A stretch of DNA of 51,700 nt, from positions 1 through 51,700 of the IMG/VR virus record IMGVR_UViG_3300021168_000005; one strand, given 5' to 3'. Source of the stretch: a virus. Its lineage: Duplodnaviria > Caudoviricetes. The position numbers and the translations under genes were made by a program. Below are positions 1 to 51,700 of the stretch, in pieces; within the stretch, counting starts at the first letter, position 1, and every line of letters starts with the position of its first letter. The notes beneath the pieces are model-generated. The model saw nothing but the letters and a program-made list of their open reading frames with translations. It was not told the origin of the DNA and did not search any database.

Positions 1-127
1 GTTATAATAAACCCTGCATGGCAGGTTGGGTATTTCATATACAAGGAAAAGCACCTTCGGTGGAAAGAAAGACCAAAATATTGCGGCCTCGTTTTAAAGG
101 TTCTAGGATTGATAAGACTCCAAGACA
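1..127. repeat. 127-bp terminal direct repeat, copy 1 (circular-assembly overlap)
   Basis: Bases 1-127 are identical to 51574-51700, the repeat lies inside an ORF, and 127 is a common assembler k-mer length. Confidence 0.95.
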
Positions 128-416
128 GCTAGATGATTTTGCTGCTAGACAGCTTTCTAGTTTTAAGCGCGTAGCGGAGTTGCTATTCCAAGATAAAAAT
201 CCCGAGTGGTCCACGCACGCGTGTTCTAACATCTATGGCCGCCAATGCGAATATCGAGAAATACACAGACAAGATTCAGAATATTGGCCTCATGCCATTG
301 AACAGTTCTATCATATTACTGAAGCTTGGAATCCCAATCGTCCAGAAGAAAGTTTAATCGTCAGAGACGATGTAATGAATGCAGTAGCGGCGGAACCTAC
401 TGAGGTGCAAGAATGA
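1..416 (+). CDS. 3' part of a PD-(D/E)XK (Cas4/RecB-like) exonuclease spanning the circular junction
   Basis: In frame with the ORF from 50892 (...PGYNKPC-MAGW...). C-terminal CSNIYGRQCEYREIH resembles the Cas4/AddB metal-staple motif. Confidence 0.85.
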   Translation, partial: YNKPCMAGWVFHIQGKAPSVERKTKILRPRFKGSRIDKTPRQLDDFAARQLSSFKRVAELLFQDKNPEWSTHACSNIYGRQCEYREIHRQDSEYWPHAIEQFYHITEAWNPNRPEESLIVRDDVMNAVAAEPTEVQE

Positions 417-598
417 TTATAACTAAAGAAGAAATGTTGAAAATAGCAGAAGCAGCAATTACTAAATATTTAGATTATAAAAAAGTCGAATATTTAAACT
501 CTGTAGATAAACATGCAGAAGATTATTTAAAAGAAACAAAATATGAATTAAATGAACAATACTTTGAAAATGATTTCCAAGAATGGTTATTTGGATAG
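413..598 (+). CDS. hypothetical protein
   Basis: ATGA overlap with the upstream gene, GAGGTG RBS, 61 aa. Confidence 0.7.
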   Translation: MIITKEEMLKIAEAAITKYLDYKKVEYLNSVDKHAEDYLKETKYELNEQYFENDFQEWLFG

Positions 599-619
599 AA
601 TAAAAAGAGGACAAAAATC

Positions 620-1447
620 ATGGCAACCGACAATCACGGAGTTAAAAGTTATAATCTTGATGAGTTCCTTACTTATGTACAAGGGACTAAAAATGCGTCC
701 GACATCACGAAAGTGGACCGCATTAAAGCGGCTATCGTAGGTGAACCAAAATCCGGAAAGAGTAAACTAATCGCAGATACAGCAAGAAAGCCACTATTTC
801 ATTGTGATTTCGATGATCGACAAGAGTCGATAGCTGGTGCTAAAGATACAGTAATCAAGCAGTATCTTGATCCAGACGCTATGACTCCTAATGGATGGAA
901 CGCTCTTGAAGGAGATATTGCCACTTTTGAATGGCTTAAGAAAGAAGGAAAGTTACCATTTAAGAGTTTTGCTCTTGATAGCATGACATTTTTACGCCAG
1001 CTCGCAGAAAATCAAATGATGAAAGATACAAATATGTTTAGAGCCTACAAGGTAGGCAACTTAAAATATCCTATTGCACAAGGATGGGATGCGGTTGTTG
1101 AAGTGCAAAAAATGTTACAGACTTTACTAGCAAGGCTATTCGCCTTGGATATAGATATTTACGTCACGTTCCATATTAAAAATGAAAAAGATAAACAAAA
1201 AAGCACCAAAGAAGAAACAGTATATACTGATAAACTCACCGTCGATCCGCAAAACCTTGCAATGCTACTTCCAAAGTTCAATGAAACATGGCGAACGTTT
1301 ATTGATACGGATGGTAGTTTTAAAGTCCAAACAAAACAAGACTGGCGTTTTAACGCCGCAACAGCTTTACACATATCTGGAATCGAGAATCCCAATATCG
1401 AAGAAATGATAGAAAAACATTTGAAAGCTGTAAGCGAAGGTAAGTAA
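620..1447 (+). CDS. Sak4-like / AAA_24 ATPase (ssDNA-annealing recombinase)
   Basis: Walker A GEPKSGKS, Walker B-like FALDSMT, located between an exonuclease and a DUF669 SSB. Confidence 0.8.
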   Translation: MATDNHGVKSYNLDEFLTYVQGTKNASDITKVDRIKAAIVGEPKSGKSKLIADTARKPLFHCDFDDRQESIAGAKDTVIKQYLDPDAMTPNGWNALEGDIATFEWLKKEGKLPFKSFALDSMTFLRQLAENQMMKDTNMFRAYKVGNLKYPIAQGWDAVVEVQKMLQTLLARLFALDIDIYVTFHIKNEKDKQKSTKEETVYTDKLTVDPQNLAMLLPKFNETWRTFIDTDGSFKVQTKQDWRFNAATALHISGIENPNIEEMIEKHLKAVSEGK

Positions 1448-1912
1448 TTGGCTAAGAAGAAAAAACCGAACGATTTTGGCTTATTAAATGGTGCAACTGC
1501 AAGTAATGTAAATGCAAGAGTTGATAATACGGCGTTAACTTATAAAAATTTACTGGATGCTATAGATAAGTTTAATCTAGCTTTTCCAGCAGGATTGATA
1601 AAGCCAACACAAATATTTGTTCACCCTAGTAATCGAAAATGGGCAGAACAACTTTTTGGATTATGGCAAGAGATTAAAAAGTTTTCTTCGACAGAATTAA
1701 AAGCAAATATGGAACTCTACAAAAATATAATCGAAACTGAATACGGAGTTAAACTTTGCGTTCGTGACAACATTGCTGATTTTACTTCGATGGAGATTCT
1801 TGTTCCTAATAAACTCTTCGCAGATGATAAAAGCCGCGAGAAACTAGCCGACGCTTTGCAGAAAATTGCTATGTTTGTATTATCTATGGATGATCCCGAC
1901 ATAGATACTTAA
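1448..1912 (+). CDS. hypothetical protein
   Basis: 154-aa ORF abutting the upstream stop, TTG start. Confidence 0.6.
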   Translation: MAKKKKPNDFGLLNGATASNVNARVDNTALTYKNLLDAIDKFNLAFPAGLIKPTQIFVHPSNRKWAEQLFGLWQEIKKFSSTELKANMELYKNIIETEYGVKLCVRDNIADFTSMEILVPNKLFADDKSREKLADALQKIAMFVLSMDDPDIDT

Positions 1913-1971
1913 AAGATTCGGCCTCGGCCGAAAATAGAGCGAGAACTCGTTAAACTACGGAGATGTAAATA

Positions 1972-2472
1972 ATGTCACCAAAAATGTCCGCAGATCCAGA
2001 ACGTATTAAGGCTCCAAAACCAGTCCCCGCTGGATGGTATCAGCTAAAGCTAATCGGCTTTAGACCTAAATTGTCCACAAAGAAAGACAGTGTCAATTTT
2101 AATCCAATGTTCGAAGTTGTAAACTCAAAGGCCGAATATAATGGCTCAAGAGTTTACGAGAACTTGAATACAAAATTTGACCGTCAACACGTTGACTTCG
2201 CGCATGGTTTTGGATTCCCTTTAAATCCTGACGCGAGTCTACCGGGAGACTGGGTTCCTGATCCAAATGATAAGGACAATGTAGAAAAGATGCAGTATAA
2301 AGGTCCGCTTCTTGGTAAGATTTGTGAAGCGGAGCTTGTAGTTAGCACATATCAGGGAAATGAAAGTAACAAAATCCGTCAAATTAAATGCAGACTTGAC
2401 GGTTGTGCTACCAAATTTCCTGATGTTAAGCACCTTACCAATTGGATTGGGAAAGATAAAGCAGCCGCTTAG
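1972..2472 (+). CDS. DUF669-like single-stranded DNA-binding protein
   Basis: PVPAGWYQLKL...FEVV...GSRVYENL...LLGK...YQGNESNKI pattern, adjacent to the Sak4-like gene. Confidence 0.75.
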   Translation: MSPKMSADPERIKAPKPVPAGWYQLKLIGFRPKLSTKKDSVNFNPMFEVVNSKAEYNGSRVYENLNTKFDRQHVDFAHGFGFPLNPDASLPGDWVPDPNDKDNVEKMQYKGPLLGKICEAELVVSTYQGNESNKIRQIKCRLDGCATKFPDVKHLTNWIGKDKAAA

Positions 2473-2561
2473 CTGCTAAAGCTTGCTTCGTAAGTAATGG
2501 GATTCTTACGAAGCATCTCCCCACACATTACAGCCGCCATGACTGTAAGCCTCAAGGAGAT

Positions 2562-2599
2562 GAGCTACGCTCAGTTGTGTGGACAGCGTAGCTCTTTTT
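2562..2599 (+). terminator. intrinsic terminator-like hairpin
   Basis: GAGCTACGCT (2562-2571) pairs with AGCGTAGCTC (2585-2594), followed by a T run. Confidence 0.6.
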
Positions 2600-2613
2600 A
2601 AAAAGGAGCCATA

Positions 2614-2940
2614 ATGACAAAAGAAGATTATTTAAAACGTTTCAAAGAAATAACTGAAGAAATGTTTCGAATTACTAGTATAAAAAATCATGATTATTCT
2701 CCAGGGGATGAAGCTTTAGCCAACTTTAACGAGTTTGGCGCTGCTGGAGTGTTGGTTCGGATTTCAGATAAGACGAAGCGGTTAAAGACTGCTTTATGGC
2801 ATAAGCAAGATTATCTTGTTAATGAAACTGTTATTGACACTGTTACAGATTTAGCAGTCTATTCTGTAATATTAAGAATTCTTGCTGAAGAAGAAGCTAA
2901 AAAGGAAAAGCCGGCCATTATTGTAAAGGTTAGAAAATGA
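2614..2940 (+). CDS. DUF1599 / nucleotide-modification-associated domain protein (all-alpha NTP pyrophosphatase-like)
   Basis: KNHDYS...NF...GVLVRISDKTKRL...DTVTDLAVYS motif. Confidence 0.75.
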   Translation: MTKEDYLKRFKEITEEMFRITSIKNHDYSPGDEALANFNEFGAAGVLVRISDKTKRLKTALWHKQDYLVNETVIDTVTDLAVYSVILRILAEEEAKKEKPAIIVKVRK

Positions 2941-4049
2941 TAATCCGAGATTATGGAGATGAGAAGAACCCTATCTGGGTTGTAATGAGGGAAGCCTATG
3001 CTAAGGATAGTGAGCAAGGTTATCTACTGTCTTGTGGTTACGGCCATAACTTTAAAAAAACATGGAAGCTCAGTGGAGCAAGTGATCCTTTTATCACTTC
3101 TATCAATCCTGAACTTTCTATTCCTTATGATTGGGCTTCTCAATCTCTGCTCTTTCTTACAAAGATTAATAATTATCAACCGAAAATAATAGTCGTCCTT
3201 GGGGACGAGTTATTAAATACTTTTGTTCCGTATACAAAGCAGAAGAATGCTAAAGCTTCAAGCCTCACGAAGTGGGCTGGCTCACTCCTACGGAGTGATT
3301 TGTTGACATACGATCATTATATAATTCCAAGTTACGAACCAGACTTTGTATCTTCTAATTGGGATTACCATGAAATTCAGGGATTTATAGACTTCGGTCA
3401 TGTTAAAGAGGAGGTAGATTATTTCAATGCTAATAACAAACTTAATCCTCTTCCTATGCGTAGTATCATTACGAATCCTACATATGATAACTTATGTGAT
3501 TATCTACGGTGGCTTGTTTCTGAGTGGAGTGCAAATAGGCTATCTTTTGTCTCCTCAGATATCGAAACTATCCGTCCTAAAAAAAGTACTAACTATCATA
3601 CTATTGGCCATCCCGGTTACACTTATACTATTAGCCTTGCTCCATCAATTAAAGAAGCGATAAGTTTTTGTTTTTGGGATTATCCTGCGGAGCAAGCTAT
3701 TAAGATATGGAGACTTCTAAATGCTGTTCTTAGTCAGGTGCCACAGATTGGTCAAAATTATTTTAGCTTTGATTCCCATCATCTGGAAGCACTCGGATAT
3801 AAATTACATTTATCTTTATGCCAAGATACATTATTACGGCACCATATCCTCTGGCCCGGCCTTCCTCATAAGCTACAATTCCAAACTAGACAATACACCA
3901 GAGAACCCTACTATAAAGACGAAGGGAAAAATTGGAGTTCTAAACAAAAGCATCAACTTATGAGGTATAATTGTCTCGATGCTATGGTAACATACGAGAT
4001 TTATCTCGCTCAAGAAGGAGAATTTAATGACCGACCGCATCTTCGTTAA
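2937..4049 (+). CDS. DNA polymerase A N-terminal half: degenerate UDG-like domain plus 3'-5' exonuclease
   Basis: Family-4 UDG-like N-terminus (PKIIVVLG, IIPSYEP). Exo I SSDIET, Exo II GQNYFSFD, Exo III YNCLDA. Confidence 0.8.
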   Translation: MIIRDYGDEKNPIWVVMREAYAKDSEQGYLLSCGYGHNFKKTWKLSGASDPFITSINPELSIPYDWASQSLLFLTKINNYQPKIIVVLGDELLNTFVPYTKQKNAKASSLTKWAGSLLRSDLLTYDHYIIPSYEPDFVSSNWDYHEIQGFIDFGHVKEEVDYFNANNKLNPLPMRSIITNPTYDNLCDYLRWLVSEWSANRLSFVSSDIETIRPKKSTNYHTIGHPGYTYTISLAPSIKEAISFCFWDYPAEQAIKIWRLLNAVLSQVPQIGQNYFSFDSHHLEALGYKLHLSLCQDTLLRHHILWPGLPHKLQFQTRQYTREPYYKDEGKNWSSKQKHQLMRYNCLDAMVTYEIYLAQEGEFNDRPHLR

Positions 4050-4266
4050 GTATAAAGTTAGTATATCTCGTGTCGATCAAGTTGAAACTGTAGAACGAGA
4101 ATATAAACAGGTTGCAGATACAGGTAATCCAAAAGACGGTAAAACCGTCTATGATTATGTAACACGTCCCGGAATTGCTTTTCACGAAACAGCAATTTTA
4201 ACACAGGAGATAAAAGATGAACAACTCGACATTAAAGCAGTCATCAAAGCCATCAACGGAATCTAG
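4027..4266 (+). CDS. hypothetical protein
   Basis: AAGGAG RBS, 79 aa. Confidence 0.7.
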   Translation: MTDRIFVKYKVSISRVDQVETVEREYKQVADTGNPKDGKTVYDYVTRPGIAFHETAILTQEIKDEQLDIKAVIKAINGI

Positions 4267-4414
4267 TAGATTTCTTAAACCAATCTGTGCTAAGATTGTA
4301 AGGACAATGGATAATGACAGACGACCCTGTTTACGACCAGAAGGACATCCTGATGGATGCAATCCCTTTAGTGATACACCCTCCCCAATGGAGAAGGCTA
4401 AAAGCAATAAGTAA
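4217..4414 (+). CDS. small Cys/His protein
   Basis: AGGAG RBS, C...CLRPEGHPDGC motif, overlaps both neighbours. Confidence 0.5.
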   Translation: MNNSTLKQSSKPSTESSRFLKPICAKIVRTMDNDRRPCLRPEGHPDGCNPFSDTPSPMEKAKSNK

Positions 4415-4571
4415 TTGCATGGATATACTACATGAAATTGAAGAAGCGGCTAAACTGGATAAAAGTTATAACCACCAACTTAATTGTATGTGGGGTTGGT
4501 TGGATTGGATGGAAGAGTTACATCGACTTCTGCACGATTATGATGAAGCAATACAGATGCTGATAGGTTAA
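4314..4571 (+). CDS. hypothetical protein
   Basis: 85 aa with GWLDWMEEL motif, abuts the next gene. Confidence 0.55.
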   Translation: MTDDPVYDQKDILMDAIPLVIHPPQWRRLKAISNCMDILHEIEEAAKLDKSYNHQLNCMWGWLDWMEELHRLLHDYDEAIQMLIG

Positions 4572-4572
4572 T

Positions 4573-4785
4573 ATGAATTTTATAACAGACCATCCCGAAG
4601 TTATTATCATATTAGTAACCAACATAATAAGTCTCGCGTTCGGCGCAGGCTTTATGTACTTTATGATTAAGCAAACTAGAAGTCACGTAAATGGAATTGG
4701 TAAAAAAGTTGCCAATATGCAACTTGCAATGTTAACTTTTTGTCCTGAAGAACAACGTTCAAAAATGGCAGATTTATTAAAATAA
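4573..4785 (+). CDS. small single-TM membrane protein
   Basis: Hydrophobic stretch VIIILVTNIISLAFGAGFMYFMI. Confidence 0.6.
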   Translation: MNFITDHPEVIIILVTNIISLAFGAGFMYFMIKQTRSHVNGIGKKVANMQLAMLTFCPEEQRSKMADLLK

Positions 4786-4961
4786 TGTTGCGACAAATAT
4801 ATCAAATAACATTATCTTATGCTACTTATGGAATCATTGTGGATAACGGCATTGTAATACATGCTCCGCCTATAGCACAATGGATGATAGGTAAGCATAT
4901 TAATGAAATAATGGATTGGGTAAACCGTAAACATGGAACAATTGATAACATCATCTTATGA
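4785..4961 (+). CDS. hypothetical 58-aa protein (not in ORF track)
   Basis: Translated by hand: MLRQIYQITLSYATYGIIVDNGIVIHAPPIAQWMIGKH..., TAATG coupling with the upstream gene. Confidence 0.55.
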   Translation: MLRQIYQITLSYATYGIIVDNGIVIHAPPIAQWMIGKHINEIMDWVNRKHGTIDNIIL

Positions 4962-6456
4962 ACACAAACTCGCAAATGCATATCATCGCATTGATAAACG
5001 AGGTTTGCTGTTTGATACTACTGCCCTTGAACAGGTCAGAGTCAAGGTTCAATCGGAACTTGATAACATCTGCGGTTGGTTTACTAATCAATGGAGTTAT
5101 CCTGTATTCATAGGGGCAAAAAAGGGTATCCCAAAAGATACGAAATTTCTGAATTTAAATAGCCCTCAGAAAGTTCTAGAAGCTTTTAAAGAGCAAGGTT
5201 ATAAAGTACCAAAGGTACGGATTAAGAATGTTGAAAGTGATGAATATGAATGGAATGAAAGTGTTAAAGAACTTGCCATGCGTAAGCTTATGGCTGATCC
5301 TACTTTGTGGCCTCATCCTCAAGGCGGAGATGCCATTAAAAAATATCTTGATTTAAAAGAATTAGTAACTTTCCGAAATAGGAATATAAATGCACGTTTT
5401 CGTAGCGTACCTTACGGTGCAATTTTTTATTCTAGTTATAATGTTGCTAGTACAGTTACTGGCAGACGCGGGTCACGAAAAAATATATTCGGTTTTGGAG
5501 GAAATGGGCAGAATTTTCCTACGAGGACTTCTTCTAGTGACGATTTTCGTAAGTGTATTATTGCTAGGCCCCGCCGTTTGTTCTTTTTTGTGGATCAAAA
5601 GCAAGCTGAAGACTGGCCAGTTCAAGCACTTGCAAAAAATTATGAAGCTTTAGAGGAGATGCGTAAAGGTGTTAATAGACATTATAAGTTCGCTAGTCTT
5701 ATTTTTGGTCGTAGTATTGATAGTCTTAGGATTGGTAGAAATAATCACGAGTTCGAAGCTGAGCTTCAATATAATCTTGGCAAACGTGGTCGCCATGCTA
5801 ATAATTATGGGATGCGTGCTGATAGGTTTTCTGAAATTTTAACTACTGAAGGTTACTCTGTACCTAAGTCAACTTGTGAGGTTATCCTTGACAAGATCAA
5901 TAAAGCCGACCCCAACGTCGATGGAGTTTTTCATTCGTATATCCAGAAACAAATCTACGATACAAGAATTTTGCGAACTCCACTTGGACGAGAACGCCAG
6001 TTCTTTGGAGTTAGACAGAATGATAAGAATTATGCAATTCTTAATGAAGCGTATTCTTACATACCACAGTCTACAATCGGTGATAATACTGGGCTTGCCA
6101 TACTCTACTTGGATGCGTGTAATGATTACGTTGTACAGGAAGGACATGACAGTATTATCCAAGAGTTACCTGATTCCTTACAAGAACTACTCAAAGTTTA
6201 TGAAGATACTACGAAAGCATTTAAAAGAATTATCACTTTCGATAACGGGATTAGCGTTGAAATCCCTATTGAGGGAAAACTCGGGTTTGACTGGTTCAAT
6301 ACAGTAGAAATTAAAAGTTGGACTCCTGAAGGCATCGCAGATGCTTATAAAGAACTCCATGAAAAGTATCATAATAGATATGAAGAAAAACAACAAAATA
6401 TAGTCATACCAAGGGAGCAAAATGCCACGACTGTTAACGAAGTCATGGCTGGATAG
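4933..6456 (+). CDS. polA: DNA polymerase A, polymerase domain (C-terminal half of split PolA)
   Basis: TVTGR, NGQNFP, motif A VDQKQAED, motif B GKRGRHANNYG, TPLGRER, motif C GHDS. Confidence 0.9.
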   Translation: MEQLITSSYEHKLANAYHRIDKRGLLFDTTALEQVRVKVQSELDNICGWFTNQWSYPVFIGAKKGIPKDTKFLNLNSPQKVLEAFKEQGYKVPKVRIKNVESDEYEWNESVKELAMRKLMADPTLWPHPQGGDAIKKYLDLKELVTFRNRNINARFRSVPYGAIFYSSYNVASTVTGRRGSRKNIFGFGGNGQNFPTRTSSSDDFRKCIIARPRRLFFFVDQKQAEDWPVQALAKNYEALEEMRKGVNRHYKFASLIFGRSIDSLRIGRNNHEFEAELQYNLGKRGRHANNYGMRADRFSEILTTEGYSVPKSTCEVILDKINKADPNVDGVFHSYIQKQIYDTRILRTPLGRERQFFGVRQNDKNYAILNEAYSYIPQSTIGDNTGLAILYLDACNDYVVQEGHDSIIQELPDSLQELLKVYEDTTKAFKRIITFDNGISVEIPIEGKLGFDWFNTVEIKSWTPEGIADAYKELHEKYHNRYEEKQQNIVIPREQNATTVNEVMAG

Positions 6457-7627
6457 TTACTTAGATTATATTGATAGTACAGAAAATCCAAAGTCTTATA
6501 GCCTATGGAGTGCTATTAGTGCTGTCTCCTCAAGCTTAAAAAGACGAGTTTATATTTGGAGAAATTTTGTACAATACTTTCCTAATCAATACGTCGTACT
6601 CGTTGGACCTCCCGGTATTGGTAAGGGCGCAAGTATTCATCCAGTTACAGCAATAGTAAATGAAGCTGCAACGGTCAATTATCTAAGTGATAAAATCACA
6701 GCAGAAAGAATAATTCAGAAGCTCGCGGACGGGTTTACTAACTTACAACCGTCTATGACAGCCAACAATGTTGGGATGGTTAACTTTACTCAGGATCATA
6801 CAGCAACTATATTATCTAAAGAACTTCCAGTATTCTTAAGTTCTAGCGAATGGCTCCACGCATTAATGTGTCAACTTTGGGATGAGAATACTTTCGAATA
6901 TGAAACCAAGAACAAAGGAAACTATAAAGTTACTAACATGTGCGTTGGAATGCTTGCGGGTTGTGTCCCGGACTTTATACGCATGTTATCACGCGATAGC
7001 ATGGCTCCTATTACGGGTGGATTTACAGCTAGAACAATATTTGTTTATGCAACAGAAAAAAGTAAACTCGTCCCCGGAGGATGGGGAAGACCGCAAGTTA
7101 GTATAAACCAACTGAAAGATGATCTAATTAACGATCTAAAGCACATATCTTCTATAGAAGGGGAAATGAAATTCGATCAAGCTGCTTTGCAGCTTTGGGA
7201 TAAAAAATATGGAGAACACAATAAAAAAGGAGATTTTGATAGTGATGTTAGTGCAAACTTCAAATCCAGACTTAGTAGTCACATCATCAAGACCGCAATT
7301 ACAGTCTCTATTTCTGAATCAGATTCTCTCACAATTACAGAATCTCAACTACGACGAGCTATTGAACTTGTTGAAGATGTCAGAGATCAAGTCGATATCG
7401 TCTTCCGTAGCGTTGGAGAATCTCCGCTCGCAGTCGCTCAAGAGCGCGTAATAGAATTTATAAAGATAAAAGGAATAGTTTCTAGAGAAGAGATACTGCG
7501 ATATAATTTTCGCCATATGACGGATGAACAATTAACACAAGTTATGTTTACATTACTGCATAGTGGGATGGTTAGTGAATACAGTCAAGCACATAAAACA
7601 GCTTATCAGTGGATGAATATAGCATGA
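6422..7627 (+). CDS. DUF3987-type P-loop ATPase (putative replicative helicase) with C-terminal winged helix
   Basis: Walker A VGPPGIGKG, GGFTARTIFV, next to polA. Confidence 0.7.
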   Translation: MPRLLTKSWLDSYLDYIDSTENPKSYSLWSAISAVSSSLKRRVYIWRNFVQYFPNQYVVLVGPPGIGKGASIHPVTAIVNEAATVNYLSDKITAERIIQKLADGFTNLQPSMTANNVGMVNFTQDHTATILSKELPVFLSSSEWLHALMCQLWDENTFEYETKNKGNYKVTNMCVGMLAGCVPDFIRMLSRDSMAPITGGFTARTIFVYATEKSKLVPGGWGRPQVSINQLKDDLINDLKHISSIEGEMKFDQAALQLWDKKYGEHNKKGDFDSDVSANFKSRLSSHIIKTAITVSISESDSLTITESQLRRAIELVEDVRDQVDIVFRSVGESPLAVAQERVIEFIKIKGIVSREEILRYNFRHMTDEQLTQVMFTLLHSGMVSEYSQAHKTAYQWMNIA

Positions 7628-7812
7628 ATGAATTTAATCAATGTCCAACATGTAAACATTCTCTTGAGGATAACCAACATGGGTTCGATCAAAATGATGG
7701 ATACATGGATGGTGATAAATTGATCCTCTATGGAACTTGCACGTATTGTAAGATTTGTAATCCAACTTTGTTTCGTAAAAAGGAGTGGAAAGATGCCTCT
7801 AACGCTAGATGA
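7609..7812 (+). CDS. small Zn-finger protein
   Basis: CPTCKH...H...CTYCKIC; start may be 7624. Confidence 0.6.
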   Translation: MDEYSMNEFNQCPTCKHSLEDNQHGFDQNDGYMDGDKLILYGTCTYCKICNPTLFRKKEWKDASNAR

Positions 7813-8137
7813 ATATCAAAAAACTTGCAAAGATACAAGAGCTTATAAAGATTACGGCCAAGGTACAATCGGTCCCGTATCTTATTGTGTTCTGGGTCTT
7901 TGTGGTGAAGCTGGAGAAGTAGCAAATAAAATCAAGAAAATCCTGCGCGGAGATTATATTCTCGATGCGCTAGCAATAGACCAAATTCTTGATGAGCTTG
8001 GCGATGTTCTTTGGTACACTGCCATGCTTGCAGATGAGCTTAATGCTGATCTATCGGTTGTTGCTATGAAGAATTTAAACAAGCTCCGCTTGAGAAAAAA
8101 TATGAACACTATAAAAGGAACTGGAGATAAACGATGA
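7793..8137 (+). CDS. mazG: MazG-like nucleotide pyrophosphohydrolase
   Basis: LGLCGEAGEVANKIKK...ELGDVLWY; AGGAG RBS favours the ATG at 7793. Confidence 0.88.
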   Translation: MPLTLDEYQKTCKDTRAYKDYGQGTIGPVSYCVLGLCGEAGEVANKIKKILRGDYILDALAIDQILDELGDVLWYTAMLADELNADLSVVAMKNLNKLRLRKNMNTIKGTGDKR

Positions 8138-8703
8138 AGTCAAAAGATAATTTTGATCCAAAAGAATGGGCCGTTATTAATGAAAGTGAAGCTTTACGTG
8201 CTGTTGATGATAGAATTTTAGTTCTCGAAGATGAATTTCGTTCAGGTTTAGAATGTTCTTCTTGCAAAGGTAAAGGCCATACAGATATAGTCTGTAAATA
8301 TTGTAAAGGTACTACATTTTACAAAGCAGACCGTGATAGCGGCGCCTGTCCTGACTGTGAAGTCGGCACTTTAGGGATTAGAAAGTCCTTTGGATACGAG
8401 CTTTGCAGTGTATGCAAGGGCCGTGGAGCGTCTGTAATAATTCCTGACTCATCTAAGCGTCCAACACTGACGGGGCGCGTTATATCAATCGGCAGGAATG
8501 TCACAGAGTTTCGGGTCGGTGATCGGGTATTATTTACGAATTACACTGGTACAGATTTTACTGTCTCTGGTACGAAGTTAAGAATTATGAAACAGTACGA
8601 TGTGTGTTGTGAACATAAACAGCTTTCTAGAAAAGAAAAAACTCCGCAGAGCGGAGCTATTAGAGATGAACTTGTTAGTGCTGGTGTACAACCTTTAGAT
8701 TAA
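8134..8703 (+). CDS. groES: GroES/Cpn10 co-chaperonin with inserted DnaJ-type zinc-finger domain
   Basis: LRAVDDRILV ... IIPDSSKRPTLTGRVISIG ... VGDRVLFTNYTGT ... IMKQYD matches GroES. The insert has four CxxC(xGxG) repeats. Confidence 0.85.
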   Translation: MKSKDNFDPKEWAVINESEALRAVDDRILVLEDEFRSGLECSSCKGKGHTDIVCKYCKGTTFYKADRDSGACPDCEVGTLGIRKSFGYELCSVCKGRGASVIIPDSSKRPTLTGRVISIGRNVTEFRVGDRVLFTNYTGTDFTVSGTKLRIMKQYDVCCEHKQLSRKEKTPQSGAIRDELVSAGVQPLD

Positions 8704-9071
8704 AGAACGACTTCTAGTTCTTTATCAGGATCGTTATTAATCATTTCTCTTTGAGCTTTTAGCATTCCAACTATACAACCATGAGATGCTAAATGTTGGC
8801 CGAATTTTGCTTTACTGTCGGGATGAATTCTAAAATCTTCTCTTCCGAAAGTATTAGTACCATTTATAGGCGTTAGGTTCATAGTAACTGGGCCTAACTT
8901 AAGATGGTCATAGGCTGGACCGATACGGTATAATCCTCTCGGAAGAGGACCGACATTCTTTACTTCTTGCATATTAGGATTATTAAGTCCTAATCCTATT
9001 CCTGAATAACAGCAGGCAAAAAATTCTCCGTTCTTATATAATTTTCCCGAACTCTGAGAGAAAGTCCACAC
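8700..9071 (-). CDS. Tlde1/DUF2778 L,D-transpeptidase-family protein, candidate endolysin
   Basis: YSG..G.NNP...GPLPRGLY.IG...GR..FRIH...ASHGCI, the YkuD-like H...SHGC catalytic motif. Confidence 0.8.
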   Translation of the reverse strand: MWTFSQSSGKLYKNGEFFACCYSGIGLGLNNPNMQEVKNVGPLPRGLYRIGPAYDHLKLGPVTMNLTPINGTNTFGREDFRIHPDSKAKFGQHLASHGCIVGMLKAQREMINNDPDKELEVVL

Positions 9072-9094
9072 TTCGTATTGTCTCCTTAATAATA

Positions 9095-10552
9095 TTAATT
9101 GCTAGGAAGTATTAAAATATTCATTGCGCTAGCAGGTGCGCCACTTATGCTCGTTCCAAGTTGAGTCGAAGATACTGTTGAGCCTCCGGCATGGCTAGAA
9201 GCCATTATCAAATTAAAAGTGACTCCAGCATTATTAGCATAAGTAATTGTTGATCCACCAGAACCAGTAAATCCATATCCTGATGCACTTCCCGGTGTTG
9301 CAGTTTCCGAGCCTGCAAAACCTGCGGTTCCATCACTAACATAAGCTACATCTTGTCCAGAAGCCGTAGATGATACATATAACCACCAATGTACTATTAC
9401 TCTACAAGGACAGCCCGACGAAGGCATAGTTACAGCTTTAGTAATAACAGTATTATTACTATTACCGATTGCTGTAGTACTTAACGTAGTTGTCGTAGAC
9501 TGCGCGAGTATTGCTTTAGTAGCGCTGGCGCTAATAGCACTTTGAACAAACGCATCCGTAGCAAGCTGAGTAGTATTATCCGCAGGAGAGCCGTTAGTTG
9601 GTGCAACAGGAGTTCCTGTAAACGTCGGAGATGCTAGCGGCGCAGCTCCACTAATTTGAGAAACTGAATAATCTCCAGTATTCGCTAATATAGCACCAGT
9701 ACGACCAAACACACTAGTAACAGGTGCTCCTCCGGAAGTAACGTATCCTTGTCCTTTAACCCAAGCACTGTTAACAATTTGTGTACTATTATCAGCTAAC
9801 GACTGTGTTGGTGTCGTAGGTGTCCCGCTGAAAACAGGACTAGCAAGTAATGCTAGTGTGCCTCCAACCGCAGGTAATGTAACATTAATATGCCCTGTAG
9901 CCGCTTGACTACATACTGTCGTATCGTCTCCTGCATCGAAATTAAATTTAACACAAGGAACTGTTAAGGTTCCTGTAAAAACAGGATTAGTAGCACCAAT
10001 GATAACAATTTGCCATCCAGTACCATTACAGATAGCAATTAAACATTGACGCATTGTCCCATCAATACTGTTAATATATAATGCACCAAAACCACCATTA
10101 GCTTCGCTATCGCGGTAAGCGCGCGCGATAGTAGGTGCCGTATTAACCGCAGGTACTATCAAGAAGGAACTAAGTGAAGCTGATAAGTTTTGTGAAGCAC
10201 CATGTACGCTAACGATAGCAACAGAACAATTCTGTACGCTCGCATTCGGACATAGAATAAATTGCCAAGTATTTCCTGACGGAGTCACTACCGTGTTGTC
10301 ATCTAAAATGACAGTAAATGTTCCCGTAGCATCAGCCGTTCCAAAATGATTGGAGGTTATAGGATTACCGTTATTTAATGGCGAAGCCGGATTACCAAAC
10401 GGCTGCATAAAATTAGCTTGCCATTGAGCATTTGCCCAAACCTGTCCCGCCGAATCCGTCAACGTTGCTGTTACCGTAGTAAGTGCCGGAGGCGTAGCAC
10501 TGGCAAGGCCAGTAAATATTAATACTAACGCAGCTAGGAGTTTAGATTTCAT
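9095..10552 (-). CDS. tail fibre-like protein with N-terminal signal peptide
   Basis: Two ASP.F.GTP..PT....DN.TQ fibre repeats and VTSVFGRTG; leader MKSKLLAALVLIFTGLASA. Confidence 0.75.
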   Translation of the reverse strand: MKSKLLAALVLIFTGLASATPPALTTVTATLTDSAGQVWANAQWQANFMQPFGNPASPLNNGNPITSNHFGTADATGTFTVILDDNTVVTPSGNTWQFILCPNASVQNCSVAIVSVHGASQNLSASLSSFLIVPAVNTAPTIARAYRDSEANGGFGALYINSIDGTMRQCLIAICNGTGWQIVIIGATNPVFTGTLTVPCVKFNFDAGDDTTVCSQAATGHINVTLPAVGGTLALLASPVFSGTPTTPTQSLADNSTQIVNSAWVKGQGYVTSGGAPVTSVFGRTGAILANTGDYSVSQISGAAPLASPTFTGTPVAPTNGSPADNTTQLATDAFVQSAISASATKAILAQSTTTTLSTTAIGNSNNTVITKAVTMPSSGCPCRVIVHWWLYVSSTASGQDVAYVSDGTAGFAGSETATPGSASGYGFTGSGGSTITYANNAGVTFNLIMASSHAGGSTVSSTQLGTSISGAPASAMNILILPSN

Positions 10553-10739
10553 GTTCTTCTTTTATCCTATTATTAAGTAGATAACTAAGTGTATGAATCA
10601 TCTTTTTAGCTTTTTCTAATTGATCATATGCATCAGTAAATTTACCTTCTTCCCATTTTACTTTAGCAACTTCAATATACCCCATAATACCAGCTAAATC
10701 ATTCTGCACTTTATGCGCCAACTTTCTTGTTATAACCAT
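10542..10739 (-). CDS. stand-alone histidine-kinase DHp (HisKA-like) helical hairpin
   Basis: LAHKVQNDLAGIMGYIEV resembles an H-box, followed by an amphipathic second helix. Confidence 0.55.
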   Translation of the reverse strand: MVITRKLAHKVQNDLAGIMGYIEVAKVKWEEGKFTDAYDQLEKAKKMIHTLSYLLNNRIKEEHEI

Positions 10740-10751
10740 TTTATCCCCGAA

Positions 10752-11144
10752 TTATAAATCATCAATAGCTTTTTCATAATCTATCCAGTTAACTTTCAGC
10801 TCCGCTGAGAGTAGCCGTTCTAAGTTTGTAGCAAAGAAATGTTCTGTTCTATACGGAGCATGAGGATCATCTCCAGGTTCAGCATGGCTATCTTTACTTC
10901 GTTTCTTCTCATATTCAACATCAAACGCTGTTACCTGTTCATCCGTAATACCTCTGTCAAGACAGAGAAGTACCTCTACGAGTTCATGTATACCAACAAG
11001 TAATTCATATCGCCAGTTCCCAATTTTAGATACTCTTATCAAGATAGTATCTTTCTCCGCATCAATCTGCCAATCTCCGACTGTCGGATAACGTTGTTTA
11101 TCATGGTCAATAGTTTCAATTAGTATATTCATTATCTTAACCAT
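10752..11144 (-). CDS. HExxE zincin-like metalloprotein
   Basis: VGIHELVE ... EHFFATNLE metal-ligand pattern; start may be 11132. Confidence 0.6.
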   Translation of the reverse strand: MVKIMNILIETIDHDKQRYPTVGDWQIDAEKDTILIRVSKIGNWRYELLVGIHELVEVLLCLDRGITDEQVTAFDVEYEKKRSKDSHAEPGDDPHAPYRTEHFFATNLERLLSAELKVNWIDYEKAIDDL

Positions 11145-12406
11145 CCTTGCGACATTAGAGTATTATATCGTTTATGTACACAAGTAAGGATATCAGCACG
11201 ATATTGCATGTTCGGTATCTGAAGTTTTTTAATTTTAGAATCTATTTTGCTAAAAGCTTCTGGAATAGTACTGCCGCTCGCAATTGGAACTGTTATTAAT
11301 CCACTAATTCCTGCGGTTACTAATTCGTCTTCTTTGTTAATGCAGCAATCATAAAGATAGTAAGACCGCCAGATATCTTCGACATCTTCTAATCCTTGAA
11401 TAGGAATATCCGGATGATGATGACCATCTATTTCAGAAGGATACGGAGGAATAGAAATTCTTACTCCACCTGCATACTGCGTTTTAATTCTGTATTCAGG
11501 TTTCACACCATGTGCTATCATTGCTAAGAACTCTGCAAGATCAGAACTTATAATATGAAATAATGTCGGAGACGCATCATAGCCGAAGCGTGGTGTCCAT
11601 TCAAGACCGTACATTTCTCGGTCACTTACGATAGTATTAAGATCAATCATCCCTCTATACTTAGCACTTCGCAAGAAGTCTTTAAGCTTTCCAAGTCCTT
11701 CCCGAAACACAAGAGGAAGATTAAGACTATCATAAATAAAAACGAGATTACCAGCGCAGCCAGTATTAGGCCCTTTCCCACCTTCCATGAATTTCTTTTC
11801 TTCGAGAGTTCCATTAACCAGATAAAAATCTTCTCCATTGAACCAACCTTCGGTAGAAACTTCAGTTCCTTCAACAACTTCTTGAAGTAGAAATTCTACG
11901 CCTTTGATAACGCTACCGAGTTTATCAATATAACGCAGCATATCTTCTGGCGACTTACTCACGTAAGTAAATGCCGTATCTTGATCTCCGAAGGCTTTAA
12001 AAACGTATCTCTTTTTAGTTTTCTTAATAAAACTCTTCGCTTCGCCAAGATCGTTAAACTCTTTGTATGGCGGAACATTAATACCACACTGTTCCATTAT
12101 CTGTATACCAGCAAGTCGGTTATTCTCAATTTCACTAGCGAAGCCACTATCGCCTATAACAGGCGCTAAAGTTGCGGCTTCATCAGCAACTTTAGCCATA
12201 TCTGTTGAATCAAAAATTATAAGATCATATTTCTTAAAATCTGGTTTCTCCATCATTAAATCAGGGCAAAGTCCTCCAAGAGCGTTGGAGTAAGCTTTAT
12301 TCTTTTTACCACAATAATAAATATCAACACTATGACCCTCTTCAAGAAATCTCAAAGAGAACCAATTACCAACGCATTCGTGAGTTACTAGTAATAGTTT
12401 TGCCAT
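11132..12406 (-). CDS. PurD (GAR synthetase)-like ATP-grasp ligase
   Basis: YVFK, LQEVVEGTEVS, EEKKFMEGGKGPNTGCAG (compare PurD GPNTGGMG), LEWTPRFGYD. Confidence 0.8.
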   Translation of the reverse strand: MAKLLLVTHECVGNWFSLRFLEEGHSVDIYYCGKKNKAYSNALGGLCPDLMMEKPDFKKYDLIIFDSTDMAKVADEAATLAPVIGDSGFASEIENNRLAGIQIMEQCGINVPPYKEFNDLGEAKSFIKKTKKRYVFKAFGDQDTAFTYVSKSPEDMLRYIDKLGSVIKGVEFLLQEVVEGTEVSTEGWFNGEDFYLVNGTLEEKKFMEGGKGPNTGCAGNLVFIYDSLNLPLVFREGLGKLKDFLRSAKYRGMIDLNTIVSDREMYGLEWTPRFGYDASPTLFHIISSDLAEFLAMIAHGVKPEYRIKTQYAGGVRISIPPYPSEIDGHHHPDIPIQGLEDVEDIWRSYYLYDCCINKEDELVTAGISGLITVPIASGSTIPEAFSKIDSKIKKLQIPNMQYRADILTCVHKRYNTLMSQGWLR

Positions 12407-12423
12407 AGTGTTGATATCTTTCT

Positions 12424-12591
12424 TTATCTTGGTAGAATATTAATAGCATGTCCTGTGCCAATAGCAAGTAAGAAAGCTAACAAGCCACAGAAAAACATTA
12501 TTCTACCAATTTCAGCAAGTTTCGCTTGTGAACAAAGTGCGTACATAAGGACACCAATCAAAGCTACAAGTATACTGAAATAGATTATCAT
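12424..12591 (-). CDS. 55-aa two-TM membrane protein (holin-like; not in ORF track)
   Basis: MIIYFSILVALIGVLMYALCSQAKLAEIGRIMFFCGLLAFLLAIGTGHAINILPR, AAGGA RBS. Confidence 0.65.
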   Translation of the reverse strand: MIIYFSILVALIGVLMYALCSQAKLAEIGRIMFFCGLLAFLLAIGTGHAINILPR

Positions 12592-12613
12592 AGAGTCCTT
12601 TCATCAAAGTTAG

Positions 12614-12796
12614 TTAAGCCCAATCATCTCCCTTCTTTTTGGGCGGTACTCCTTCAGTAGTTCCAGTATTAAAATTACCTCCGCTTCCTCCTTCTGCTCC
12701 AGTAGGAGGACCGTAGGAACCTTCGGTGTTATGTTCGATTCTTTTAATATTTGCTTTTGTTTCTTCGACCGTGTGAACGTGTGGTTGATTTCCCAT
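12614..12796 (-). CDS. 60-aa Gly/Thr/Glu-rich peptide
   Basis: MGNQPHVHTVEETK...GSYGPPTGAEGGSGGNFNTGTTEGVPPKKKGDDWA, AAGGAG upstream. Confidence 0.55.
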   Translation of the reverse strand: MGNQPHVHTVEETKANIKRIEHNTEGSYGPPTGAEGGSGGNFNTGTTEGVPPKKKGDDWA

Positions 12797-12821
12797 TTTA
12801 TCTGCTTTCTCCTTTTTAATT

Positions 12822-14468
12822 TCATTGTTTCTTGTCAGGATCTTTAAGTTGTTCTGCAATTATTCTACCCGGCCAGCCAAGCTTATAAGTTATGTCTCTT
12901 GCTAATCCTCTAGCTTGTTGTTCTGCTTTATAAGTATCGCCCTCTTCGAGGGCTTTATAAATATTCTTGCCCCTTATAACAGGCTTAAAGAAAAAGTCTT
13001 CTATGTTACTAGCAGTTGGGCCTTCTAAGAATCCCTTTCCACGATTATATAAACCTGCTCGCCAAAGAGAATTAAAGATTCCTAAGCCTCCGGCATAGCC
13101 AAGGGCTGAGAAGTATTCTGCTGCGCCTTCATTATCTCGTTTTAGTGGATTCTTTCCGCTTGCAATATTTTCTAGCGAATGTACTAATTCGCCGAAGGCG
13201 GGGAAGACGGTTCCATAAACTAGTAAGGTCTTTGCAAATTCCGCAGGACCACCATACTTGTAAGCTTCAGAGAAGCCACTCCATAAAAATCTTCCGTATC
13301 TATAGGCGAAGTCTTTATATTGAAAAGCCAACCTTGCAACTGCTGACTCTTGCCACTTCCAAGGAGTATCAAGTTCTCGTGTTACCATTATAGAACGATT
13401 CGCTTCTTTAAACATCGCCGTTGATATATCATTCTCTGTAAGCTGAAAGCCTTTCTCAGCAGCTTCATCGTACTTGATACCTAACTTCTCAAGAGTAAAT
13501 TTTGACCATTGGTCATAACCATCTTTAGATAATTTCTCTGCTGCGTCAAGCGCAGCATGTTTACCTGCTAATGCGGCGAGTGTAAGTTCTTGGCGCCTTA
13601 CCCAATTAAAGCCGGGAAAGTGAAATAGTTTTTCAAATAATCCCGCGCCTCTGGCATCAGCCTGCATTTCATAATGAAGTTCATCAAATAAAACACCACT
13701 CTTCATTATTCCATTCATTATATCATCAGCACCAGTGATAACTTTTCCGTAGTCTGCTAACGCTTTAGCGGTTGCTTTAAATCCGCTATCTAGTAACGTA
13801 GCTCCTACTTGACTCATATGCGGAATCGCTATTAATGGCGCATTCATCCATCCATTAGCTTGTCTTAAAGCAACTTCCCAATCTTCAGGATGAGTCCACT
13901 TACCTTTTTCACGTATCTCAACATCAGAAAGACTAATCCCTTTCTTAGCTGTAGGATCAATCTTAACTCTTCTCGTTCGCCATCCCGGTAGGCTTACATC
14001 TTTGCCGGGCAACTTATAAGACTCTCCAGCATCATGCATCACGTAAGATAATGCATCGCTCATCATATTACCGTAAACTTTACCATTAGACTTCGTTGCA
14101 TCGTAGATAGCCTTAATGAGAACTTCGTCTTTCTTACCAAGATAAGTTTGACGAACATCTCCCCACGCCTTACGGCGAGCACTGGTTGATATATCTGCAA
14201 GTGCTTTCTTACGGAACTCCGGCTTCATAGAAGGAGATATGTTTTTAACGCCTACATCAAAATAAGCTTGTGCTGTTTTTCGGCTCTGCGGAATAACAAC
14301 ATTGTCAATATGATCGAGTAGAACTTTACCACTTTCACTTTTAGATAAAATATCTCTAGCTGTTTTAAAGAAACCTTGTCCTTCAGCAAACTTACTCATA
14401 AAGGAAGAGATTCCTTCAGAAGCTTCTTTCTCGACGATATCCCCGGCGATATTACTAAGGCCGCCCAT
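12822..14468 (-). CDS. putative internal virion / DNA ejection protein
   Basis: 548 aa, helical, LAFQYKDFAY motif and hydrophobic C-terminal segments; position in the podovirus ejection block. Confidence 0.55.
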   Translation of the reverse strand: MGGLSNIAGDIVEKEASEGISSFMSKFAEGQGFFKTARDILSKSESGKVLLDHIDNVVIPQSRKTAQAYFDVGVKNISPSMKPEFRKKALADISTSARRKAWGDVRQTYLGKKDEVLIKAIYDATKSNGKVYGNMMSDALSYVMHDAGESYKLPGKDVSLPGWRTRRVKIDPTAKKGISLSDVEIREKGKWTHPEDWEVALRQANGWMNAPLIAIPHMSQVGATLLDSGFKATAKALADYGKVITGADDIMNGIMKSGVLFDELHYEMQADARGAGLFEKLFHFPGFNWVRRQELTLAALAGKHAALDAAEKLSKDGYDQWSKFTLEKLGIKYDEAAEKGFQLTENDISTAMFKEANRSIMVTRELDTPWKWQESAVARLAFQYKDFAYRYGRFLWSGFSEAYKYGGPAEFAKTLLVYGTVFPAFGELVHSLENIASGKNPLKRDNEGAAEYFSALGYAGGLGIFNSLWRAGLYNRGKGFLEGPTASNIEDFFFKPVIRGKNIYKALEEGDTYKAEQQARGLARDITYKLGWPGRIIAEQLKDPDKKQ

Positions 14469-14471
14469 TTA

Positions 14472-16685
14472 TTATTCCTTTTTTCCTAATGAACGATTAA
14501 TAACTTTCTGTCGTTCTTCAGAAGTAAGCTCTTCAAACTTTTTATTAGGATAAAGTTCTTTAAGCGCGTCTCCAAGTTTCATGGTGTCTTTACCAGAAAC
14601 TTTCTGTGTTGCTTCTCGCATTCTGCGATTTAAAGCTTCTTCTTCTGTTTCTTGTGGAACCTTTTTAGTGCTTTCTGCTGCTTTACTTTCTGCTTCTGAA
14701 GCTTGCTGAAGCAACTTAACTTCGTGAGCAAAAGGAGATTCTCCCGGTGCAGAATGTTGTCTCCAATATCTAAATGGTTCTCCTTCTTTCATAAGACCAG
14801 CTTTAGTAGCCTGATCTATATCACTCCAAACTTTATCACTCATCAGTAATAAGTTTGGCAATCGCCCTTTATCTCCTGGAAATTCTTCTTGGAGTTTAGA
14901 CAGCAGAGCTGTGAAAACTTTATTACGTTCTTTCGATGGCCCTAACCTCTGCTGGTCCGTCATTAAGATATTCAGATAGAAAAGAAACTTATGACCTCTA
15001 GCTTCGAACTGTATCTTATTCTTGCCAAGTCCAAGCTTATCTAACTGAGCATCAACATGCTTGGTTAAATTTTCTCCAAATTCTAAACTTTTAGCACTAG
15101 CTACGCCGGGTTTAACTGCAACGCCAGTATCCGGATCAATAGTTCCTTTACCATAAAGATGATCTATTGCCTTCTGTGGGTGATTCCGTATCAGCGTATC
15201 AAGACTATCTTTATTAGCTGCATGAGAGATACTTTCATGCGTTTGTTGTTTGCTTGCGCCCTCTAATTTAGTAAGAACATTATTAAGCTCTGGAACTGCT
15301 GCTCGCTGCTTTACTAAGTCTTGCGCCACGTCAACACCAACAACCGTTTGGTCGATATAAGCGATCTGATCTGCAAACTCAGGAGCTACTTTAGCTAGCT
15401 TCGCTAGTGCAACTTTCTTCATCGCTTCTGGTGCTTTACTGAAATTACCTCCAGTAAGATCATTCAAGGCAGATATAACTGCCGCACTTATTTTCTGCTT
15501 CTGGCTACCTGCTAACGCGATGGTCGGTGTAGAAACTGTCGTTATCGGAGACTTCGTTTTTATATCTTTGATAGCAATATCTACTAAATCTGAAACTCCT
15601 TTTCCACCGGCCCATCCAAATATACGTCCTAAAAACATTTCCGCAGGAGTAAAAATAGCAGTTCCAATACCAAAACCTGCTGCTTCTTTAGGGCCACTTT
15701 CTCCTGATACAGTTCCGACAAGATAACCTTGAGCAGCATTATAAATAGACTTACTAGCAATTTTAGCTACGCCAGTAGCCTTATCGACATTAAGAAGTTC
15801 TCCAATTCCTACTTTACCGAGCAATCCTTCTGAAAGCTCGAAAGCTGGAAGCTGCCCTGCAAATTCTCCCGCTCCGCGCATAATCTTGTTGGTTAGATTT
15901 TGTTTGTAACCATTCAAAGCATACCACTCATCAGCGCTAAGATATTCATCAAGCTTCTTTTCTGTCTTATCTTCTCGCACTGATGTGTAATGGGGATTCA
16001 TAATAATCGGCCCCATGTGAGCAGCGACTGTCGCGCTTAATAGCGCAGTGCCAAGAGAGAACTCTTTAGATAGATTTTGAAAGTGAAAGATAGCAGTTCT
16101 ATTAGCTTCTTCTAAAGCTTTCGCAGTGTGCAACACAGTAGATGCTACGCCACTAGCGCCAGCTTTTAAAGCTTCTTCATGTTTCTTTTCATCTGCTCTA
16201 GTAAGACCAGGAATTATGCCACCTAACGGCTTATCTTGTGCAGAGGGGTTAACTTTTCCCTGCCAGTAAGTTCCTCTATCTCTGGCCCAAGCTTTAAAGT
16301 CTCCCTTATAATTTGCAGCTTTATTTACAGGCTCAACATATTTCTTATAGAAGGCTGCTTGATAAGCAAGTCTTTTTTCCGCTGTCGCGTTCTTGTATAA
16401 GTCACTCTCTTCAAGTGTCTTAAGATGTCTTTGCATCACGACCGAAGGTGGTAACGTAGTTTCTGGTTCATAACTACCGCTAGCATCAGCACGCGCCATT
16501 GCTTCTTTAAATCCCGGAGATTTACTAAGCAACGGAAACATCTCGTCTGTGTTAATCATTATCGGAGACTGATTATTCGCAGACGTAGGAACTTGTGGAG
16601 CATTAGGATTATCTAACGCTCCACTTGTTATTGGAGTCGGTATAGTAATATCATCACTGCTGGTCTGCTGTCGTTGCGGCATCAT
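14472..16685 (-). CDS. putative internal virion / ejection protein
   Basis: 737 aa, Ala/Gly-rich helical middle; synteny. Confidence 0.5.
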   Translation of the reverse strand: MMPQRQQTSSDDITIPTPITSGALDNPNAPQVPTSANNQSPIMINTDEMFPLLSKSPGFKEAMARADASGSYEPETTLPPSVVMQRHLKTLEESDLYKNATAEKRLAYQAAFYKKYVEPVNKAANYKGDFKAWARDRGTYWQGKVNPSAQDKPLGGIIPGLTRADEKKHEEALKAGASGVASTVLHTAKALEEANRTAIFHFQNLSKEFSLGTALLSATVAAHMGPIIMNPHYTSVREDKTEKKLDEYLSADEWYALNGYKQNLTNKIMRGAGEFAGQLPAFELSEGLLGKVGIGELLNVDKATGVAKIASKSIYNAAQGYLVGTVSGESGPKEAAGFGIGTAIFTPAEMFLGRIFGWAGGKGVSDLVDIAIKDIKTKSPITTVSTPTIALAGSQKQKISAAVISALNDLTGGNFSKAPEAMKKVALAKLAKVAPEFADQIAYIDQTVVGVDVAQDLVKQRAAVPELNNVLTKLEGASKQQTHESISHAANKDSLDTLIRNHPQKAIDHLYGKGTIDPDTGVAVKPGVASAKSLEFGENLTKHVDAQLDKLGLGKNKIQFEARGHKFLFYLNILMTDQQRLGPSKERNKVFTALLSKLQEEFPGDKGRLPNLLLMSDKVWSDIDQATKAGLMKEGEPFRYWRQHSAPGESPFAHEVKLLQQASEAESKAAESTKKVPQETEEEALNRRMREATQKVSGKDTMKLGDALKELYPNKKFEELTSEERQKVINRSLGKKE

Positions 16686-17985
16686 CTTCCCCTGACTGGA
16701 ATAGTTGCAGCATTTGCTGCATCTCGTTATCGTCCAATTTTAGGGGATCTTGATTAAAATCATTCTCATCAAGACCAACTCTTTTAGCAGCCTCTGCCGA
16801 GACTATTTTCTGCTGCATCTCTAACAAAGAAAGCTGATTATTTAACGCTTTCAGTGCATTATTATCATGTGCTTTAGCCGCTGCTGTTACTTGTTCTTTA
16901 ATAGCTTTAGCTTGTGAATCTAGTGATTTAATAAGTGTACCCAGTTTCTTATCCTCAATATTTCCAGCCGTAGGCTTAAATCTCTCGCGTAATTGTTGAA
17001 CGCGATTATTAACTCCCTCTAATACTTTATCCGCACGATACTTCCACATGCGTTCCATAATTTGCATTCTATCATTAGCACCTTGCACTGTCATCAATGT
17101 ACGTAGTACTGCGGCTTGAGTGTTTCTATCTTTAGCATCGACCATCATCTTGGCCATGTTCATCTTATCATCATTAGTAAGTTTATTAGCCGCTGCACGT
17201 TGATTGATCTGCATTAAATCCTTAGTGAAGGTTAACTCTTCTCCTGCCTTCGGCAGTACTCCTGATTTCGTCAATTGTTCTATTATTGCTAACCTTGGGT
17301 CCATCTGCGCGGTCTGCGGAACTTGCCTCATAAGCGCTTGCGCTTGAGGAGCTAACATTGTTTTCTTGGCTGCAAAATCTTGCGTGTCTTTAGCAAAAGC
17401 AGCTTTAAGCGCGTCTTGTGCTGGATTAGGTTTCTCCTTCTTTTTCTTTTCCGCAAGAGGATTTAAGTCCACTTCAAAAGCTTTAGCTAGTGCTTTTGCT
17501 TTTTTAGGATCAGAAACGATACCATTAATGATATCTGCATTGTGCTTCATCATTTCTTTATTGCCTGAGGCTTGGGCTTCGTTGTACCCTTTTATAGCTC
17601 CAGACATAATCTCAAAGTCATGCTGAAGTTTCTGAACATCCATCTGATAGTGTTTCTTTTCCGCTCCGCGTACAATATCCGCTATTGTGCCGAATAACGC
17701 TTGCTTATCCGCACGCTTGCGTTCTCCAACACTACCGAACGATCCTTGAGGTATTCCACCTCCCGGTGTAGGCTGCGGAGGTGATGGAACAATTGGACGT
17801 GCTAATTCCGGCCCAAAAGTAATATCGCCTCCAGCACTACCCATTCTTTGTTGTACAAGTTGCTGTATAAGATTTTGTGCTTGTTGCTGAATCGCAGCTT
17901 GATCTGGAAGCGCCGAAGTCGCGGCTCCAGTTAGTAAGTCTGTACCACTTTGTCCGGGCATTAACATTGCAGGATTATCTGGCAT
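16654..17985 (-). CDS. putative internal virion protein (coiled-coil)
   Basis: 443 aa, Q/A/K-rich helical; synteny. Confidence 0.5.
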   Translation of the reverse strand: MPDNPAMLMPGQSGTDLLTGAATSALPDQAAIQQQAQNLIQQLVQQRMGSAGGDITFGPELARPIVPSPPQPTPGGGIPQGSFGSVGERKRADKQALFGTIADIVRGAEKKHYQMDVQKLQHDFEIMSGAIKGYNEAQASGNKEMMKHNADIINGIVSDPKKAKALAKAFEVDLNPLAEKKKKEKPNPAQDALKAAFAKDTQDFAAKKTMLAPQAQALMRQVPQTAQMDPRLAIIEQLTKSGVLPKAGEELTFTKDLMQINQRAAANKLTNDDKMNMAKMMVDAKDRNTQAAVLRTLMTVQGANDRMQIMERMWKYRADKVLEGVNNRVQQLRERFKPTAGNIEDKKLGTLIKSLDSQAKAIKEQVTAAAKAHDNNALKALNNQLSLLEMQQKIVSAEAAKRVGLDENDFNQDPLKLDDNEMQQMLQLFQSGEDDAATTADQQ

Positions 17986-17996
17986 TTAAAATCTCC

Positions 17997-18956
17997 TTAG
18001 TGATACGTTACACCCGGCATTGTTGTTGGAATCCCTAGAGATTCTCCACCGAGAGCAGAAGCTCCAGAGCCTTGCATTGATGCTATGATTTCAGAAAGAG
18101 CACTCATATTTCCTAAAGAACTTCCACCCATACTAGAACCTGCAAGATTAGGCGTAGAGCTTGCGCTATTTTGATTGAATAACTGTTGCAATGCTTGTAA
18201 CAAACCAGCTTGACTATTTCCCCCTCCGCCAGTACTAGCACCAGCAGTAGGATTATTAGCTCCCGTTAATGAACCTATTCCAGAAGTAAGTAATCCTAAC
18301 GAAGCTCCACCACTAAAAGGAGCAGCAATAGCACCACCAAGAATTTCTAACCCTCCAAGAAGATCATTAGTCCAAGACCCTTGATTTGCTCTTTCTTGAT
18401 GGATAGTAGGAAGTACATTTTCTAGCAATCCTAATTGCTGACTCTGGGCATTCTCGAAAAGACTCGCTAGAGTTTGCTGTTGATTAAGCTGTACCTGAGA
18501 TTCAAAATCTCCCAGTCCTAAAGCAGCAGCGCTGCTAAAGCGTGCTCCAGCATCAGCAAAAGAAGATTGAATACCAGCTTCCCCGCGTGATATACCCGGT
18601 GCTTGTGCATTTAAAAATGCAGCAGCAATTTGAGGGTTAAATAACCCTTGGGTTATCATATTACCAATTAACTGTCCTGGTCCTTTGCCATAGGCAGAGC
18701 CTAAATAATTATAGAGATCACGAGTACGTCCGGGATCATTAGTACTAAAACCAGAAGATAAACCAGCAATTCCTTGCCCAGTACCGAAGGCTCCAACATT
18801 ATAAGAAGGAGAACCAAATAAAGGAATAGAAGGAAAAGCCCCTCCACCACCGGGACCGAAACCATGTGTATTTGCTCCAGTTGGATTACCATATCCACCG
18901 GGAATTGGTAAAGGAGCATTATTACTTGTAGGAAAAGGTAAACTAAAAGATGCCAT
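17997..18956 (-). CDS. putative DNA pilot / ejection protein
   Basis: G/S/Q-rich with GARFSS and a GGAIAAPFSGGASL hydrophobic hairpin. Confidence 0.55.
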   Translation of the reverse strand: MASFSLPFPTSNNAPLPIPGGYGNPTGANTHGFGPGGGGAFPSIPLFGSPSYNVGAFGTGQGIAGLSSGFSTNDPGRTRDLYNYLGSAYGKGPGQLIGNMITQGLFNPQIAAAFLNAQAPGISRGEAGIQSSFADAGARFSSAAALGLGDFESQVQLNQQQTLASLFENAQSQQLGLLENVLPTIHQERANQGSWTNDLLGGLEILGGAIAAPFSGGASLGLLTSGIGSLTGANNPTAGASTGGGGNSQAGLLQALQQLFNQNSASSTPNLAGSSMGGSSLGNMSALSEIIASMQGSGASALGGESLGIPTTMPGVTYH

Positions 18957-18957
18957 G

Positions 18958-19689
18958 TTAGTATCTCCTTACAACTGGACGTAACTGGCGTTCGTTATAA
19001 TCGCTCTGTCGTTGTTGTTGACTTAGTCTTTCCATAATAAGACCGACAGTTTTCTTTTGAGGATTACCATATAACTTTTGATGAAATAAAACTCCAACAT
19101 CTAACATTCCAATATCATCACAAGCTTTCTCTGCGGCAGCGTATTCTATAATATCTTGCCAGTCATCAGGAACTTGAATCGGCACATTACCAAGTACTGC
19201 TCCAGCATTACTCGCGTTATCATCTATATCTGGAAATGGATGTTGAATCTGATAACGCATATAAGTAGCGTAAGCTGCATTAGGCATATAACCAACAATA
19301 AGATTACCTTGATTAACTTGTTCTCCAACTTGACTATATGCTACTGGAATACCGGGAATAACTGACATACCTTCTACAACACGAGGTTGTCTATACTTAA
19401 GTACGTTACCTGTACTTTGACCAACAGTTATAACAGAATCAAAGTAACGAAACCAACTTACAATAAAAGTAACATACTTATGATTCGGTTGCGAAAAGAA
19501 ATTCCTTGGATATTCACTCTGATTAACAACAAAGTTGCTAATAGGCCCTTTATAACGAAGCTCTTCAAATTCATAATTCTGTGTTAAATCAAGAAGAGCT
19601 TTCTTGATATAAACAGGAATAATCGGAGCTAGGTCATCTCGATTTCGGAGCTTTCGTACTACTCCGGGAACTAAAGTTCTTATAAGCAT
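18958..19689 (-). CDS. putative head-tail adaptor
   Basis: GIPVAYS...YMPNAAY...VPDDWQDIIEYAA pattern of podovirus adaptors. Confidence 0.6.
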   Translation of the reverse strand: MLIRTLVPGVVRKLRNRDDLAPIIPVYIKKALLDLTQNYEFEELRYKGPISNFVVNQSEYPRNFFSQPNHKYVTFIVSWFRYFDSVITVGQSTGNVLKYRQPRVVEGMSVIPGIPVAYSQVGEQVNQGNLIVGYMPNAAYATYMRYQIQHPFPDIDDNASNAGAVLGNVPIQVPDDWQDIIEYAAAEKACDDIGMLDVGVLFHQKLYGNPQKKTVGLIMERLSQQQRQSDYNERQLRPVVRRY

Positions 19690-19694
19690 TTTGG

Positions 19695-20096
19695 TTATCC
19701 ACCTAAGAAGAACTCAACAAGTGTATTAGCCAAACTAGCATTTAGTGTTAACGCAGTAATACCCGCATTCGCGTTAGCGTTAGTAATCTGTTGCCACATT
19801 AAAAAAACTTCGCCCGGTCCAAGAGTTGCACTTAGCTGTTGCGCTAATCCTGTTGGAGTATATTTAACAACAATAAACTGTGCAGGATCATTATTCTTTA
19901 CATAAACTTGAAAAGCTTTTCCATTAGGAATAGTAATAACATTATCTCCTAAACCAAGCTTTTCATAAGTTGTAAAGTCTGCGAAGATACTATCAAAGCT
20001 TAAATTACCAAGCCCTCTATTAACAGGGACAAGTCCCGTAGTATCCTCGGTAGAGATAATTGTTGCAGATAAGGCATTAGTAACATTATTGGCCAT
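19695..20096 (-). CDS. virion structural protein
   Basis: 133 aa, beta-rich, in the structural block. Confidence 0.5.
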   Translation of the reverse strand: MANNVTNALSATIISTEDTTGLVPVNRGLGNLSFDSIFADFTTYEKLGLGDNVITIPNGKAFQVYVKNNDPAQFIVVKYTPTGLAQQLSATLGPGEVFLMWQQITNANANAGITALTLNASLANTLVEFFLGG

Positions 20097-20111
20097 TTAA
20101 TAACTCCCCTC

Positions 20112-20459
20112 TTAAAAGATGAAAAACGTTGCTGAAAGATTAGCCGTGCTACATTTCAGAAATATCTGCGTAGCAGTCCACGTAGTTCCACTATCATAAA
20201 AGCTTCCTGCACCATTCTGGCGTATAACATGAAACCCTACGGGTACTCTATTTAAGTTATGAGTAACAATAAATTCTGTATTGATAGCGCCGCTATTACT
20301 CGTAGTGCCATAGGCACCATCAATGTTATCAGTTTGTAAACCATTCTGTGTATTACCACCATAACTTATACGACCACGCAATGCTTTATAGATATCATGG
20401 AGAACAACCGTAAGATTGTCTTCACCACTTACGTGCTTAGAATATTTCCGAACTTTCAT
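20112..20459 (-). CDS. small tail protein
   Basis: VTHNLNRVP motif typical of fibre C-terminal modules. Confidence 0.5.
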   Translation of the reverse strand: MKVRKYSKHVSGEDNLTVVLHDIYKALRGRISYGGNTQNGLQTDNIDGAYGTTSNSGAINTEFIVTHNLNRVPVGFHVIRQNGAGSFYDSGTTWTATQIFLKCSTANLSATFFIF

Positions 20460-21082
20460 TAGATGAAATCCTTCTCATCTGCTTTGCCAACCATCATAAC
20501 GCGCGTTATAGAAACAGCACCGCTATTTGGTAAACGATTCCAAAAAATTTGTGGCCGTTCACCAGAGAGAACATCAATACCAACTTTCATGGTTCGCAAT
20601 GTATTTGAAGGAAATTTAATTTTCCGTCCATCCTTCGGTTTAATAGTTACTACGCGACTGCTAGTTTTAAAACTATCCGTATCTCGAACATAAACGCGAA
20701 CCCCAATAGTAAAGGTTGCAACATCTATTTCTCTGTAAGTTACAAAAAGAAGATGAACAGAAACCTTTCTATTTATCATCACATCTTCTTGACGGAATGT
20801 ATAAAAGCAAGCTTCTTCAGAATTAAAATTAGTTGGATCAATACTAGCTAGATAAGTTTTTTCAAAGATCGAATCAAATACTGGCATCAGCAAGCTGAAC
20901 GAAATTCCTGCTAATCCTCCGGTAGAAGTTATTAATCCGGGAGAACCTTTAATCGTAGATTTTCCTACCGGAGGTTTATATGGTGGATTTGGATTCCCTC
21001 CACCATCTCCACCACCATCAAAAATACGAAGTGTTAACTCACGCTTCCCGTGTAACTTCGCTATGAAATTATCAATATGCAT
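20459..21082 (-). CDS. tail protein, possibly the C-terminal part of a gp10-like nozzle
   Basis: 207 aa, beta-rich, in frame with and 6 nt after the stop of 21089-22447. Confidence 0.5.
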   Translation of the reverse strand: MHIDNFIAKLHGKRELTLRIFDGGGDGGGNPNPPYKPPVGKSTIKGSPGLITSTGGLAGISFSLLMPVFDSIFEKTYLASIDPTNFNSEEACFYTFRQEDVMINRKVSVHLLFVTYREIDVATFTIGVRVYVRDTDSFKTSSRVVTIKPKDGRKIKFPSNTLRTMKVGIDVLSGERPQIFWNRLPNSGAVSITRVMMVGKADEKDFI

Positions 21083-21088
21083 ATCAGT

Positions 21089-22447
21089 TTACTGAATAGC
21101 AACGAAGTTCATTCTTCCAGTAACAGTAAGATTCTTTTTAATCCAAGAAACCCAAGAACTGTCTTCGACTGAATATACCCATATCTTAGTGTCTGCTCCA
21201 AATGGAATAACTAACATATAGGTTAGATAGATATAATTATTAGCCATTCTTGGAACAAACGCACTTAACGGCGTTGAAGATGCATTCGCAAGATCAGTAA
21301 AAATTTGATCGCGTGCCATCCCTCCTACATTTTTAAAACCACCAATAGATATATTATAGATATCGTCACTGCTAATAAACATCCCAATAGGACCATATCC
21401 GGCAATACTAAACGGTAATACGTTACCAATCCCACGATCAGAAGCCCACAGATGATTAAAATCAAAGGGTAATATACCATCACTGACTGCCGTCATTTCT
21501 GATATTCCGTTAGAGCGAAATATGAATCCTGTCTTATCTCCGATAGGAAGATAACCAGTTATAATATCTGGCACTTCTAAAAGATCATTAAATCCTGCAC
21601 CTATGTTAACATTGGTATCCCAAATAGACGGAAGTCCTGAAGGACACCATCTTATACGCTGAGTAAAAGCAGATTGACCAGAACCTTCTATCGTTGAAAG
21701 TAACAATAAACGTGACGCTAGAATACCAAGAAAAAATGCACCGCAAGTAATGCCATTTGTAGCATCTACAACTGCCGTACTATAGAATCCATTAGCCGGT
21801 CCCGGTTTACCATTATTAACCCAAGTAGCAGGCTGACTTCCAGCCGTATCTACTGTATTGCCACCTATAACTAACGACCATACAGGAGCAGCACCACCAG
21901 TAAAACCGGGTTTAACTACTATCTGAACATTACCATTAGAATCTATAATACGAAAATTCGCAAATACCCTTTGGTTTTTAACCCAAGGAACAGGAGTATT
22001 GACGGATGAAATTCCATCCCAAACCCATAAATTATTAGAACCGTTAGTCCAATAAAACTTATTAAGAAATGTCTGATGAGCAACAGGAATATCCGGTCCC
22101 GGTTGGACGGGGAAGGTTCCTATAATGTTCCACGCATTACGCGGATTAATTTGATAATTAGGATTTAACTGCCACAAACCCTTACGGGTCACTATTACTG
22201 TATGTGTGATATTATTACTATCCATAAACGTATCAATAACGTCTATAGGAAAGTTATCTGGAGTTCCAAGTATCTGTGGTGTTATTCTTGGTCTCGTTCG
22301 TAGTTCTTGATTCTTAAGAATGATATTTTGAAGATTAGGAGAATAAACATCTGCCATTTGATTTTCAGGTTCTTCTACGTTGATCCCCTTCCAAGGACCA
22401 TTATAGATTGCCTCAAAATAACCATTCTCTTTTATTTGAATAGGCAA
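21089..22447 (-). CDS. P22 gp10-like tail hub / head-closure protein
   Basis: KGIN...LRTRP start, beta-propeller-like repeats (FYWTNG, IRWC, IWVYS..SSW). Confidence 0.6.
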   Translation of the reverse strand: MPIQIKENGYFEAIYNGPWKGINVEEPENQMADVYSPNLQNIILKNQELRTRPRITPQILGTPDNFPIDVIDTFMDSNNITHTVIVTRKGLWQLNPNYQINPRNAWNIIGTFPVQPGPDIPVAHQTFLNKFYWTNGSNNLWVWDGISSVNTPVPWVKNQRVFANFRIIDSNGNVQIVVKPGFTGGAAPVWSLVIGGNTVDTAGSQPATWVNNGKPGPANGFYSTAVVDATNGITCGAFFLGILASRLLLLSTIEGSGQSAFTQRIRWCPSGLPSIWDTNVNIGAGFNDLLEVPDIITGYLPIGDKTGFIFRSNGISEMTAVSDGILPFDFNHLWASDRGIGNVLPFSIAGYGPIGMFISSDDIYNISIGGFKNVGGMARDQIFTDLANASSTPLSAFVPRMANNYIYLTYMLVIPFGADTKIWVYSVEDSSWVSWIKKNLTVTGRMNFVAIQ

Positions 22448-22468
22448 AGTTTATTCTCCTTCGGATTG

Positions 22469-22537
22469 TTACTTTTCTTTCTTTTTCTTAAGCGGTAGCT
22501 TAACTTTCTTTCCAGACTTTACAATTTTATCTTTCAT
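22469..22537 (-). CDS. 22-aa lysine-rich micropeptide
   Basis: MKDKIVKSGKKVKLPLKKKKEK with AAGGAG RBS, fills the intergenic gap. Confidence 0.4.
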   Translation of the reverse strand: MKDKIVKSGKKVKLPLKKKKEK

Positions 22538-22561
22538 AGTTAGGCCGCTCCTTTTCTATTT

Positions 22562-25500
22562 TTAGTTACCAACACAGTTGAAACTAAAACCGTCAGAAAC
22601 CGTATTCGGACCAGTTACAGTAAAATGACTCCCATCAGTATAAGTGATTGCTAATGAGTTAGCAGGATTCGTTGTATTACTAACAGCACACTTATAAGAA
22701 GTGTTCGATGTGAAAACAGCCGCACCAGATAACGTTATTACTTTCGTACTCGGTGTTCCTGATGTTAAACTCGAAGAGTCTGCTATTATGTGGACGTTTA
22801 CTAATTGAGTTCCTGAAACATTATAAGTAACTGGAACTGTCGTAAGATTAGTAACTGGCGTCGTAGACGCTGCTTTAAAAGGGGCAGTGCCAGTACTAAG
22901 CAGAGATTCTATCTGTCCAGTATTATTAACACGCCCAACCTTAGCTCCTGAGTTAACTACTTGACTAGATACACTTGGCGTACTAATCCACCAATTTATA
23001 GCACCACCAATACCAGCACCAGTAGACGGACCTCCGGTTATATCTGAATCAGTACCGGACTGATCTGTAGTATTAAAGTTATTAGAAGCCGAAGGTTTTG
23101 GTGCTCCCCGTCCAAACATTCCAGTGTATTCTAAAATATTACGAGTTGCGTCATTGGAAGCACCATTATCAGAACGACCTCCAATAGACACTGAAGATGC
23201 CGAAGCATTAGCCGGAGGATTATTTGTACCTATATTACCAATATCCCAAACTAACGCTTTAGTTCCTAATCTACGTTGTAAAGCTCCATTATATTGTGTT
23301 CCTCCAAGAGATGGTAAAGTCCATGATTGGTAAAATATTCCTTGATAAGGAACAACATTTGGTCCAATAGTCTGCGATACACGAATATCCCAATCAAAAG
23401 GTTGATCGCAACATGTTTGTGGATTTTGTCCTGCTGTATTATCGAACCAATCTTGACGGGATACTAATAATCCATCAATTACAGAACCAGTTAAAGCTGC
23501 TCTAATTTGACCACCTGCTTCAATTACATCTTCAAGTCTAAGCTGAGGAACACAACCACTTTTAATATTAAAAGTAACTTCACAGTCTATGGCATTCTCA
23601 TTTAAATACACCATAGTCATACCACCACTCGTCACAGTTCCATGATTCCATGTTGGTTCTACTAAAAAATTAGAACTAGTATCCGGTCCAGGACATCCTA
23701 ACTTATCATAACGAGTAATCCAGCTAGCATTAAGAGTTATACTAGTTGCAGTGTTAGATGCAATAGTATTATAACAACCTGCATTTTTACCAGATAAAAC
23801 TGAAAGACTCATTCCAGCAAAACCATTTACTGTAAAGTTAGCTTGATTAATAGGCAAACCTGAAGGTGTGAAGTGTCCTCCGTTTGTACCACCAACCCAA
23901 TCATGCGTACTATCCGGTGATCCTGTTGCAGCAGTTATTAACATTGAAGAAGCTGAGAATGCTGGTACTCCGCTAGGAGTAAACGTGGCTAGAGTAGTGT
24001 TGTCGGTCCAAACATGTGTACCGTCAGCAGTGCCACTAAAATTGGAACAATTAAAAAGTACACTAGTATTTCCAGAGCCAATAGTACAAGTTACACCTGT
24101 AACAGCTTGCTGTGCAATATCTCCGAATACAAAAGATCCGCTTGTAAGAGTACCAGAAATTGTAGCACTAGAACTAGGTGCTGTAAGTACTGTACCAGTA
24201 GAACCAGTTACGGCTTGTGTTACTACTTCATTAGGAGTTATTCCAAATTTAAGAATAGTAACAGCACCAGCAACTGTTTGGTTAGTATCTACTAACGTAG
24301 TTGAACTACCACTGCTAGCAGTTAATAATGCCGTAGGCGTTCCTATACCATTCGCAGCACCAGCATTACTTGTAACTGTATAAAAAGCTCCATCTCCAGC
24401 AACTATAGAACCTATCATTATAGAACCGACAGGAAAAGTTTGACCTGGTGGTAAGAAAGCAGCTTGATTAATAACGCGAGTCTTATGTAATACTATATCA
24501 TTACCAGATATAAGCCGACGGCTTTCTGATCGCATATAGTCCATAGAACATGGACCTTGTGTTAACTCACAATACATATCAAATCCGGTCTGTGTTGAAT
24601 ATCCATTCTCCATTGAAGATTCTTCAACACCATCTCCGAAAGACACATATCCGCCGCCGTAAACGGCAATGCCATTTTTGTTACAACCTTGCATATCACC
24701 ACTAAAACCAATAGCAAGGGCATTGCCTGCTAAATTAGCATGTGTACCAATCTGAGCACAAGCCTCAGTAAAAGACTGGAATGCACAATCTCTACAATAA
24801 ATATTCGAACCTTGTGCTGCACCTCCAGATTTAGCAATTTCTAAACCGATAAATCCTACTCCACTACCAGCAAAATTAACGTGATTAAAATCTAAAAACT
24901 GTGGTTTTAAGTCTCCTGGAGTAGTAACACCATCCCAATCAATATCTACAAGTGCCACATTTTGAGAAGCTTGTGTGCTAAAACCTATATTATCAATAAC
25001 TCCGTAAGTATTACTTTGACCATTGATAATTCGTTTATTAGTAACAGTTTGATTAAATCCAGACGCTAAACGATTAATACCATGTATGGCAAAGCCATTG
25101 GTATTAAACATTTTTAATTCATCATTAATTTGATAAATACTTCCAATATGAAGTGGCCGGTTATATTGCGAAAGCCCACTAGCATTAGTACGTGCTTGCG
25201 TTTTACCTCCACCAAATGCTGCCCAAATAGATGCTTGTATAGCAGGAGTATTGGTGCTTGCACTAGCATTAGTAGAAGCTCCCCACCATTCAGGAACTAC
25301 ATCGAATGTTATTCCAGAGCCAGTAAAATCTACTACTCCATGCCCAGTAGCACTGTCAGCATTATAAAAGATTTGGTGTTGATCTGGATCATAAATACCG
25401 CCCCAAATGGTCGCTGTAGCATTTCCCGGTTTTAAAGAAACTAAACTATAAACCCAAGTTCCCGGTGAAGGATTAGTACTAATGGTCTGCGTAGCAGAAG

Positions 25501-26935
25501 TAGAACCTCCGCCAGAAGCATTAGCATATTCCATACAAATAGAACCATTAGGACTAGATTGTCCTGCTGTACTAGCAGGCTGCGTATATCCTGCTCCAGC
25601 CGTACATGTTTCAGGAAAGGTAAATGGTTGACCACCGAAGGCGAATAAAAACGCTCCTGTAAGTGTAGTAGCCGAACCACTACTCATAGTGGTTCCAGTA
25701 TTATTATTCGATGCGCTATTATCTAACGAAGTTACTGGCCCCATTCCGGATACTTGTGCTACTATCATCATGTGCGTAGTAAGGGAGCCATTCGCTATTG
25801 CTGTGATAGTACAACTTCCACCAGTAACGTTAGAAGCTACCCAAGCTCCTTGATTACGTGGTTGTCCGAATAGCGATTGAAAAACGTGAATATAAAAATT
25901 ACCACAACTATCTGTTACCTTAGTAGTTTTAAAAGTGAACCCCGGATACGGGGCTTCACCTACGACAAGTGTATTACCTGTTGTAACACTAAAAGCAGGT
26001 AAAGAACACGTAATGCCTGAGCCGCATTCTACGCTAGTACCACTAACAAAAGTTCCACCGCCTATAGCAGTATTAGAACTAATGAGCTGTATAGCTCCAC
26101 CACCGGAAAAATCTAATGTAATATTCTGATTAAAAAATGTATTCCCTATACGACAAGCCGCACCGGGAGTAGTAGAACCTACAAAACGAATAGTTGCTTC
26201 ATTTGTGCCAATCGTAGATAATAAAAGATTCATTCCCGCTGAAGCATCTGTTCCCGTAACTCCATTCCCATCACAAGTCATCCAGTCTCTAGTATCATAG
26301 ATAGCTTTATTTTGTGGCACCCACAAAGATGATCCAGTGTTCCATGTTGGGAATTGAGAATTATTAGTTCCCGGATTTATATTACCACCACCCCCACCTC
26401 CGGTAGAAATGTCTTGCCAGATAGTACCATTGAAAAATCTAATCTTATTAGTATTAAGATTATAATATGCAATACCCGGCCCTAAGTTTAGTGCTGCTTC
26501 TGTATCATTGTAGAACTTAGGATAGTTAAATGAATTACCAATGGCACTAATAATGGATGCATTAATCGGCCCACTAAGGTCTATCGCAGGCCCAAATACA
26601 TCTTGAAGTGAACTTGCACAAGGAAGATTAGCATTACTACAAACTGTAAAAGTCCACTGTCCGCCTAACGGTGTAACTTTATGATCGTCAGTCAGGGTAA
26701 GAGTAAAAGTCCCCGAACCGTTCATAGTTCCATTTACATTATATGGAAAAGCTACACCATTTAATTTGTAAGTAAAAACAGAAATATTTCCACTGCTAGG
26801 TGTAAATGCAGCAGATACAGTGCCATTAGTAAACGTCTGCCCATCTGGATACATGATTGTTCCAGTGACAGAAGTAGTTTGAGCGGCTACTATACAACTA
26901 CTAAGAAGCAATGTTAATGTAAGAAATTTTTTCAT
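22562..26935 (-). CDS. large tailspike/fibre-like protein (beta-helix region) with signal peptide
   Basis: Leader MKKFLTLTLLLSSCIVAA; PEWWGA...NTPAIQA beta-helix cap motif; T/G/S-rich. Confidence 0.75.
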   Translation of the reverse strand: MKKFLTLTLLLSSCIVAAQTTSVTGTIMYPDGQTFTNGTVSAAFTPSSGNISVFTYKLNGVAFPYNVNGTMNGSGTFTLTLTDDHKVTPLGGQWTFTVCSNANLPCASSLQDVFGPAIDLSGPINASIISAIGNSFNYPKFYNDTEAALNLGPGIAYYNLNTNKIRFFNGTIWQDISTGGGGGGNINPGTNNSQFPTWNTGSSLWVPQNKAIYDTRDWMTCDGNGVTGTDASAGMNLLLSTIGTNEATIRFVGSTTPGAACRIGNTFFNQNITLDFSGGGAIQLISSNTAIGGGTFVSGTSVECGSGITCSLPAFSVTTGNTLVVGEAPYPGFTFKTTKVTDSCGNFYIHVFQSLFGQPRNQGAWVASNVTGGSCTITAIANGSLTTHMMIVAQVSGMGPVTSLDNSASNNNTGTTMSSGSATTLTGAFLFAFGGQPFTFPETCTAGAGYTQPASTAGQSSPNGSICMEYANASGGGSTSATQTISTNPSPGTWVYSLVSLKPGNATATIWGGIYDPDQHQIFYNADSATGHGVVDFTGSGITFDVVPEWWGASTNASASTNTPAIQASIWAAFGGGKTQARTNASGLSQYNRPLHIGSIYQINDELKMFNTNGFAIHGINRLASGFNQTVTNKRIINGQSNTYGVIDNIGFSTQASQNVALVDIDWDGVTTPGDLKPQFLDFNHVNFAGSGVGFIGLEIAKSGGAAQGSNIYCRDCAFQSFTEACAQIGTHANLAGNALAIGFSGDMQGCNKNGIAVYGGGYVSFGDGVEESSMENGYSTQTGFDMYCELTQGPCSMDYMRSESRRLISGNDIVLHKTRVINQAAFLPPGQTFPVGSIMIGSIVAGDGAFYTVTSNAGAANGIGTPTALLTASSGSSTTLVDTNQTVAGAVTILKFGITPNEVVTQAVTGSTGTVLTAPSSSATISGTLTSGSFVFGDIAQQAVTGVTCTIGSGNTSVLFNCSNFSGTADGTHVWTDNTTLATFTPSGVPAFSASSMLITAATGSPDSTHDWVGGTNGGHFTPSGLPINQANFTVNGFAGMSLSVLSGKNAGCYNTIASNTATSITLNASWITRYDKLGCPGPDTSSNFLVEPTWNHGTVTSGGMTMVYLNENAIDCEVTFNIKSGCVPQLRLEDVIEAGGQIRAALTGSVIDGLLVSRQDWFDNTAGQNPQTCCDQPFDWDIRVSQTIGPNVVPYQGIFYQSWTLPSLGGTQYNGALQRRLGTKALVWDIGNIGTNNPPANASASSVSIGGRSDNGASNDATRNILEYTGMFGRGAPKPSASNNFNTTDQSGTDSDITGGPSTGAGIGGAINWWISTPSVSSQVVNSGAKVGRVNNTGQIESLLSTGTAPFKAASTTPVTNLTTVPVTYNVSGTQLVNVHIIADSSSLTSGTPSTKVITLSGAAVFTSNTSYKCAVSNTTNPANSLAITYTDGSHFTVTGPNTVSDGFSFNCVGN

Positions 26936-26939
26936 AGTA

Positions 26940-28397
26940 TTAATTAGCATGACAGCTAACTTCTAAAATGTCCGATGCAGTCCAAGCTTGAGCAGCTCCC
27001 GCTGCTGTAAATTGACCTATAGGTGCGGTCGTCGTTGTACCAGCACCAGTTTGTTTACAACGAAATACAGTAGAAGAACTTGTCGTTACATCTTCACAAT
27101 TACAATACCAACTATGTGCTGCTATTGGTAATCCTATAGTTCCAGTACTCGCTGCTCCACCAGTACCAACGTTAATTTCAAAAGAAGCCGTAGAATTAGC
27201 ATTAACAATAGATGGTGAAGTTCCAAATCCTGCTGAAATAGTTGGGGCCGTATTAGAAATTATTAAATTACCTGTCCCCATAGAAATTTTCGTTGGGTCT
27301 ATTTCTAAAAATTGATTTCCGATAGTAAAAGCCGTATTACCCGCAGCACCATTACCCCAAGTTAGAATTATATTAGATCCTGCCCCACCAAAAATTCCTG
27401 ATGTATTTGCAACACCAGCACCACCATTTAATATATACCCCGGTACAGAAAAATCATTTGTACAAGTTACTGGATTTGTAACTGTTCCTGCTACTGCTGG
27501 TCCTGTACAAGTTGCTGTTCCACTAGTACCACCAACTAAACCAACAATACCACCAGCACCAGTTTTACCAATATTTAATGTTGTAGACGTTCCGCAATTA
27601 GCTGCGCCGAATACTAAGTTAAGAGCACTAACACCAGCAATCTGCATATCTATAAGCTTTGAAGATATTGCTGCTGCGGTACAAGTTGTATTAAAGAGTA
27701 TATTTGTAAATGTTGCACCTGCCGCATTCCAAGTTTGTGTGCTATTAATAGTTGGAGTATTAGCTACTATACTTCCTTGAGTTAATGCAATATTAGTTTG
27801 ATATGCTGGCGCTGCTGATCCACCAGTATTATTGCCGTAAACTGTTCCTGCTGCTGCATTAGATAGCGAGAATGATAATGCTGGCGTCGTTGTTGGTGTA
27901 GCAACTGAAGTTGTAAATAATGGAGATAATGTTCCTGCGGAAAACGAAGTAACTGTTCCTCCACCTCCACCTCCAGAGGGATTATTGGCATAGCCTGTAA
28001 GATTAGTAGTAAGCGAAGCACTCCCTACGGGAGTTATAGATGTTATATTAATTCTAGTAAAATTAACGGTCTGCGCTGTAGAAATAGCGTTGCCATTAGC
28101 TGTACAGGTTTGAGCAGCAACTATATCACCAATGTTCCATGTTACTCCATCAGCGCTACTATCAACTCTCACAGAGCACGCTGAAAGCGTTCCCGTAACA
28201 TTCCAGCTTAGTTGATGATATTGTGCTCCTGTACCAATAATATTGCAAGAAGAAAGAAAGTCTCCACAAGAAGTGCTTACAGTAGTACTATTATGAGTAA
28301 CTGCCGAATAAACATACTGAATAGTCTGAGCTTCGCTGTGCTTCGCGCAGCAAAATAATAGCGCAGCTAATAGCGAAGCTAGAAAGATTCTTTTCAT
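26940..28397 (-). CDS. fibre-like protein with signal peptide
   Basis: Leader MKRIFLASLLAALLFCCAKHSEA; GGGGGTVTS and TTTPALSF fibre motifs. Confidence 0.7.
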   Translation of the reverse strand: MKRIFLASLLAALLFCCAKHSEAQTIQYVYSAVTHNSTTVSTSCGDFLSSCNIIGTGAQYHQLSWNVTGTLSACSVRVDSSADGVTWNIGDIVAAQTCTANGNAISTAQTVNFTRINITSITPVGSASLTTNLTGYANNPSGGGGGGTVTSFSAGTLSPLFTTSVATPTTTPALSFSLSNAAAGTVYGNNTGGSAAPAYQTNIALTQGSIVANTPTINSTQTWNAAGATFTNILFNTTCTAAAISSKLIDMQIAGVSALNLVFGAANCGTSTTLNIGKTGAGGIVGLVGGTSGTATCTGPAVAGTVTNPVTCTNDFSVPGYILNGGAGVANTSGIFGGAGSNIILTWGNGAAGNTAFTIGNQFLEIDPTKISMGTGNLIISNTAPTISAGFGTSPSIVNANSTASFEINVGTGGAASTGTIGLPIAAHSWYCNCEDVTTSSSTVFRCKQTGAGTTTTAPIGQFTAAGAAQAWTASDILEVSCHAN

Positions 28398-28409
28398 AGC
28401 GAAGCTCCT

Positions 28410-28778
28410 TTAAGCGTGAAATACGTTAAGCCGACCATTTGTTATCCCGTTGTTCTTTACTAACAAACCATTATTAACCCAACCAGCATTTCCAGACCTT
28501 ACGGTTTGAAGATCAGAAGCACCATTAAGATTGATAAATTGACGTGGAGAATTACCATCAATATTATCATATCTGAACAGTGTAGCTTGGTCCGCGTCTG
28601 CAATGTACTGCATAAATTCAACTTGAAAAATCTTCTGCGGTCCACGCCATACAACAAGATAAAAAGCACCATTAATAGTAACAACATCTCCCGGATTATT
28701 TCCACTGCCGCTATTAGCTGCCAAAGCTGCTACGTCAGTGGATAACACTATAAGAGGATTTCCAGTGAAATCAGCCAT
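28410..28778 (-). CDS. virion structural protein
   Basis: 122 aa, AGGAG RBS, structural block. Confidence 0.55.
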   Translation of the reverse strand: MADFTGNPLIVLSTDVAALAANSGSGNNPGDVVTINGAFYLVVWRGPQKIFQVEFMQYIADADQATLFRYDNIDGNSPRQFINLNGASDLQTVRSGNAGWVNNGLLVKNNGITNGRLNVFHA

Positions 28779-28814
28779 AGATTATCTCCTTAGAAGGCTC
28801 CTTTTCTAGCGAAG

Positions 28815-29381
28815 CTAGACATTAACGATTGCATAAGTAAGAACTACTTCAAGAGTTCCCGCACCCACGGTGTAATTAGCTGCACCATCATTACCAGCAA
28901 AAACACCTTGTCCGAGTGCTTGAGCATCCGTCAATGGTGTTGCTGCTGAACCAGCAGGTAAACCAGTAATACCAATAACAGAACCATTAGCAACCGCAGT
29001 TAGGATAGCTGATTGATCAGCAGAGATTGCCTTAGCATTAGCAACAGCACCAAGAAAGAGCTTGAATGTTCCGGCATTAAGAGTGTACGCCGCAGTCAAG
29101 AATAAATATCGAAGAGTAATCTCTTCGACATAAATAACTTGATTTGCTCCCGGATTAGGAAGTAACTGAATTGGCGTAGTCTTAAGCGCAAGTAACTGTG
29201 CGCTAGTTAGAAGAACTCTAGCAATAAGAGAAGGAGTTGCCACACCGGGATTAGTATTTGCTGTACCAGCAGCTACCTGTGGTACTGTTACACTACCATC
29301 AACGTTAAGAGATGCAATAACATCTACGTTATTTTCATCCAAAATCTGCCAAACAGGACTTGTAGAGATTCTTTGAGTCAT
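28815..29381 (-). CDS. putative head decoration protein
   Basis: LTSAQLLAL.TTPIQLLP.PGA motif, downstream of the capsid gene. Confidence 0.55.
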   Translation of the reverse strand: MTQRISTSPVWQILDENNVDVIASLNVDGSVTVPQVAAGTANTNPGVATPSLIARVLLTSAQLLALKTTPIQLLPNPGANQVIYVEEITLRYLFLTAAYTLNAGTFKLFLGAVANAKAISADQSAILTAVANGSVIGITGLPAGSAATPLTDAQALGQGVFAGNDGAANYTVGAGTLEVVLTYAIVNV

Positions 29382-29392
29382 ATTAAAACCTC

Positions 29393-29704
29393 CTAGAATA
29401 TAATATCGTCGTCTGTATTACTTCCGCTTTCCAGCGGAGTTATCAATTTTTCATTTGGTTCTAATTCGTGAGTAGGAATTTCTAATACTTGTGCTATATT
29501 AGATTCTCTTTGACCAACTAGATAATTCCCATGATTACCATAATCAACGCAATCCCACTTTTTACAGAGTAATAAACCACGCTGCCAAACCATTTCAGAG
29601 ATCTTTACACGGGAACCGCAACGAGAACAATAATGATATTCAACTTGATGAAACGATCTATCACCACGGTAAGCTGTCGTTACTACGATTGGTTGATTAG
29701 GCAT
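29393..29704 (-). CDS. Zn-finger protein of the head module
   Basis: CSRCG...WQRGLLLCKKWDCVD. Confidence 0.6.
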   Translation of the reverse strand: MPNQPIVVTTAYRGDRSFHQVEYHYCSRCGSRVKISEMVWQRGLLLCKKWDCVDYGNHGNYLVGQRESNIAQVLEIPTHELEPNEKLITPLESGSNTDDDIIF

Positions 29705-29872
29705 TAGATTATTATAGCGAAGGCTCCTTTAGTATGAAGGGTCAGCCATATTATAAAAGGCGGGCAGAAGAAAAGGAGCCTTAAGCCTAACTTCTGCCCT
29801 ATCCATTATTAACTCTCATTTGCTTCGTATCACCCGCGAAGGTAGGCGAAGAAAGAGAATTAAAATGGAATC

Positions 29873-30238
29873 TTATTTAGTCTCAATATGTTTTACCGCG
29901 CCAGCTTCTGCTTCGTTAAGATGTTTAAATCGTCCCTGCCATGCACACTTGCATTCAGCATAATATTTGTAATTCAAACCTTGCTGAGGTTTCACTGTCA
30001 CAATATGCTTACCATCGCTAGTTTGCATAGTAAACACAATATCCGAAGGATCTTCACCATGTACAGCTTCTTCAACTTCATCTTCAACTTTATGAATCTC
30101 AGCTTTCATTTTACTCAAAGCACTAGTTTTCGCAGGCGTTGCTTGTTGTTCGGCTTGAGTAACATTAACTTGATTATCTACATCAGGATTAACTTGTCCA
30201 GTACCACCACCTAATTTATCATCCAAGCTACCCATCAC
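29873..30238 (-). CDS. hypothetical protein
   Basis: 121 aa with C-terminal AECKCAWQG...H; AGGAG RBS. Confidence 0.6.
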   Translation of the reverse strand: MMGSLDDKLGGGTGQVNPDVDNQVNVTQAEQQATPAKTSALSKMKAEIHKVEDEVEEAVHGEDPSDIVFTMQTSDGKHIVTVKPQQGLNYKYYAECKCAWQGRFKHLNEAEAGAVKHIETK

Positions 30239-30254
30239 AGACTCCTTTCAGGTT

Positions 30255-30272
30255 TAAAAAAGGCTCCTTTTT
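30255..30272. terminator. palindromic AAAAAAGG-CT-CCTTTTTT element downstream of the capsid gene
   Basis: Perfect inverted repeat with flanking A/T runs, but a weak stem. Confidence 0.35.
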
Positions 30273-30347
30273 TCGCTCTGGCTTTAGTTTTTATGCGGAG
30301 TTAGCTGCCATACCTCTTTCTTTCTAATGTAAACAAACCATCAGAAT

Positions 30348-31301
30348 TTACGGACCATTGCTACCCCAAACTCCTAGCCAATGAGAAGCACCAGCAGCAA
30401 AACGCATCTTAGATTTTTGCTTCAGTGCATCTGTGTCAAAGTCATCATCATAATCCATGTCTGGTTTTTTACGCCACATGAATTTAAGTTGATGCATATC
30501 TTTTGCACAAACTGCAAACCATGCAGTGTCAGAGGTGAGATAATGGCCAACCATATAGCCAAGATCTTCACCAAGCAATGCGTTAATTTCGTTGGTCGCA
30601 GTTCCTGGTTTTCCGGGGCTTCCTAGTAGTTCTCTTGCAAGAAAGCGAAGCGCTGGAGGAATAACCAGAGCTTTAGGCTTAAGAACAATAGGAAGACCAA
30701 CACCGTCTACAATTCGTTCAAATTGATTTGTCATTGCAATAACAGCAGCAAGGCTCAAATCAACATCTACTGCGGGACGATTAGGAAAGGTTCCAGCAGC
30801 AGAAATAACTCCTGATAGTCCAGGACCGTAATTTGTGGCCGTTGGTCCACCAAGAAGAGGATGTTGGTTATTAAAGAGACTTACACCATCAATTGTTTTG
30901 ACGGTTGAAAAGCCAAGATTAAAGATATTCCACGGAACCATTTCTTCCGTGAATCTTTGACTACGCGCTAGTGCTTTAGGAATCTGTTTAATTACGCCAT
31001 ATTGATCGTCTTCATAAAGCTCAAAAGAAGCGCGAGCAGCAAGAGCGTAGGTTAGAGGGATATAACGTAAGGTGCCACCTTGAATAACCTGTGTATAATT
31101 AACAGGAGTATTTTCAGGTTTATATGGCATCGGGCCAGTTCCTGCAAATTCTACGTCGTCTGCGTAAGCAGTAGTAATATTTTCGACGTTAAAAATAGCA
31201 GGATATTCTAGGTCCCGTTGATAAGTCTCTAACCATTGGTTAAAGAGCTTATGTATGCCAGGCGCCATTAATTGTGCATACTGGCCGCGAACCATAGTCA
31301 T
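30348..31301 (-). CDS. major capsid protein (Mu gpT-like, HK97 fold)
   Basis: LYEDDQY, DGVSLFNNQHP, LVIPPAL, YLTSDTAWF, WLGVWGSNG; follows portal and scaffold. Confidence 0.88.
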   Translation of the reverse strand: MTMVRGQYAQLMAPGIHKLFNQWLETYQRDLEYPAIFNVENITTAYADDVEFAGTGPMPYKPENTPVNYTQVIQGGTLRYIPLTYALAARASFELYEDDQYGVIKQIPKALARSQRFTEEMVPWNIFNLGFSTVKTIDGVSLFNNQHPLLGGPTATNYGPGLSGVISAAGTFPNRPAVDVDLSLAAVIAMTNQFERIVDGVGLPIVLKPKALVIPPALRFLARELLGSPGKPGTATNEINALLGEDLGYMVGHYLTSDTAWFAVCAKDMHQLKFMWRKKPDMDYDDDFDTDALKQKSKMRFAAGASHWLGVWGSNGP

Positions 31302-31371
31302 AGAGTATTAATTCTCCTTGATTTATATAACAAGTAACAAAAAACAAGGCTCCTTTTTGTTATGAAGCTAA

Positions 31372-32013
31372 TTATGAATATTGCGATGCAGAACGTAGGA
31401 ACTTAAAACGTACTCTCGCGTTAGGAATAAGACCGTCGATTGGTGAAATCTCTACTAGCTCAACCACAGTATTAGTACCTACGGTAACTTTTCCACCATC
31501 TACATACCAATAAATTGGGGCAGTCAAGTCAGCCGTAAGGCCGAATTGAGTATTAAGCATAGCTTGTGTTGGAGTTGCTCCTACTGAGGTTCCAAGCGTA
31601 GAATTATCAAACATTGCTTCGAAGATAGTGTCATCAATAGCAGTGTTAAATTCAATCTGACCAGTTACAAAAGGAGCACCACGAGGAATATTAACAGCCA
31701 AACTTTCGTTTGATACTGAACCAAACGTAGTTCCTGTTCCTGGAAAACCTACGCCCACAAAACCACTTGGCGCGCCAGCTCCTGAAGATGCTAAATTATG
31801 AGCATCCTCCATAGCAACGCCAGCAATTACAGCAGCTACGCCACCACCTGTTCCTGCCCAAGCGATAACATTACCAGTTCCATCAACAGCAACTGGAGTA
31901 CCAGCAAGAAAAGTTTGTCCGTTCTTTTCGTTAATGTGTCTAGTATTATCAGTGTTACCACTGATGGTTATTACAACTGTAATAGGTGCGTGATGTGCTA
32001 AAAATGCGGCCAT
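31372..32013 (-). CDS. putative capsid cement / decoration protein
   Basis: F.AGTPV....G....AGVA...DDTIFEA pattern, immediately upstream of the capsid gene. Confidence 0.6.
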   Translation of the reverse strand: MAAFLAHHAPITVVITISGNTDNTRHINEKNGQTFLAGTPVAVDGTGNVIAWAGTGGGVAAVIAGVAMEDAHNLASSGAGAPSGFVGVGFPGTGTTFGSVSNESLAVNIPRGAPFVTGQIEFNTAIDDTIFEAMFDNSTLGTSVGATPTQAMLNTQFGLTADLTAPIYWYVDGGKVTVGTNTVVELVEISPIDGLIPNARVRFKFLRSASQYS

Positions 32014-32057
32014 TAGTTTTCCTCCTTCGGATTAATTTAAAACACTTAAAAATCACA

Positions 32058-32930
32058 TTAGCGACCTTCAGCAAACTCTTTATCTTGTGCTGCCATCTCT
32101 CCTGTTGACGGTGCATAAAATTCTACAGTGTGTCCTGCCTTACGCATTGCTTGCAAAACATCTGCGCCAACTTCGTTGGCTAGAGTTCTTTTTGCTTGTG
32201 CAATAGCATTAGGCTGCCACCGTCCAACCATTTCAAGAGAACGAATGATATTCTTCTTTAGTATACCCATAAGATGAATAACATCCACCTTCATAAGCAC
32301 AACATCAAACCATTTGATAGTTCCATCTTCCTTAAGAAGATGCTCGCTAAATCCACCTGCAATATCTTCAGCAACTGCGTTGCTAAAACCAATCGCCTTA
32401 AACATCGCATAGTTACCGCCTTCGTAGTTTTTATAATTAACCCAACGAAAGCGGATAGATGGATCTTTCGGCTTCACTTGCAACATCGCAGGAATATCAA
32501 AAGACTTAGCATCAATAAAAGGAAGATCAAGAATATCCGCCTCTGTCAAGTTAGCCAAGTCTACTTTAGTAGCACTCCGTGCCCTTGGACCATTTTGATC
32601 TTGTGAAGACGGCGGAGGAGTAATCTGAACATCTGGATTAAGATGATCCGTTGTTTGTTGACTAGAGAATCCTGCTTTATTCGTAGTTACTCTTACATCC
32701 GGTTGAAAAGGACTCTTAGCTTTACCAAGTACGTCAGTATTTGTATTACCTTTAGGAGTCATCTTATCCAAACGATCAATAACTTGCTGTGTTAAGTTAG
32801 ATGACGCCTGCGAAGGTTCTGCAAGTTTCTCCTTAGCAAGATCGCTAGCATTAGCTAAATCGCTATCAATAGCGGCAGGATTAGAAGTATTCTTTATGTT
32901 CTTAGCGATATCATCAAGAGACTTAGACAT
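32058..32930 (-). CDS. head-module protein
   Basis: FRWVN...GF...DVVLMK motif, between scaffold and capsid genes. Confidence 0.5.
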   Translation of the reverse strand: MSKSLDDIAKNIKNTSNPAAIDSDLANASDLAKEKLAEPSQASSNLTQQVIDRLDKMTPKGNTNTDVLGKAKSPFQPDVRVTTNKAGFSSQQTTDHLNPDVQITPPPSSQDQNGPRARSATKVDLANLTEADILDLPFIDAKSFDIPAMLQVKPKDPSIRFRWVNYKNYEGGNYAMFKAIGFSNAVAEDIAGGFSEHLLKEDGTIKWFDVVLMKVDVIHLMGILKKNIIRSLEMVGRWQPNAIAQAKRTLANEVGADVLQAMRKAGHTVEFYAPSTGEMAAQDKEFAEGR

Positions 32931-33654
32931 ACTTCAATCCACCTTTCGACTTTGCATAATCTTCAGGAGTCATTCCCCATTTCGCAGCTATTTGTAACTC
33001 CTGCGGAGTTAAATTATCTTCAAGCTTTGCAGAGGTATTACTATCTTTACGAATGACAGTAGTTCCTCCAGCCTGAATAATATTATACTTACCTTCTCTT
33101 TTGGCAGTATCAGTAGCAATTTCGTCTGCGTGGCGGCCTTTAACGAGATAATAGATATTCTCAATTAGCTCGTTAGGTTTACCTTTTTGCACAATCTGAT
33201 ATTTATTCCACTCTTTCTTAATCTCTTCTTCAAAGAGAGCAAAATGAGGGAGCGTATTTTTTGCATTCTGATACGCCATGTCAGCGGCTACGCCAAGTGT
33301 ATGTAGTTGAGTTCCTGCGATGGAAGCTTGTACAATCTTCTTAATATTACCAGAAGGGTCTTCCATAAAAGAGACAGGATCAATATTGAAAGGATCAGGA
33401 GGAGGCTCAGTTTGACGATTGTTATTACCACCATTGTTATTACCATCGTCATTATTTTGACGATCCTGATTCTCTAACTGTGTGCGCGATGTAAGCGCAG
33501 CAAGGCTATCTTTGATACTTGATAAAGAATCAGTTACAGTTTTAAGTTCTTCTTTAGAAGCAACGCCGTCTAGTTTACCTTCAAGATTTTTAATTCTATC
33601 AGGATCTAAACCAGCTTCTTTAAGTTCTTCTGGTGTTACTTTTCCCCATGCCAT
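32923..33654 (-). CDS. scaffolding protein
   Basis: Coiled-coil N-terminus and C-terminal LTPQELQIAAKWGMTPEDYAK helix-turn-helix. Confidence 0.7.
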   Translation of the reverse strand: MAWGKVTPEELKEAGLDPDRIKNLEGKLDGVASKEELKTVTDSLSSIKDSLAALTSRTQLENQDRQNNDDGNNNGGNNNRQTEPPPDPFNIDPVSFMEDPSGNIKKIVQASIAGTQLHTLGVAADMAYQNAKNTLPHFALFEEEIKKEWNKYQIVQKGKPNELIENIYYLVKGRHADEIATDTAKREGKYNIIQAGGTTVIRKDSNTSAKLEDNLTPQELQIAAKWGMTPEDYAKSKGGLKYV

Positions 33655-33655
33655 T

Positions 33656-34072
33656 TTAATTTACTCCTGCTGGCTGATTTTCAGGCTTGGCAACTTTAGG
33701 CATGTTAGATTTTGTATAACCTTCTGCCTCTAACTGTGCAAGCTCTGCTTTAATCTTATCAATTACTTTAAGTTGTTCCGGTATCCCAAGAATTTCTTTA
33801 AGCTCAAAGAGCCGACCTCTAATAACATCCGAAACGTCTTCACGTTTATCATTCAGATAATTATCAGCAAGCTCAGTCAAATAAAGCGCTGTCAAATCTT
33901 CCAAGAATTTTGTGTAATGCGTAGCAGCATCATCAAGCATCCAATTAACGATTGCCGTTTTGTGGCTGTAAAGCTCCTTGAATGGCTGGAACTGCCCCCG
34001 CTTGTCCATTGCTTCCAACTGGGAACGCAGTTGATGTGCTCTGTTCAGTTTCATTGGGTCTGTTGCTGACAT
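33656..34072 (-). CDS. small helical protein after portal
   Basis: AAGGAG RBS, IRGRLFELKEILGIP motif, 128-nt overlap with the portal gene. Confidence 0.65.
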   Translation of the reverse strand: MSATDPMKLNRAHQLRSQLEAMDKRGQFQPFKELYSHKTAIVNWMLDDAATHYTKFLEDLTALYLTELADNYLNDKREDVSDVIRGRLFELKEILGIPEQLKVIDKIKAELAQLEAEGYTKSNMPKVAKPENQPAGVN

Positions 34073-35882
34073 TTTCGTTGGCTCCTTTTGTTAACATTTT
34101 AACTACATTTAACTCCGGTTGTAATCTGGAAATATCGTCATGTCCAAAGTTTCTTAGAATACGGGACATTAGTTCGCCAGAGGCAGCGATTACACCAATA
34201 AGAAAGGTCTTTAATTCCGCAGGCATTTGTGGATTTCCAAGACCTTGAAGAATCTGTGCGATAGTCGCATGATGACGTTGCATTACTTGTACAAGCAACA
34301 TATCATTTTGTTTTTCAAGTTCTTTATTAATGCTCGCATTCGCTGCTCTTATAGGAAGATCTATACGACCTTGGCGTATATTCTCTAATGCTTTCTTAAG
34401 ATATTTTGCTTGTTCCCCGAAATATTTTAATCTATCTCCAACACCAAACTCTGCATACTGCTTTGCCGCTTTGCGACCGAGTTTAAGATGCATATATCTG
34501 AAATCGGTAATGTTAACATTAACTCTACGATTACCAGATTGCAGGACACTGAAAGTGCCCATAGCTGAAAGCTGGCCTTTTTTATTAGTAACATCTCCAC
34601 CCATCGCAGACATACCACTATCTACGCCAGCTCTTGCTTTGGCAAGTTCTATAGTTAAAGTTTCTTCTTGAACAGAGCTAGGATAGGCTACACCAAGTTG
34701 ATGAAGACCAAATTCTTCAGTAGATATTGGCAAGACTGCCATTGGATAAACGCCAAGGTTAGCATCTATCTTGTTATTACGGCCAACAGTAGCAACACTA
34801 GTATTACCAAGTGTCCTATTATCATTTCTCTGATTATGCCCCGTGGTGACTTCTTCTTGGTAATACTTAAGCATCTCAGCGAAACCATAACCAAGCAAAC
34901 CGTCGTCAGTATAACCAAGCCTTCCGAACTCAAAAGGTTCTTCGTTATCTGGATAAAAATTAAAAATAGCGTTACACTTAATATCACTACTCTTATGATA
35001 AAGGAAGATAATTTTCCACTTAGCATCGTTATGCCAATAATAGAACCAACACTCGTAGATATCCCATTCTGCTAAAATATTAGCATGTTGGGCTTCTACA
35101 TTTTGAAGTTGTTCTTTTTGCTGACGTTCGTTAGAAGCGCCATAGCGATCTGGAGACTTAAGAAGTTTTTCTTTATTTTCTTCAGAAAGCTCGAATAAGC
35201 CTAGGTGGATTTTTTCAAGAATTTGTTGCTTAGTAAGAGTATATTTATGATATTTGAATTGTGCTTTTTCCCAAGTCGGCGCACTTGCAGTGGCGCCCCA
35301 ATCTTCGATTGGTATCTTCTCGGGCCTTGGCCCATCATATTTAATGAGTTCTGTTGTAGCAGGAGTTCCACTATTTTCTAGGGCCGGACCGGTCACCTTC
35401 TTTTCAATTTCTGTTTCCCAAGGCTGTTTAATAAGGACTGACCCAAACTGGATCATATCATTAGCTGCAAGGCTTTCAACTCTATAGAGATCAAGCTCCG
35501 AAGGCTCCATCCCCATTAAATTCATAAATAATTCAAACGCAGTTCTTTGTGCTCCGCCTTCTTCTTGTTCCGGCCAGTCACCAACTAAGGATGAGGTCCA
35601 TAAAGGCATAATCTCATAGATAGTCCCTATGATACGAGCCTTAAGAGTATCAACATTCTCAGCGATAAGCTGAATGACCGTATTAGAAGCATTCGGCCAA
35701 GGCCAATCACGAGTTTCTTGTTCTGGTTGTCCTTTATAAAGACGACGAAATTCGGGAATTTTTTCGGTATGAAACTTATCATAAGCGTTAATCATAGCTT
35801 GCAAGTTCTCTTTTACAAAAAGATGCAAAGCTATATCTTCGTCGGCTCCAAAGGAAACCTTTATGGGTCGTGAGACGGGCAT
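33945..35882 (-). CDS. portal protein (P22-like)
   Basis: 645 aa after TerL; WPWPNASN, IYECW, GYGFAEML..Q motifs. Confidence 0.8.
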   Translation of the reverse strand: MPVSRPIKVSFGADEDIALHLFVKENLQAMINAYDKFHTEKIPEFRRLYKGQPEQETRDWPWPNASNTVIQLIAENVDTLKARIIGTIYEIMPLWTSSLVGDWPEQEEGGAQRTAFELFMNLMGMEPSELDLYRVESLAANDMIQFGSVLIKQPWETEIEKKVTGPALENSGTPATTELIKYDGPRPEKIPIEDWGATASAPTWEKAQFKYHKYTLTKQQILEKIHLGLFELSEENKEKLLKSPDRYGASNERQQKEQLQNVEAQHANILAEWDIYECWFYYWHNDAKWKIIFLYHKSSDIKCNAIFNFYPDNEEPFEFGRLGYTDDGLLGYGFAEMLKYYQEEVTTGHNQRNDNRTLGNTSVATVGRNNKIDANLGVYPMAVLPISTEEFGLHQLGVAYPSSVQEETLTIELAKARAGVDSGMSAMGGDVTNKKGQLSAMGTFSVLQSGNRRVNVNITDFRYMHLKLGRKAAKQYAEFGVGDRLKYFGEQAKYLKKALENIRQGRIDLPIRAANASINKELEKQNDMLLVQVMQRHHATIAQILQGLGNPQMPAELKTFLIGVIAASGELMSRILRNFGHDDISRLQPELNVVKMLTKGANENVSNRPNETEQSTSTAFPVGSNGQAGAVPAIQGALQPQNGNR

Positions 35883-35902
35883 CAGTGATGCCTTTCTTAA
35901 TA

Positions 35903-36226
35903 TTATTTCTTTTCTATAATTTGAACATCTGTAGCAATTTCAACCTTGGCCTCATCAATTGGTAAGACAGCCATCATCCCTTTAGTTAGGGGAGAGCGTC
36001 TAAATAGTACAACTAGCACTAGAGATGATGAAATCATGCCAGCACCAATTGATAAGGACCAAGATTTAGTGCTTACTAGAGAGCTACCACAGACAAAGAG
36101 AAAAGTACTAAAAGCGCTAAAGAACATCTGAAATAACAAGACGACCCATTGCTGGACTTTTTTAGTCTCATATATTCCGAGGAATATATTTGCGATAGCA
36201 GTAAATGGATCGCCTGTTATACTCAT
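35903..36226 (-). CDS. two-TM membrane protein (holin candidate)
   Basis: Two hydrophobic helices. Confidence 0.55.
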   Translation of the reverse strand: MSITGDPFTAIANIFLGIYETKKVQQWVVLLFQMFFSAFSTFLFVCGSSLVSTKSWSLSIGAGMISSSLVLVVLFRRSPLTKGMMAVLPIDEAKVEIATDVQIIEKK

Positions 36227-36227
36227 C

Positions 36228-36401
36228 TTAGCCTTTAATTGGTGACGGCATTAACCCTTTAACAACTCCCCATACTCCAGCAAGAATAATACTTGCTGTA
36301 GGATGAGCGCCCCAAAATGCGGTGGCGGTTGGTGTTAAAGCCGCTACTGCTGCGGTTCCAACTGTAATTATAATTGGAATCCACGCTTTAAGTGTGTTCA
36401 T
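36228..36401 (-). CDS. 57-aa two-TM membrane protein (holin candidate; not in ORF track)
   Basis: MNTLKAWIPIIITVGTAAVAALTPTATAFWGAHPTASIILAGVWGVVKGLMPSPIKG, GGAG RBS. Confidence 0.6.
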   Translation of the reverse strand: MNTLKAWIPIIITVGTAAVAALTPTATAFWGAHPTASIILAGVWGVVKGLMPSPIKG

Positions 36402-36450
36402 CAACATCTCCCCTTTTTTATTCCTACCATAGAATAAGGAGGGGGGAAAC

Positions 36451-38208
36451 TTAATAACCTTGCGAACCTACTTTACGCCGCTTAAATTGTTTAGCCTGTT
36501 GCGTAAGAAATTCTGAAATTTCTCTACTACTCATAGCGTCCATATCGAAGGTCTGAACACCGTAACCAAGAACATCAAGAATATCACGAGTAGCATGAAA
36601 AGGGTACTCCAAGTATTCGGAAATGAATTGCTCGTGTCCCGTGCGAAGACAATAAAACTCACCACGAGCAAACATAGGCTCAAGAGCATCAATACGATTA
36701 ATTTTGGCATCCTTACTATTATCTTTCTTGAACTCATTAATCTTAGTAAAGGTCCACTTTCCAGCTTTCTTATTTGTTTCGCTCGCAACTTCTAAGTGGT
36801 ACTTGAGCCATTTTTGCGCTCCAATAGTTTCAAGCCACGGTTCTTTGATTTTCCACTTTTCACCAAATTGAAATAGTTTACTAACCAAATCCGCATGAGA
36901 GGAATTGTCTGCATACAAATCCAAAAGATATACGCGAAAAGGCAATTCCAAAGTATAACCAAGAACAACAAGAGCGTGCCGTGAACGCCCTTCCGTTCCA
37001 GCGTGATTAGGGTCAAGCAAAAGAACCCGCTGTAAATGAGAAGGAAAAAGATTTTTGATAACCTGTCCATTTTTAGCTTCGTGTATTATCTGTACTCTTT
37101 TATCCCCCTTCAAGGGATCTACGGCTTGATATCGAAAATAATTTAAGTAAGACTCTTTAAATTTAGCATCAGTCGGAGGAACAGGGCTATTAAGAAATTG
37201 ACAGCTAAAAAAATAAGTGCCAAGCCGCGCTTTCCACCTATCGAGCTTCTTCCAGCTAAACTCGTGAGGAAATATAATCTTGCCACTAGGATGTTTGTCA
37301 CAACAGCCGCCAACAGCACTATGACTAGTAATTCTAAAGTACGATTCATTTTTACGAATCCAGTGATTAAGGTCTTTGTAACTCCACCTATTTCCGATTA
37401 CAACTTCGTCGTTATCTGCTTCAGGATCATTAGGATCACTATCAAAGGCTCCAACGAGTAACTTATGGTAGTCGATTGTACCATTCATTACTATTTCAGA
37501 TTCTAATGCTTCTTTTCCTACTAAATCATCTTCGATGGCTCGTTTATAATGCCGTGACTGTAATGCAGTTCCAACTGATAAGTAATCGTAAGTTCCTTCT
37601 CCATCAGCGGTTCTTCCACTACGCTTATGCGTCTTAGTTGTAACACTCCAATTACATGAGGTATCCGGTTTAATCTCGGAATAGAGTCTAGTGAAGAAAT
37701 CATTATTTTGATATTGGTTATCAACTCGTACTCCGAGTTTACCAATATTTTCTTTATTTTCGGACACAAGCAACGTCCTTGTATCTTGGTCATGCGCTCT
37801 ACGCATCCATTTAATCCACTCATCTCCATATCCCAAGGCGCGCATGAACTTCTCGTCCTCATCATTAAACGGCAAAGCCCACCATATAGGAGCGGATTCA
37901 CTACCGATCGTAGACTTGAAGTGGTCACGCGGTATCTCTATTATATCCTTTAATCTTTCAGATTCGAACAACTCACAGATGTCTTTATGCAAATACTCTC
38001 GTAAGCGATGCTTACGCAGTATAATTTTAGAGAAATAATAAAGAGAACCGAAACCATTAAGTCTATGTATAACATCTGCAACCTTTGGTGCTAACCCCGT
38101 AGGGTCTATAATAGTCCAATGATTAGCCCAACTCTTCGAGTTTTCTTGCTGTAACTGATCTACTAATCCATCAAGTTCTGTCGTTATATCTGTGGTCGAA
38201 GTAGGCAT
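36451..38208 (-). CDS. terL: terminase large subunit
   Basis: Walker A variant PRDHFKST, IEDDLV, GNRW, FSCQFLNSP, nuclease LLDPN and RDILDVL. Confidence 0.9.
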   Translation of the reverse strand: MPTSTTDITTELDGLVDQLQQENSKSWANHWTIIDPTGLAPKVADVIHRLNGFGSLYYFSKIILRKHRLREYLHKDICELFESERLKDIIEIPRDHFKSTIGSESAPIWWALPFNDEDEKFMRALGYGDEWIKWMRRAHDQDTRTLLVSENKENIGKLGVRVDNQYQNNDFFTRLYSEIKPDTSCNWSVTTKTHKRSGRTADGEGTYDYLSVGTALQSRHYKRAIEDDLVGKEALESEIVMNGTIDYHKLLVGAFDSDPNDPEADNDEVVIGNRWSYKDLNHWIRKNESYFRITSHSAVGGCCDKHPSGKIIFPHEFSWKKLDRWKARLGTYFFSCQFLNSPVPPTDAKFKESYLNYFRYQAVDPLKGDKRVQIIHEAKNGQVIKNLFPSHLQRVLLLDPNHAGTEGRSRHALVVLGYTLELPFRVYLLDLYADNSSHADLVSKLFQFGEKWKIKEPWLETIGAQKWLKYHLEVASETNKKAGKWTFTKINEFKKDNSKDAKINRIDALEPMFARGEFYCLRTGHEQFISEYLEYPFHATRDILDVLGYGVQTFDMDAMSSREISEFLTQQAKQFKRRKVGSQGY

Positions 38209-38221
38209 TTTTTACATAGCG

Positions 38222-38417
38222 CTTAGGTCCTAATTTTCGCGCCCCTAAGATTGTGGGAGGGTTTTCACTTTTGATCTCTCATCCGGGCATCTATCGAGCA
38301 TAATTTAAGGGGATTGTTATTATGCCCGTTGTGTTGATCGTAAGATGTCAGTCAAAACCCTCCCAAGGAAAAGACGACAGAGCTTACACTTAACACTCTT
38401 ACAAAATAACAATCCCC
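38222..38417 (-). ncRNA. putative structured RNA between terS and terL
   Basis: 12-bp stem 38254-38265/38354-38365, inner stem 38284-38290/38322-38328, and 13-nt loop-to-flank complementarity 38309-38321/38405-38417. Confidence 0.5.
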
Positions 38418-38420
38418 AAC

Positions 38421-38972
38421 TTATTGAGTCTGCTCACTCGCTGAAGGCGAATCAATTGTTATAGGAATAGACTCAGAGATAATCTTTTCATTATTACGTT
38501 TAGTTGTTTCTAAAGCCTTTATTAGTTCGCTCGCAAGTTCATTATCTTGGCTATTATCCACATTTTGCGATGCCGTAGGTAAGCCGATTCTACTAACCTT
38601 AGCGAAAGCTCCTTGTCGATCGAGTACTTCTTTCGAGGCTTCAAACTGAAGCTTCTTATCTATTTTCTGGACACAAGCTGCATAAAGATTTTCCAACGCG
38701 ACAGGGACTGCCTGATTTAAAATCCGTCTTTGTAGAGGGAGATTCTCTATGATATTCTCGTCTGCTACGCTGAGAACACCAGTCAAGTATTGATTATGTA
38801 ATTGCTGATAAATTTGGGTTTTCTTAAGGAGGGAATACGAAGTCTGCGACATCCCAATATGTTGGGCTATCTCGCGATCTTTAAGGCCGAGATTTAACAT
38901 CTCTAAGCGGCAGGCGATTCTAATCTTATCGACTGTTTTAGAATGATGTTTCCCTTTACGGGAGAAGCTCAT
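38421..38972 (-). CDS. terS: terminase small subunit (HTH)
   Basis: HTH LKDREIAQHIGMSQTSYS, ASKEVLDRQG motif, upstream of terL. Confidence 0.7.
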   Translation of the reverse strand: MSFSRKGKHHSKTVDKIRIACRLEMLNLGLKDREIAQHIGMSQTSYSLLKKTQIYQQLHNQYLTGVLSVADENIIENLPLQRRILNQAVPVALENLYAACVQKIDKKLQFEASKEVLDRQGAFAKVSRIGLPTASQNVDNSQDNELASELIKALETTKRNNEKIISESIPITIDSPSASEQTQ

Positions 38973-39112
38973 TATGTTTTCTTTCTGGCTTCTTGTTTAC
39001 GTATTTTCTTAATGTTACCAGCGTTTACGCTAGTACAGATAGCATGAGCACTGGAAGTGCTTTTTCCTGAAGCCTTCACATGAGAAACACAGCGTTTATA
39101 CTTCGCTGGCAT
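38972..39112 (-). CDS. 46-aa basic protein (not in ORF track)
   Basis: MPAKYKRCVSHVKASGKSTSSAHAICTSV..., AAGGAG RBS, TAATG coupling to terS. Confidence 0.6.
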   Translation of the reverse strand: MPAKYKRCVSHVKASGKSTSSAHAICTSVNAGNIKKIRKQEARKKT

Positions 39113-39290
39113 TATCATTCTCCTTTGGCATAGCCACGACTTCCGGTCGCCATTTCTTAAAGTGTGAAGCTAAAGCACCAATAATCTTACTATCATGGTT
39201 CTCTGTCTTAGGTGGGTTAATTACTGAAGGCGAAGCCACAACTTTCGCAGGCTGTTTTAGCTTCAGCCGAGATTTTGAACCATGCTTCAT
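39096..39290 (-). CDS. hypothetical protein, first late gene
   Basis: GAGG RBS, downstream of a sigma70-like promoter. Confidence 0.5.
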   Translation of the reverse strand: MKHGSKSRLKLKQPAKVVASPSVINPPKTENHDSKIIGALASHFKKWRPEVVAMPKENDNASEV

Positions 39291-39350
39291 AATCTATCAA
39301 ACCTCAACTTCACACTTTAACGCAATCGAACCAGCCTTACTTTGTCTACT

Positions 39351-39379
39351 AGTATGGCAGGCTTCGTTGGTGAAGTCAA
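39351..39379 (-). promoter_or_regulatory. sigma70-like promoter for the packaging/structural arm
   Basis: TTGACT-N17-CATACT on the - strand. Confidence 0.6.
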
Positions 39380-39859
39380 TGAATATTATGGCCGCAGGCT
39401 GTACCATTTAAAGGAAGTTACCTTGGTAACTATCTACTCGTCTATCGTTAGATGGTAGACTTGGCCTTTCGGCGTTAACTCTTTAGCTTTGCTAATCTAG
39501 ACTCTCTTCACTATCGTTATTATCAATCACGAAGTGATTATAAATGTCATCGTAGATAAAGACAAATATATTATGTACGAAATGAAAAAACTAGAAAAAA
39601 TTCTGAGAACATCCCCGGTCGTGTAAAATTTTCTCTGCTATATTACCCCCGGCCTTTAGATTCTTACACTTAGAGTGCCTTCGGCAAGTAATAAATATAC
39701 ACTGGCGTGTAATAATTATATATTACTATGAGCTTATGTGTATGATTCTAAAGGCTTTAACTTTAGTATAGCACTTGCTATAGTAAGGGTGCGAGCTAGT
39801 TATGAGCTAGCTGTACAAGTAATAGTGTTTACTAATGAGTAAGCCTTACATTTTGTGGC

Positions 39860-39888
39860 TTGCATCATAGCGGACACTTGTATATAAC
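39860..39888 (+). promoter_or_regulatory. sigma70-like promoter for the early arm
   Basis: TTGCAT-N17-TATAAC. Confidence 0.45.
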
Positions 39889-39892
39889 CATA

Positions 39893-40135
39893 CTGTCTGC
39901 TGTATATGGGACGGTGTAGCATATAGATCAGCGCTCTATGGTAGGCTATTACCTGCTAAGGTAGCCGTTTATATGTGCACTAAGACCTACGTCATTAGGA
40001 TTATGACTCTGTGCTAGTGTAGTGTTATGACCGTTAATCTGGGGCTACATGCAGGTAGCGTTAGACGTAACACTACTGGGGATTAACGGTCTTATCACTA
40101 CACTAGAGATTATCTTCCGCATATCATGCTCTAGC
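39893..40135 (+). ncRNA. putative structured leader or ncRNA
   Basis: About 26-bp stem 40014-40039/40081-40106 enclosing two small hairpins, plus further stems at 39919-39976. Confidence 0.45.
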
Positions 40136-40162
40136 CAATTCTACAGATGAGAGGCTAAGATC

Positions 40163-40507
40163 ATGGCAACGTTGGAAGGCAAAACACCCGAACAAATTGC
40201 AGCGGAGATTGTTAAAAAAGCAGTTGAGCCGCTGAAAATCGAAATCGACGGAGTTCGCGGTCAAGATTTGGATAGTCTGCTTAAGTATAAGCATGCTAAA
40301 CAAATCTACTCCAAAGGCGAGAAGTGGTTTACTGAGAATCTTGATATGCTCAGGAAAGAGTTTCTTGAGAATATCATCGAATCTCAGTACGACCAACGGA
40401 AGAAACAGGATAAAGCACAGTCAGAAAAAGAGAAACTTGAATACTACACTCTGCTTATTAGTCGTGGAGTGGAGAAAATCAAGGCTCTTGAAATGGCAGG
40501 GATGTAG
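40163..40507 (+). CDS. hypothetical early protein
   Basis: GAGG RBS, 114 aa, helical. Confidence 0.7.
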   Translation: MATLEGKTPEQIAAEIVKKAVEPLKIEIDGVRGQDLDSLLKYKHAKQIYSKGEKWFTENLDMLRKEFLENIIESQYDQRKKQDKAQSEKEKLEYYTLLISRGVEKIKALEMAGM

Positions 40508-40549
40508 TTTGCGTTCGAAACTAGAGCATGATGTAGGGAGGATAATCTA

Positions 40550-40765
40550 ATGGGGTTAATAACAATGCGCAATGGCAAGGTAACTCATATAATATCTACG
40601 CGTGTTGTTGGTGCTAGCGCTAATATGAGCGAGGTATCAGCAGCAAAGAAACGTAGATATCATGTAGACAGGTCAAAATTACAACGCAGAGAAGAGTTAC
40701 GCCTGTTAAGATTACAAGAACAGATGGAAATGCGGAAGTTAAAGCAGAAATTGATAGGCTGGTAG
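40550..40765 (+). CDS. basic hypothetical protein
   Basis: GGAGG RBS, 71 aa. Confidence 0.65.
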   Translation: MGLITMRNGKVTHIISTRVVGASANMSEVSAAKKRRYHVDRSKLQRREELRLLRLQEQMEMRKLKQKLIGW

Positions 40766-40781
40766 TAATCTACCAGTCTTT
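40757..40781 (+). terminator. intrinsic terminator
   Basis: GGCTGGTAG-TAAT-CTACCAGTC-TTT. Confidence 0.5.
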
Positions 40782-40833
40782 AGAATTTTGTTCGGTGTCA
40801 CGATGTGTCAACTACACACACATTCGGCAGGTG

Positions 40834-41061
40834 TAAGTCCTTGTGTTTGAATGGTTTAGCGTTGGATAATGAAATGACACACACACACGGGAGTGGTGTA
40901 TGGTTTATTTTTTTTTTTTTTTTTTTTAAAATAATAAAGATTTCTTCAAAATTTAAACTCGGCAATTATTACACAGCGCTTACCTCTCCATCCAGACCGT
41001 ACTCCCGTGCCTGTGCCAGATTTCAACATACAAGTTTAACATGCTGATTTCGAAGGACTTA
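40834..41061. repeat. 70-bp gapless imperfect inverted repeat flanking an AT-rich core with T20 (candidate origin)
   Basis: 40834-40903 against the reverse complement of 40992-41061 gives 43/70 identities by hand; T20 at 40908-40927. Confidence 0.7.
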
Positions 41062-41095
41062 AAAGCCTTGACATTGCGCGGATAGAGACTAGACT
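41037..41095 (+). promoter_or_regulatory. IHF-like site plus sigma70 promoter
   Basis: TAACATGCTGATTTCGAAGGACTTA, then TTGACA-N16-TAGACT. Confidence 0.65.
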
Positions 41096-41131
41096 CGTTA
41101 AGTACATTAATTCTATCAGGAGTTTAGCTCT

Positions 41132-41746
41132 ATGGAAGTTAATCCGAGATTAGCTGGTGAAGAAGCTTGTATATGTAAACGTTCTGCCTTGCGTACACAT
41201 TGTCCTTATTGTGGACGAGCGAACTTCTATGCTCTTAAAAAGAAAATAGAGCGGCCACATCCACAATCAGGAAACATAACACAAGTTACATTGTATCGTT
41301 GTCGTGGATGTAATAAACAATTTGATGATTTACAATGGCGTTTCAATTGTGAAGCTCCTGCACCATTACGAGTACAATATGAGACAGCGCTTAAATTGGA
41401 GCAAGATGAGCTATTCTTACGTGCGCGTACTCCAGGTGTTAAGTTTAATGAAAATGAAAAGAGACATTTTCGTAAAGTCACAGGTATGCAATATGAACAA
41501 TATCGAGATATGATGGCTAATCTTGAGAAGAAGATACAAAAAGCAGAGTTTACAGGCATAGCAACGCACCATCAAAAGACCGGACTTAAAATAGTTGTAG
41601 ACGATAAATATGCTCCAACTGCAAAACCACAAACTCCGTATGATGCACACATTGTACAATGTCAAACTTGTATGATTGCAGATACAGAAGAACAACACTG
41701 CGATGCTGGTAAAATCCTTTTTAAGTTAAGAGAGCAAGTACAATGA
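41132..41746 (+). CDS. multi-Zn-finger protein
   Basis: CIC, CPYCG, CRGC, H..QCQTC...HC motifs; AGGAG RBS. Confidence 0.7.
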   Translation: MEVNPRLAGEEACICKRSALRTHCPYCGRANFYALKKKIERPHPQSGNITQVTLYRCRGCNKQFDDLQWRFNCEAPAPLRVQYETALKLEQDELFLRARTPGVKFNENEKRHFRKVTGMQYEQYRDMMANLEKKIQKAEFTGIATHHQKTGLKIVVDDKYAPTAKPQTPYDAHIVQCQTCMIADTEEQHCDAGKILFKLREQVQ

Positions 41747-41970
41747 CATCTACTGATTTATGGTATGCACAAGAGCGTGTTACAGAATTCATTAGAGATC
41801 GTAAACGAGTATCATTTGATGAGATATATCGACATAATTACAAGTATGTAATATCCAAAGAAGCATTAGATTCAATTCTTTGGATATTAGTACACTGTGA
41901 ATTTGTCACAGAAGAAATAATAAACCATAGAAAGTATTACACATGGATTTTTGAAGGAGACATAACATGA
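41743..41970 (+). CDS. stand-alone winged-helix, paralogue of the DUF3987 C-terminal domain
   Basis: AQERVTEFI...VS..EI.R.N...L.H...V.E...H...Y.W is shared with the C-terminus of 6422-7627. Confidence 0.75.
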   Translation: MTSTDLWYAQERVTEFIRDRKRVSFDEIYRHNYKYVISKEALDSILWILVHCEFVTEEIINHRKYYTWIFEGDIT

Positions 41971-42155
41971 GCGTCAGCTATTTCTGCAACAACTGCGAAA
42001 ATGAGGATAATTTCATTGTTATCCAAGGAGTTGTACATTGTGACGTTTGTCAATCTAATGATGTTGAGATTGTGAAAGCTGACGGACCACCTTACGCTGA
42101 TGAGATTAATGAAGATCTCTTCTATGATGATTTAGAGGATCTCTATAATAACTAG
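41967..42155 (+). CDS. small acidic Zn-ribbon protein
   Basis: CNNC...CDVC and a D/E-rich tail. Confidence 0.65.
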   Translation: MSVSYFCNNCENEDNFIVIQGVVHCDVCQSNDVEIVKADGPPYADEINEDLFYDDLEDLYNN

Positions 42156-42227
42156 CAGGTCAGCACTTCTATGGTTCAGTTTGTTGGTTGTTGGTTAATT
42201 ACGATTATCAAACTAAAGGAGTCTAAA

Positions 42228-42359
42228 ATGATTGACATCTTGCTTGCAATCGCTGCTGTTTATATACTCTGGAGATTTATGCAAGAGACAGAGTCGGAAG
42301 AAGATATAGCACATAAAACCATCGTTCGTTGGACGGAACATGACAAGCGTAACTATTAA
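42228..42359 (+). CDS. small membrane protein
   Basis: AAGGAG RBS before MIDILLAIAAVYILWRF. Confidence 0.55.
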   Translation: MIDILLAIAAVYILWRFMQETESEEDIAHKTIVRWTEHDKRNY

Positions 42360-42413
42360 CCGGGCGTTAGCCCGTCTGGAGGGTATAAAGATTATCACTA
42401 GCGTGATTATAAT

Positions 42414-42546
42414 AATCACTTTAGTGAGCTACGCTAACAATAAGGGACTGACGAAAAATATATGGCTGCAAACGTATATAATAAATCAGTCGCTCTTGCA
42501 GGAGAAACCAGCATACGTTGGGTTAGCGTAGCTCAGTGAGGTGATT
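42414..42546 (+). ncRNA. putative cis-regulatory structured RNA occluding the downstream RBS
   Basis: About 24-bp closing stem (42414-42438/42522-42546) with internal stems; the 3' arm contains the GAGGTG RBS of the gene starting at 42553. Confidence 0.55.
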
Positions 42547-42552
42547 TTTAAA

Positions 42553-42774
42553 ATGTCAAGATATCTTGTTGAAGTTATGGAAATTAAAACACAACGTAAA
42601 ATTGTTATTGCACATGATTATAATACAGCCAAAGATTATGGTTTACGTGATTGTAATATTTCTGTTCGTAGTGTAACAGATCACACCATTGATGTTAGAG
42701 TGATTAAAAGACTTCCAGATTTAGACTGTAATTGGGAACAACGTAGGCAAGATAACGAGGAGTTACAACGATGA
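42553..42774 (+). CDS. hypothetical protein
   Basis: GAGGTG RBS, ATG at 42553. Confidence 0.6.
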   Translation: MSRYLVEVMEIKTQRKIVIAHDYNTAKDYGLRDCNISVRSVTDHTIDVRVIKRLPDLDCNWEQRRQDNEELQR

Positions 42775-43115
42775 AACATAACCTAAGCTTCATCTACGAC
42801 GCTCTTGTAAGCGTAGATAATGATCCTGCTAAAAGTATGCATTTTTGGAATAATCCTTCGGACAAGATTAAACTGTTCGGAGATATTCTAATGCATTCTG
42901 TAGTTGGACAAGATCATCTACAAGGATTCGAAGCAGAACAACGAGCGCGAGAAATTATTAAATGGATAGATCAGCACTACGATGCACAAGCTTGGCCATT
43001 GCATGATGTTCATTTTCATACGAACTTTGAGCAGTATATCAACTGTCCCTTTACTTGCTTAAACGAGATAACCAGCAATATTGAGAAGATGATAAAGGAA
43101 AACTTCCATGCCTAG
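42771..43115 (+). CDS. hypothetical protein
   Basis: GAGGAG RBS, ATGA coupling. Confidence 0.65.
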   Translation: MKHNLSFIYDALVSVDNDPAKSMHFWNNPSDKIKLFGDILMHSVVGQDHLQGFEAEQRAREIIKWIDQHYDAQAWPLHDVHFHTNFEQYINCPFTCLNEITSNIEKMIKENFHA

Positions 43116-43323
43116 CGGCAGAGTTTATGATTACGATATTTGTGGCTATTGCAAAGTTAACGACGGTCCACTTTGTTGGGTTGTTTTATTGCCACATAAC
43201 ACAACAATTTGCAAAACGAACGTCTGCGCGAATTGCAGAAAAGGATTAAAGAAGCTTGGAAGAGGAACAATCCTAGCGGAAAATATTGGAAATAAAATCA
43301 CAAAAAAGGAGCCTAAAAAATGA
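43108..43323 (+). CDS. small Zn-finger protein
   Basis: CGYC...CANC. Confidence 0.6.
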   Translation: MPSGRVYDYDICGYCKVNDGPLCWVVLLPHNTTICKTNVCANCRKGLKKLGRGTILAENIGNKITKKEPKK

Positions 43324-43616
43324 AAGTCGAACTCGTCGGCCAAGTCGTTTCAATGGAAAGAAAAGAACGTTTTCCTACGGACAGTCATGGTGTAACCAAC
43401 TATCGTGCTAAACAAGTTCCATACAACGTAGCAACTATTAAGTTGCTAGACAACCTTCATAATATTGAAGGCACCTGCCAAGTCGAAACAAACGAACTGA
43501 AATATCTTCAATATGTCGGAATAATTATCGACTCTGACAGTCGTCTGCAACTGCCTGAAAGCAAGGATGATATCGTGCTAGTGGACAAGCCGAAAGTCCA
43601 AAAAGACTGGCCATAA
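43320..43616 (+). CDS. hypothetical protein (possibly OB-like)
   Basis: AAGGAG RBS, beta-rich. Confidence 0.6.
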   Translation: MKVELVGQVVSMERKERFPTDSHGVTNYRAKQVPYNVATIKLLDNLHNIEGTCQVETNELKYLQYVGIIIDSDSRLQLPESKDDIVLVDKPKVQKDWP

Positions 43617-43617
43617 C

Positions 43618-43646
43618 TTGACAGCCGTTCGGGTATCCTTTATTAT
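43618..43646 (+). promoter_or_regulatory. sigma70 promoter
   Basis: TTGACA-N17-TATTAT. Confidence 0.65.
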
Positions 43647-43728
43647 AAGGATGTTCGGCACAGCCGAATCCCCTGACCGGAGGGCAATATTCGGTCTTGA
43701 CTTATAATATGTCTATATTGAGAACAAG

Positions 43729-44025
43729 ATGCTTATAAGACGATTAAAAATTAAGATATTCCATCCACCGGATAATAAGTCTTATAAGCTTCTTATTATC
43801 AATGCAGGCAGTGGCAAGTATTTTCATGCTGTTGGCATTGAGAATGAGCTTATGCGAATTGCAGATTCTATAGAGAGTAGTTTTCCTGAGTTTGAATATA
43901 GAATGGTTCCGACAGGAACAGATTCGTTTAATTTCATTTTCACTGGTATCAAACAGAAAGTTGAAGCAGTAGAGGCAGTAAATAATCAAAAAGGAGACTT
44001 ACAAAATGGCAACTACAGCAATTGA
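43729..44025 (+). CDS. hypothetical protein
   Basis: 98 aa, downstream of the promoter. Confidence 0.55.
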   Translation: MLIRRLKIKIFHPPDNKSYKLLIINAGSGKYFHAVGIENELMRIADSIESSFPEFEYRMVPTGTDSFNFIFTGIKQKVEAVEAVNNQKGDLQNGNYSN

Positions 44026-44599
44026 CCGTGCTTCCGCACCTGCGGCAGCAGAAAGTAACGTAACTTCAGAACGTCAAGATTATGTTATTGGTTATGATCT
44101 TGGTGTTGATGAAAAAACAGGCGCAAAGACGCGAGTGGTCGCGTTCAGGGAAATTACCAGCGAAGAGCAGCTTGCGGCAGTTAAAAAGCTTCGCGATGAA
44201 GGAAAGTTTGCAGACGTAACCACGGTTACTGTTTCTATTCCAAGGGCAAAGAATCTTGATGGTATTAAGGCAATTTGCCCGAATGAAGAGGAAGCGGCTG
44301 CAAATTTTAATCGCGGTGCAAAACAGAAGGCGAATAATCGCTTGAAAGCGATTTTGCTCGAAGAGACGGGAACTGGTGAAGTTGCTTTTGATCCTGAGAG
44401 TGCCGTAGATGAAAATGGAACTAAGCGCGTTGTTAATGGCGTTCTTGATCTTACTTCGGAGATCGCTAGCGAGAGCAAGCGAAAGGTTCTCACTGAAGAA
44501 GAGAAACTTGATCGTTTCTTGGAACAGTTCCCCGAGTCTGTTCGTGCAGCAATGAAGTCTGCTTATCAAGCTTCGCGGCAGGCTGCACCTGCGGCTTAA
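44006..44599 (+). CDS. hypothetical protein
   Basis: AAGGAG RBS, 197 aa, followed by a terminator. Confidence 0.75.
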   Translation: MATTAIDRASAPAAAESNVTSERQDYVIGYDLGVDEKTGAKTRVVAFREITSEEQLAAVKKLRDEGKFADVTTVTVSIPRAKNLDGIKAICPNEEEAAANFNRGAKQKANNRLKAILLEETGTGEVAFDPESAVDENGTKRVVNGVLDLTSEIASESKRKVLTEEEKLDRFLEQFPESVRAAMKSAYQASRQAAPAA

Positions 44600-44644
44600 A
44601 TAATATTCGCTGGAGTTATGAACCAGCGATAGCTTGCAAGCAAT

Positions 44645-44676
44645 GAGGTTCTCAGAAATGGGAACCTCTTTTTTTT
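44645..44676 (+). terminator. intrinsic terminator
   Basis: GAGGTTCTCA-GAAA-TGGGAACCTC-T8. Confidence 0.85.
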
Positions 44677-44701
44677 ATCCCTATTTCACAAAGGAGGATT
44701 T

Positions 44702-44890
44702 ATGTTTTGGAAATCAAAAGATTTTAAAGGTCACGAAGTTATGATTAACATTGAAGAAATTCTTGTTTTAATTTCACATGGCTCACTTGATCCTGGTGAA
44801 GTAATTATATCACGTGATAGATCAGTATTTTTAAATCAGAAAGAATATAAAGAGTTAGTAGATTTCCTGCCGCAAATTACCGGCAGTTAG
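44702..44890 (+). CDS. hypothetical protein
   Basis: AGGAGG RBS, 62 aa. Confidence 0.65.
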   Translation: MFWKSKDFKGHEVMINIEEILVLISHGSLDPGEVIISRDRSVFLNQKEYKELVDFLPQITGS

Positions 44891-44895
44891 ACTAT

Positions 44896-45303
44896 TTACT
44901 TTGCTGGTCCTTCAATTGCTTTAGTGATTAGTGAAATGAATTTAGCTTCTGTTAGTATTACTTTTTTGCGTTTAAATTTGTCTGTAGTTTGTACGAATAA
45001 TGTTTTATGCCCAAACTCTTTTTCTTCATGTTTTTTAATTATGTTACAATTAGCACATAAGCACTGAAAATCTCTTTTATTTTTTGTGCCGTTAAGAATA
45101 GCTCTATATAAAGCTATACCACTATCTGCGTATGTTCTATTTTTAGTTACAAAACATTCTTTATGATCTAATTGTAACGCACGGATATCAGTAAAGCCAC
45201 ATCTACAACATTTAGAACCATAAAGAGCTAATACTTCTAATCTACATTTTTGATTATAGTCACGATGATAATTTGGATTTATATACTGTTGTTTATTTGG
45301 CAT
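44896..45303 (-). CDS. HNH-type endonuclease
   Basis: YGSKCCRCG...LQLDH...FQCLCANCN; own promoter TTGACA-N17-TAAGCT at 45313-45341 on the - strand. Confidence 0.75.
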   Translation of the reverse strand: MPNKQQYINPNYHRDYNQKCRLEVLALYGSKCCRCGFTDIRALQLDHKECFVTKNRTYADSGIALYRAILNGTKNKRDFQCLCANCNIIKKHEEKEFGHKTLFVQTTDKFKRKKVILTEAKFISLITKAIEGPAK

Positions 45304-45349
45304 AGTCTTTATAGCTTAAAGCATATTTTCTGGCGTGTCAATAGCTAGG

Positions 45350-45410
45350 TAACTCACTGATTTCACAGGACTTAGATCGCTTGACAGTCAAATACGAAAC
45401 AGAGTAGACT
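45350..45410 (+). promoter_or_regulatory. IHF-like site plus sigma70 promoter (divergent from the HNH promoter)
   Basis: TAACTCACTGATTTCACAGGACTTA, then TTGACA-N18-TAGACT. Confidence 0.65.
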
Positions 45411-45443
45411 TGAAAATGACCTTGTATAAAGGACTTAAATTTT

Positions 45444-45974
45444 ATGCCGCGTTACAACAGAAACTCTGGTCCAGTAAACGTATCTCTTTCATGGTCTACC
45501 ATGATTGGTGCATACAATCTCAAGTTTGATAATGCCTACGGAGATTTTGATAAAGTTAAAGCAGTTATCACTTGGATTAAAATGACAATTCCTTCTAATG
45601 AACGAGATTATGATCCTGATACTTATGAATGGACTATCCACGAGAAATATTTTCAAACTCTGAAAGATGTTATTGAAGGGATTTCTGGCTTTAACTTTTC
45701 GTATTTTGAAAAGCCTCTTGGCAGTAGTCAAACGAAATTTGTTCCTTTGGATGAATACACAAAACTCTTTCAATATGTAACCAATCAAGATGCAACACAG
45801 CTTGAATATAAAGATGCGTTGCGCGCATATAGATTAGCTGCGCTAAGAATGCATCCGGATAGACATCCAGAAGATCCATCAGCAGGACAAAAAATGTCAG
45901 AATTTAACGAAGCATGGAACGTAATCAAAGAGAGACATTTTAAAATTGTGAAAGTGATGGAGCACGTTCAATGA
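45444..45974 (+). CDS. J-domain protein with N-terminal HARP-like domain
   Basis: RAYRLAALRMHPDRHP...MSEFNEAWNVI is a J-domain with HPD. IKMTIPSNERDYDPDTYEWTI is HARP-like. Confidence 0.8.
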   Translation: MPRYNRNSGPVNVSLSWSTMIGAYNLKFDNAYGDFDKVKAVITWIKMTIPSNERDYDPDTYEWTIHEKYFQTLKDVIEGISGFNFSYFEKPLGSSQTKFVPLDEYTKLFQYVTNQDATQLEYKDALRAYRLAALRMHPDRHPEDPSAGQKMSEFNEAWNVIKERHFKIVKVMEHVQ

Positions 45975-46183
45975 TTCCACATAAAGAAGCATCCTTTACA
46001 ATTCTAGCTCCGAATGATTTCCATCGTTGTTTATGGCTAGGTTGTAGACGACAGGGAGATTTTCACGCATTCGCTAAAAATGATAGAGATAGTTATATTT
46101 TTGACTATCCAAACATTTGTGGTGTTCATGTTGTCATGGCTGCTATAGAATTTTGCGCTGTAAATGATAAAGGTGAATTTTAA
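45971..46183 (+). CDS. small Zn-binding protein
   Basis: CLWLGC...ICGVH, ATGA coupling. Confidence 0.55.
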   Translation: MIPHKEASFTILAPNDFHRCLWLGCRRQGDFHAFAKNDRDSYIFDYPNICGVHVVMAAIEFCAVNDKGEF

Positions 46184-46185
46184 AC

Positions 46186-46656
46186 ATGCCGCGATTGCGG
46201 TATTATAAAAACTTTGATTATGAAGCTAACGCTGACGCTGAAGATAATAGCGAAGCTGATAGCGGAAAAAGTTGGCTCTCTAATGCGCAAATTATTTCTT
46301 CGTTTTCAACGAGTAAACTCGAAGAAGCTCTCGCTCGTTATAAAGCAATCGTTAGATTGCTGGAGATGGAATTATTATCGCGTTCTTTTAATAATCGCAA
46401 GCATCCTGCTGAAAGCAGCAGTAGCGATTCACACGTATTTACTAACACGCAAGAGCGTGATAGAAACGGACGAACAAATGCAAAGAGAGAAAGAAATAAC
46501 AACAAAAGTTATAAAGTTTCAACGATGAGAGCGATGTTAAGAACATTAAAAATTTCGCCAGAAGCGAAAAGGCTGCTCTTTGAGCAGTGGTGTAAAATTC
46601 AACAAGAGGAGCATAATCATGGCAGTAAAGTTAAAGAAAGTGAAAAGACACCTTAG
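46186..46656 (+). CDS. hypothetical protein
   Basis: AAGGTG RBS, 156 aa. Confidence 0.6.
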   Translation: MPRLRYYKNFDYEANADAEDNSEADSGKSWLSNAQIISSFSTSKLEEALARYKAIVRLLEMELLSRSFNNRKHPAESSSSDSHVFTNTQERDRNGRTNAKRERNNNKSYKVSTMRAMLRTLKISPEAKRLLFEQWCKIQQEEHNHGSKVKESEKTP

Positions 46657-46876
46657 TGCTTCTGCTATTCGTAGTATTCGCAAAGCACAAAAAAGACGTT
46701 GGGCAGCATTTCATGCTGAACAAGACAAAACAAATGGAACTGTAAAAGTTACACAATCTGCAAAGACGGTAATGAAGGTGTTAGTAAATAGATTGTTATC
46801 TGAACGTACAAAGATATACAACAATCCGATGGAAGCATATATTGGTGGGTTTCTCGATGGAAGATCAAGTAAATAA
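46619..46876 (+). CDS. small basic protein with LSASAIRSIRKAQKRRWAA motif
   Basis: GAGGAG RBS before ATG 46619; K/R-rich. Confidence 0.65.
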   Translation: MAVKLKKVKRHLSASAIRSIRKAQKRRWAAFHAEQDKTNGTVKVTQSAKTVMKVLVNRLLSERTKIYNNPMEAYIGGFLDGRSSK

Positions 46877-46932
46877 TTTATAAAGCGGCTTAAAAAGCCG
46901 CTGGCATAAAATCTATTATAAGGAGTCACAAA

Positions 46933-47661
46933 GTGACTGAAGAAAACAAACTCGAAAAACCATCAAACATCGTTGAGATGTTTAAACCTAAGAAGTGGGG
47001 CATAGCTGCGGCAAAAGAACAAGCGAAGAAAGCAATTGCAGATTTAGACCCATCTACGATGGAACATCGTCTTGGAATCGTTTTCGATGATAGTGGTAGT
47101 ATGGGTTCTAAAGTAGATGATAAAACAAAAATAGATCATGCTCATGCAGGAATAAGAAACTTCACTGCACAATGTAATCCCAAGGATACTTCGTTAGCGA
47201 TTTATCCGCTTAATAAAACACCGCAGGCATTAACCTGCAATTACGACGTTCTCAATCTTTATGTAGGCACCATCAGAGAAAGTGGTGGAACTCCGTTATA
47301 TACAATCACAACTAAAATGCTCAACGAAGCTGATCTTACTCGTGGAGTATTATTTTCTGACGGGTCACCAACAGACGGTCATGCTGGTTATGGAGAAGAA
47401 TACGATAAAGACTTGAAAGAGGATATGATTAATTTGGCAATAGCCAAGAAAGTTCCTCTTGATACAATCTTTATTGGTTACGACGGCGAAAGTGGTTATG
47501 ATCTTCTGAAAGAAATAGCCGATCGCACAGGCGGTATCTTTGTTCATTTTAAAGATGCCAAGGCGCTAGGAGCTTCGCTTAAATACTTAGCACCCGCCTT
47601 GCGTGGAATCTTGATGAATGCAGAACTCAAAGAGAAAATACAACGTGGGGAAACAATATGA
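46933..47661 (+). CDS. von Willebrand factor A domain protein
   Basis: MIDAS DDSGS, GGTPL, LFSDGSP, LLKEIADRTGG. Confidence 0.9.
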   Translation: MTEENKLEKPSNIVEMFKPKKWGIAAAKEQAKKAIADLDPSTMEHRLGIVFDDSGSMGSKVDDKTKIDHAHAGIRNFTAQCNPKDTSLAIYPLNKTPQALTCNYDVLNLYVGTIRESGGTPLYTITTKMLNEADLTRGVLFSDGSPTDGHAGYGEEYDKDLKEDMINLAIAKKVPLDTIFIGYDGESGYDLLKEIADRTGGIFVHFKDAKALGASLKYLAPALRGILMNAELKEKIQRGETI

Positions 47662-48800
47662 ATCAGGTTAATAATATGAATCTAGAACAAACCAACAATA
47701 TAATTGCCCTTGGGCAGAAACTTGTTGGTTTAGGCATCGAAGCAAAATTCAGCCACGTTGAAGAAGGTCCGGTTGTCACAGTCTATTATTTTAAACTTGA
47801 CAGCGGCGAATCTGTTGCTAGAGTTATAAAACGAGCAGAAGATTTTGCTTTAGCAATGGAACAAGATAAAGTGATGGTTCAACGTGTCGGCGGTTTAATT
47901 GCCGTATTCGTTCCCAATGCAGAAAAAAAGATTGTAGACTTTAAGGATTATCTATACTGGTATCTCAATGATCCGAAAGTTAAAGCGCAAGCTCTTCCAA
48001 TTCCTTTGGGAGTTGATTATCGTGGTAATAAGAGTACTTTCGATTTAGTAGATATGCCACACTGTTTAATTACAGGTTCTACTAATAGCGGAAAATCCGT
48101 ACTCGAAGCGGCGATTCTTTCAGCGCTAAGCTTACATCGCGCGTCTAACGAGCTTAATTTCTATCTCTGCGATACTAAAATGGTCGATCTTCCACTTTTT
48201 AAAGATTTCCCACATGTAAAAGTAGTCGCAGATAACGTCCAAGCTTTTCATAATATGATGACTTGGATTATGCAAGAAACGCGGCGAAGACTCGCCGTCT
48301 TGCAAGGAGCTAGCTGTAGGAAAATCCAAGACTATCATAATATGTATAGCGGAGATATATCTATGATGCCGTATATCATAGTAATGATAGATGAGTTTGG
48401 AGACTTGATGGATCTTGACTCTGCAATTCGTAAAGGAGGCGATACCCTTGACGAAGTTCCTACCGTTAAACAATGGATTAAAAGTGCATCCCAAATATGC
48501 CGTGCAGCAGGCGTACATCTTATCTGTTGTACCCAACGCGCAAGCGTTAAAGTTGTTGATGGTGACATCAAAGCTAACCTACCTTGCAGGATTTCCCTTC
48601 GGTTGCCAACCCAAACGGATTCTCGTACTATTCTCGGTATTGGGGGAGCGGAGAATTTATTGGGCAATGGTGACATGCTTATCGCAAGGCCGGGAAAAGA
48701 TGCTCTTGAACGTTTTCACGGTCCATTTGTGTCGATGAATGATATAGCAGCGCTAATTTCTCAATATGATATGATGAAAACTATGTTCGCACCTAAATAA
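47658..48800 (+). CDS. FtsK/SpoIIIE-family ATPase (alpha+beta motor only)
   Basis: Alpha domain (GPVVTVY, VPN), PHCLITGSTNSGKS, VMIDEFGDL, RAAGVHLICCTQR, GAENLLGNGDML. Confidence 0.9.
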   Translation: MNQVNNMNLEQTNNIIALGQKLVGLGIEAKFSHVEEGPVVTVYYFKLDSGESVARVIKRAEDFALAMEQDKVMVQRVGGLIAVFVPNAEKKIVDFKDYLYWYLNDPKVKAQALPIPLGVDYRGNKSTFDLVDMPHCLITGSTNSGKSVLEAAILSALSLHRASNELNFYLCDTKMVDLPLFKDFPHVKVVADNVQAFHNMMTWIMQETRRRLAVLQGASCRKIQDYHNMYSGDISMMPYIIVMIDEFGDLMDLDSAIRKGGDTLDEVPTVKQWIKSASQICRAAGVHLICCTQRASVKVVDGDIKANLPCRISLRLPTQTDSRTILGIGGAENLLGNGDMLIARPGKDALERFHGPFVSMNDIAALISQYDMMKTMFAPK

Positions 48801-48816
48801 TATGCCTTGCTAAGAG

Positions 48817-48923
48817 TTTTCCACAGGTTTCTGTGGAAATGTGGGCAAATCTCAATAGTCTTGCAAAGGACTGAATCTAAAGAGAATAAAATTCTTGCAC
48901 CCACTCCCGCATACAGCTATTCT
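48817..48923 (+). promoter_or_regulatory. DnaA-box-like palindrome, IHF-like site and sigma70 promoter
   Basis: TTTTCCACAG-GTTT-CTGTGGAAA (48817-48839), CAAAGGACTGAAT, TTGCAC-N17-TATTCT (48895-48923). Confidence 0.55.
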
Positions 48924-48967
48924 AGCTGAGCAGTATACTTGATAGGGTGAGACAGGAATAATATAAC

Positions 48968-49174
48968 ATGGAAGCTGGAAGCAGAAATTTTCTTGGTGGA
49001 CATACAGCAAACTGGAGGGTTGTTAGTACTAAAATACCTCCTTCGGAATACAAAAAGTTAGTACAGCGCTATCCCGAAAGGGGTAAATACGCTAAGGTTT
49101 TACGCGCGCTAATACAAATGCATTTACAGGGGAAAATTAAAGATTTAGAATTTACAATCACGGAAACAATCTAA
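48968..49174 (+). CDS. ribbon-helix-helix (CopG/Arc-like) regulator
   Basis: RVVSTKIPPSEYKKL...YAKVLRALIQMHL strand-helix-helix pattern. Confidence 0.55.
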   Translation: MEAGSRNFLGGHTANWRVVSTKIPPSEYKKLVQRYPERGKYAKVLRALIQMHLQGKIKDLEFTITETI

Positions 49175-49197
49175 TCTCGAAAAGAGGCACAAACGTC

Positions 49198-49770
49198 ATG
49201 GCAGACGGACCAAACGGACAGTTAATAACGTGTAAGTATTGTCTAAATGAAAACGTAAAGAAGTGTCTTAAGTGTCAATCTACTTTTTGTAGTCTTCACG
49301 CTGCTGTATTCTCTCCGAATTTCTGCAAGGATTGCTTCAATAATCTGACTGCTGTCATGTCGCGATTTACGCGGACGACAACGGAGTATGATTCTGTTAC
49401 AGACACAGTCGAAAAGATAACCTCTGGATGTGATCGTATTCAATTAGATGGGCCGGACTGGATATTTTATTCTGAATGGATTGACAATCTCACAGACGAT
49501 GATCTTGCGACGATTTATGAATTTCACTACTTTGTATTGAAGTTGATTGAACACGATAATGAAGTTCGAAAAGTTAAGAAGGCTAGAAAACTTGCTTCGC
49601 AACCTACGCCTATCGGCGTTGTTACTACAAAGACTAGCTCTGTGAAACGCGAAGCGAAGCCTAAAGACATGCAGAAAGAACTGGAAAAGCTTAATCTTCC
49701 AGAAGCAACAATAAGAGCTATGTTGCAAGCAGCAGGAATATCATACAAGGAAAATTCGCAAAGTGCATAA
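49198..49770 (+). CDS. B-box/AN1-like Zn-finger protein
   Basis: CKYC-x6-CLKC-x3-CSLH-x7-CKDC. Confidence 0.65.
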   Translation: MADGPNGQLITCKYCLNENVKKCLKCQSTFCSLHAAVFSPNFCKDCFNNLTAVMSRFTRTTTEYDSVTDTVEKITSGCDRIQLDGPDWIFYSEWIDNLTDDDLATIYEFHYFVLKLIEHDNEVRKVKKARKLASQPTPIGVVTTKTSSVKREAKPKDMQKELEKLNLPEATIRAMLQAAGISYKENSQSA

Positions 49771-50199
49771 ATGACTTTAGAACAAAGATTATTACAAAAA
49801 AGAAGTATAGAAGATAGAGGATATTTAACACCATGCTGGATATTTACCGGAACTATAACTTATGGTTATGGTCGTATTAGAGATGTATATAAACTAGAAT
49901 CAGCTCATGTTGTTGCAGCTAAGTTATGGTTAAAAGATTATACACCAGCATTAAACGTATTACATAAGTGTGATATAAGAGCTTGCTTCAATCCAGATCA
50001 TTTATTTCAGGGAACACATAAAGATAATATGCAAGATTGTAGCAATAAAGGACGACGTTTTAACCAAAAGAAAACACATTGTTCCAAAGGACATCCATAT
50101 ACACCAGAAAATACATATATAAATAAGGGTCGTAGGCATTGTAAGATATGTCTAAGAGCCTGGCAGGTGCTATCCAATTATATGAGGAAGGCACCATGA
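49771..50199 (+). CDS. HNH homing-type endonuclease
   Basis: CWIFTG...GYG...VLHKCDIRACFNPDHL..GTHKDNMQD, plus THCSKGHPY...CKIC. Confidence 0.9.
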   Translation: MTLEQRLLQKRSIEDRGYLTPCWIFTGTITYGYGRIRDVYKLESAHVVAAKLWLKDYTPALNVLHKCDIRACFNPDHLFQGTHKDNMQDCSNKGRRFNQKKTHCSKGHPYTPENTYINKGRRHCKICLRAWQVLSNYMRKAP

Positions 50200-50675
50200 A
50201 TTTATGGCTGGTTGTAGAATATACTTACAACAGAACCTACTATCGTATGATTTGCGATAGTCAAGAGCAGGCGGAAGTTCTAAAGATTTATCTTGTTAAT
50301 AAAATAACCTACGATAGTTTCGGAGACATATGTTTGGGAGTTAATATTTTCGGACCGTTAACATTAAATATTTTAATGACCGATGTAGCAATGGTAAATA
50401 TTGATACGACCAGAGACTTACGTCCGCCAAAGATAAGCGAACCTCCTCCGAGAGAAACGACCGCAGGTGATTTTAAGATACAAGGTTCAGTAGTTACGGT
50501 CTTGCAAGATAAGAAAGTTCTAGATTCTATCCTTAACAAAATTGACAAAGTCGTTGATGAAAAATTTGCGAAGCTTAATGAAGACGAGAAGATGCGTAAA
50601 GATTTAGAAAAGTTAAAACTTTCGAAAGAAACAATCGACGCTATGATTGCGGCGCATAACACGGAGAAAAAATAG
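50196..50675 (+). CDS. hypothetical protein
   Basis: ATGA coupling to the HNH gene; shares a C-terminal motif with 49198-49770. Confidence 0.65.
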   Translation: MNLWLVVEYTYNRTYYRMICDSQEQAEVLKIYLVNKITYDSFGDICLGVNIFGPLTLNILMTDVAMVNIDTTRDLRPPKISEPPPRETTAGDFKIQGSVVTVLQDKKVLDSILNKIDKVVDEKFAKLNEDEKMRKDLEKLKLSKETIDAMIAAHNTEKK

Positions 50676-50890
50676 TGCTTTCTATACAAGCTATATCTCC
50701 TGAAAGATTTACTGTTCTATGTGACAGAGGAACTATTGAGGTTCATTCTGTTGGACAATTACAAAAAGTTTTAGAAGAACAACTCAATATTGAATTTGAA
50801 GTATATTTTGAAGATTTTGAAGAAATGACAATAATAAAGAAAGCACATATATTTGATAATTTTGTTAAGATTTTAAAAACAGGAGCCTAA
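50675..50890 (+). CDS. hypothetical protein
   Basis: GGAG RBS, GTG start. Confidence 0.55.
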   Translation: MLSIQAISPERFTVLCDRGTIEVHSVGQLQKVLEEQLNIEFEVYFEDFEEMTIIKKAHIFDNFVKILKTGA

Positions 50891-50891
50891 A

Positions 50892-51700
50892 TTGAATCCC
50901 ATCCAAGCGGCAGAAAAATATCATTGGGTTGTCTACGACAGTAAGACTAACACTATTGATCTTTTTATGGATCACCAGATGTTATCAACCTTGCGAACTT
51001 GTGAATCTAAGTTTGTTCTTGAACATATCCTCAATATCCGTCCGAAAGGCCATAAAGCTTGGAGTCTGGTATTCGGAGCTTGGATGCATTACTGCTTAGA
51101 GTTTTTTTACAACTCTATAAAAAATGATCCTAATGGCAGTCCTGTTAATGTTAATACATACGCTGCTTATGGTGCTGAAAAATGGAGAGAGTTTAACTTA
51201 GATGCTTACAAAGGCGAAACAAAGTATGAAGATATCGCAGGATGGAACGGAGCACTTGCGCTTCTTATAGAATATTATGCATTTTACATGCAACAACGTT
51301 TAAGAGTTGTTGCGTGCGAAATTCCTTTCGGTTTCGAAAAAGAAGTTTTCTTAGGACAATTCCATATATGGATAAATGGAATTCTAATTACTATTAACTG
51401 TTTTCTAACTGGCCGCATAGATATGCTCGTAGACAATGGTTCAATAATCGGTCCCGTCGATCATAAACATACTCATATTTTTCGCGGTGATGAGTATGAT
51501 AAATTTAATCCACACGACGGGATTTTAGGGTATATCTATGCGACCAATAAAATCATTGAAACTTATTTTCCCGGTTATAATAAACCCTGCATGGCAGGTT
51601 GGGTATTTCATATACAAGGAAAAGCACCTTCGGTGGAAAGAAAGACCAAAATATTGCGGCCTCGTTTTAAAGGTTCTAGGATTGATAAGACTCCAAGACA
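50892..51700 (+). CDS. PD-(D/E)XK Cas4/RecB-like exonuclease, 5' part (about 365 aa in total, ends at 416)
   Basis: Hand translation from TTG 50892 (AGGAG RBS): LSTLRTCESKF...FGAWMHYCLE...CEIPF...LTGRIDMLV...VDHK. Confidence 0.88.
   Translation, partial: MNPIQAAEKYHWVVYDSKTNTIDLFMDHQMLSTLRTCESKFVLEHILNIRPKGHKAWSLVFGAWMHYCLEFFYNSIKNDPNGSPVNVNTYAAYGAEKWREFNLDAYKGETKYEDIAGWNGALALLIEYYAFYMQQRLRVVACEIPFGFEKEVFLGQFHIWINGILITINCFLTGRIDMLVDNGSIIGPVDHKHTHIFRGDEYDKFNPHDGILGYIYATNKIIETYFPGYNKPCMAGWVFHIQGKAPSVERKTKILRPRFKGSRIDKTPR
51574..51700. repeat. 127-bp terminal direct repeat, copy 2
   Basis: Identical to 1-127. Confidence 0.95.

Follow-up and report, generated by a model that had tools for sequence, protein, structure and literature searches.

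The mobile loop of GroES is a textbook example of disorder that gives way to a fold upon binding, and the flexibility of the loop may set the cycling of the chaperonin. The cysteine-rich (CR) domain of DnaJ binds one zinc through motifs 1 and 4 and another through motifs 2 and 3, and the domain is itself an insertion into a beta-domain. BSD2, a stand-alone DnaJ-like zinc-finger protein, holds Rubisco large subunits. Both BSD2 and anti-TRAP use the same module outside Hsp40 for protein-protein contacts, as free small proteins and not as insertions in a co-chaperonin.

Phage T4 encodes a co-chaperonin, gp31, which competes for GroEL and on which the folding of the capsid protein gp23 strictly depends, according to the available part of PMC6318259. 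The same source gives it loops of 22 residues compared to 16 in GroES, no roof loops and a cage that is 8% larger, which agrees with an earlier note on the DNA studied here, where gp31 was described as a co-chaperonin with a longer mobile loop and no roof loop. GroES proteins from marine viromes (Marine et al. 2017, PMC5649160, available in part) are also virus-encoded Cpn10 proteins, and some of their clusters have no roof hairpin and have altered loop residues, traits shared by the protein described below. The words zinc, cysteine, insertion and DnaJ do not occur in the main text of that article as available, while its supplementary alignments might still show such sequences.

Full-text literature searches, which covered main texts, returned no paper in which GroES, Cpn10 or gp31 carries a zinc finger, and the architecture reported here as a whole is covered by no Pfam, PHROG or NCBIfam model. 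This agrees with the earlier note, which knew of no description of such a fusion.

Genomic context of a phage GroES-like gene

The window, by which we mean the whole stretch of DNA that was analysed, is a complete phage genome of 51,700 bp with direct terminal repeats and a completeness estimate of 100%. On its + strand is a replication block whose genes encode an annealing protein of the Sak4 type, a DNA polymerase divided into two pieces, a primase/helicase and a MazG-like protein. The last gene of this module encodes a GroES-like protein of 189 aa (plus stop) and is the sole Cpn10 match across the window genome (Table 1). Convergent with it are, on the - strand, a gene for a 123-aa Tlde1-domain protein and a tail-fibre gene. 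The ORF and all of the sequence strings quoted in the earlier note were found in place. No tRNA and no Rfam match was detected in the window genome. The phage is of a soil type: the stretch is present in two soil-metagenome DNA runs, which may be its source, and no RNA run is listed as containing it.

Table 1. Features of the GroES-like gene and of other genes in the window. Conservation is the mean top-group frequency for each region of the family.
Feature	Coordinates	Strand	Basis	Conservation
MazG-like gene, 5' of the co-chaperonin ORF	7730..8137	+	matches MazG-like phrog_229, 4.3e-28	
GGAG ribosome-binding site 7 nt 5' of ATG; ATG/stop overlap (ATGA) with the MazG-like gene	8123..8137	+	sequence	
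Whole gene: Cpn10/GroES homologue with inserted zinc-finger domain	8134..8703	+	ORF list; Pfam Cpn10 above cut-off	
N-terminal extension, residues 1-18, absent from E. coli GroES	8134..8187	+	hhalign: GroES residue 1 = family residue 19	0.34
Residues 19-32, putative first GroES beta strand	8188..8229	+	weak alignment to GroES 1-14	
Pre-insert linker into the finger, D33-E40, N-terminal arm of mobile loop	8230..8253	+	aligns to GroES 15-21	0.85 (highest value outside the Cys positions)
DnaJ-type cysteine-rich (CR) zinc-finger insert, residues 41-98	8254..8427	+	hhalign to E. coli DnaJ 139-204	0.38 (positions other than ligands)
A99-S100 (GG position) and tripeptide V101-I102-I103	8428..8442	+	hhalign register	0.76
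C-terminal arm of mobile loop, P104-G114	8443..8475	+	aligned to GroES 28-38	0.75
GroES beta-barrel core, residues 115-160; roof hairpin deleted around 122-125	8476..8613	+	Pfam, hhalign gaps	0.67
C-terminal tail, residues 161-189, past the GroES end	8614..8700	+	alignment: kept in close subfamily only	0.32
Major capsid protein, 317 aa	30348..31301	-	window genome	
Large terminase	36451..38208	-	window genome	
J-domain protein	45444..45974			

The flanks of the insert are homologous to GroES

Pfam PF00166 (Cpn10) matches residues 100-159 of the protein over positions 23-91 of the 93-position profile (E 1.4e-9; 38.3 bits, cut-off 21.1), and PHROG 3188, 'co-chaperonin GroES', is matched at 1.2e-8. 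When the family profile (the 109-sequence alignment described below) was compared with E. coli GroES by hhalign, residues 99-162 aligned to GroES 23-96 (94.6%, E 6.9e-8). These matches confirm the GroES scaffold that had been read in the flanks of the insert. For the N-terminal strand, which in GroES pairs with the adjacent subunit, residues 19-39 aligned to GroES 1-21 with an E-value of 4.7e-4 and a probability of only 32%, over a very short stretch in the expected register, and a weak alignment to Cpn20 gave the same register. Cpn10 was also matched in Pfam by all 27 relatives that were scanned singly. The best solved relatives were chloroplast Cpn20 (7ekq_R, 8.4e-16) and bacterial GroES, and in the ESM Atlas the whole protein groups among viral Cpn10 clusters.

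The barrel core, the GG-tripeptide and the C-terminal loop arm are shared with E. coli GroES in register, and the first strand may be as well. The core retains a Y137-T-G139 motif, and position 137, equivalent to Tyr71 of GroES, is Y or F in 98 of the 109 alignment rows. In contrast to E. coli GroES, the phage protein has a 58-residue finger in the mobile loop, additions at both termini and no groEL partner gene, and its roof is 9 residues shorter. The earlier note had reported the roof hairpin as missing, and gaps of 7 and 2 residues relative to GroES are indeed seen at this site in both the Pfam and the hhalign alignments. This does not disqualify the protein as a Cpn10, because gp31 and some viral GroES proteins also have no roof hairpin. 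Chloroplast Cpn20 differs in having two Cpn10 domains in tandem and in carrying no zinc finger; its matched domain aligns with a gap of just one residue at the roof site and so is also without a long roof hairpin. Every cut-off of the NCBIfam GroES models was missed by far (best 39.1 bits, compared to a required 109), and we therefore conclude that the protein is not an ordinary GroES.

The resemblance to T4 gp31 and to RB49 CocO is one of type: like them, the protein is phage-encoded, comes without a phage GroEL, has no roof loops and has an enlarged mobile loop (PMC6318259 and PMC5649160, both available in part). However, the 22 residues of the gp31 loop form a longer flexible peptide (PMC6318259, available part), whereas the loop here holds a folded, putative metal-binding domain. 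Kinship with gp31 was considered but could not be detected (hhalign 3.8%, E 0.011), the family being GroES-like by sequence.

Combining the hhalign alignments places the insertion between GroES positions 21 and 23, in the N-terminal loop arm. The residues that follow the insert, A99-S100-V101-I102-I103, lie opposite G23-G24-I25-V26-L27 of GroES, suggesting that the docking motif of the mobile loop is present. The insert thus lies before the hydrophobic tripeptide, as had been proposed; the tripeptide itself, previously given as IIP, has to be redrawn as V101-I102-I103, with P104 next to it.

Homology of the insert with the cysteine-rich domain of DnaJ

Family residues 36-98 aligned to E. coli DnaJ 139-204 by hhalign (94.9%, E 4.7e-8), and each of the four Cys pairs falls opposite its counterpart in the CR domain (PF00684). 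The 58 residues of the insert include eight cysteines, arranged as the CxxC pairs C41/C44, C54/C57, C72/C75 and C91/C94, which are presumed to form two Zn sites because they are nearly invariant and because single-site variants with motifs 1 and 4 occur among the relatives. Of the four CxxCxGxG repeats listed in the earlier note, the Cys pairs are all there but the full motif occurs only at motifs 1 and 4 in the window protein; motifs 2 and 3 depart from it.

On its own, the window protein falls under the cut-off of the Pfam DnaJ_CXXCXGXG family (PF00684; E 0.057, 14.1 bits, cut-off 32.7), and a search of the ESM Atlas with the insert alone gave no usable match. Six of the 27 relatives do match this Pfam family (best 4.8e-8), in support of a DnaJ-type insert, and the Anti-TRAP and BSD2_CRD profiles each match four of them. 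In two long relatives, P0121 and P0125, the whole DnaJ profile is matched directly before the Cpn10 match starts; for P0121 the PF00684 match scores 25.7 bits and covers profile positions 1-64 of 65. The viral relative L003 matches positions 139-251 of TIGR02349, the bacterial DnaJ equivalog (1.5e-7), and a PDB profile search reached the DnaJ CR structure 1exk at E 0.017.

Other identities for the insert, or for the protein, were considered. A structural zinc lobe of the ADH type was rejected, because the ADH_N matches are confined to residues 113-137 of the barrel core and do not reach the insert. Pfam detected no J domain (no PF00226 match), G/F region or DnaJ C-terminal domains in the protein. 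Because a J domain with HPD is absent from the same polypeptide, the protein is not an Hsp40, and identity as a class A DnaJ was rejected. A chance pattern of cysteines was rejected as well: six of the eight are present in 109 of 109 alignment rows and the other two in 108.

DnaJ and several plant DnaJ-like zinc-finger proteins have redox or disulfide-isomerase activity in vitro. The finger could in principle be such a module and have no structural or client-binding role, but the only point in favor of this is that the insert and the DnaJ CR domain are homologous. However, the protein is a cytoplasmic phage protein, there is no sign of disulfide chemistry in the genome, and the eight cysteines behave like invariant metal ligands. 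We regard a redox role as extremely improbable.

The family is large and conserves both the finger and the docking motif

When 1.84 billion representatives were scanned in full with HMMER, there were 3,679 matches at E<=1e-3, 221 at E<=1e-10 and 83 at E<=1e-30; the family count of 83 refers to clusters at 50% identity with E<=1e-30. A word-based search returned 21 clusters, all metagenomic. Exact-sequence look-up of ten clusters gave metagenome sources only, and the sole name given was 'co-chaperonin GroES (HSP10)'. The family has been seen only in viral or metagenomic DNA. Two pattern scans of reference prokaryote genomes found no relative, which is a weak absence since each scan used one short pattern. 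Among named phages (INPHARED), there was one weak match, to the Cpn10 part only, and no full-length relative, nor was there any match for the terminase. These searches thus point to no cultured relative and to no host.

The layout of the window protein is typical of the 169 proteins retrieved. Exactly four CxxC motifs are found in 126, a CxxC lies 11 or fewer residues N-terminal of the hydrophobic tripeptide in 161, and 122 have four CxxC pairs upstream of the tripeptide and none downstream. For residue-level conservation we used a 109-row alignment, hand-picked from the 169 for full-length proteins without long extra insertions. In addition to the cysteines, D33, G114 and G139 are each invariant (109/109) and P104 is present in 104 rows. 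Position 101 is I, L or V in every row, and positions 102 and 103 are mostly I or V. The features needed for GroEL docking, namely the tripeptide, P104 and the Tyr71-equivalent, thus appear to be retained.

By region (Table 1), the best conserved segment outside the cysteines is the linker that leads into the finger, D33-x-F-R-S-G-L-E40. The earlier note mentioned neither this linker nor the 18-residue N-terminal extension and the 29-residue C-terminal tail.

The contrast between scaffold and finger is consistent with a second type of model, in which the protein is an assembly chaperone that works independently of GroEL, the barrel serving as a seven-fold scaffold from which seven fingers directly hold unfolded or unassembled phage subunits, much as BSD2 does with Rubisco large subunits. 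A conserved scaffold with a variable finger surface (0.38) would fit lineage-specific clients, and the BSD2_CRD and Anti-TRAP matches in 4 of 27 relatives each would fit a holding function. Some relatives also carry extra zinc knuckles at the roof site, as if displaying more binding modules. However, the GG-hydrophobic tripeptide-Pro segment is more conserved than the barrel core, which is hard to explain without GroEL, and we consider this model unlikely.

Substitution rates were compared among four close viral genes. Whole-gene dN/dS was 0.05-0.10 in the five pairs, out of six, for which it was computable, and dN was 0.14-0.30 for finger codons other than Cys and Gly compared to 0.035-0.12 for the core; all of these figures are rough because dS is saturated. 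As judged from these comparisons, the gene is under purifying selection. Conservation and selection together indicate that the Cys ligands, the loop arms and the docking motif are tightly held, and that the surface of the finger drifts but is still constrained. The mobile loop therefore tolerates, and apparently exploits, a rigid insert beside the docking tripeptide, since a large natural family conserves both.

A probable orphan co-chaperonin, judged by gene content

Cpn60 (PF00118) is absent from the complete window genome and from all 42 related viral records searched, eight of which reach a completeness of 90% or more; an identical search of control genomes recovered it from 14 of 14. HSP70 was found in none of the five genomes searched. 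All 16 records counted have one Cpn10 gene each, the two matches in G012 being the two ends of that record. By gene content, the protein is an orphan co-chaperonin. Since the phages have no GroEL of their own, host GroEL is the likely partner, as it is for T4 gp31.

We think it rather probable that the protein acts with host GroEL as an orphan phage co-chaperonin. The GroES-fold subunit would presumably form a heptameric lid that docks on host GroEL via V101-I102-I103. Each subunit would carry a two-zinc DnaJ-type CR domain, grafted on the N-terminal loop arm one residue before the position of the GG-tripeptide. If motifs 1 and 4 share one zinc, as in DnaJ, both ends of the insert lie together, and the finger might staple the mobile loop and project from its elbow. 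A lid would then have seven fingers around the rim that faces GroEL. During infection, such a lid could replace host GroES in the manner of gp31, and its expected job, in common with gp31, would be the folding of phage proteins on host GroEL, most plausibly morphogenetic ones. This design probably lets the phage take over the protein-folding cage of the host.

Two roles can be envisaged for the finger. A stiffer or longer loop may alter affinity and the geometry or height of the cage, by analogy with gp31, or the variable surface of the finger may contact lineage-specific clients. The explanation of a larger cage for a large capsid protein, which applies to gp31, is not obviously applicable here, because the capsid protein of the window has only 317 aa. 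It should also be noted that a stapled loop may fail to cycle, since cycling could be impeded by rigidity so close to the docking motif.

A more elaborate version of the host-GroEL reading is possible but doubtful. Here the lid would be a client-handling device: the zinc-stapled docking hairpin would outcompete host GroES, and the seven fingers, set around the mouth of the GroEL cage, would capture phage polypeptides and pass them on, in the subclade of the window together with a phage J-domain protein and host DnaK. If so, the parts of DnaJ would be split between two phage proteins, forming a relay from Hsp70 to Hsp60, and the finger would be the first known folded domain within the mobile loop of a co-chaperonin. 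More generally, the family offers a system in which to relate loop order and length to GroEL affinity and cage size, and in which to study lids with client-binding modules and the competition of phages with host GroES.

Gene neighbourhood in related phages

The search of a viral database for the same architecture that was suggested in the earlier note returned 41 IMG/VR loci, 5 of them on contigs already included. In 37 of the 41, the gene is followed on its own strand, at a distance of 18-2035 nt, by the large terminase (TerL), and a portal gene is next in 36 of these 37. Among the ORFs between the gene and TerL are a family annotated as a primosomal protein, HNH endonucleases and unknowns. 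In 4 of the 41 loci a primase/helicase lies just upstream, as in the window. A large clade of phages with TerL and portal in common has thus conserved the gene, which marks the boundary between replication and packaging genes. This position is compatible with a morphogenetic role without proving it, and it lends little support to a role in head assembly. The gene can also serve as a marker of a large uncultured phage clade that probably takes over host chaperones.

The same observations bear on the possibility that the protein is an inhibitor for host takeover, which would shut off a host function instead of folding phage proteins. It could do so either as a lid that binds very tightly, cycles poorly and thereby blocks host GroEL, or by docking on a different ring of seven-fold symmetry, for instance ClpP. 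In favor of this are the conserved arms of the loop, and a zinc tie with the DnaJ topology should lower the entropic cost of binding. For ClpP, a preprint abstract reports that it is bound and inhibited by a chloroplast co-chaperonin complex (10.1101/2021.07.26.453741). However, phages generally need GroEL for their own morphogenesis, for which gp31 is the precedent (PMC6318259, available part), and a single-copy gene conserved in a large clade, near packaging genes in most members, is not what this model would lead one to expect. We consider an inhibitor quite improbable, and continue to favor a co-chaperonin that acts with host GroEL.

Natural variants of the finger

Not all relatives have the four-pair finger. 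In those with only two CxxC, the pairs retained are motifs 1 and 4. This is the expected remnant of deleting the distal zinc site if the insert has the topology of the DnaJ CR domain, and the variants with only motifs 1 and 4 are in this respect a further point of likeness to that domain. Other relatives have additions: an extra CxxCxGxG pair at the site of the roof hairpin (L007, P0074, P0086, P0097, P0122 and P0142), an enlarged finger tip (P0049 and P0163) or an added Cys-rich stretch at the N-terminus (P0004, P0011 and P0014). The long N-terminal extensions of some relatives contain no Pfam domain and no J domain. The natural variants may therefore be viewed as a graded series with one putative zinc site, two, or extra roof knuckles. 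Human Cpn10 has reportedly been engineered as a display scaffold using the same two insert-accepting loops.

A tree was built from 161 of the 169 proteins, leaving out eight that were shorter than 150 aa or without Cys. Most of the forms with two or three CxxC fall in one supported clade of 17; the tree gives no order of events, because the insert columns were kept and the root is arbitrary.

J-domain proteins in one branch of the phage clade

One branch of the phage clade also encodes a J-domain protein. J-domain ORFs were found in all five genomes of the branch in which the GroES-like gene follows the primase, and in none of 17 records from the other branch, only four of which are at least 90% complete. 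In the phage of the window, this is a 176-aa protein that ends in a J domain containing HPD (32.1 bits, compared to 27.8; Table 1).

A J-domain gene accompanies the GroES-finger gene in one branch

In addition to the GroES-finger gene, the window phage encodes a second chaperone-related protein, which matches the Pfam J domain at 32.1 bits (cut-off 27.8), retains the HPD motif and has no PHROG match (see table). The J domain with its HPD suggests that the phage also brings an adaptor for the host DnaK. All five genomes in which the GroES-finger gene follows the primase (G000, G001, G010, G011 and G012) contain a J-domain ORF, whereas none was detected in the 17 records, the majority of them incomplete, in which it precedes the terminase.

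Features of the window outside the GroES-finger reading frame or overlapping its end
Feature	Position	Strand	Match or location
DNA polymerase, two separate ORFs	2937-4049 and 4933-6456	+	phrog_17
Terminator-like hairpin with T-run	8640-8658	-	inside 3' end of GroES-finger ORF
Tlde1-domain protein, 123 aa	8700-9071	-	PF10908 (1.1e-11); phrog_24118
J-domain protein, 176 aa	45444-45974	+	PF00226, C-terminal
FtsK/SpoIIIE-family ATPase	47658-48800	+	5.5e-29; early region
PD-(D/E)XK nuclease	50892-51698	+	1.1e-11; early region

Relatives differ in their cysteine motifs

Several relatives depart from the four-motif arrangement of the inserted finger. In the protein of L007:3124-3765 (loci L007 and L014 are one contig) and in the retrieved proteins P0074, P0086, P0097, P0122 and P0142, an additional CxxCxGxG pair occupies the position where the roof hairpin is absent. 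If a ring forms, this pair would encircle the top of the dome with seven further putative zinc knuckles. The single-site forms P0085, P0138, P0145, P0149, P0151 and P0158 retain only motifs 1 and 4 of the Cys pairs; a quick tree places most of them together in a supported clade with 17 members. Furthermore, P0004, P0011 and P0014 carry an extra Cys-rich stretch at the N-terminus, which contributes two additional CxxC pairs upstream of the GroES part; no Pfam domain was detected in this stretch of P0004.

In the high-GC branch (proteins of L002, L003 and L007, and P0074), the tail past the last strand reads G-H-L-E-L-R-R and small residues stand at the end (e.g. -G-S-A-A or -G-T-A-A), which loosely resembles C-terminal degradation tags.

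Genomic surroundings and genome form

On its 3' side, the GroES-finger gene is convergent with the Tlde1-domain gene, and their stop codons overlap by 4 nt. The terminator-like hairpin lies approximately 40 nt beyond the stop of the Tlde1-domain gene. It may be a chance occurrence, as the region scanned contains five such sites where 3.2 would be expected.

The two polymerase ORFs are separated by a gap of approximately 880 nt, with four small ORFs (58-85 aa) at 4027-4961 between them. No Rfam intron family was detected.

In G012, the record that holds locus L049, the Cpn10 match is divided between the last and the first bases, so this linear record is a genome in circularly permuted form, opened within the GroES-finger gene.

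Follow-up and report, generated by a model that had tools for sequence, protein, structure and literature searches.

Conserved Sec-type leaders on the three fibre/spike-like proteins of a podovirus-like phage suggest maturation outside the cytoplasm

In the textbook scheme, assembly of tailed phages is entirely cytoplasmic. Where, then, would a tailed phage mature its fibres if each of them began with an export signal? This question is raised by the IMG/VR record IMGVR_UViG_3300021168_000005, whose 51.7-kb window (the whole stretch of DNA analysed, 51,700 nt) is the complete genome of a podovirus-like phage. Its only fibre/spike-like proteins, designated A, B and C, are all encoded on the minus strand, and Pfam, PHROG and other family searches of the genome found no further fibre-like gene.

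9095..10552, minus strand: gene A, 485 aa, penultimate gene of the late operon, behind the internal-protein genes
22562..26935, minus strand: gene B, 1457 aa, with 26 Cys past the leader, a conserved core protein of the phage group
26940..28397, minus strand: gene C, 485 aa, its stop codon 5 nt ahead of the B start

The slot of gene A can be likened to that of gp17 in the T7 gene order, while genes B and C sit between the head genes and the tail genes. The same phage encodes a terminase, a portal protein and an HK97-type capsid protein (Pfam/PHROG), indicating that its DNA is packaged in the cytoplasm.

The three open reading frames and their leaders were found where the original prediction had placed them, confirming that observation (↓, predicted cleavage site).

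10496..10552, minus strand: leader of A, residues 1-19, MKSKLLAALVLIFTGLASA, predicted cleavage ASA↓T, mature start TPP
26882..26935, minus strand: leader of B, residues 1-18, MKKFLTLTLLLSSCIVAA, predicted cleavage VAA↓Q, mature start QTT
28329..28397, minus strand: leader of C, residues 1-23, MKRIFLASLLAALLFCCAKHSEA, predicted cleavage SEA↓Q, mature start QTI

Signal peptides were called with a heuristic of our own, not with SignalP. All three leaders have the features expected of a Sec/signal peptidase I signal, a basic n-region followed by an h-region (about 7-15 residues) and by residues at -3/-1 that are small and uncharged, namely KSK, LLAALVLIF and ASA↓T in A; KK, LTLTLLL and VAA↓Q in B; and KR, IFLASLLAALLF and SEA↓Q in C. 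The residue at +1 is Gln in B and C and Thr in A. A crude scan of the 28 late-strand proteins flagged six. Among these, only A, B and C join a basic n-region and a -3/-1 site to an h-region lying within about the first 20 residues; the remaining three are without K/R or have an internal membrane segment. The leader of A was modelled by AF2 as a helix (residues 2-16, pLDDT 84-89). The B start was taken at the ATG at 26935; an in-frame ATG upstream, at 26950, adds only MLINT, and B homologues begin at MKK, with orthologue leaders ending in A↓Q. The sequence AAAGGAG lies 8 nt upstream of the C start ATG. The next Met in A is residue 49, inside the N-domain, Met28 of B is not conserved among orthologues, and no conserved internal start able to yield a leaderless isoform was found in A or B. 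A lipoprotein (signal peptidase II) reading was rejected for B, whose Cys14 (LSSC) recurs in only 2 of the 34 orthologues aligned, and for C, in which Cys16/17 is missing from P0007, P0011 and P0012.

Right behind the leader, A and B have a domain in common, which the original prediction had missed, as it had the size of the family defined by this module (>2000 sequence clusters).

9998..10495, minus strand: N-domain of A, residues 20-185, transthyretin-like beta-sandwich, common to B
26402..26881, minus strand: N-domain of B, residues 19-178, paralogue of the A N-domain
9416..9907, minus strand: tail-fibre repeat region of A, residues 216-379, PHROG tail-fibre families

A and B share 33% identity over 163 aa (BLASTP, E 2e-13). 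The AF2 model of the A N-domain (pLDDT 94-98) matched transthyretin/CarboxypepD_reg-like domains, a common arrangement, in VIA (Z 7.6-9.3, rmsd 2.1-2.8 over 78-90 residues), and the matches include the N-termini of phage neck-fibre and tail-tip proteins (8keg_a, Z 8.9; 9e7m_Ta, Z 7.6); in BFVD, a "Lambda-like tail fibre N-terminal" entry was matched with E 3e-3. These structure matches are middling (Z <9.5, the best being 9.3) and concern a very common sandwich, and they do not settle function. None of 83 family members matched PF08400 (Lambda Stf-type), three of the 83 matched PF13620 (CarboxypepD_reg) weakly and below the cut-off (best E 0.0042), and the A-family profile had no sequence match among solved structures. 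The fibre repeats predicted for A were recovered as matches to seven tail-fibre PHROGs at residues 223-379, phrog_2631 being the best (E 3.5e-14) and phrog_4209 and phrog_454 among the others. When 52 N-domain members were scanned, four carried pectate-lyase-like, K1-lyase_C or GDSL domains, a fifth only a B-repeat, and 47 no family.

Residues 190-1457 of B have 54 homologues, most of them aligning over about 90% or more, and B is conserved along its full length (35-81% identity), unlike typical host-range proteins. It is a conserved core gene and not a variable one, a point absent from the original prediction. Searches of Pfam, PHROG, NCBIfam and PDB gave no sequence match to B. The beta-helix of the original prediction is therefore putative for B, a language model having given weak leads (scores 0.75-0.78) to pectate-lyase-like tailspikes.

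Protein C has a different arrangement behind its leader.

27993..28328, minus strand: N-domain of C, residues 24-135, jelly-roll-like beta-sandwich, 4 Cys
27798..27959, minus strand: generic fibre repeat of C, about residues 147-200, GTVTSFSAGTLSPLFTTSVATPTTTPALSFSL, in most of 119 hits
26943..27260, minus strand: C-terminal domain of C, residues 380-485, 4 Cys, pLDDT 83-91

The N-domain of C (AF2 pLDDT 55-66) is common to P0002-P0012, whose C-terminal parts differ; N-domain and middle part together were poorly modelled (pLDDT 36-66), and VIA returned generic sandwiches for the N-domain (Z 8.7 or less). The fibre repeats predicted for C are likewise present, in the form of a repeat common to many fibre proteins that occurs in hits both with and without leaders, and neither C nor B matched a PHROG tail-fibre family. 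The C-terminal domain is conserved in P0006, P0008, P0013, P0014, P0025, P0029, P0081 and P0088. Parts of B and C recur in the leaderless canonical fibres P0311, P0327, P0016 and P0102.

As had been proposed as a check, leader conservation was examined in three sets of relatives, defined by the A/B N-domain, the B body and C, and was found in each. A profile of the A and B N-domains retrieved 2224 cluster representatives, with the domain always at the protein N-terminus. An h-region was present in 142 of the 150 best N-domain relatives, the eight exceptions looking truncated or being fragments. Counted from the conserved beginning of the mature domain, [AGSCT]↓Q stands directly ahead of it in 121/150 of these relatives, against a Q background of 3.5%; among the 121, the -1 residue is A, G or S in 112 (65, 31 and 16, respectively) and the -3 residue is A, S, L, V or T in 105 (including A 33, S 31, L 18 and V 13). 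Leaders were also present in 48 of 54 B-body relatives, even where the N-domain type differs (four of the six lacking one are truncated or fragments), and in 80 of the 119 hits to C. The leader sequences themselves drift, whereas the domain behind them is conserved and the form (-3/-1 rule, +1 Q) is kept. The closest homologue of A, P0122, has a different leader still ending in ASA↓TPP, and the C homologues P0007, P0009, P0011 and P0012 have diverged leaders with the SEA↓Q end kept; leaders are retained even where the domain behind was exchanged. This conservation across homologues excludes chance, and the leaders are under selection across thousands of relatives.

Relatives whose TerL is 45-81% identical have leader-bearing genes in the same slots. 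One to three N-domain genes were present in 5/5 related virus records (four 100% complete and one 94%), the slot of gene A holding 1-3 tandem genes with leader and N-domain, and the syntenic orthologue of C in L007 (18037-19704) still has its leader. No match to the A N-domain or to C was found in 50,697 deposited phage records (INPHARED), and a first scan of species genomes with the A/B N-domain profile found no relative. Three neighbouring genes bear on the two loci.

11132-12406, minus strand: PurD-like ATP-grasp protein, upstream of A, Pfam GARS_A and NCBIfam purD, below cut-off
10752-11144, minus strand: 130-aa protein, conserved neighbour upstream of A
21089..22447, minus strand: 452-aa protein, just downstream of B, considered from position and language-model leads

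In the relatives, too, an ATP-grasp gene (42-58% identity) precedes the leader-bearing genes. For the 452-aa protein, language-model leads of 0.90-0.94 were to unnamed viral clusters and to the Phage_stabilise and DTP-pb9 families, and it is possibly a tail hub or nozzle.

The many cysteines ascribed to these proteins were borne out, with totals of 8, 27 and 14 in A, B and C and 8, 26 and 12 past the leaders; the 13 other late-strand proteins that lack both a family match and an assigned role contain 0-2 each. In the A N-domain, C101 and C109 co-vary (n=83), both being present in 77 sequences, neither in six and a single one in none. Pairs are co-conserved in B as well (n=39), residues 221/261 in 39/39, 714/717 in 31/39 each and 1054/1081 in 34/39 each. 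Cysteine counts are even in 72/83 leader-bearing relatives of the A/B N-domain, 32/39 of B and 62/80 of C, against 23/39 leaderless hits, and the Cys content is higher with a leader than without (Mann-Whitney p 4e-4). Leader-bearing homologues are Cys-rich and leaderless ones Cys-poor. Even counts, paired gain and loss of cysteines and conserved leaders together support export and disulfide folding well, and export and disulfide bonding of A, B and C are strongly supported by this comparative evidence. The original prediction had read the proteins as exported and disulfide-bonded with one of two fates, incorporation into virions at lysis or display on the infected cell; leader conservation and the pairing and parity of cysteines uphold the first part, and the two fates are weighed here as separate readings.

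In a single control run, the tail fibre of Bacteroides phage B40-8 (1897 aa) had no signal peptide, in keeping with the premise that such peptides are normally absent from tailed-phage fibres. A literature search, with most subscription journals outside its reach, returned no account of signal peptides on tailed-phage fibres. In lambda Stf, the cyanophage A-1(L) neck fibre gp5 and P22/T7-type fibres, the N-module is conserved and the C-terminal parts are exchangeable, the genes lie in late operons and tail-fibre repeats are present, all as here, and the transthyretin-like sandwich resembles, at middling scores, those of 8keg_a (residues 1-93, Z 8.9) and 9e7m_Ta (residues 1-90, Z 7.6). However, canonical fibres start directly with the domain, without the leader seen in A, B and C, and fold in the cytoplasm.

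The closest known architecture is that of the mosaic adhesive trimer (MAT) fibres of Bdellovibrio bacteriovorus, which are bacterial and surface-displayed for prey recognition (Caulton et al. 2024, PMC10769870). As described there, MAT fibres and the A/B family are alike in having a signal peptide, a conserved beta-rich domain at once after it, a fibre with a variable tip, and several paralogues per genome with a common N-domain; MAT fibres are encoded by a bacterium, whereas the genes of A, B and C lie in a tailed-phage structural operon. Pfam detected no S74 domain in any of the three proteins, and the A-family profile matched none of the solved MAT chains. Those chains presumably cover fibre tips only.

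Other phage proteins are exported by comparable signals. In phages of Porphyromonas gingivalis, five signal-peptide genes of unassigned function are reported to follow the Q-rule (Matrishin et al. 2023, PMC10367356); their Sec signal peptides, with cleavage exposing Gln, are read there as a fit to host export. These phages are temperate and the proteins are proposed as outer-membrane modifiers, not being described there as fibres or structural core genes. The signal-peptide endolysin Lys44 of fOg44 and the SAR endolysins are late proteins that pass through host Sec to wait, outside the cytoplasm, for the holin to fire (PMC6116005); they set a precedent for tailed phages sending late proteins through Sec before lysis, and differ in being lysis-cassette enzymes, not fibre-like or virion proteins. 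Virion proteins with signal peptides also occur outside the tailed phages. The coat protein g8p and the adsorption protein g3p of filamentous phages are such proteins, and g3p needs periplasmic disulfides; filamentous virions are assembled at and extruded through the envelope, whereas the present phage packages its DNA in the cytoplasm.

Given the conserved leaders and the paired cysteines, the fibres/spikes probably mature outside the cytoplasm, the compartment in which the virus particle is built, which would be unusual for tailed phages. We favour, at a little short of even likelihood, the reading in which A, B and C serve as the fibres/spikes (of receptor-binding or depolymerase type), are made as Sec pre-proteins, mature in the periplasm and attach to virions at lysis. 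The leaders would route the unfolded chains via SecYEG, and signal peptidase I would cleave after ASA, VAA or SEA, exposing in B and C a Gln that the host may cyclise. The chains would then fold, trimerise and form disulfides in the periplasm, reaching the DNA-filled particles assembled in the cytoplasm only once holin lesions or lysis merge the compartments, and docking by their conserved N-terminal domains, transthyretin-like in A and B and jelly-roll-like in C. The gain would be adhesins stabilised by disulfides and with a blocked N-terminus. Extended to a widespread uncultured lineage that matures receptor-binding fibres in the periplasm (Sec, cleavage, pyroglutamate, disulfides), with lysis arming the particles, the proposal is more tentative.

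In favour of a virion role, A has tail-fibre repeats and stands in the fibre slot after the internal-protein genes, and the family evolves like receptor-binding proteins, with the N-domain conserved and C-termini swapped. No T9SS sorting domain (Por_Secre_tail/TIGR04183-type) was found in A, B or C (Pfam/NCBIfam, E 0.01 or less) or in 52 members, so that the proteins would remain periplasmic until lysis. Two genes may serve the lysis step.

12424..12591, minus strand: candidate holin, 55 aa, two hydrophobic segments, from a hydropathy scan only
8700..9071, minus strand: Tlde1/YkuD-like protein, 123 aa, PF10908 (E 1.1e-11) and phrog_24118, without leader

The candidate holin had no family match, and the Tlde1/YkuD-like protein is a possible cell-wall enzyme of the lysis step. 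Docking at lysis is disfavoured by the genome having no recognised spanin or classical endolysin, and attachment after lysis carries a risk of dilution; we know of no precedent for it in tailed phages. Disulfides can form after release too. The full-length conservation of B, atypical of a host-range protein, and the middling level of the fold matches likewise count against this reading. In the MAT fibres of Bdellovibrio, moreover, the conserved domain after the signal peptide serves cell-surface display, so the shared N-domain is not specific evidence of a virion anchor.

A less probable but substantial alternative is that the exported proteins act at or on the envelope of the infected cell and never enter virions. 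On display or once released, such adhesins or depolymerases could remove or cover receptors (excluding superinfection, or sparing progeny from adhering to debris), open up capsule or matrix to ease release, or bind infected cells to fresh hosts, with the shared N-domain as an envelope anchor like that of the Bdellovibrio MAT fibres. All the evidence for export and disulfides applies equally here, four of the 52 scanned family members carry the lyase-like or GDSL domains named above, and the Porphyromonas phages are reported to encode Q-rule signal-peptide proteins, proposed as host-surface modifiers. Against this, the genome would be without a recognisable receptor-binding protein; the genes occupy fibre slots within the late structural operon and form part of the lineage's core; tail-fibre repeats are present in A, and segments of B and C occur in leaderless canonical fibres; and neither a T9SS domain nor a conserved lipobox provides an outer-membrane sorting signal.

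A dual fate, in which export is partial, early-folding chains arm virions in the cytoplasm and those that are exported serve as free enzyme or adhesin, is improbable. Post-translational targeting to Sec and folding do compete, and many phages give off free depolymerase alongside the virion-bound enzyme, but the conserved disulfide pairs suggest that the functional fold needs an oxidising compartment, and neither A (Met49) nor B (Met28, not conserved) offers a conserved internal start for a leaderless isoform. Very improbable is that the hydrophobic N-termini stay uncleaved, as membrane anchors or structural helices of cytoplasmic fibres gathered at the inner membrane or inserted into the host membrane at infection: the AF2 leader helix (pLDDT 84-89) says little either way, whereas a structural helix needs no small -3/-1 residues and Q at +1 across unrelated leaders, the leaders drift freely while the domain behind is conserved, and the parity and pairing of cysteines indicate an oxidising compartment. 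That the true starts lie downstream of the leaders, which the original prediction named among its refutations, can be dismissed as an annotation artefact without support, a few database homologues called from internal starts (P0278, P0205, P0217, P0268) standing against a strong Shine-Dalgarno sequence ahead of the C ATG, coupling of the B start to the C stop and leaders that persist across hundreds of independent homologues as well as syntenic orthologues.

The observation matters in that all fibre-like proteins of a complete phage genome, and >2000 related sequence clusters, carry a conserved export signal. If they are virion parts, the morphogenesis of a phage can extend over two compartments of the cell, which would be an assembly pathway without a described case in Caudoviricetes; infectivity would hinge on the Sec, signal peptidase, disulfide and glutaminyl-cyclase systems of the host, and a signal peptide would cease to be grounds for discarding a candidate receptor-binding protein in annotation. 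If they are not, the lineage spends its largest late genes on remodelling the envelope of the infected cell, and its true receptor-binding proteins would have escaped recognition.

As virion parts, the proteins would also offer the style of their cleavage sites as a clue for host prediction. Gln at +1, the Q-rule, holds for B and C, not for A, and for 121/150 of the family; for Bacteroidetes, the reported mean is 71% Q at +1 of signal peptidase I sites (Bochtler et al. 2018, PMC5837995). A single "Bacteroidia bacterium" MAG is the source of two homologues. Q at +1 was rejected as proving that the host belongs to Bacteroidetes, on account of the heavy use of Shine-Dalgarno sequences, the core being present in 41/74 genes of this phage versus 6/46 in Bacteroides phage B40-8, and of Acidobacteriaceae MAG proteins that also have a small residue followed by Q. 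The host hints point to Acidobacteriota and Bacteroidota: relatives lie on contigs binned in two Acidobacteriaceae MAGs, and the CarboxypepD_reg proteins of these MAGs themselves (30 loci) have small↓Q in 13-14 of 14 parsed N-termini.

Three fibre/spike-like proteins of the minus strand, A, B and C, had been predicted to carry Sec-type signal peptides, and re-reading of the ORFs gave exactly the same frames and N-termini. Protein A (nt 9095-10552) starts with MKSKLLAALVLIFTGLASA↓TPP (arrow, predicted cleavage site); B (nt 22562-26935) starts with MKKFLTLTLLLSSCIVAA↓QTT, its ATG at nt 26935 lying 5 nt past the stop of C; and C (nt 26940-28397) starts with MKRIFLASLLAALLFCCAKHSEA↓QTI and is preceded by AAAGGAG 8 nt upstream. 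A crude signal scan flagged six of the 28 late-strand proteins, among which only A, B and C combined a basic n-region, an early hydrophobic core (h-region) and a -3/-1 site. The leaders were called by our own heuristics and, above all, by conservation in homologues: they were present in 142 of the 150 listed relatives of the N-terminal domain of A and B, in 48 of 54 homologues of the B body, and in 80 of the 119 listed matches of C. These leaders are real, far beyond chance. Lipoprotein signals in B and C were ruled out; the leader cysteines were not conserved.

Immediately after the leader, A and B had in common a roughly 160-residue domain (33% identity, E 2e-13), designated the N-domain, while C was unrelated to both by sequence comparison. 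A profile built from the two leader-plus-domain sequences, searched against 1.84 billion proteins, matched 2224 cluster representatives at E ≤1e-3 and 1273 at ≤1e-10; all 150 listed matches started within the first 29 residues of proteins 120 to 1547 aa in length. Leader and N-domain are a constant N-terminal unit attached to widely differing bodies. The eight listed relatives lacking an h-region were fragments or apparent internal-start calls. Immediately ahead of the point where the conserved mature domain starts, [AGSCT]↓Q occurred in 121 of the 150, Q making up 3.5% of the rest of the same proteins; in these the -1 residue was mostly A (65), G (31) or S (16) and the -3 residue mostly A (33), S (31), L (18) or V (13), and most listed relatives without this site, like A itself, ended in A↓T or A↓A. 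The leader sequences drifted freely and the domain behind them was conserved, as would be expected for a signal peptide but not for a structural element.

The body of B (residues 190-1457) had 54 homologues with 35-81% identity, and since most aligned across at least roughly 90% of the query, B is a conserved core gene of this phage group. A small residue followed by Q was found in 43 of the 54, and the leader-bearing homologues included many with an N-terminal domain of a different type. Four of the six leaderless homologues were truncated or fragments; the other two (P0311 and P0327) had ordinary leaderless fibre N-termini and shared only 30-52% of B. Most of the 119 listed C matches shared only a generic fibre repeat, and 74 had the small↓Q site. 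Full-length reading of 19 of them gave 15 with a leader, one cut inside the leader and three without (P0016, P0025 and P0102), and the close relatives of C retained xSEA↓Q although their leaders otherwise differed. The leader tracks the destination of the protein, not one particular domain. The motif GTVTSFSAGxLSPLFTTSVATxTTTPALSFxLS (nt 27798-27959, minus strand), also present in P0016, P0018, P0037 and P0102, is a very widespread fibre repeat, found in leader-bearing and leaderless proteins and sometimes in several copies per protein.

Behind the leader, A, B and C contained 8, 26 and 12 cysteines, respectively. Thirteen late-strand proteins with neither a family match nor an assigned role had 0-2 each (none in nine), and the other Cys-rich late-strand proteins were two enzymes (terminase and ATP-grasp), a small CxxC protein and a few short proteins. 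Among 83 aligned family members, that is, proteins with the N-domain, 77 had both C101 and C109, six had neither and none had a single one; the Cys count was even in 72 (p 4e-12). The 39 B orthologues, 32 with an even count, showed cysteine pairs of equal frequency: 221/261 (39/39), 714/717 (31/39 each), 1054/1081 (34/39 each) and 344/375 (20/39 each). In the listed C matches, median Cys content over whole sequences was 1.4% with a leader versus 0.5% without (Mann-Whitney p 4e-4 for residues 31 to end), and even counts were found in 62 of 80 with a leader (p 8e-7) versus 23 of 39 without. Paired, even cysteines of this kind, which travel with the leader, mark proteins that are disulfide-bonded outside the cytoplasm. 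An extra Q↓C(V/I)GxC was observed at the predicted cleavage site in eight of the 83 aligned proteins (e.g. P0127, P0135, P0143, P0150 and P0151), which would give the mature protein another cysteine pair right at its N-terminus.

The leaders are thus of the signal peptidase I type and under selection, and the cysteines are paired. Of the original prediction, the part on export and disulfide folding is well supported by the conserved leaders and paired cysteines, as far as homologous sequences can tell. Its premise that tailed-phage fibres normally lack signal peptides agreed with the leaderless tail fibre of Bacteroides phage B40-8, the one cultured control. A full-text literature search, outside which supplements might list overlapping genes, found no account of tailed-phage fibres carrying signal peptides; export of A, B and C is a variation on phage fibre biology that we did not find described. 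The nearest precedent, from excerpts of the sources, is that of Porphyromonas phage signal-peptide genes of unknown function that obey the Q-rule (PMC10367356); exported phage endolysins (PMC6116005) are the other.

The 51,700-base window is a complete viral record ending in direct terminal repeats. A single late operon on the minus strand, from about nt 39,000 down to 8,700, encoded in family searches small and large terminase, portal and an HK97-type major capsid protein; behind the head genes came unnamed proteins, three large cysteine-free internal/ejection-type proteins, the ATP-grasp protein and, last, the Tlde1/YkuD-like protein. The plus strand carried replication genes, including a family A polymerase, DUF3987 primase-helicase, PD-(D/E)XK nuclease and MazG. 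No tRNA gene and no recognisable tape-measure or tail-tube gene was present in the window. The terminase and capsid proteins shared only 21-36% identity with those of deposited phages, several of which are podoviruses, and the window was read as a lytic, podovirus-like, uncultured phage. Features relevant to the fibre genes or otherwise distinctive were as follows.

nt 11132-12406, minus strand: ATP-grasp protein resembling PurD (Pfam GARS_A, E 2e-11; NCBIfam purD at 74.8 bits, well short of the cut-off)
nt 10752-11144, minus strand: 130-aa protein, after the ATP-grasp gene in most relatives
nt 8700-9071, minus strand: Tlde1/YkuD-like protein (L,D-transpeptidase fold), 123 aa, no leader
nt 12424-12591: candidate holin, 55 aa, two segments
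nt 8134-8703, plus strand: Cpn10/GroES-like protein with a Cys-rich N-terminal extension
nt 45444-45974, plus strand: DnaJ-domain protein
nt 47658-48800, plus strand: FtsK/SpoIIIE-family ATPase (E 5.5e-29), among the replication genes
nt 29393-29704, minus strand: 103-aa protein with CxxC...CxxxxC, adjoining the capsid gene

The ATP-grasp gene lies within the structural operon, and every relative examined had it (42-58% identity) immediately ahead of the fibre genes with leaders; its product and the 130-aa protein could modify or chaperone the fibres, and the Cpn10/GroES-like and DnaJ-domain proteins are possible folding helpers. Since neither a classical endolysin nor a spanin could be recognised in the window, the Tlde1/YkuD-like protein may act on the cell wall at lysis. 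To our knowledge, an FtsK/SpoIIIE-family ATPase is not usual in small podovirus-like phages. The 103-aa CxxC protein was kept in all relatives, including those of 59% GC (29-73% identity).

In relatives with a terminase 45-81% identical, the corresponding slots were again occupied by genes with leaders: a C-like gene after a 122-aa gene, a B-like gene before the gene of a 452-aa protein (nt 21089-22447, minus strand, here), and one to three tandem leader plus N-domain genes after the ATP-grasp gene. One to three N-domain genes, nine matches in total, were present in each of five related virus records, of which four were 100% complete and the fifth 94%. C orthologues had only the N-domain of C in common, their C-terminal parts being swapped; conserved N-termini with exchangeable C-termini are how phage receptor-binding proteins evolve.

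In the AF2 model of A, the leader formed a helix, residues 20-185 had pLDDT 94-98, and the fibre part gave no fold as a monomer. Structure search placed the modelled N-domain among transthyretin/CarboxypepD_reg-like sandwiches (Z 7.6-9.3), with matches including the N-terminal 93 residues of a cyanophage neck fibre, an Ur-lambda tail-tip chain and a SusC N-terminal extension; predicted viral structures, including tail-fibre N-termini, matched weakly. The predicted fold is a common one and the Z scores are middling, and no Pfam family held the domain in the 83 members scanned. For C, the C-terminal domain was modelled with confidence, and the N-domain was a jelly roll of generic type.

As to their fate, the original prediction had left open whether the exported proteins join virions at lysis or decorate the infected cell. 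The route we favour is that A, B and C would be exported through their leaders, fold and form disulfides in the periplasm, and dock, once the holin fires, on particles assembled in the cytoplasm. It is favoured because they are the only fibre-like genes of the genome, occupy fibre slots, evolve like receptor-binding proteins, include tail-fibre repeats in A, and carry no signal taking them beyond the periplasm, Pfam and NCBIfam scans finding no T9SS sorting domain in any of the three. Fibres and spikes can join finished particles, as in classical in-vitro complementation. The main rival is that A, B and C never join virions and act on the envelope of the infected cell; B is conserved over its whole length, unlike a host-range protein, and Bdellovibrio MAT fibres, according to an excerpt of PMC10769870, have the same layout as the A/B family but are displayed on the surface, so that sharing the N-domain does not prove that it anchors the proteins to virions. 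If the favoured virion route holds, it would mean a two-compartment assembly pathway for a phage.

Gln at +1 is typical of Bacteroidetes, with a reported mean of 71% (excerpt of PMC5837995), and two close homologues came from one MAG labelled Bacteroidia. That label clashes with the frequent Shine-Dalgarno (SD) cores of the window, found upstream of 41 of 74 genes versus an 11% background (6 of 46 in B40-8, L061). Capsid relatives, 48-49% identical, lay on contigs binned in two Acidobacteriaceae MAGs, in which the N-domain occurred only on contigs C2, C18 and C510, the first two being the capsid-bearing phage contigs. The CarboxypepD_reg proteins of these MAGs themselves had small↓Q in 13-14 of 14 parsed N-termini (30 loci; L024, L025, L031-L060). 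SD usage, the capsid relatives and the small↓Q sites of the MAG proteins each speak against Bacteroidia as the host; what stands firm is that the leaders resemble the host's own export signals. The phage lineage ranged from 36 to 60% GC, with one subgroup at 36-40% and another at 55-60%. Acidobacteriaceae may also follow the Q-rule, at any rate for exported proteins of the CarboxypepD_reg type.

Follow-up and report, generated by a model that had tools for sequence, protein, structure and literature searches.

A HARP-like domain joined to a J-domain in an uncultured soil phage lineage: a putative class C co-chaperone at the head of a replication module

J-domains recruit DnaK and trigger its ATPase. 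At the initiation of phage lambda replication, host DnaJ and DnaK free DnaB from lambda P, so that a host Hsp70 remodels a phage replication nucleoprotein complex; a similar action is considered below for the protein described here. Lambda, however, encodes no J-protein and uses the DnaJ of its host, whereas in the present case the phage brings its own putative targeting J-protein. The HARP fold is otherwise known from SMARCAL1 and T4 UvsW, SF2 enzymes of annealing and fork reversal in which it recognises the fork or junction substrate, and to our knowledge all characterised HARP domains act in concert with an SF2 motor carried on the same chain. HARP domains are reported to enable the action of SMARCAL1 on forks (PMC13728640).

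By the account given in its description, the only characterised phage J-domain protein is Rki, encoded by gene 057w of the T4-related phage RB43 (PMC3486835). Rki is portrayed there as a class C J-protein of phage origin that has a functional HPD motif, carries one extra domain and acts via host DnaK (PMC3486835), and in these respects it resembles the protein predicted here. The two differ in architecture: Rki, as described, has an N-terminal J-domain (residues 2–70) followed by a C-terminal domain (residues 76–237) without known relatives, whereas here the J-domain is C-terminal and its partner is HARP-like. The 176-aa protein does not have the Rki-family architecture, and it is set apart from Rki by what has been published on Rki. 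As stated in a 2026 review, a second known domain is missing from 48 of the 49 unique class C J-proteins of phages (PMC13254874). The same review, in its passage on polyomavirus large T antigen, describes a J-domain combined with a DNA-recognition module, with host Hsp70 acting at the viral replication complex (PMC13254874). The role proposed for the phage protein would resemble that of the SV40 large T antigen J-domain; the likeness is one of analogy only, as large T antigen belongs to a eukaryotic virus and carries its J-domain at the N-terminus, ahead of an origin-binding domain and an SF3 helicase on a single chain. The large T antigen J-domain (1faf) is among the matches obtained for the phage protein, with a Z of 6.9 in structure alignment and an E of 3.8e-8 in profile comparison. 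A full-text literature search retrieved no paper on a protein combining HARP and J-domains; the survey of Barriot et al. (2020) with its supplements could bear on the question.

The gene was found in a complete virus record of 51.7 kb with direct terminal repeats, and the whole of this stretch is referred to as the window. The features discussed are collected in Table 1. Twelve close homologues of 176–191 aa share 44–99% identity with the 176-aa product, and an exhaustive HMMER search of 1.84 billion cluster representatives retrieved 246 family proteins at E ≤ 1e-3, 46 of them at E ≤ 1e-10; the open reading frame is therefore a real and conserved gene. Counted as clusters at 50% identity, the family has no fewer than 137 representatives with both the N-terminal domain and an HPD or HPE motif. 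Matches to J-domains in PHROGs were weak (best E 0.0015), and a features search of the ESM Atlas returned only unnamed viral clusters with a best score of 0.76, which serves as a lead only.

Table 1. Features of the locus and of the module to which it belongs (window coordinates).
Feature	Coordinates	Strand	Details
Gene for the HARP-like + J-domain protein	45444..45974	+	176 aa, ATG start, ~20.7 kDa, pI 6.2
HARP-like domain	45474..45707	+	residues 11-88; five strands, two helices
J-domain	45747..45935	+	residues 102-164, helices I-III
HPD codons (His137-Pro138-Asp139)	45852..45860	+	direct sequence reading
Sigma-70-like promoter consensus match TTGACA-18-TAGACT	45381..45410	+	10/12 positions, 34 nt before start
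Terminator-like hairpin	44645..44668	+	closes upstream gene 44006-44599
HNH gene	44896-45303	minus	between hairpin and promoter-like site
vWA-like protein, complete MIDAS (D52-x-S54-x-S56, T120, D143)	46933..47661	+	downstream neighbour
FtsK/SpoIIIE-like ATPase	47658..48800	+	Pfam FtsK_SpoIIIE E 5.5e-29; syntenic downstream neighbour
GroES (Cpn10) with four inserted CxxC motifs	8134..8703	+	Pfam Cpn10 E 1.4e-9

The original prediction had described an intact HPD J-domain consisting of helices II and III, and this part was borne out and extended, as helix I was found besides. The Pfam DnaJ model (PF00226) matched residues 127–163, covering helices II and III, with 32.1 bits, above the gathering cut-off of 27.8, and a match at E ≤ 1 was obtained in 66 of 68 relatives. 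Across the 68 aligned relatives, HPD (columns H137, P138 and D139) was the sole invariant stretch. The motif is located in the loop between two helices predicted at residues 122–135 and 147–164; together with a helix at residues 102–113, these make up the J-domain in an AlphaFold2 model built from the 68-sequence alignment (mean pLDDT 90.3), where helices I–III reach a pLDDT of at least 94. Helix IV is absent from this model, and the last 12 residues are disordered (tail pLDDT 51). A profile of 12 sequences matched the J-domain of E. coli DnaJ (1bqz) at E 2.5e-6 with residues of helices II and III aligned, while the 68-sequence profile matched solved J-domains with E values down to 3e-10 over profile positions ~104–167. 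Since these alignments reach back to position ~104, helix I is also present. Aligning the model to solved J-domains gave Z scores of 5–6.9. Searches with Pfam and NCBIfam revealed no G/F region, no CxxCxGxG zinc finger and no DnaJ C-terminal domain; the NCBIfam DnaJ models covered the J-domain part only and stayed far under their cut-offs. As the G/F region, the zinc finger and the C-terminal client-binding domain are missing, the product is assigned to class C (type III), and we predict from sequence and model that it is a phage class C J-domain co-chaperone with a canonical J-domain.

For the N-terminal domain, the AlphaFold2 model gives the order strand–strand–helix–strand–strand–helix–strand over residues 11–88, with strands at residues 11–18, 23–29, 54–57, 62–65 and 83–88 and helices at residues 35–48 and 67–79. 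Residues K46, P50, R54, Y56, W63 and E67 are conserved. The fold of five strands and two helices agrees with the published description of HARP, as far as that description goes (PMC4666394). The Pfam HARP model (PF07443) reached 13.2 bits (E 0.064) on residues 42–78 of the 176-aa protein, short of the 25 bits that its cut-off demands. Sub-threshold matches in the same region were found in 3 of 12 relatives, in 18 of the 68 aligned relatives (best E 1.7e-4) and, within a set of 30 longer relatives, in 9, yet the 25-bit cut-off was never reached in the family, the best value being 22.2 bits among the longer relatives. The domain is therefore named HARP-like and not filed as a member of Pfam HARP.

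More sensitive comparisons pointed in the same direction. An N-domain profile was built from 15 sequences (3 from DNA references, 3 short proteins and 9 partial proteins) and run against 177,635 distinct PDB sequences. Its top match was the HARP domain of SMARCAL1 (4o66, an entry titled 'substrate recognition domain') at E 0.041 and 16.8 bits, a marginal hit because a designed FN3 protein ranked next at E 0.059. The alignment to 4o66 runs from helix 1 through strands 3 and 4 to helix 2, and both sequences show the pattern ~K..P..R.YD..TK.W. A model of the N-domain only (pLDDT 78.8) was searched with Foldseek against the predicted viral structures of BFVD, where the top match, and the sole one with E ≤ 1e-3, was a 'HepA-related protein' of Bacillus phage vB_BcoS-136 (E 3.5e-4, probability 1.00, 85 columns); a phage ATP-dependent helicase ranked second, and a 73-aa phage 'SWI/SNF-related' protein fifth (TMt 0.60). 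The Bacillus phage protein, gp5 (MH884508, 2485–3222, minus strand), contains two Pfam HARP matches, one of which lies above the cut-off at 27.8 bits. Profile alignment of the N-domain to this protein with hhalign gave a probability of 89.6% at E 1.9e-6, with 29% of residues identical across 48 columns, and the aligned segment falls exactly on the Pfam-validated HARP repeat (residues 196–243). The five-stranded sheet, the two helices and the ~K..P..R.YD..TK.W signature are common to the N-domain, SMARCAL1 HARP and vB_BcoS-136 gp5; compared with SMARCAL1 and with the standalone or tandem HARP proteins of phages, the domain described here is a single copy, is acidic and is accompanied by a J-domain instead of an SNF2/SF2 motor. 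In T4 UvsW, a phage replication/recombination protein, the N-terminal domain (Pfam UvsW_N, PF21241) has been described as one HARP domain and has a similar fold: the full model aligned to it (1rif_B) with a Z of 6.0 and an rmsd of 2.8 over 65 residues. It differs in that no sequence similarity is found, its family is a separate one in Pfam, and it belongs to an SF2 helicase; hhalign of the family against the UvsW N-domain gave no match (probability 0.04%). The N-terminus had been predicted to be HARP-like, and the BFVD match, the hhalign alignment and the rank of 4o66 in the PDB sequence search uphold this with Pfam HARP remaining sub-threshold. The N-domain is very probably a genuine, if remote, relative of HARP.

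The structural comparison also yielded evidence on the other side. Among solved structures, eIF1/YciH (Z 7.0–7.3) and Prp protease (Z 6.8) align to the N-domain better than any HARP-type domain; the XPB N-domain aligned at Z 5.5–5.8, and 4o66 was absent among the best 50 structure alignments listed. As the eIF1 and Prp folds score equally well or better, the fold alone does not discriminate. Foldseek of the N-domain against 4o66 gave E 0.46 and TMt 0.51, and neither the N-domain model nor the whole model found a PDB entry at E ≤ 0.001; for the whole model, J-domains and Prp ranked at the top. The charge of the domain is likewise unusual when set against that of the validated Bacillus phage HARP repeat, which is basic (+4, pI 9.2): the N-domain is acidic, with a net charge of −4 and a pI of 4.7 (family median −1 and 5.9), and a basic charge is seen in the short N-terminal tail alone (family median +2). 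This net charge argues weakly against a predicted binding of the N-domain to forks or ss/ds-junction DNA.

The pairing of the two domains was followed through the family. The N-domain HMM matched 140 of the 150 family representatives listed (E ≤ 1e-3), 8 of these 150 having contributed sequence, whole or in part, to the HMM. In 137 of the 140, HPD or HPE lies downstream of the N-domain, and the three remaining representatives without HPD are pieces of 86–117 aa. When longer proteins were searched with a single sequence, no other architecture containing the N-domain turned up, and among proteins of 41–205 aa the N-domain profile found only the J-family itself. By these sequence comparisons, the fusion of the HARP-like domain to the J-domain is obligate. 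No SF2 or SNF2 motor is joined to the N-domain in the 140 representatives, where its setting is always with a J-domain; standalone phage HARP proteins exist, and fusion to an SF2 motor is therefore typical of HARP, not obligatory.

Related loci were collected from IMG/VR with a pattern scan and the family HMM. The two-domain protein was found on 31 viral contigs; besides these, the scan returned ten loci with ordinary J-proteins only and one with a cut copy. A major capsid protein is common to all five complete records, with 49–97% identity to that of the window, and the related genomes form one uncultured lineage of ~47–51 kb plus one record of 99.6 kb. Neither megablast of positions 44800–47700 nor tblastn of the protein gave a match among 50,697 phage records, and terminase and capsid are only 21–36% identical to those of cultured phages. 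No tRNA genes were found. The sequencing runs that contain DNA of the window are labelled soil metagenome, and one independent study has 88% of the sampled words.

In 21 loci, the genes downstream of the J-domain gene follow a conserved order, observed wherever the locus extends far enough: vWA-like, FtsK-like, (Tlde1), 49198-like, PD-(D/E)XK nuclease, Sak4, 1972-like and PolA. In the window, PolA is followed by primase-helicase, MazG and the zinc-finger GroES. Upstream in the same 21 loci lie a minus-strand terminase and a small gene, then a variable region of ~6 kb. The J-domain gene is the first conserved gene of this replication/recombination module. The vWA-like gene comes after it in 20 of the 21 loci, the remaining locus ending first. 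Support for the vWA assignment comes from a weak VWA_2 match (E 0.016), a VWA2 structure match (E 0.0061) and the MIDAS residues, which are invariant. A MIDAS site usually engages an acidic residue supplied by the binding partner.

The gene had been predicted to be the first behind a good promoter. It does head the module, and a sigma-70-like site matching the consensus at 10 of 12 positions precedes it; however, the region holds 6 promoter-like sites against 7.8 ± 2.8 in shuffled sequences, and because such sites are no commoner than in the shuffles, the site can be taken as a consensus match only. The contig of a related strain joins position 44608 to position 45427 and thereby skips the promoter-like site. 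Owing to the terminator-like hairpin upstream, the J-domain gene likely starts a new unit. As a weak hint, contigs from two RNA libraries that cover the preceding gene end at 44592 and 44642. One contig of 151 nt, identical to the J-domain gene and with a depth of 2, was present in a soil metatranscriptome library, a type of library that may hold DNA. Iterons or origin-like repeats were found neither adjoining the J-domain gene nor upstream of it in four relatives.

The zinc-finger GroES gene is located at the far end of the same plus-strand module, ~14 kb downstream when the genome ends are joined. Pfam Cpn10 was matched in 9 of the 31 records, most of the others being fragments of 12–57% completeness. 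Four of the five complete records have the Pfam match, and the fifth has a divergent GroES-like ORF recovered by protein search (E 1.1e-7). Three to four CxxC pairs are present in 8 of the 9 Cpn10 ORFs, the ninth being split by the end of its record. The anticipated co-occurrence of the two genes was thus found in all five complete relatives, which belong to one lineage. As all co-occurring genomes are of one lineage, shared inheritance accounts for the pairing; function and descent are inseparable here, and the co-occurrence is no evidence of a link between DnaK and GroEL. That two DnaJ modules on two separate proteins connect the DnaK and GroEL systems is speculation.

No Hsp70 was detected by Pfam among the 54 ORFs of the window that were scanned, so any partner of the J-domain would have to be host DnaK. 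It had been proposed that the protein targets DnaK to phage replication or recombination intermediates. Both domain assignments and the module context in 21 loci are in line with the proposal; the acidic N-domain weakens its DNA part and keeps alive the view of the protein as an adaptor between proteins. Because HARP has a fork role in SMARCAL1 and the gene heads a replication module, we favour a target that is branched phage DNA or a nucleoprotein complex, to which host DnaK would be recruited, and hold this tentatively, with a confidence a little short of even. The lack of an SF2 motor in the protein and of origin-like repeats beside its gene also tells against this view. The J-domain would dock on ATP-bound host DnaK and trigger ATP hydrolysis, and the HARP-like domain would pick the site of DnaK action. 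This site would be branched phage DNA or a protein–DNA complex during initiation or recombination-dependent replication, where DnaK may load, release or recycle the primase-helicase, the Sak4 annealase or the vWA/FtsK-like pair. Alternatively, the HARP-like domain may have lost DNA binding, or never possessed it, and instead bind a specific phage or host protein, which the J-domain would pass on to DnaK for folding, assembly or disassembly; candidate clients are the products of the neighbouring vWA-like and FtsK-like genes, replication proteins and virion proteins. The acidity of the N-domain next to the basic validated HARP repeat fits such an adaptor, and so does a fold equally near to the protein- or RNA-binding folds of eIF1/YciH and Prp. 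A gene with a complete MIDAS as regular neighbour also points this way, but the entire module is syntenic across the lineage, and the adjacency of the J-domain and vWA-like genes is therefore weak evidence. Class C J-proteins, in the account given with Rki, mostly deliver one dedicated client (PMC3486835). Against the adaptor, the HARP signature (~K..P..R.YD..TK.W) is conserved, which argues that the ancestral function was retained; we regard this alternative as rather unlikely.

A takeover in the manner of Rki, in which DnaK is titrated or redirected so that sigma-32 is freed and stabilised and the heat-shock regulon is raised with more GroEL, seems improbable. The precedent is that RB43 Rki, as far as the published descriptions go, binds DnaK and stabilises sigma-32 (PMC3486835; PMC13254874). 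The position of the gene in an early/replication module would suit this scheme, and the GroES variant in five of five complete relatives would gain a meaning, as raised GroEL would serve the phage's own GroES variant and the folding of its capsid. On the other hand, the GroES co-occurrence is limited to a single lineage, the architecture of Rki as described is the opposite one (N-terminal J-domain, 160-aa C-terminal domain), and the conserved HARP-like domain would be left unexplained. This domain is likewise given no role in a further scheme, in which competition between the phage J-domain and host DnaJ for access to DnaK would dampen DnaJ-dependent phage sensing or other defences that rely on chaperones. 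Rki is described as competing with DnaJ for DnaK (PMC3486835), and phage sensing by bNACHT25 is reported to be mediated by DnaJ (PMC12169576). Counter-defence of this kind is nevertheless purely speculative and very improbable here, and PADLOC returned no defence or anti-defence signal for the protein.

The new element is that the putative targeting domain of a class C J-protein from a phage can be given a name, and the named second domain gives a testable hypothesis of where the phage sends DnaK. The suggestion is that the phage directs the Hsp70 chaperone of its host to the machinery that replicates phage DNA. Should the HARP-like domain bind forked DNA, the protein would represent, among bacterial viruses, the counterpart of the J-domain of T antigen, and a fork-recognition module would have been swapped between two kinds of motor, SF2 and Hsp70. 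As the gene is conserved across an uncultured soil phage lineage, its role is not incidental. The wider proposal of a new class of DNA-structure-targeted Hsp70 co-chaperone, which together with the zinc-finger GroES would make up a two-armed, phage-encoded takeover of the two major chaperone systems of the host, is doubtful. In such a class, a fork-recognition domain would have been re-wired to a J-domain, host DnaK would be the ATPase at branched phage DNA, and DnaK would load or strip replication or recombination proteins there.

Part of the family carries additional sequence at the N-terminus. On a quick tree of 150 family proteins, extensions resembling zinc ribbons look scattered, a pattern that start-codon miscalls or fragments could cause. 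More than 60 extra N-terminal residues were counted in 39 of the 137 representatives with N-domain and HPD or HPE, and 24 of these 39 contain at least two CxxC pairs; in two extended relatives, weak Pfam matches to double zinc ribbons were obtained.

In every related locus that extends far enough, the gene for the HARP-J protein (the J gene) is directly followed by the same pair, encoding a vWA-like protein and an FtsK/SpoIIIE-like ATPase (see table); the latter also matched the FtsK-like part of the PADLOC models SspH and mad8. On the upstream side, a contig of a related strain (sequencing run X3, 90-99% alike to the window) joins position 44608 straight to 45427, so that 818 nt of the window (44609-45426) are absent from it. 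Besides an HNH endonuclease gene, this segment contains a 62-aa ORF and a promoter-like site, and the HNH gene is also missing at this place in the related loci L002, L003, and L007. The segment looks like a mobile HNH insertion immediately 5' of the J gene.

The short Cys/His-rich ORF that overlaps the end of the J gene gave a weak match to the CHC2 (DnaG-type) zinc finger (E 0.066). A homologue at 50% identity was found in L003 only (5410-5706), and none was seen in the wider lineage beyond this locus. Long variants of the HARP-J protein (P0046, P0122, P0071, P0163 [L043:4140-5306], and 20 more) carry 60-300 additional residues at the N-terminus with at least two CxxC pairs, resembling a zinc ribbon. 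These variants were dispersed over a quick tree rather than forming a single clade; some of the "short" forms could be fragments or the result of wrongly assigned start codons.

In the GroES (Cpn10) protein, an insert of about 60-70 aa occupies the position of the mobile loop, and a hydrophobic tripeptide (III, VII, or VWI) is retained C-terminal to it. The insert contains four CxxC motifs, of which two to four resemble CxxCxGxG. The insert is kept throughout the lineage, down to about 30% identity, and Pfam Cpn10 alignments to these proteins begin no earlier than profile position 21-23.

Features of the window in order of position
Feature	Position	Strand	Remarks
Family A DNA polymerase, two ORFs	2937-4049 and 4933-6456	+	ORFs ~880 nt apart
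GroES (Cpn10)	8134-8703	+	Counterparts in related loci L047-L055
Tlde1-domain (L,D-transpeptidase-like) gene	8700-9071	minus	After GroES
Phosphoribosylglycinamide synthetase-like ORF (ATP-grasp)	11132-12406	minus	GARS_A, E 2.1e-11
HNH endonuclease gene	44896-45303	minus	Inside 818-nt segment skipped by X3 contig
Cys/His-rich ORF, 70 aa	45971-46183	+	4-nt overlap (ATGA) with J gene stop codon
vWA-like protein gene	46933-47661	+	Complete, invariant MIDAS motif
FtsK/SpoIIIE-like ATPase gene	47658-48800	+	4-nt overlap with vWA-like gene

At 99.6 kb, one "complete" relative, the virus record G016 (source of L028 and L048), is roughly double the ~50 kb that is usual. A 33.9-kb record (L017/L047) has J and GroES loci identical to those of G016. 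The latter may be a concatemer or have been duplicated during assembly.

An HNH endonuclease gene was found at or beside the DNA polymerase split in the relatives L035, L022, and L020. The Tlde1 gene appears to have been relocated within the lineage: in many relatives (L045, L016, L035, and others) it lies on the plus strand between the FtsK-like and 49198-like genes. The ATP-grasp ORF is placed inside the minus-strand late region.
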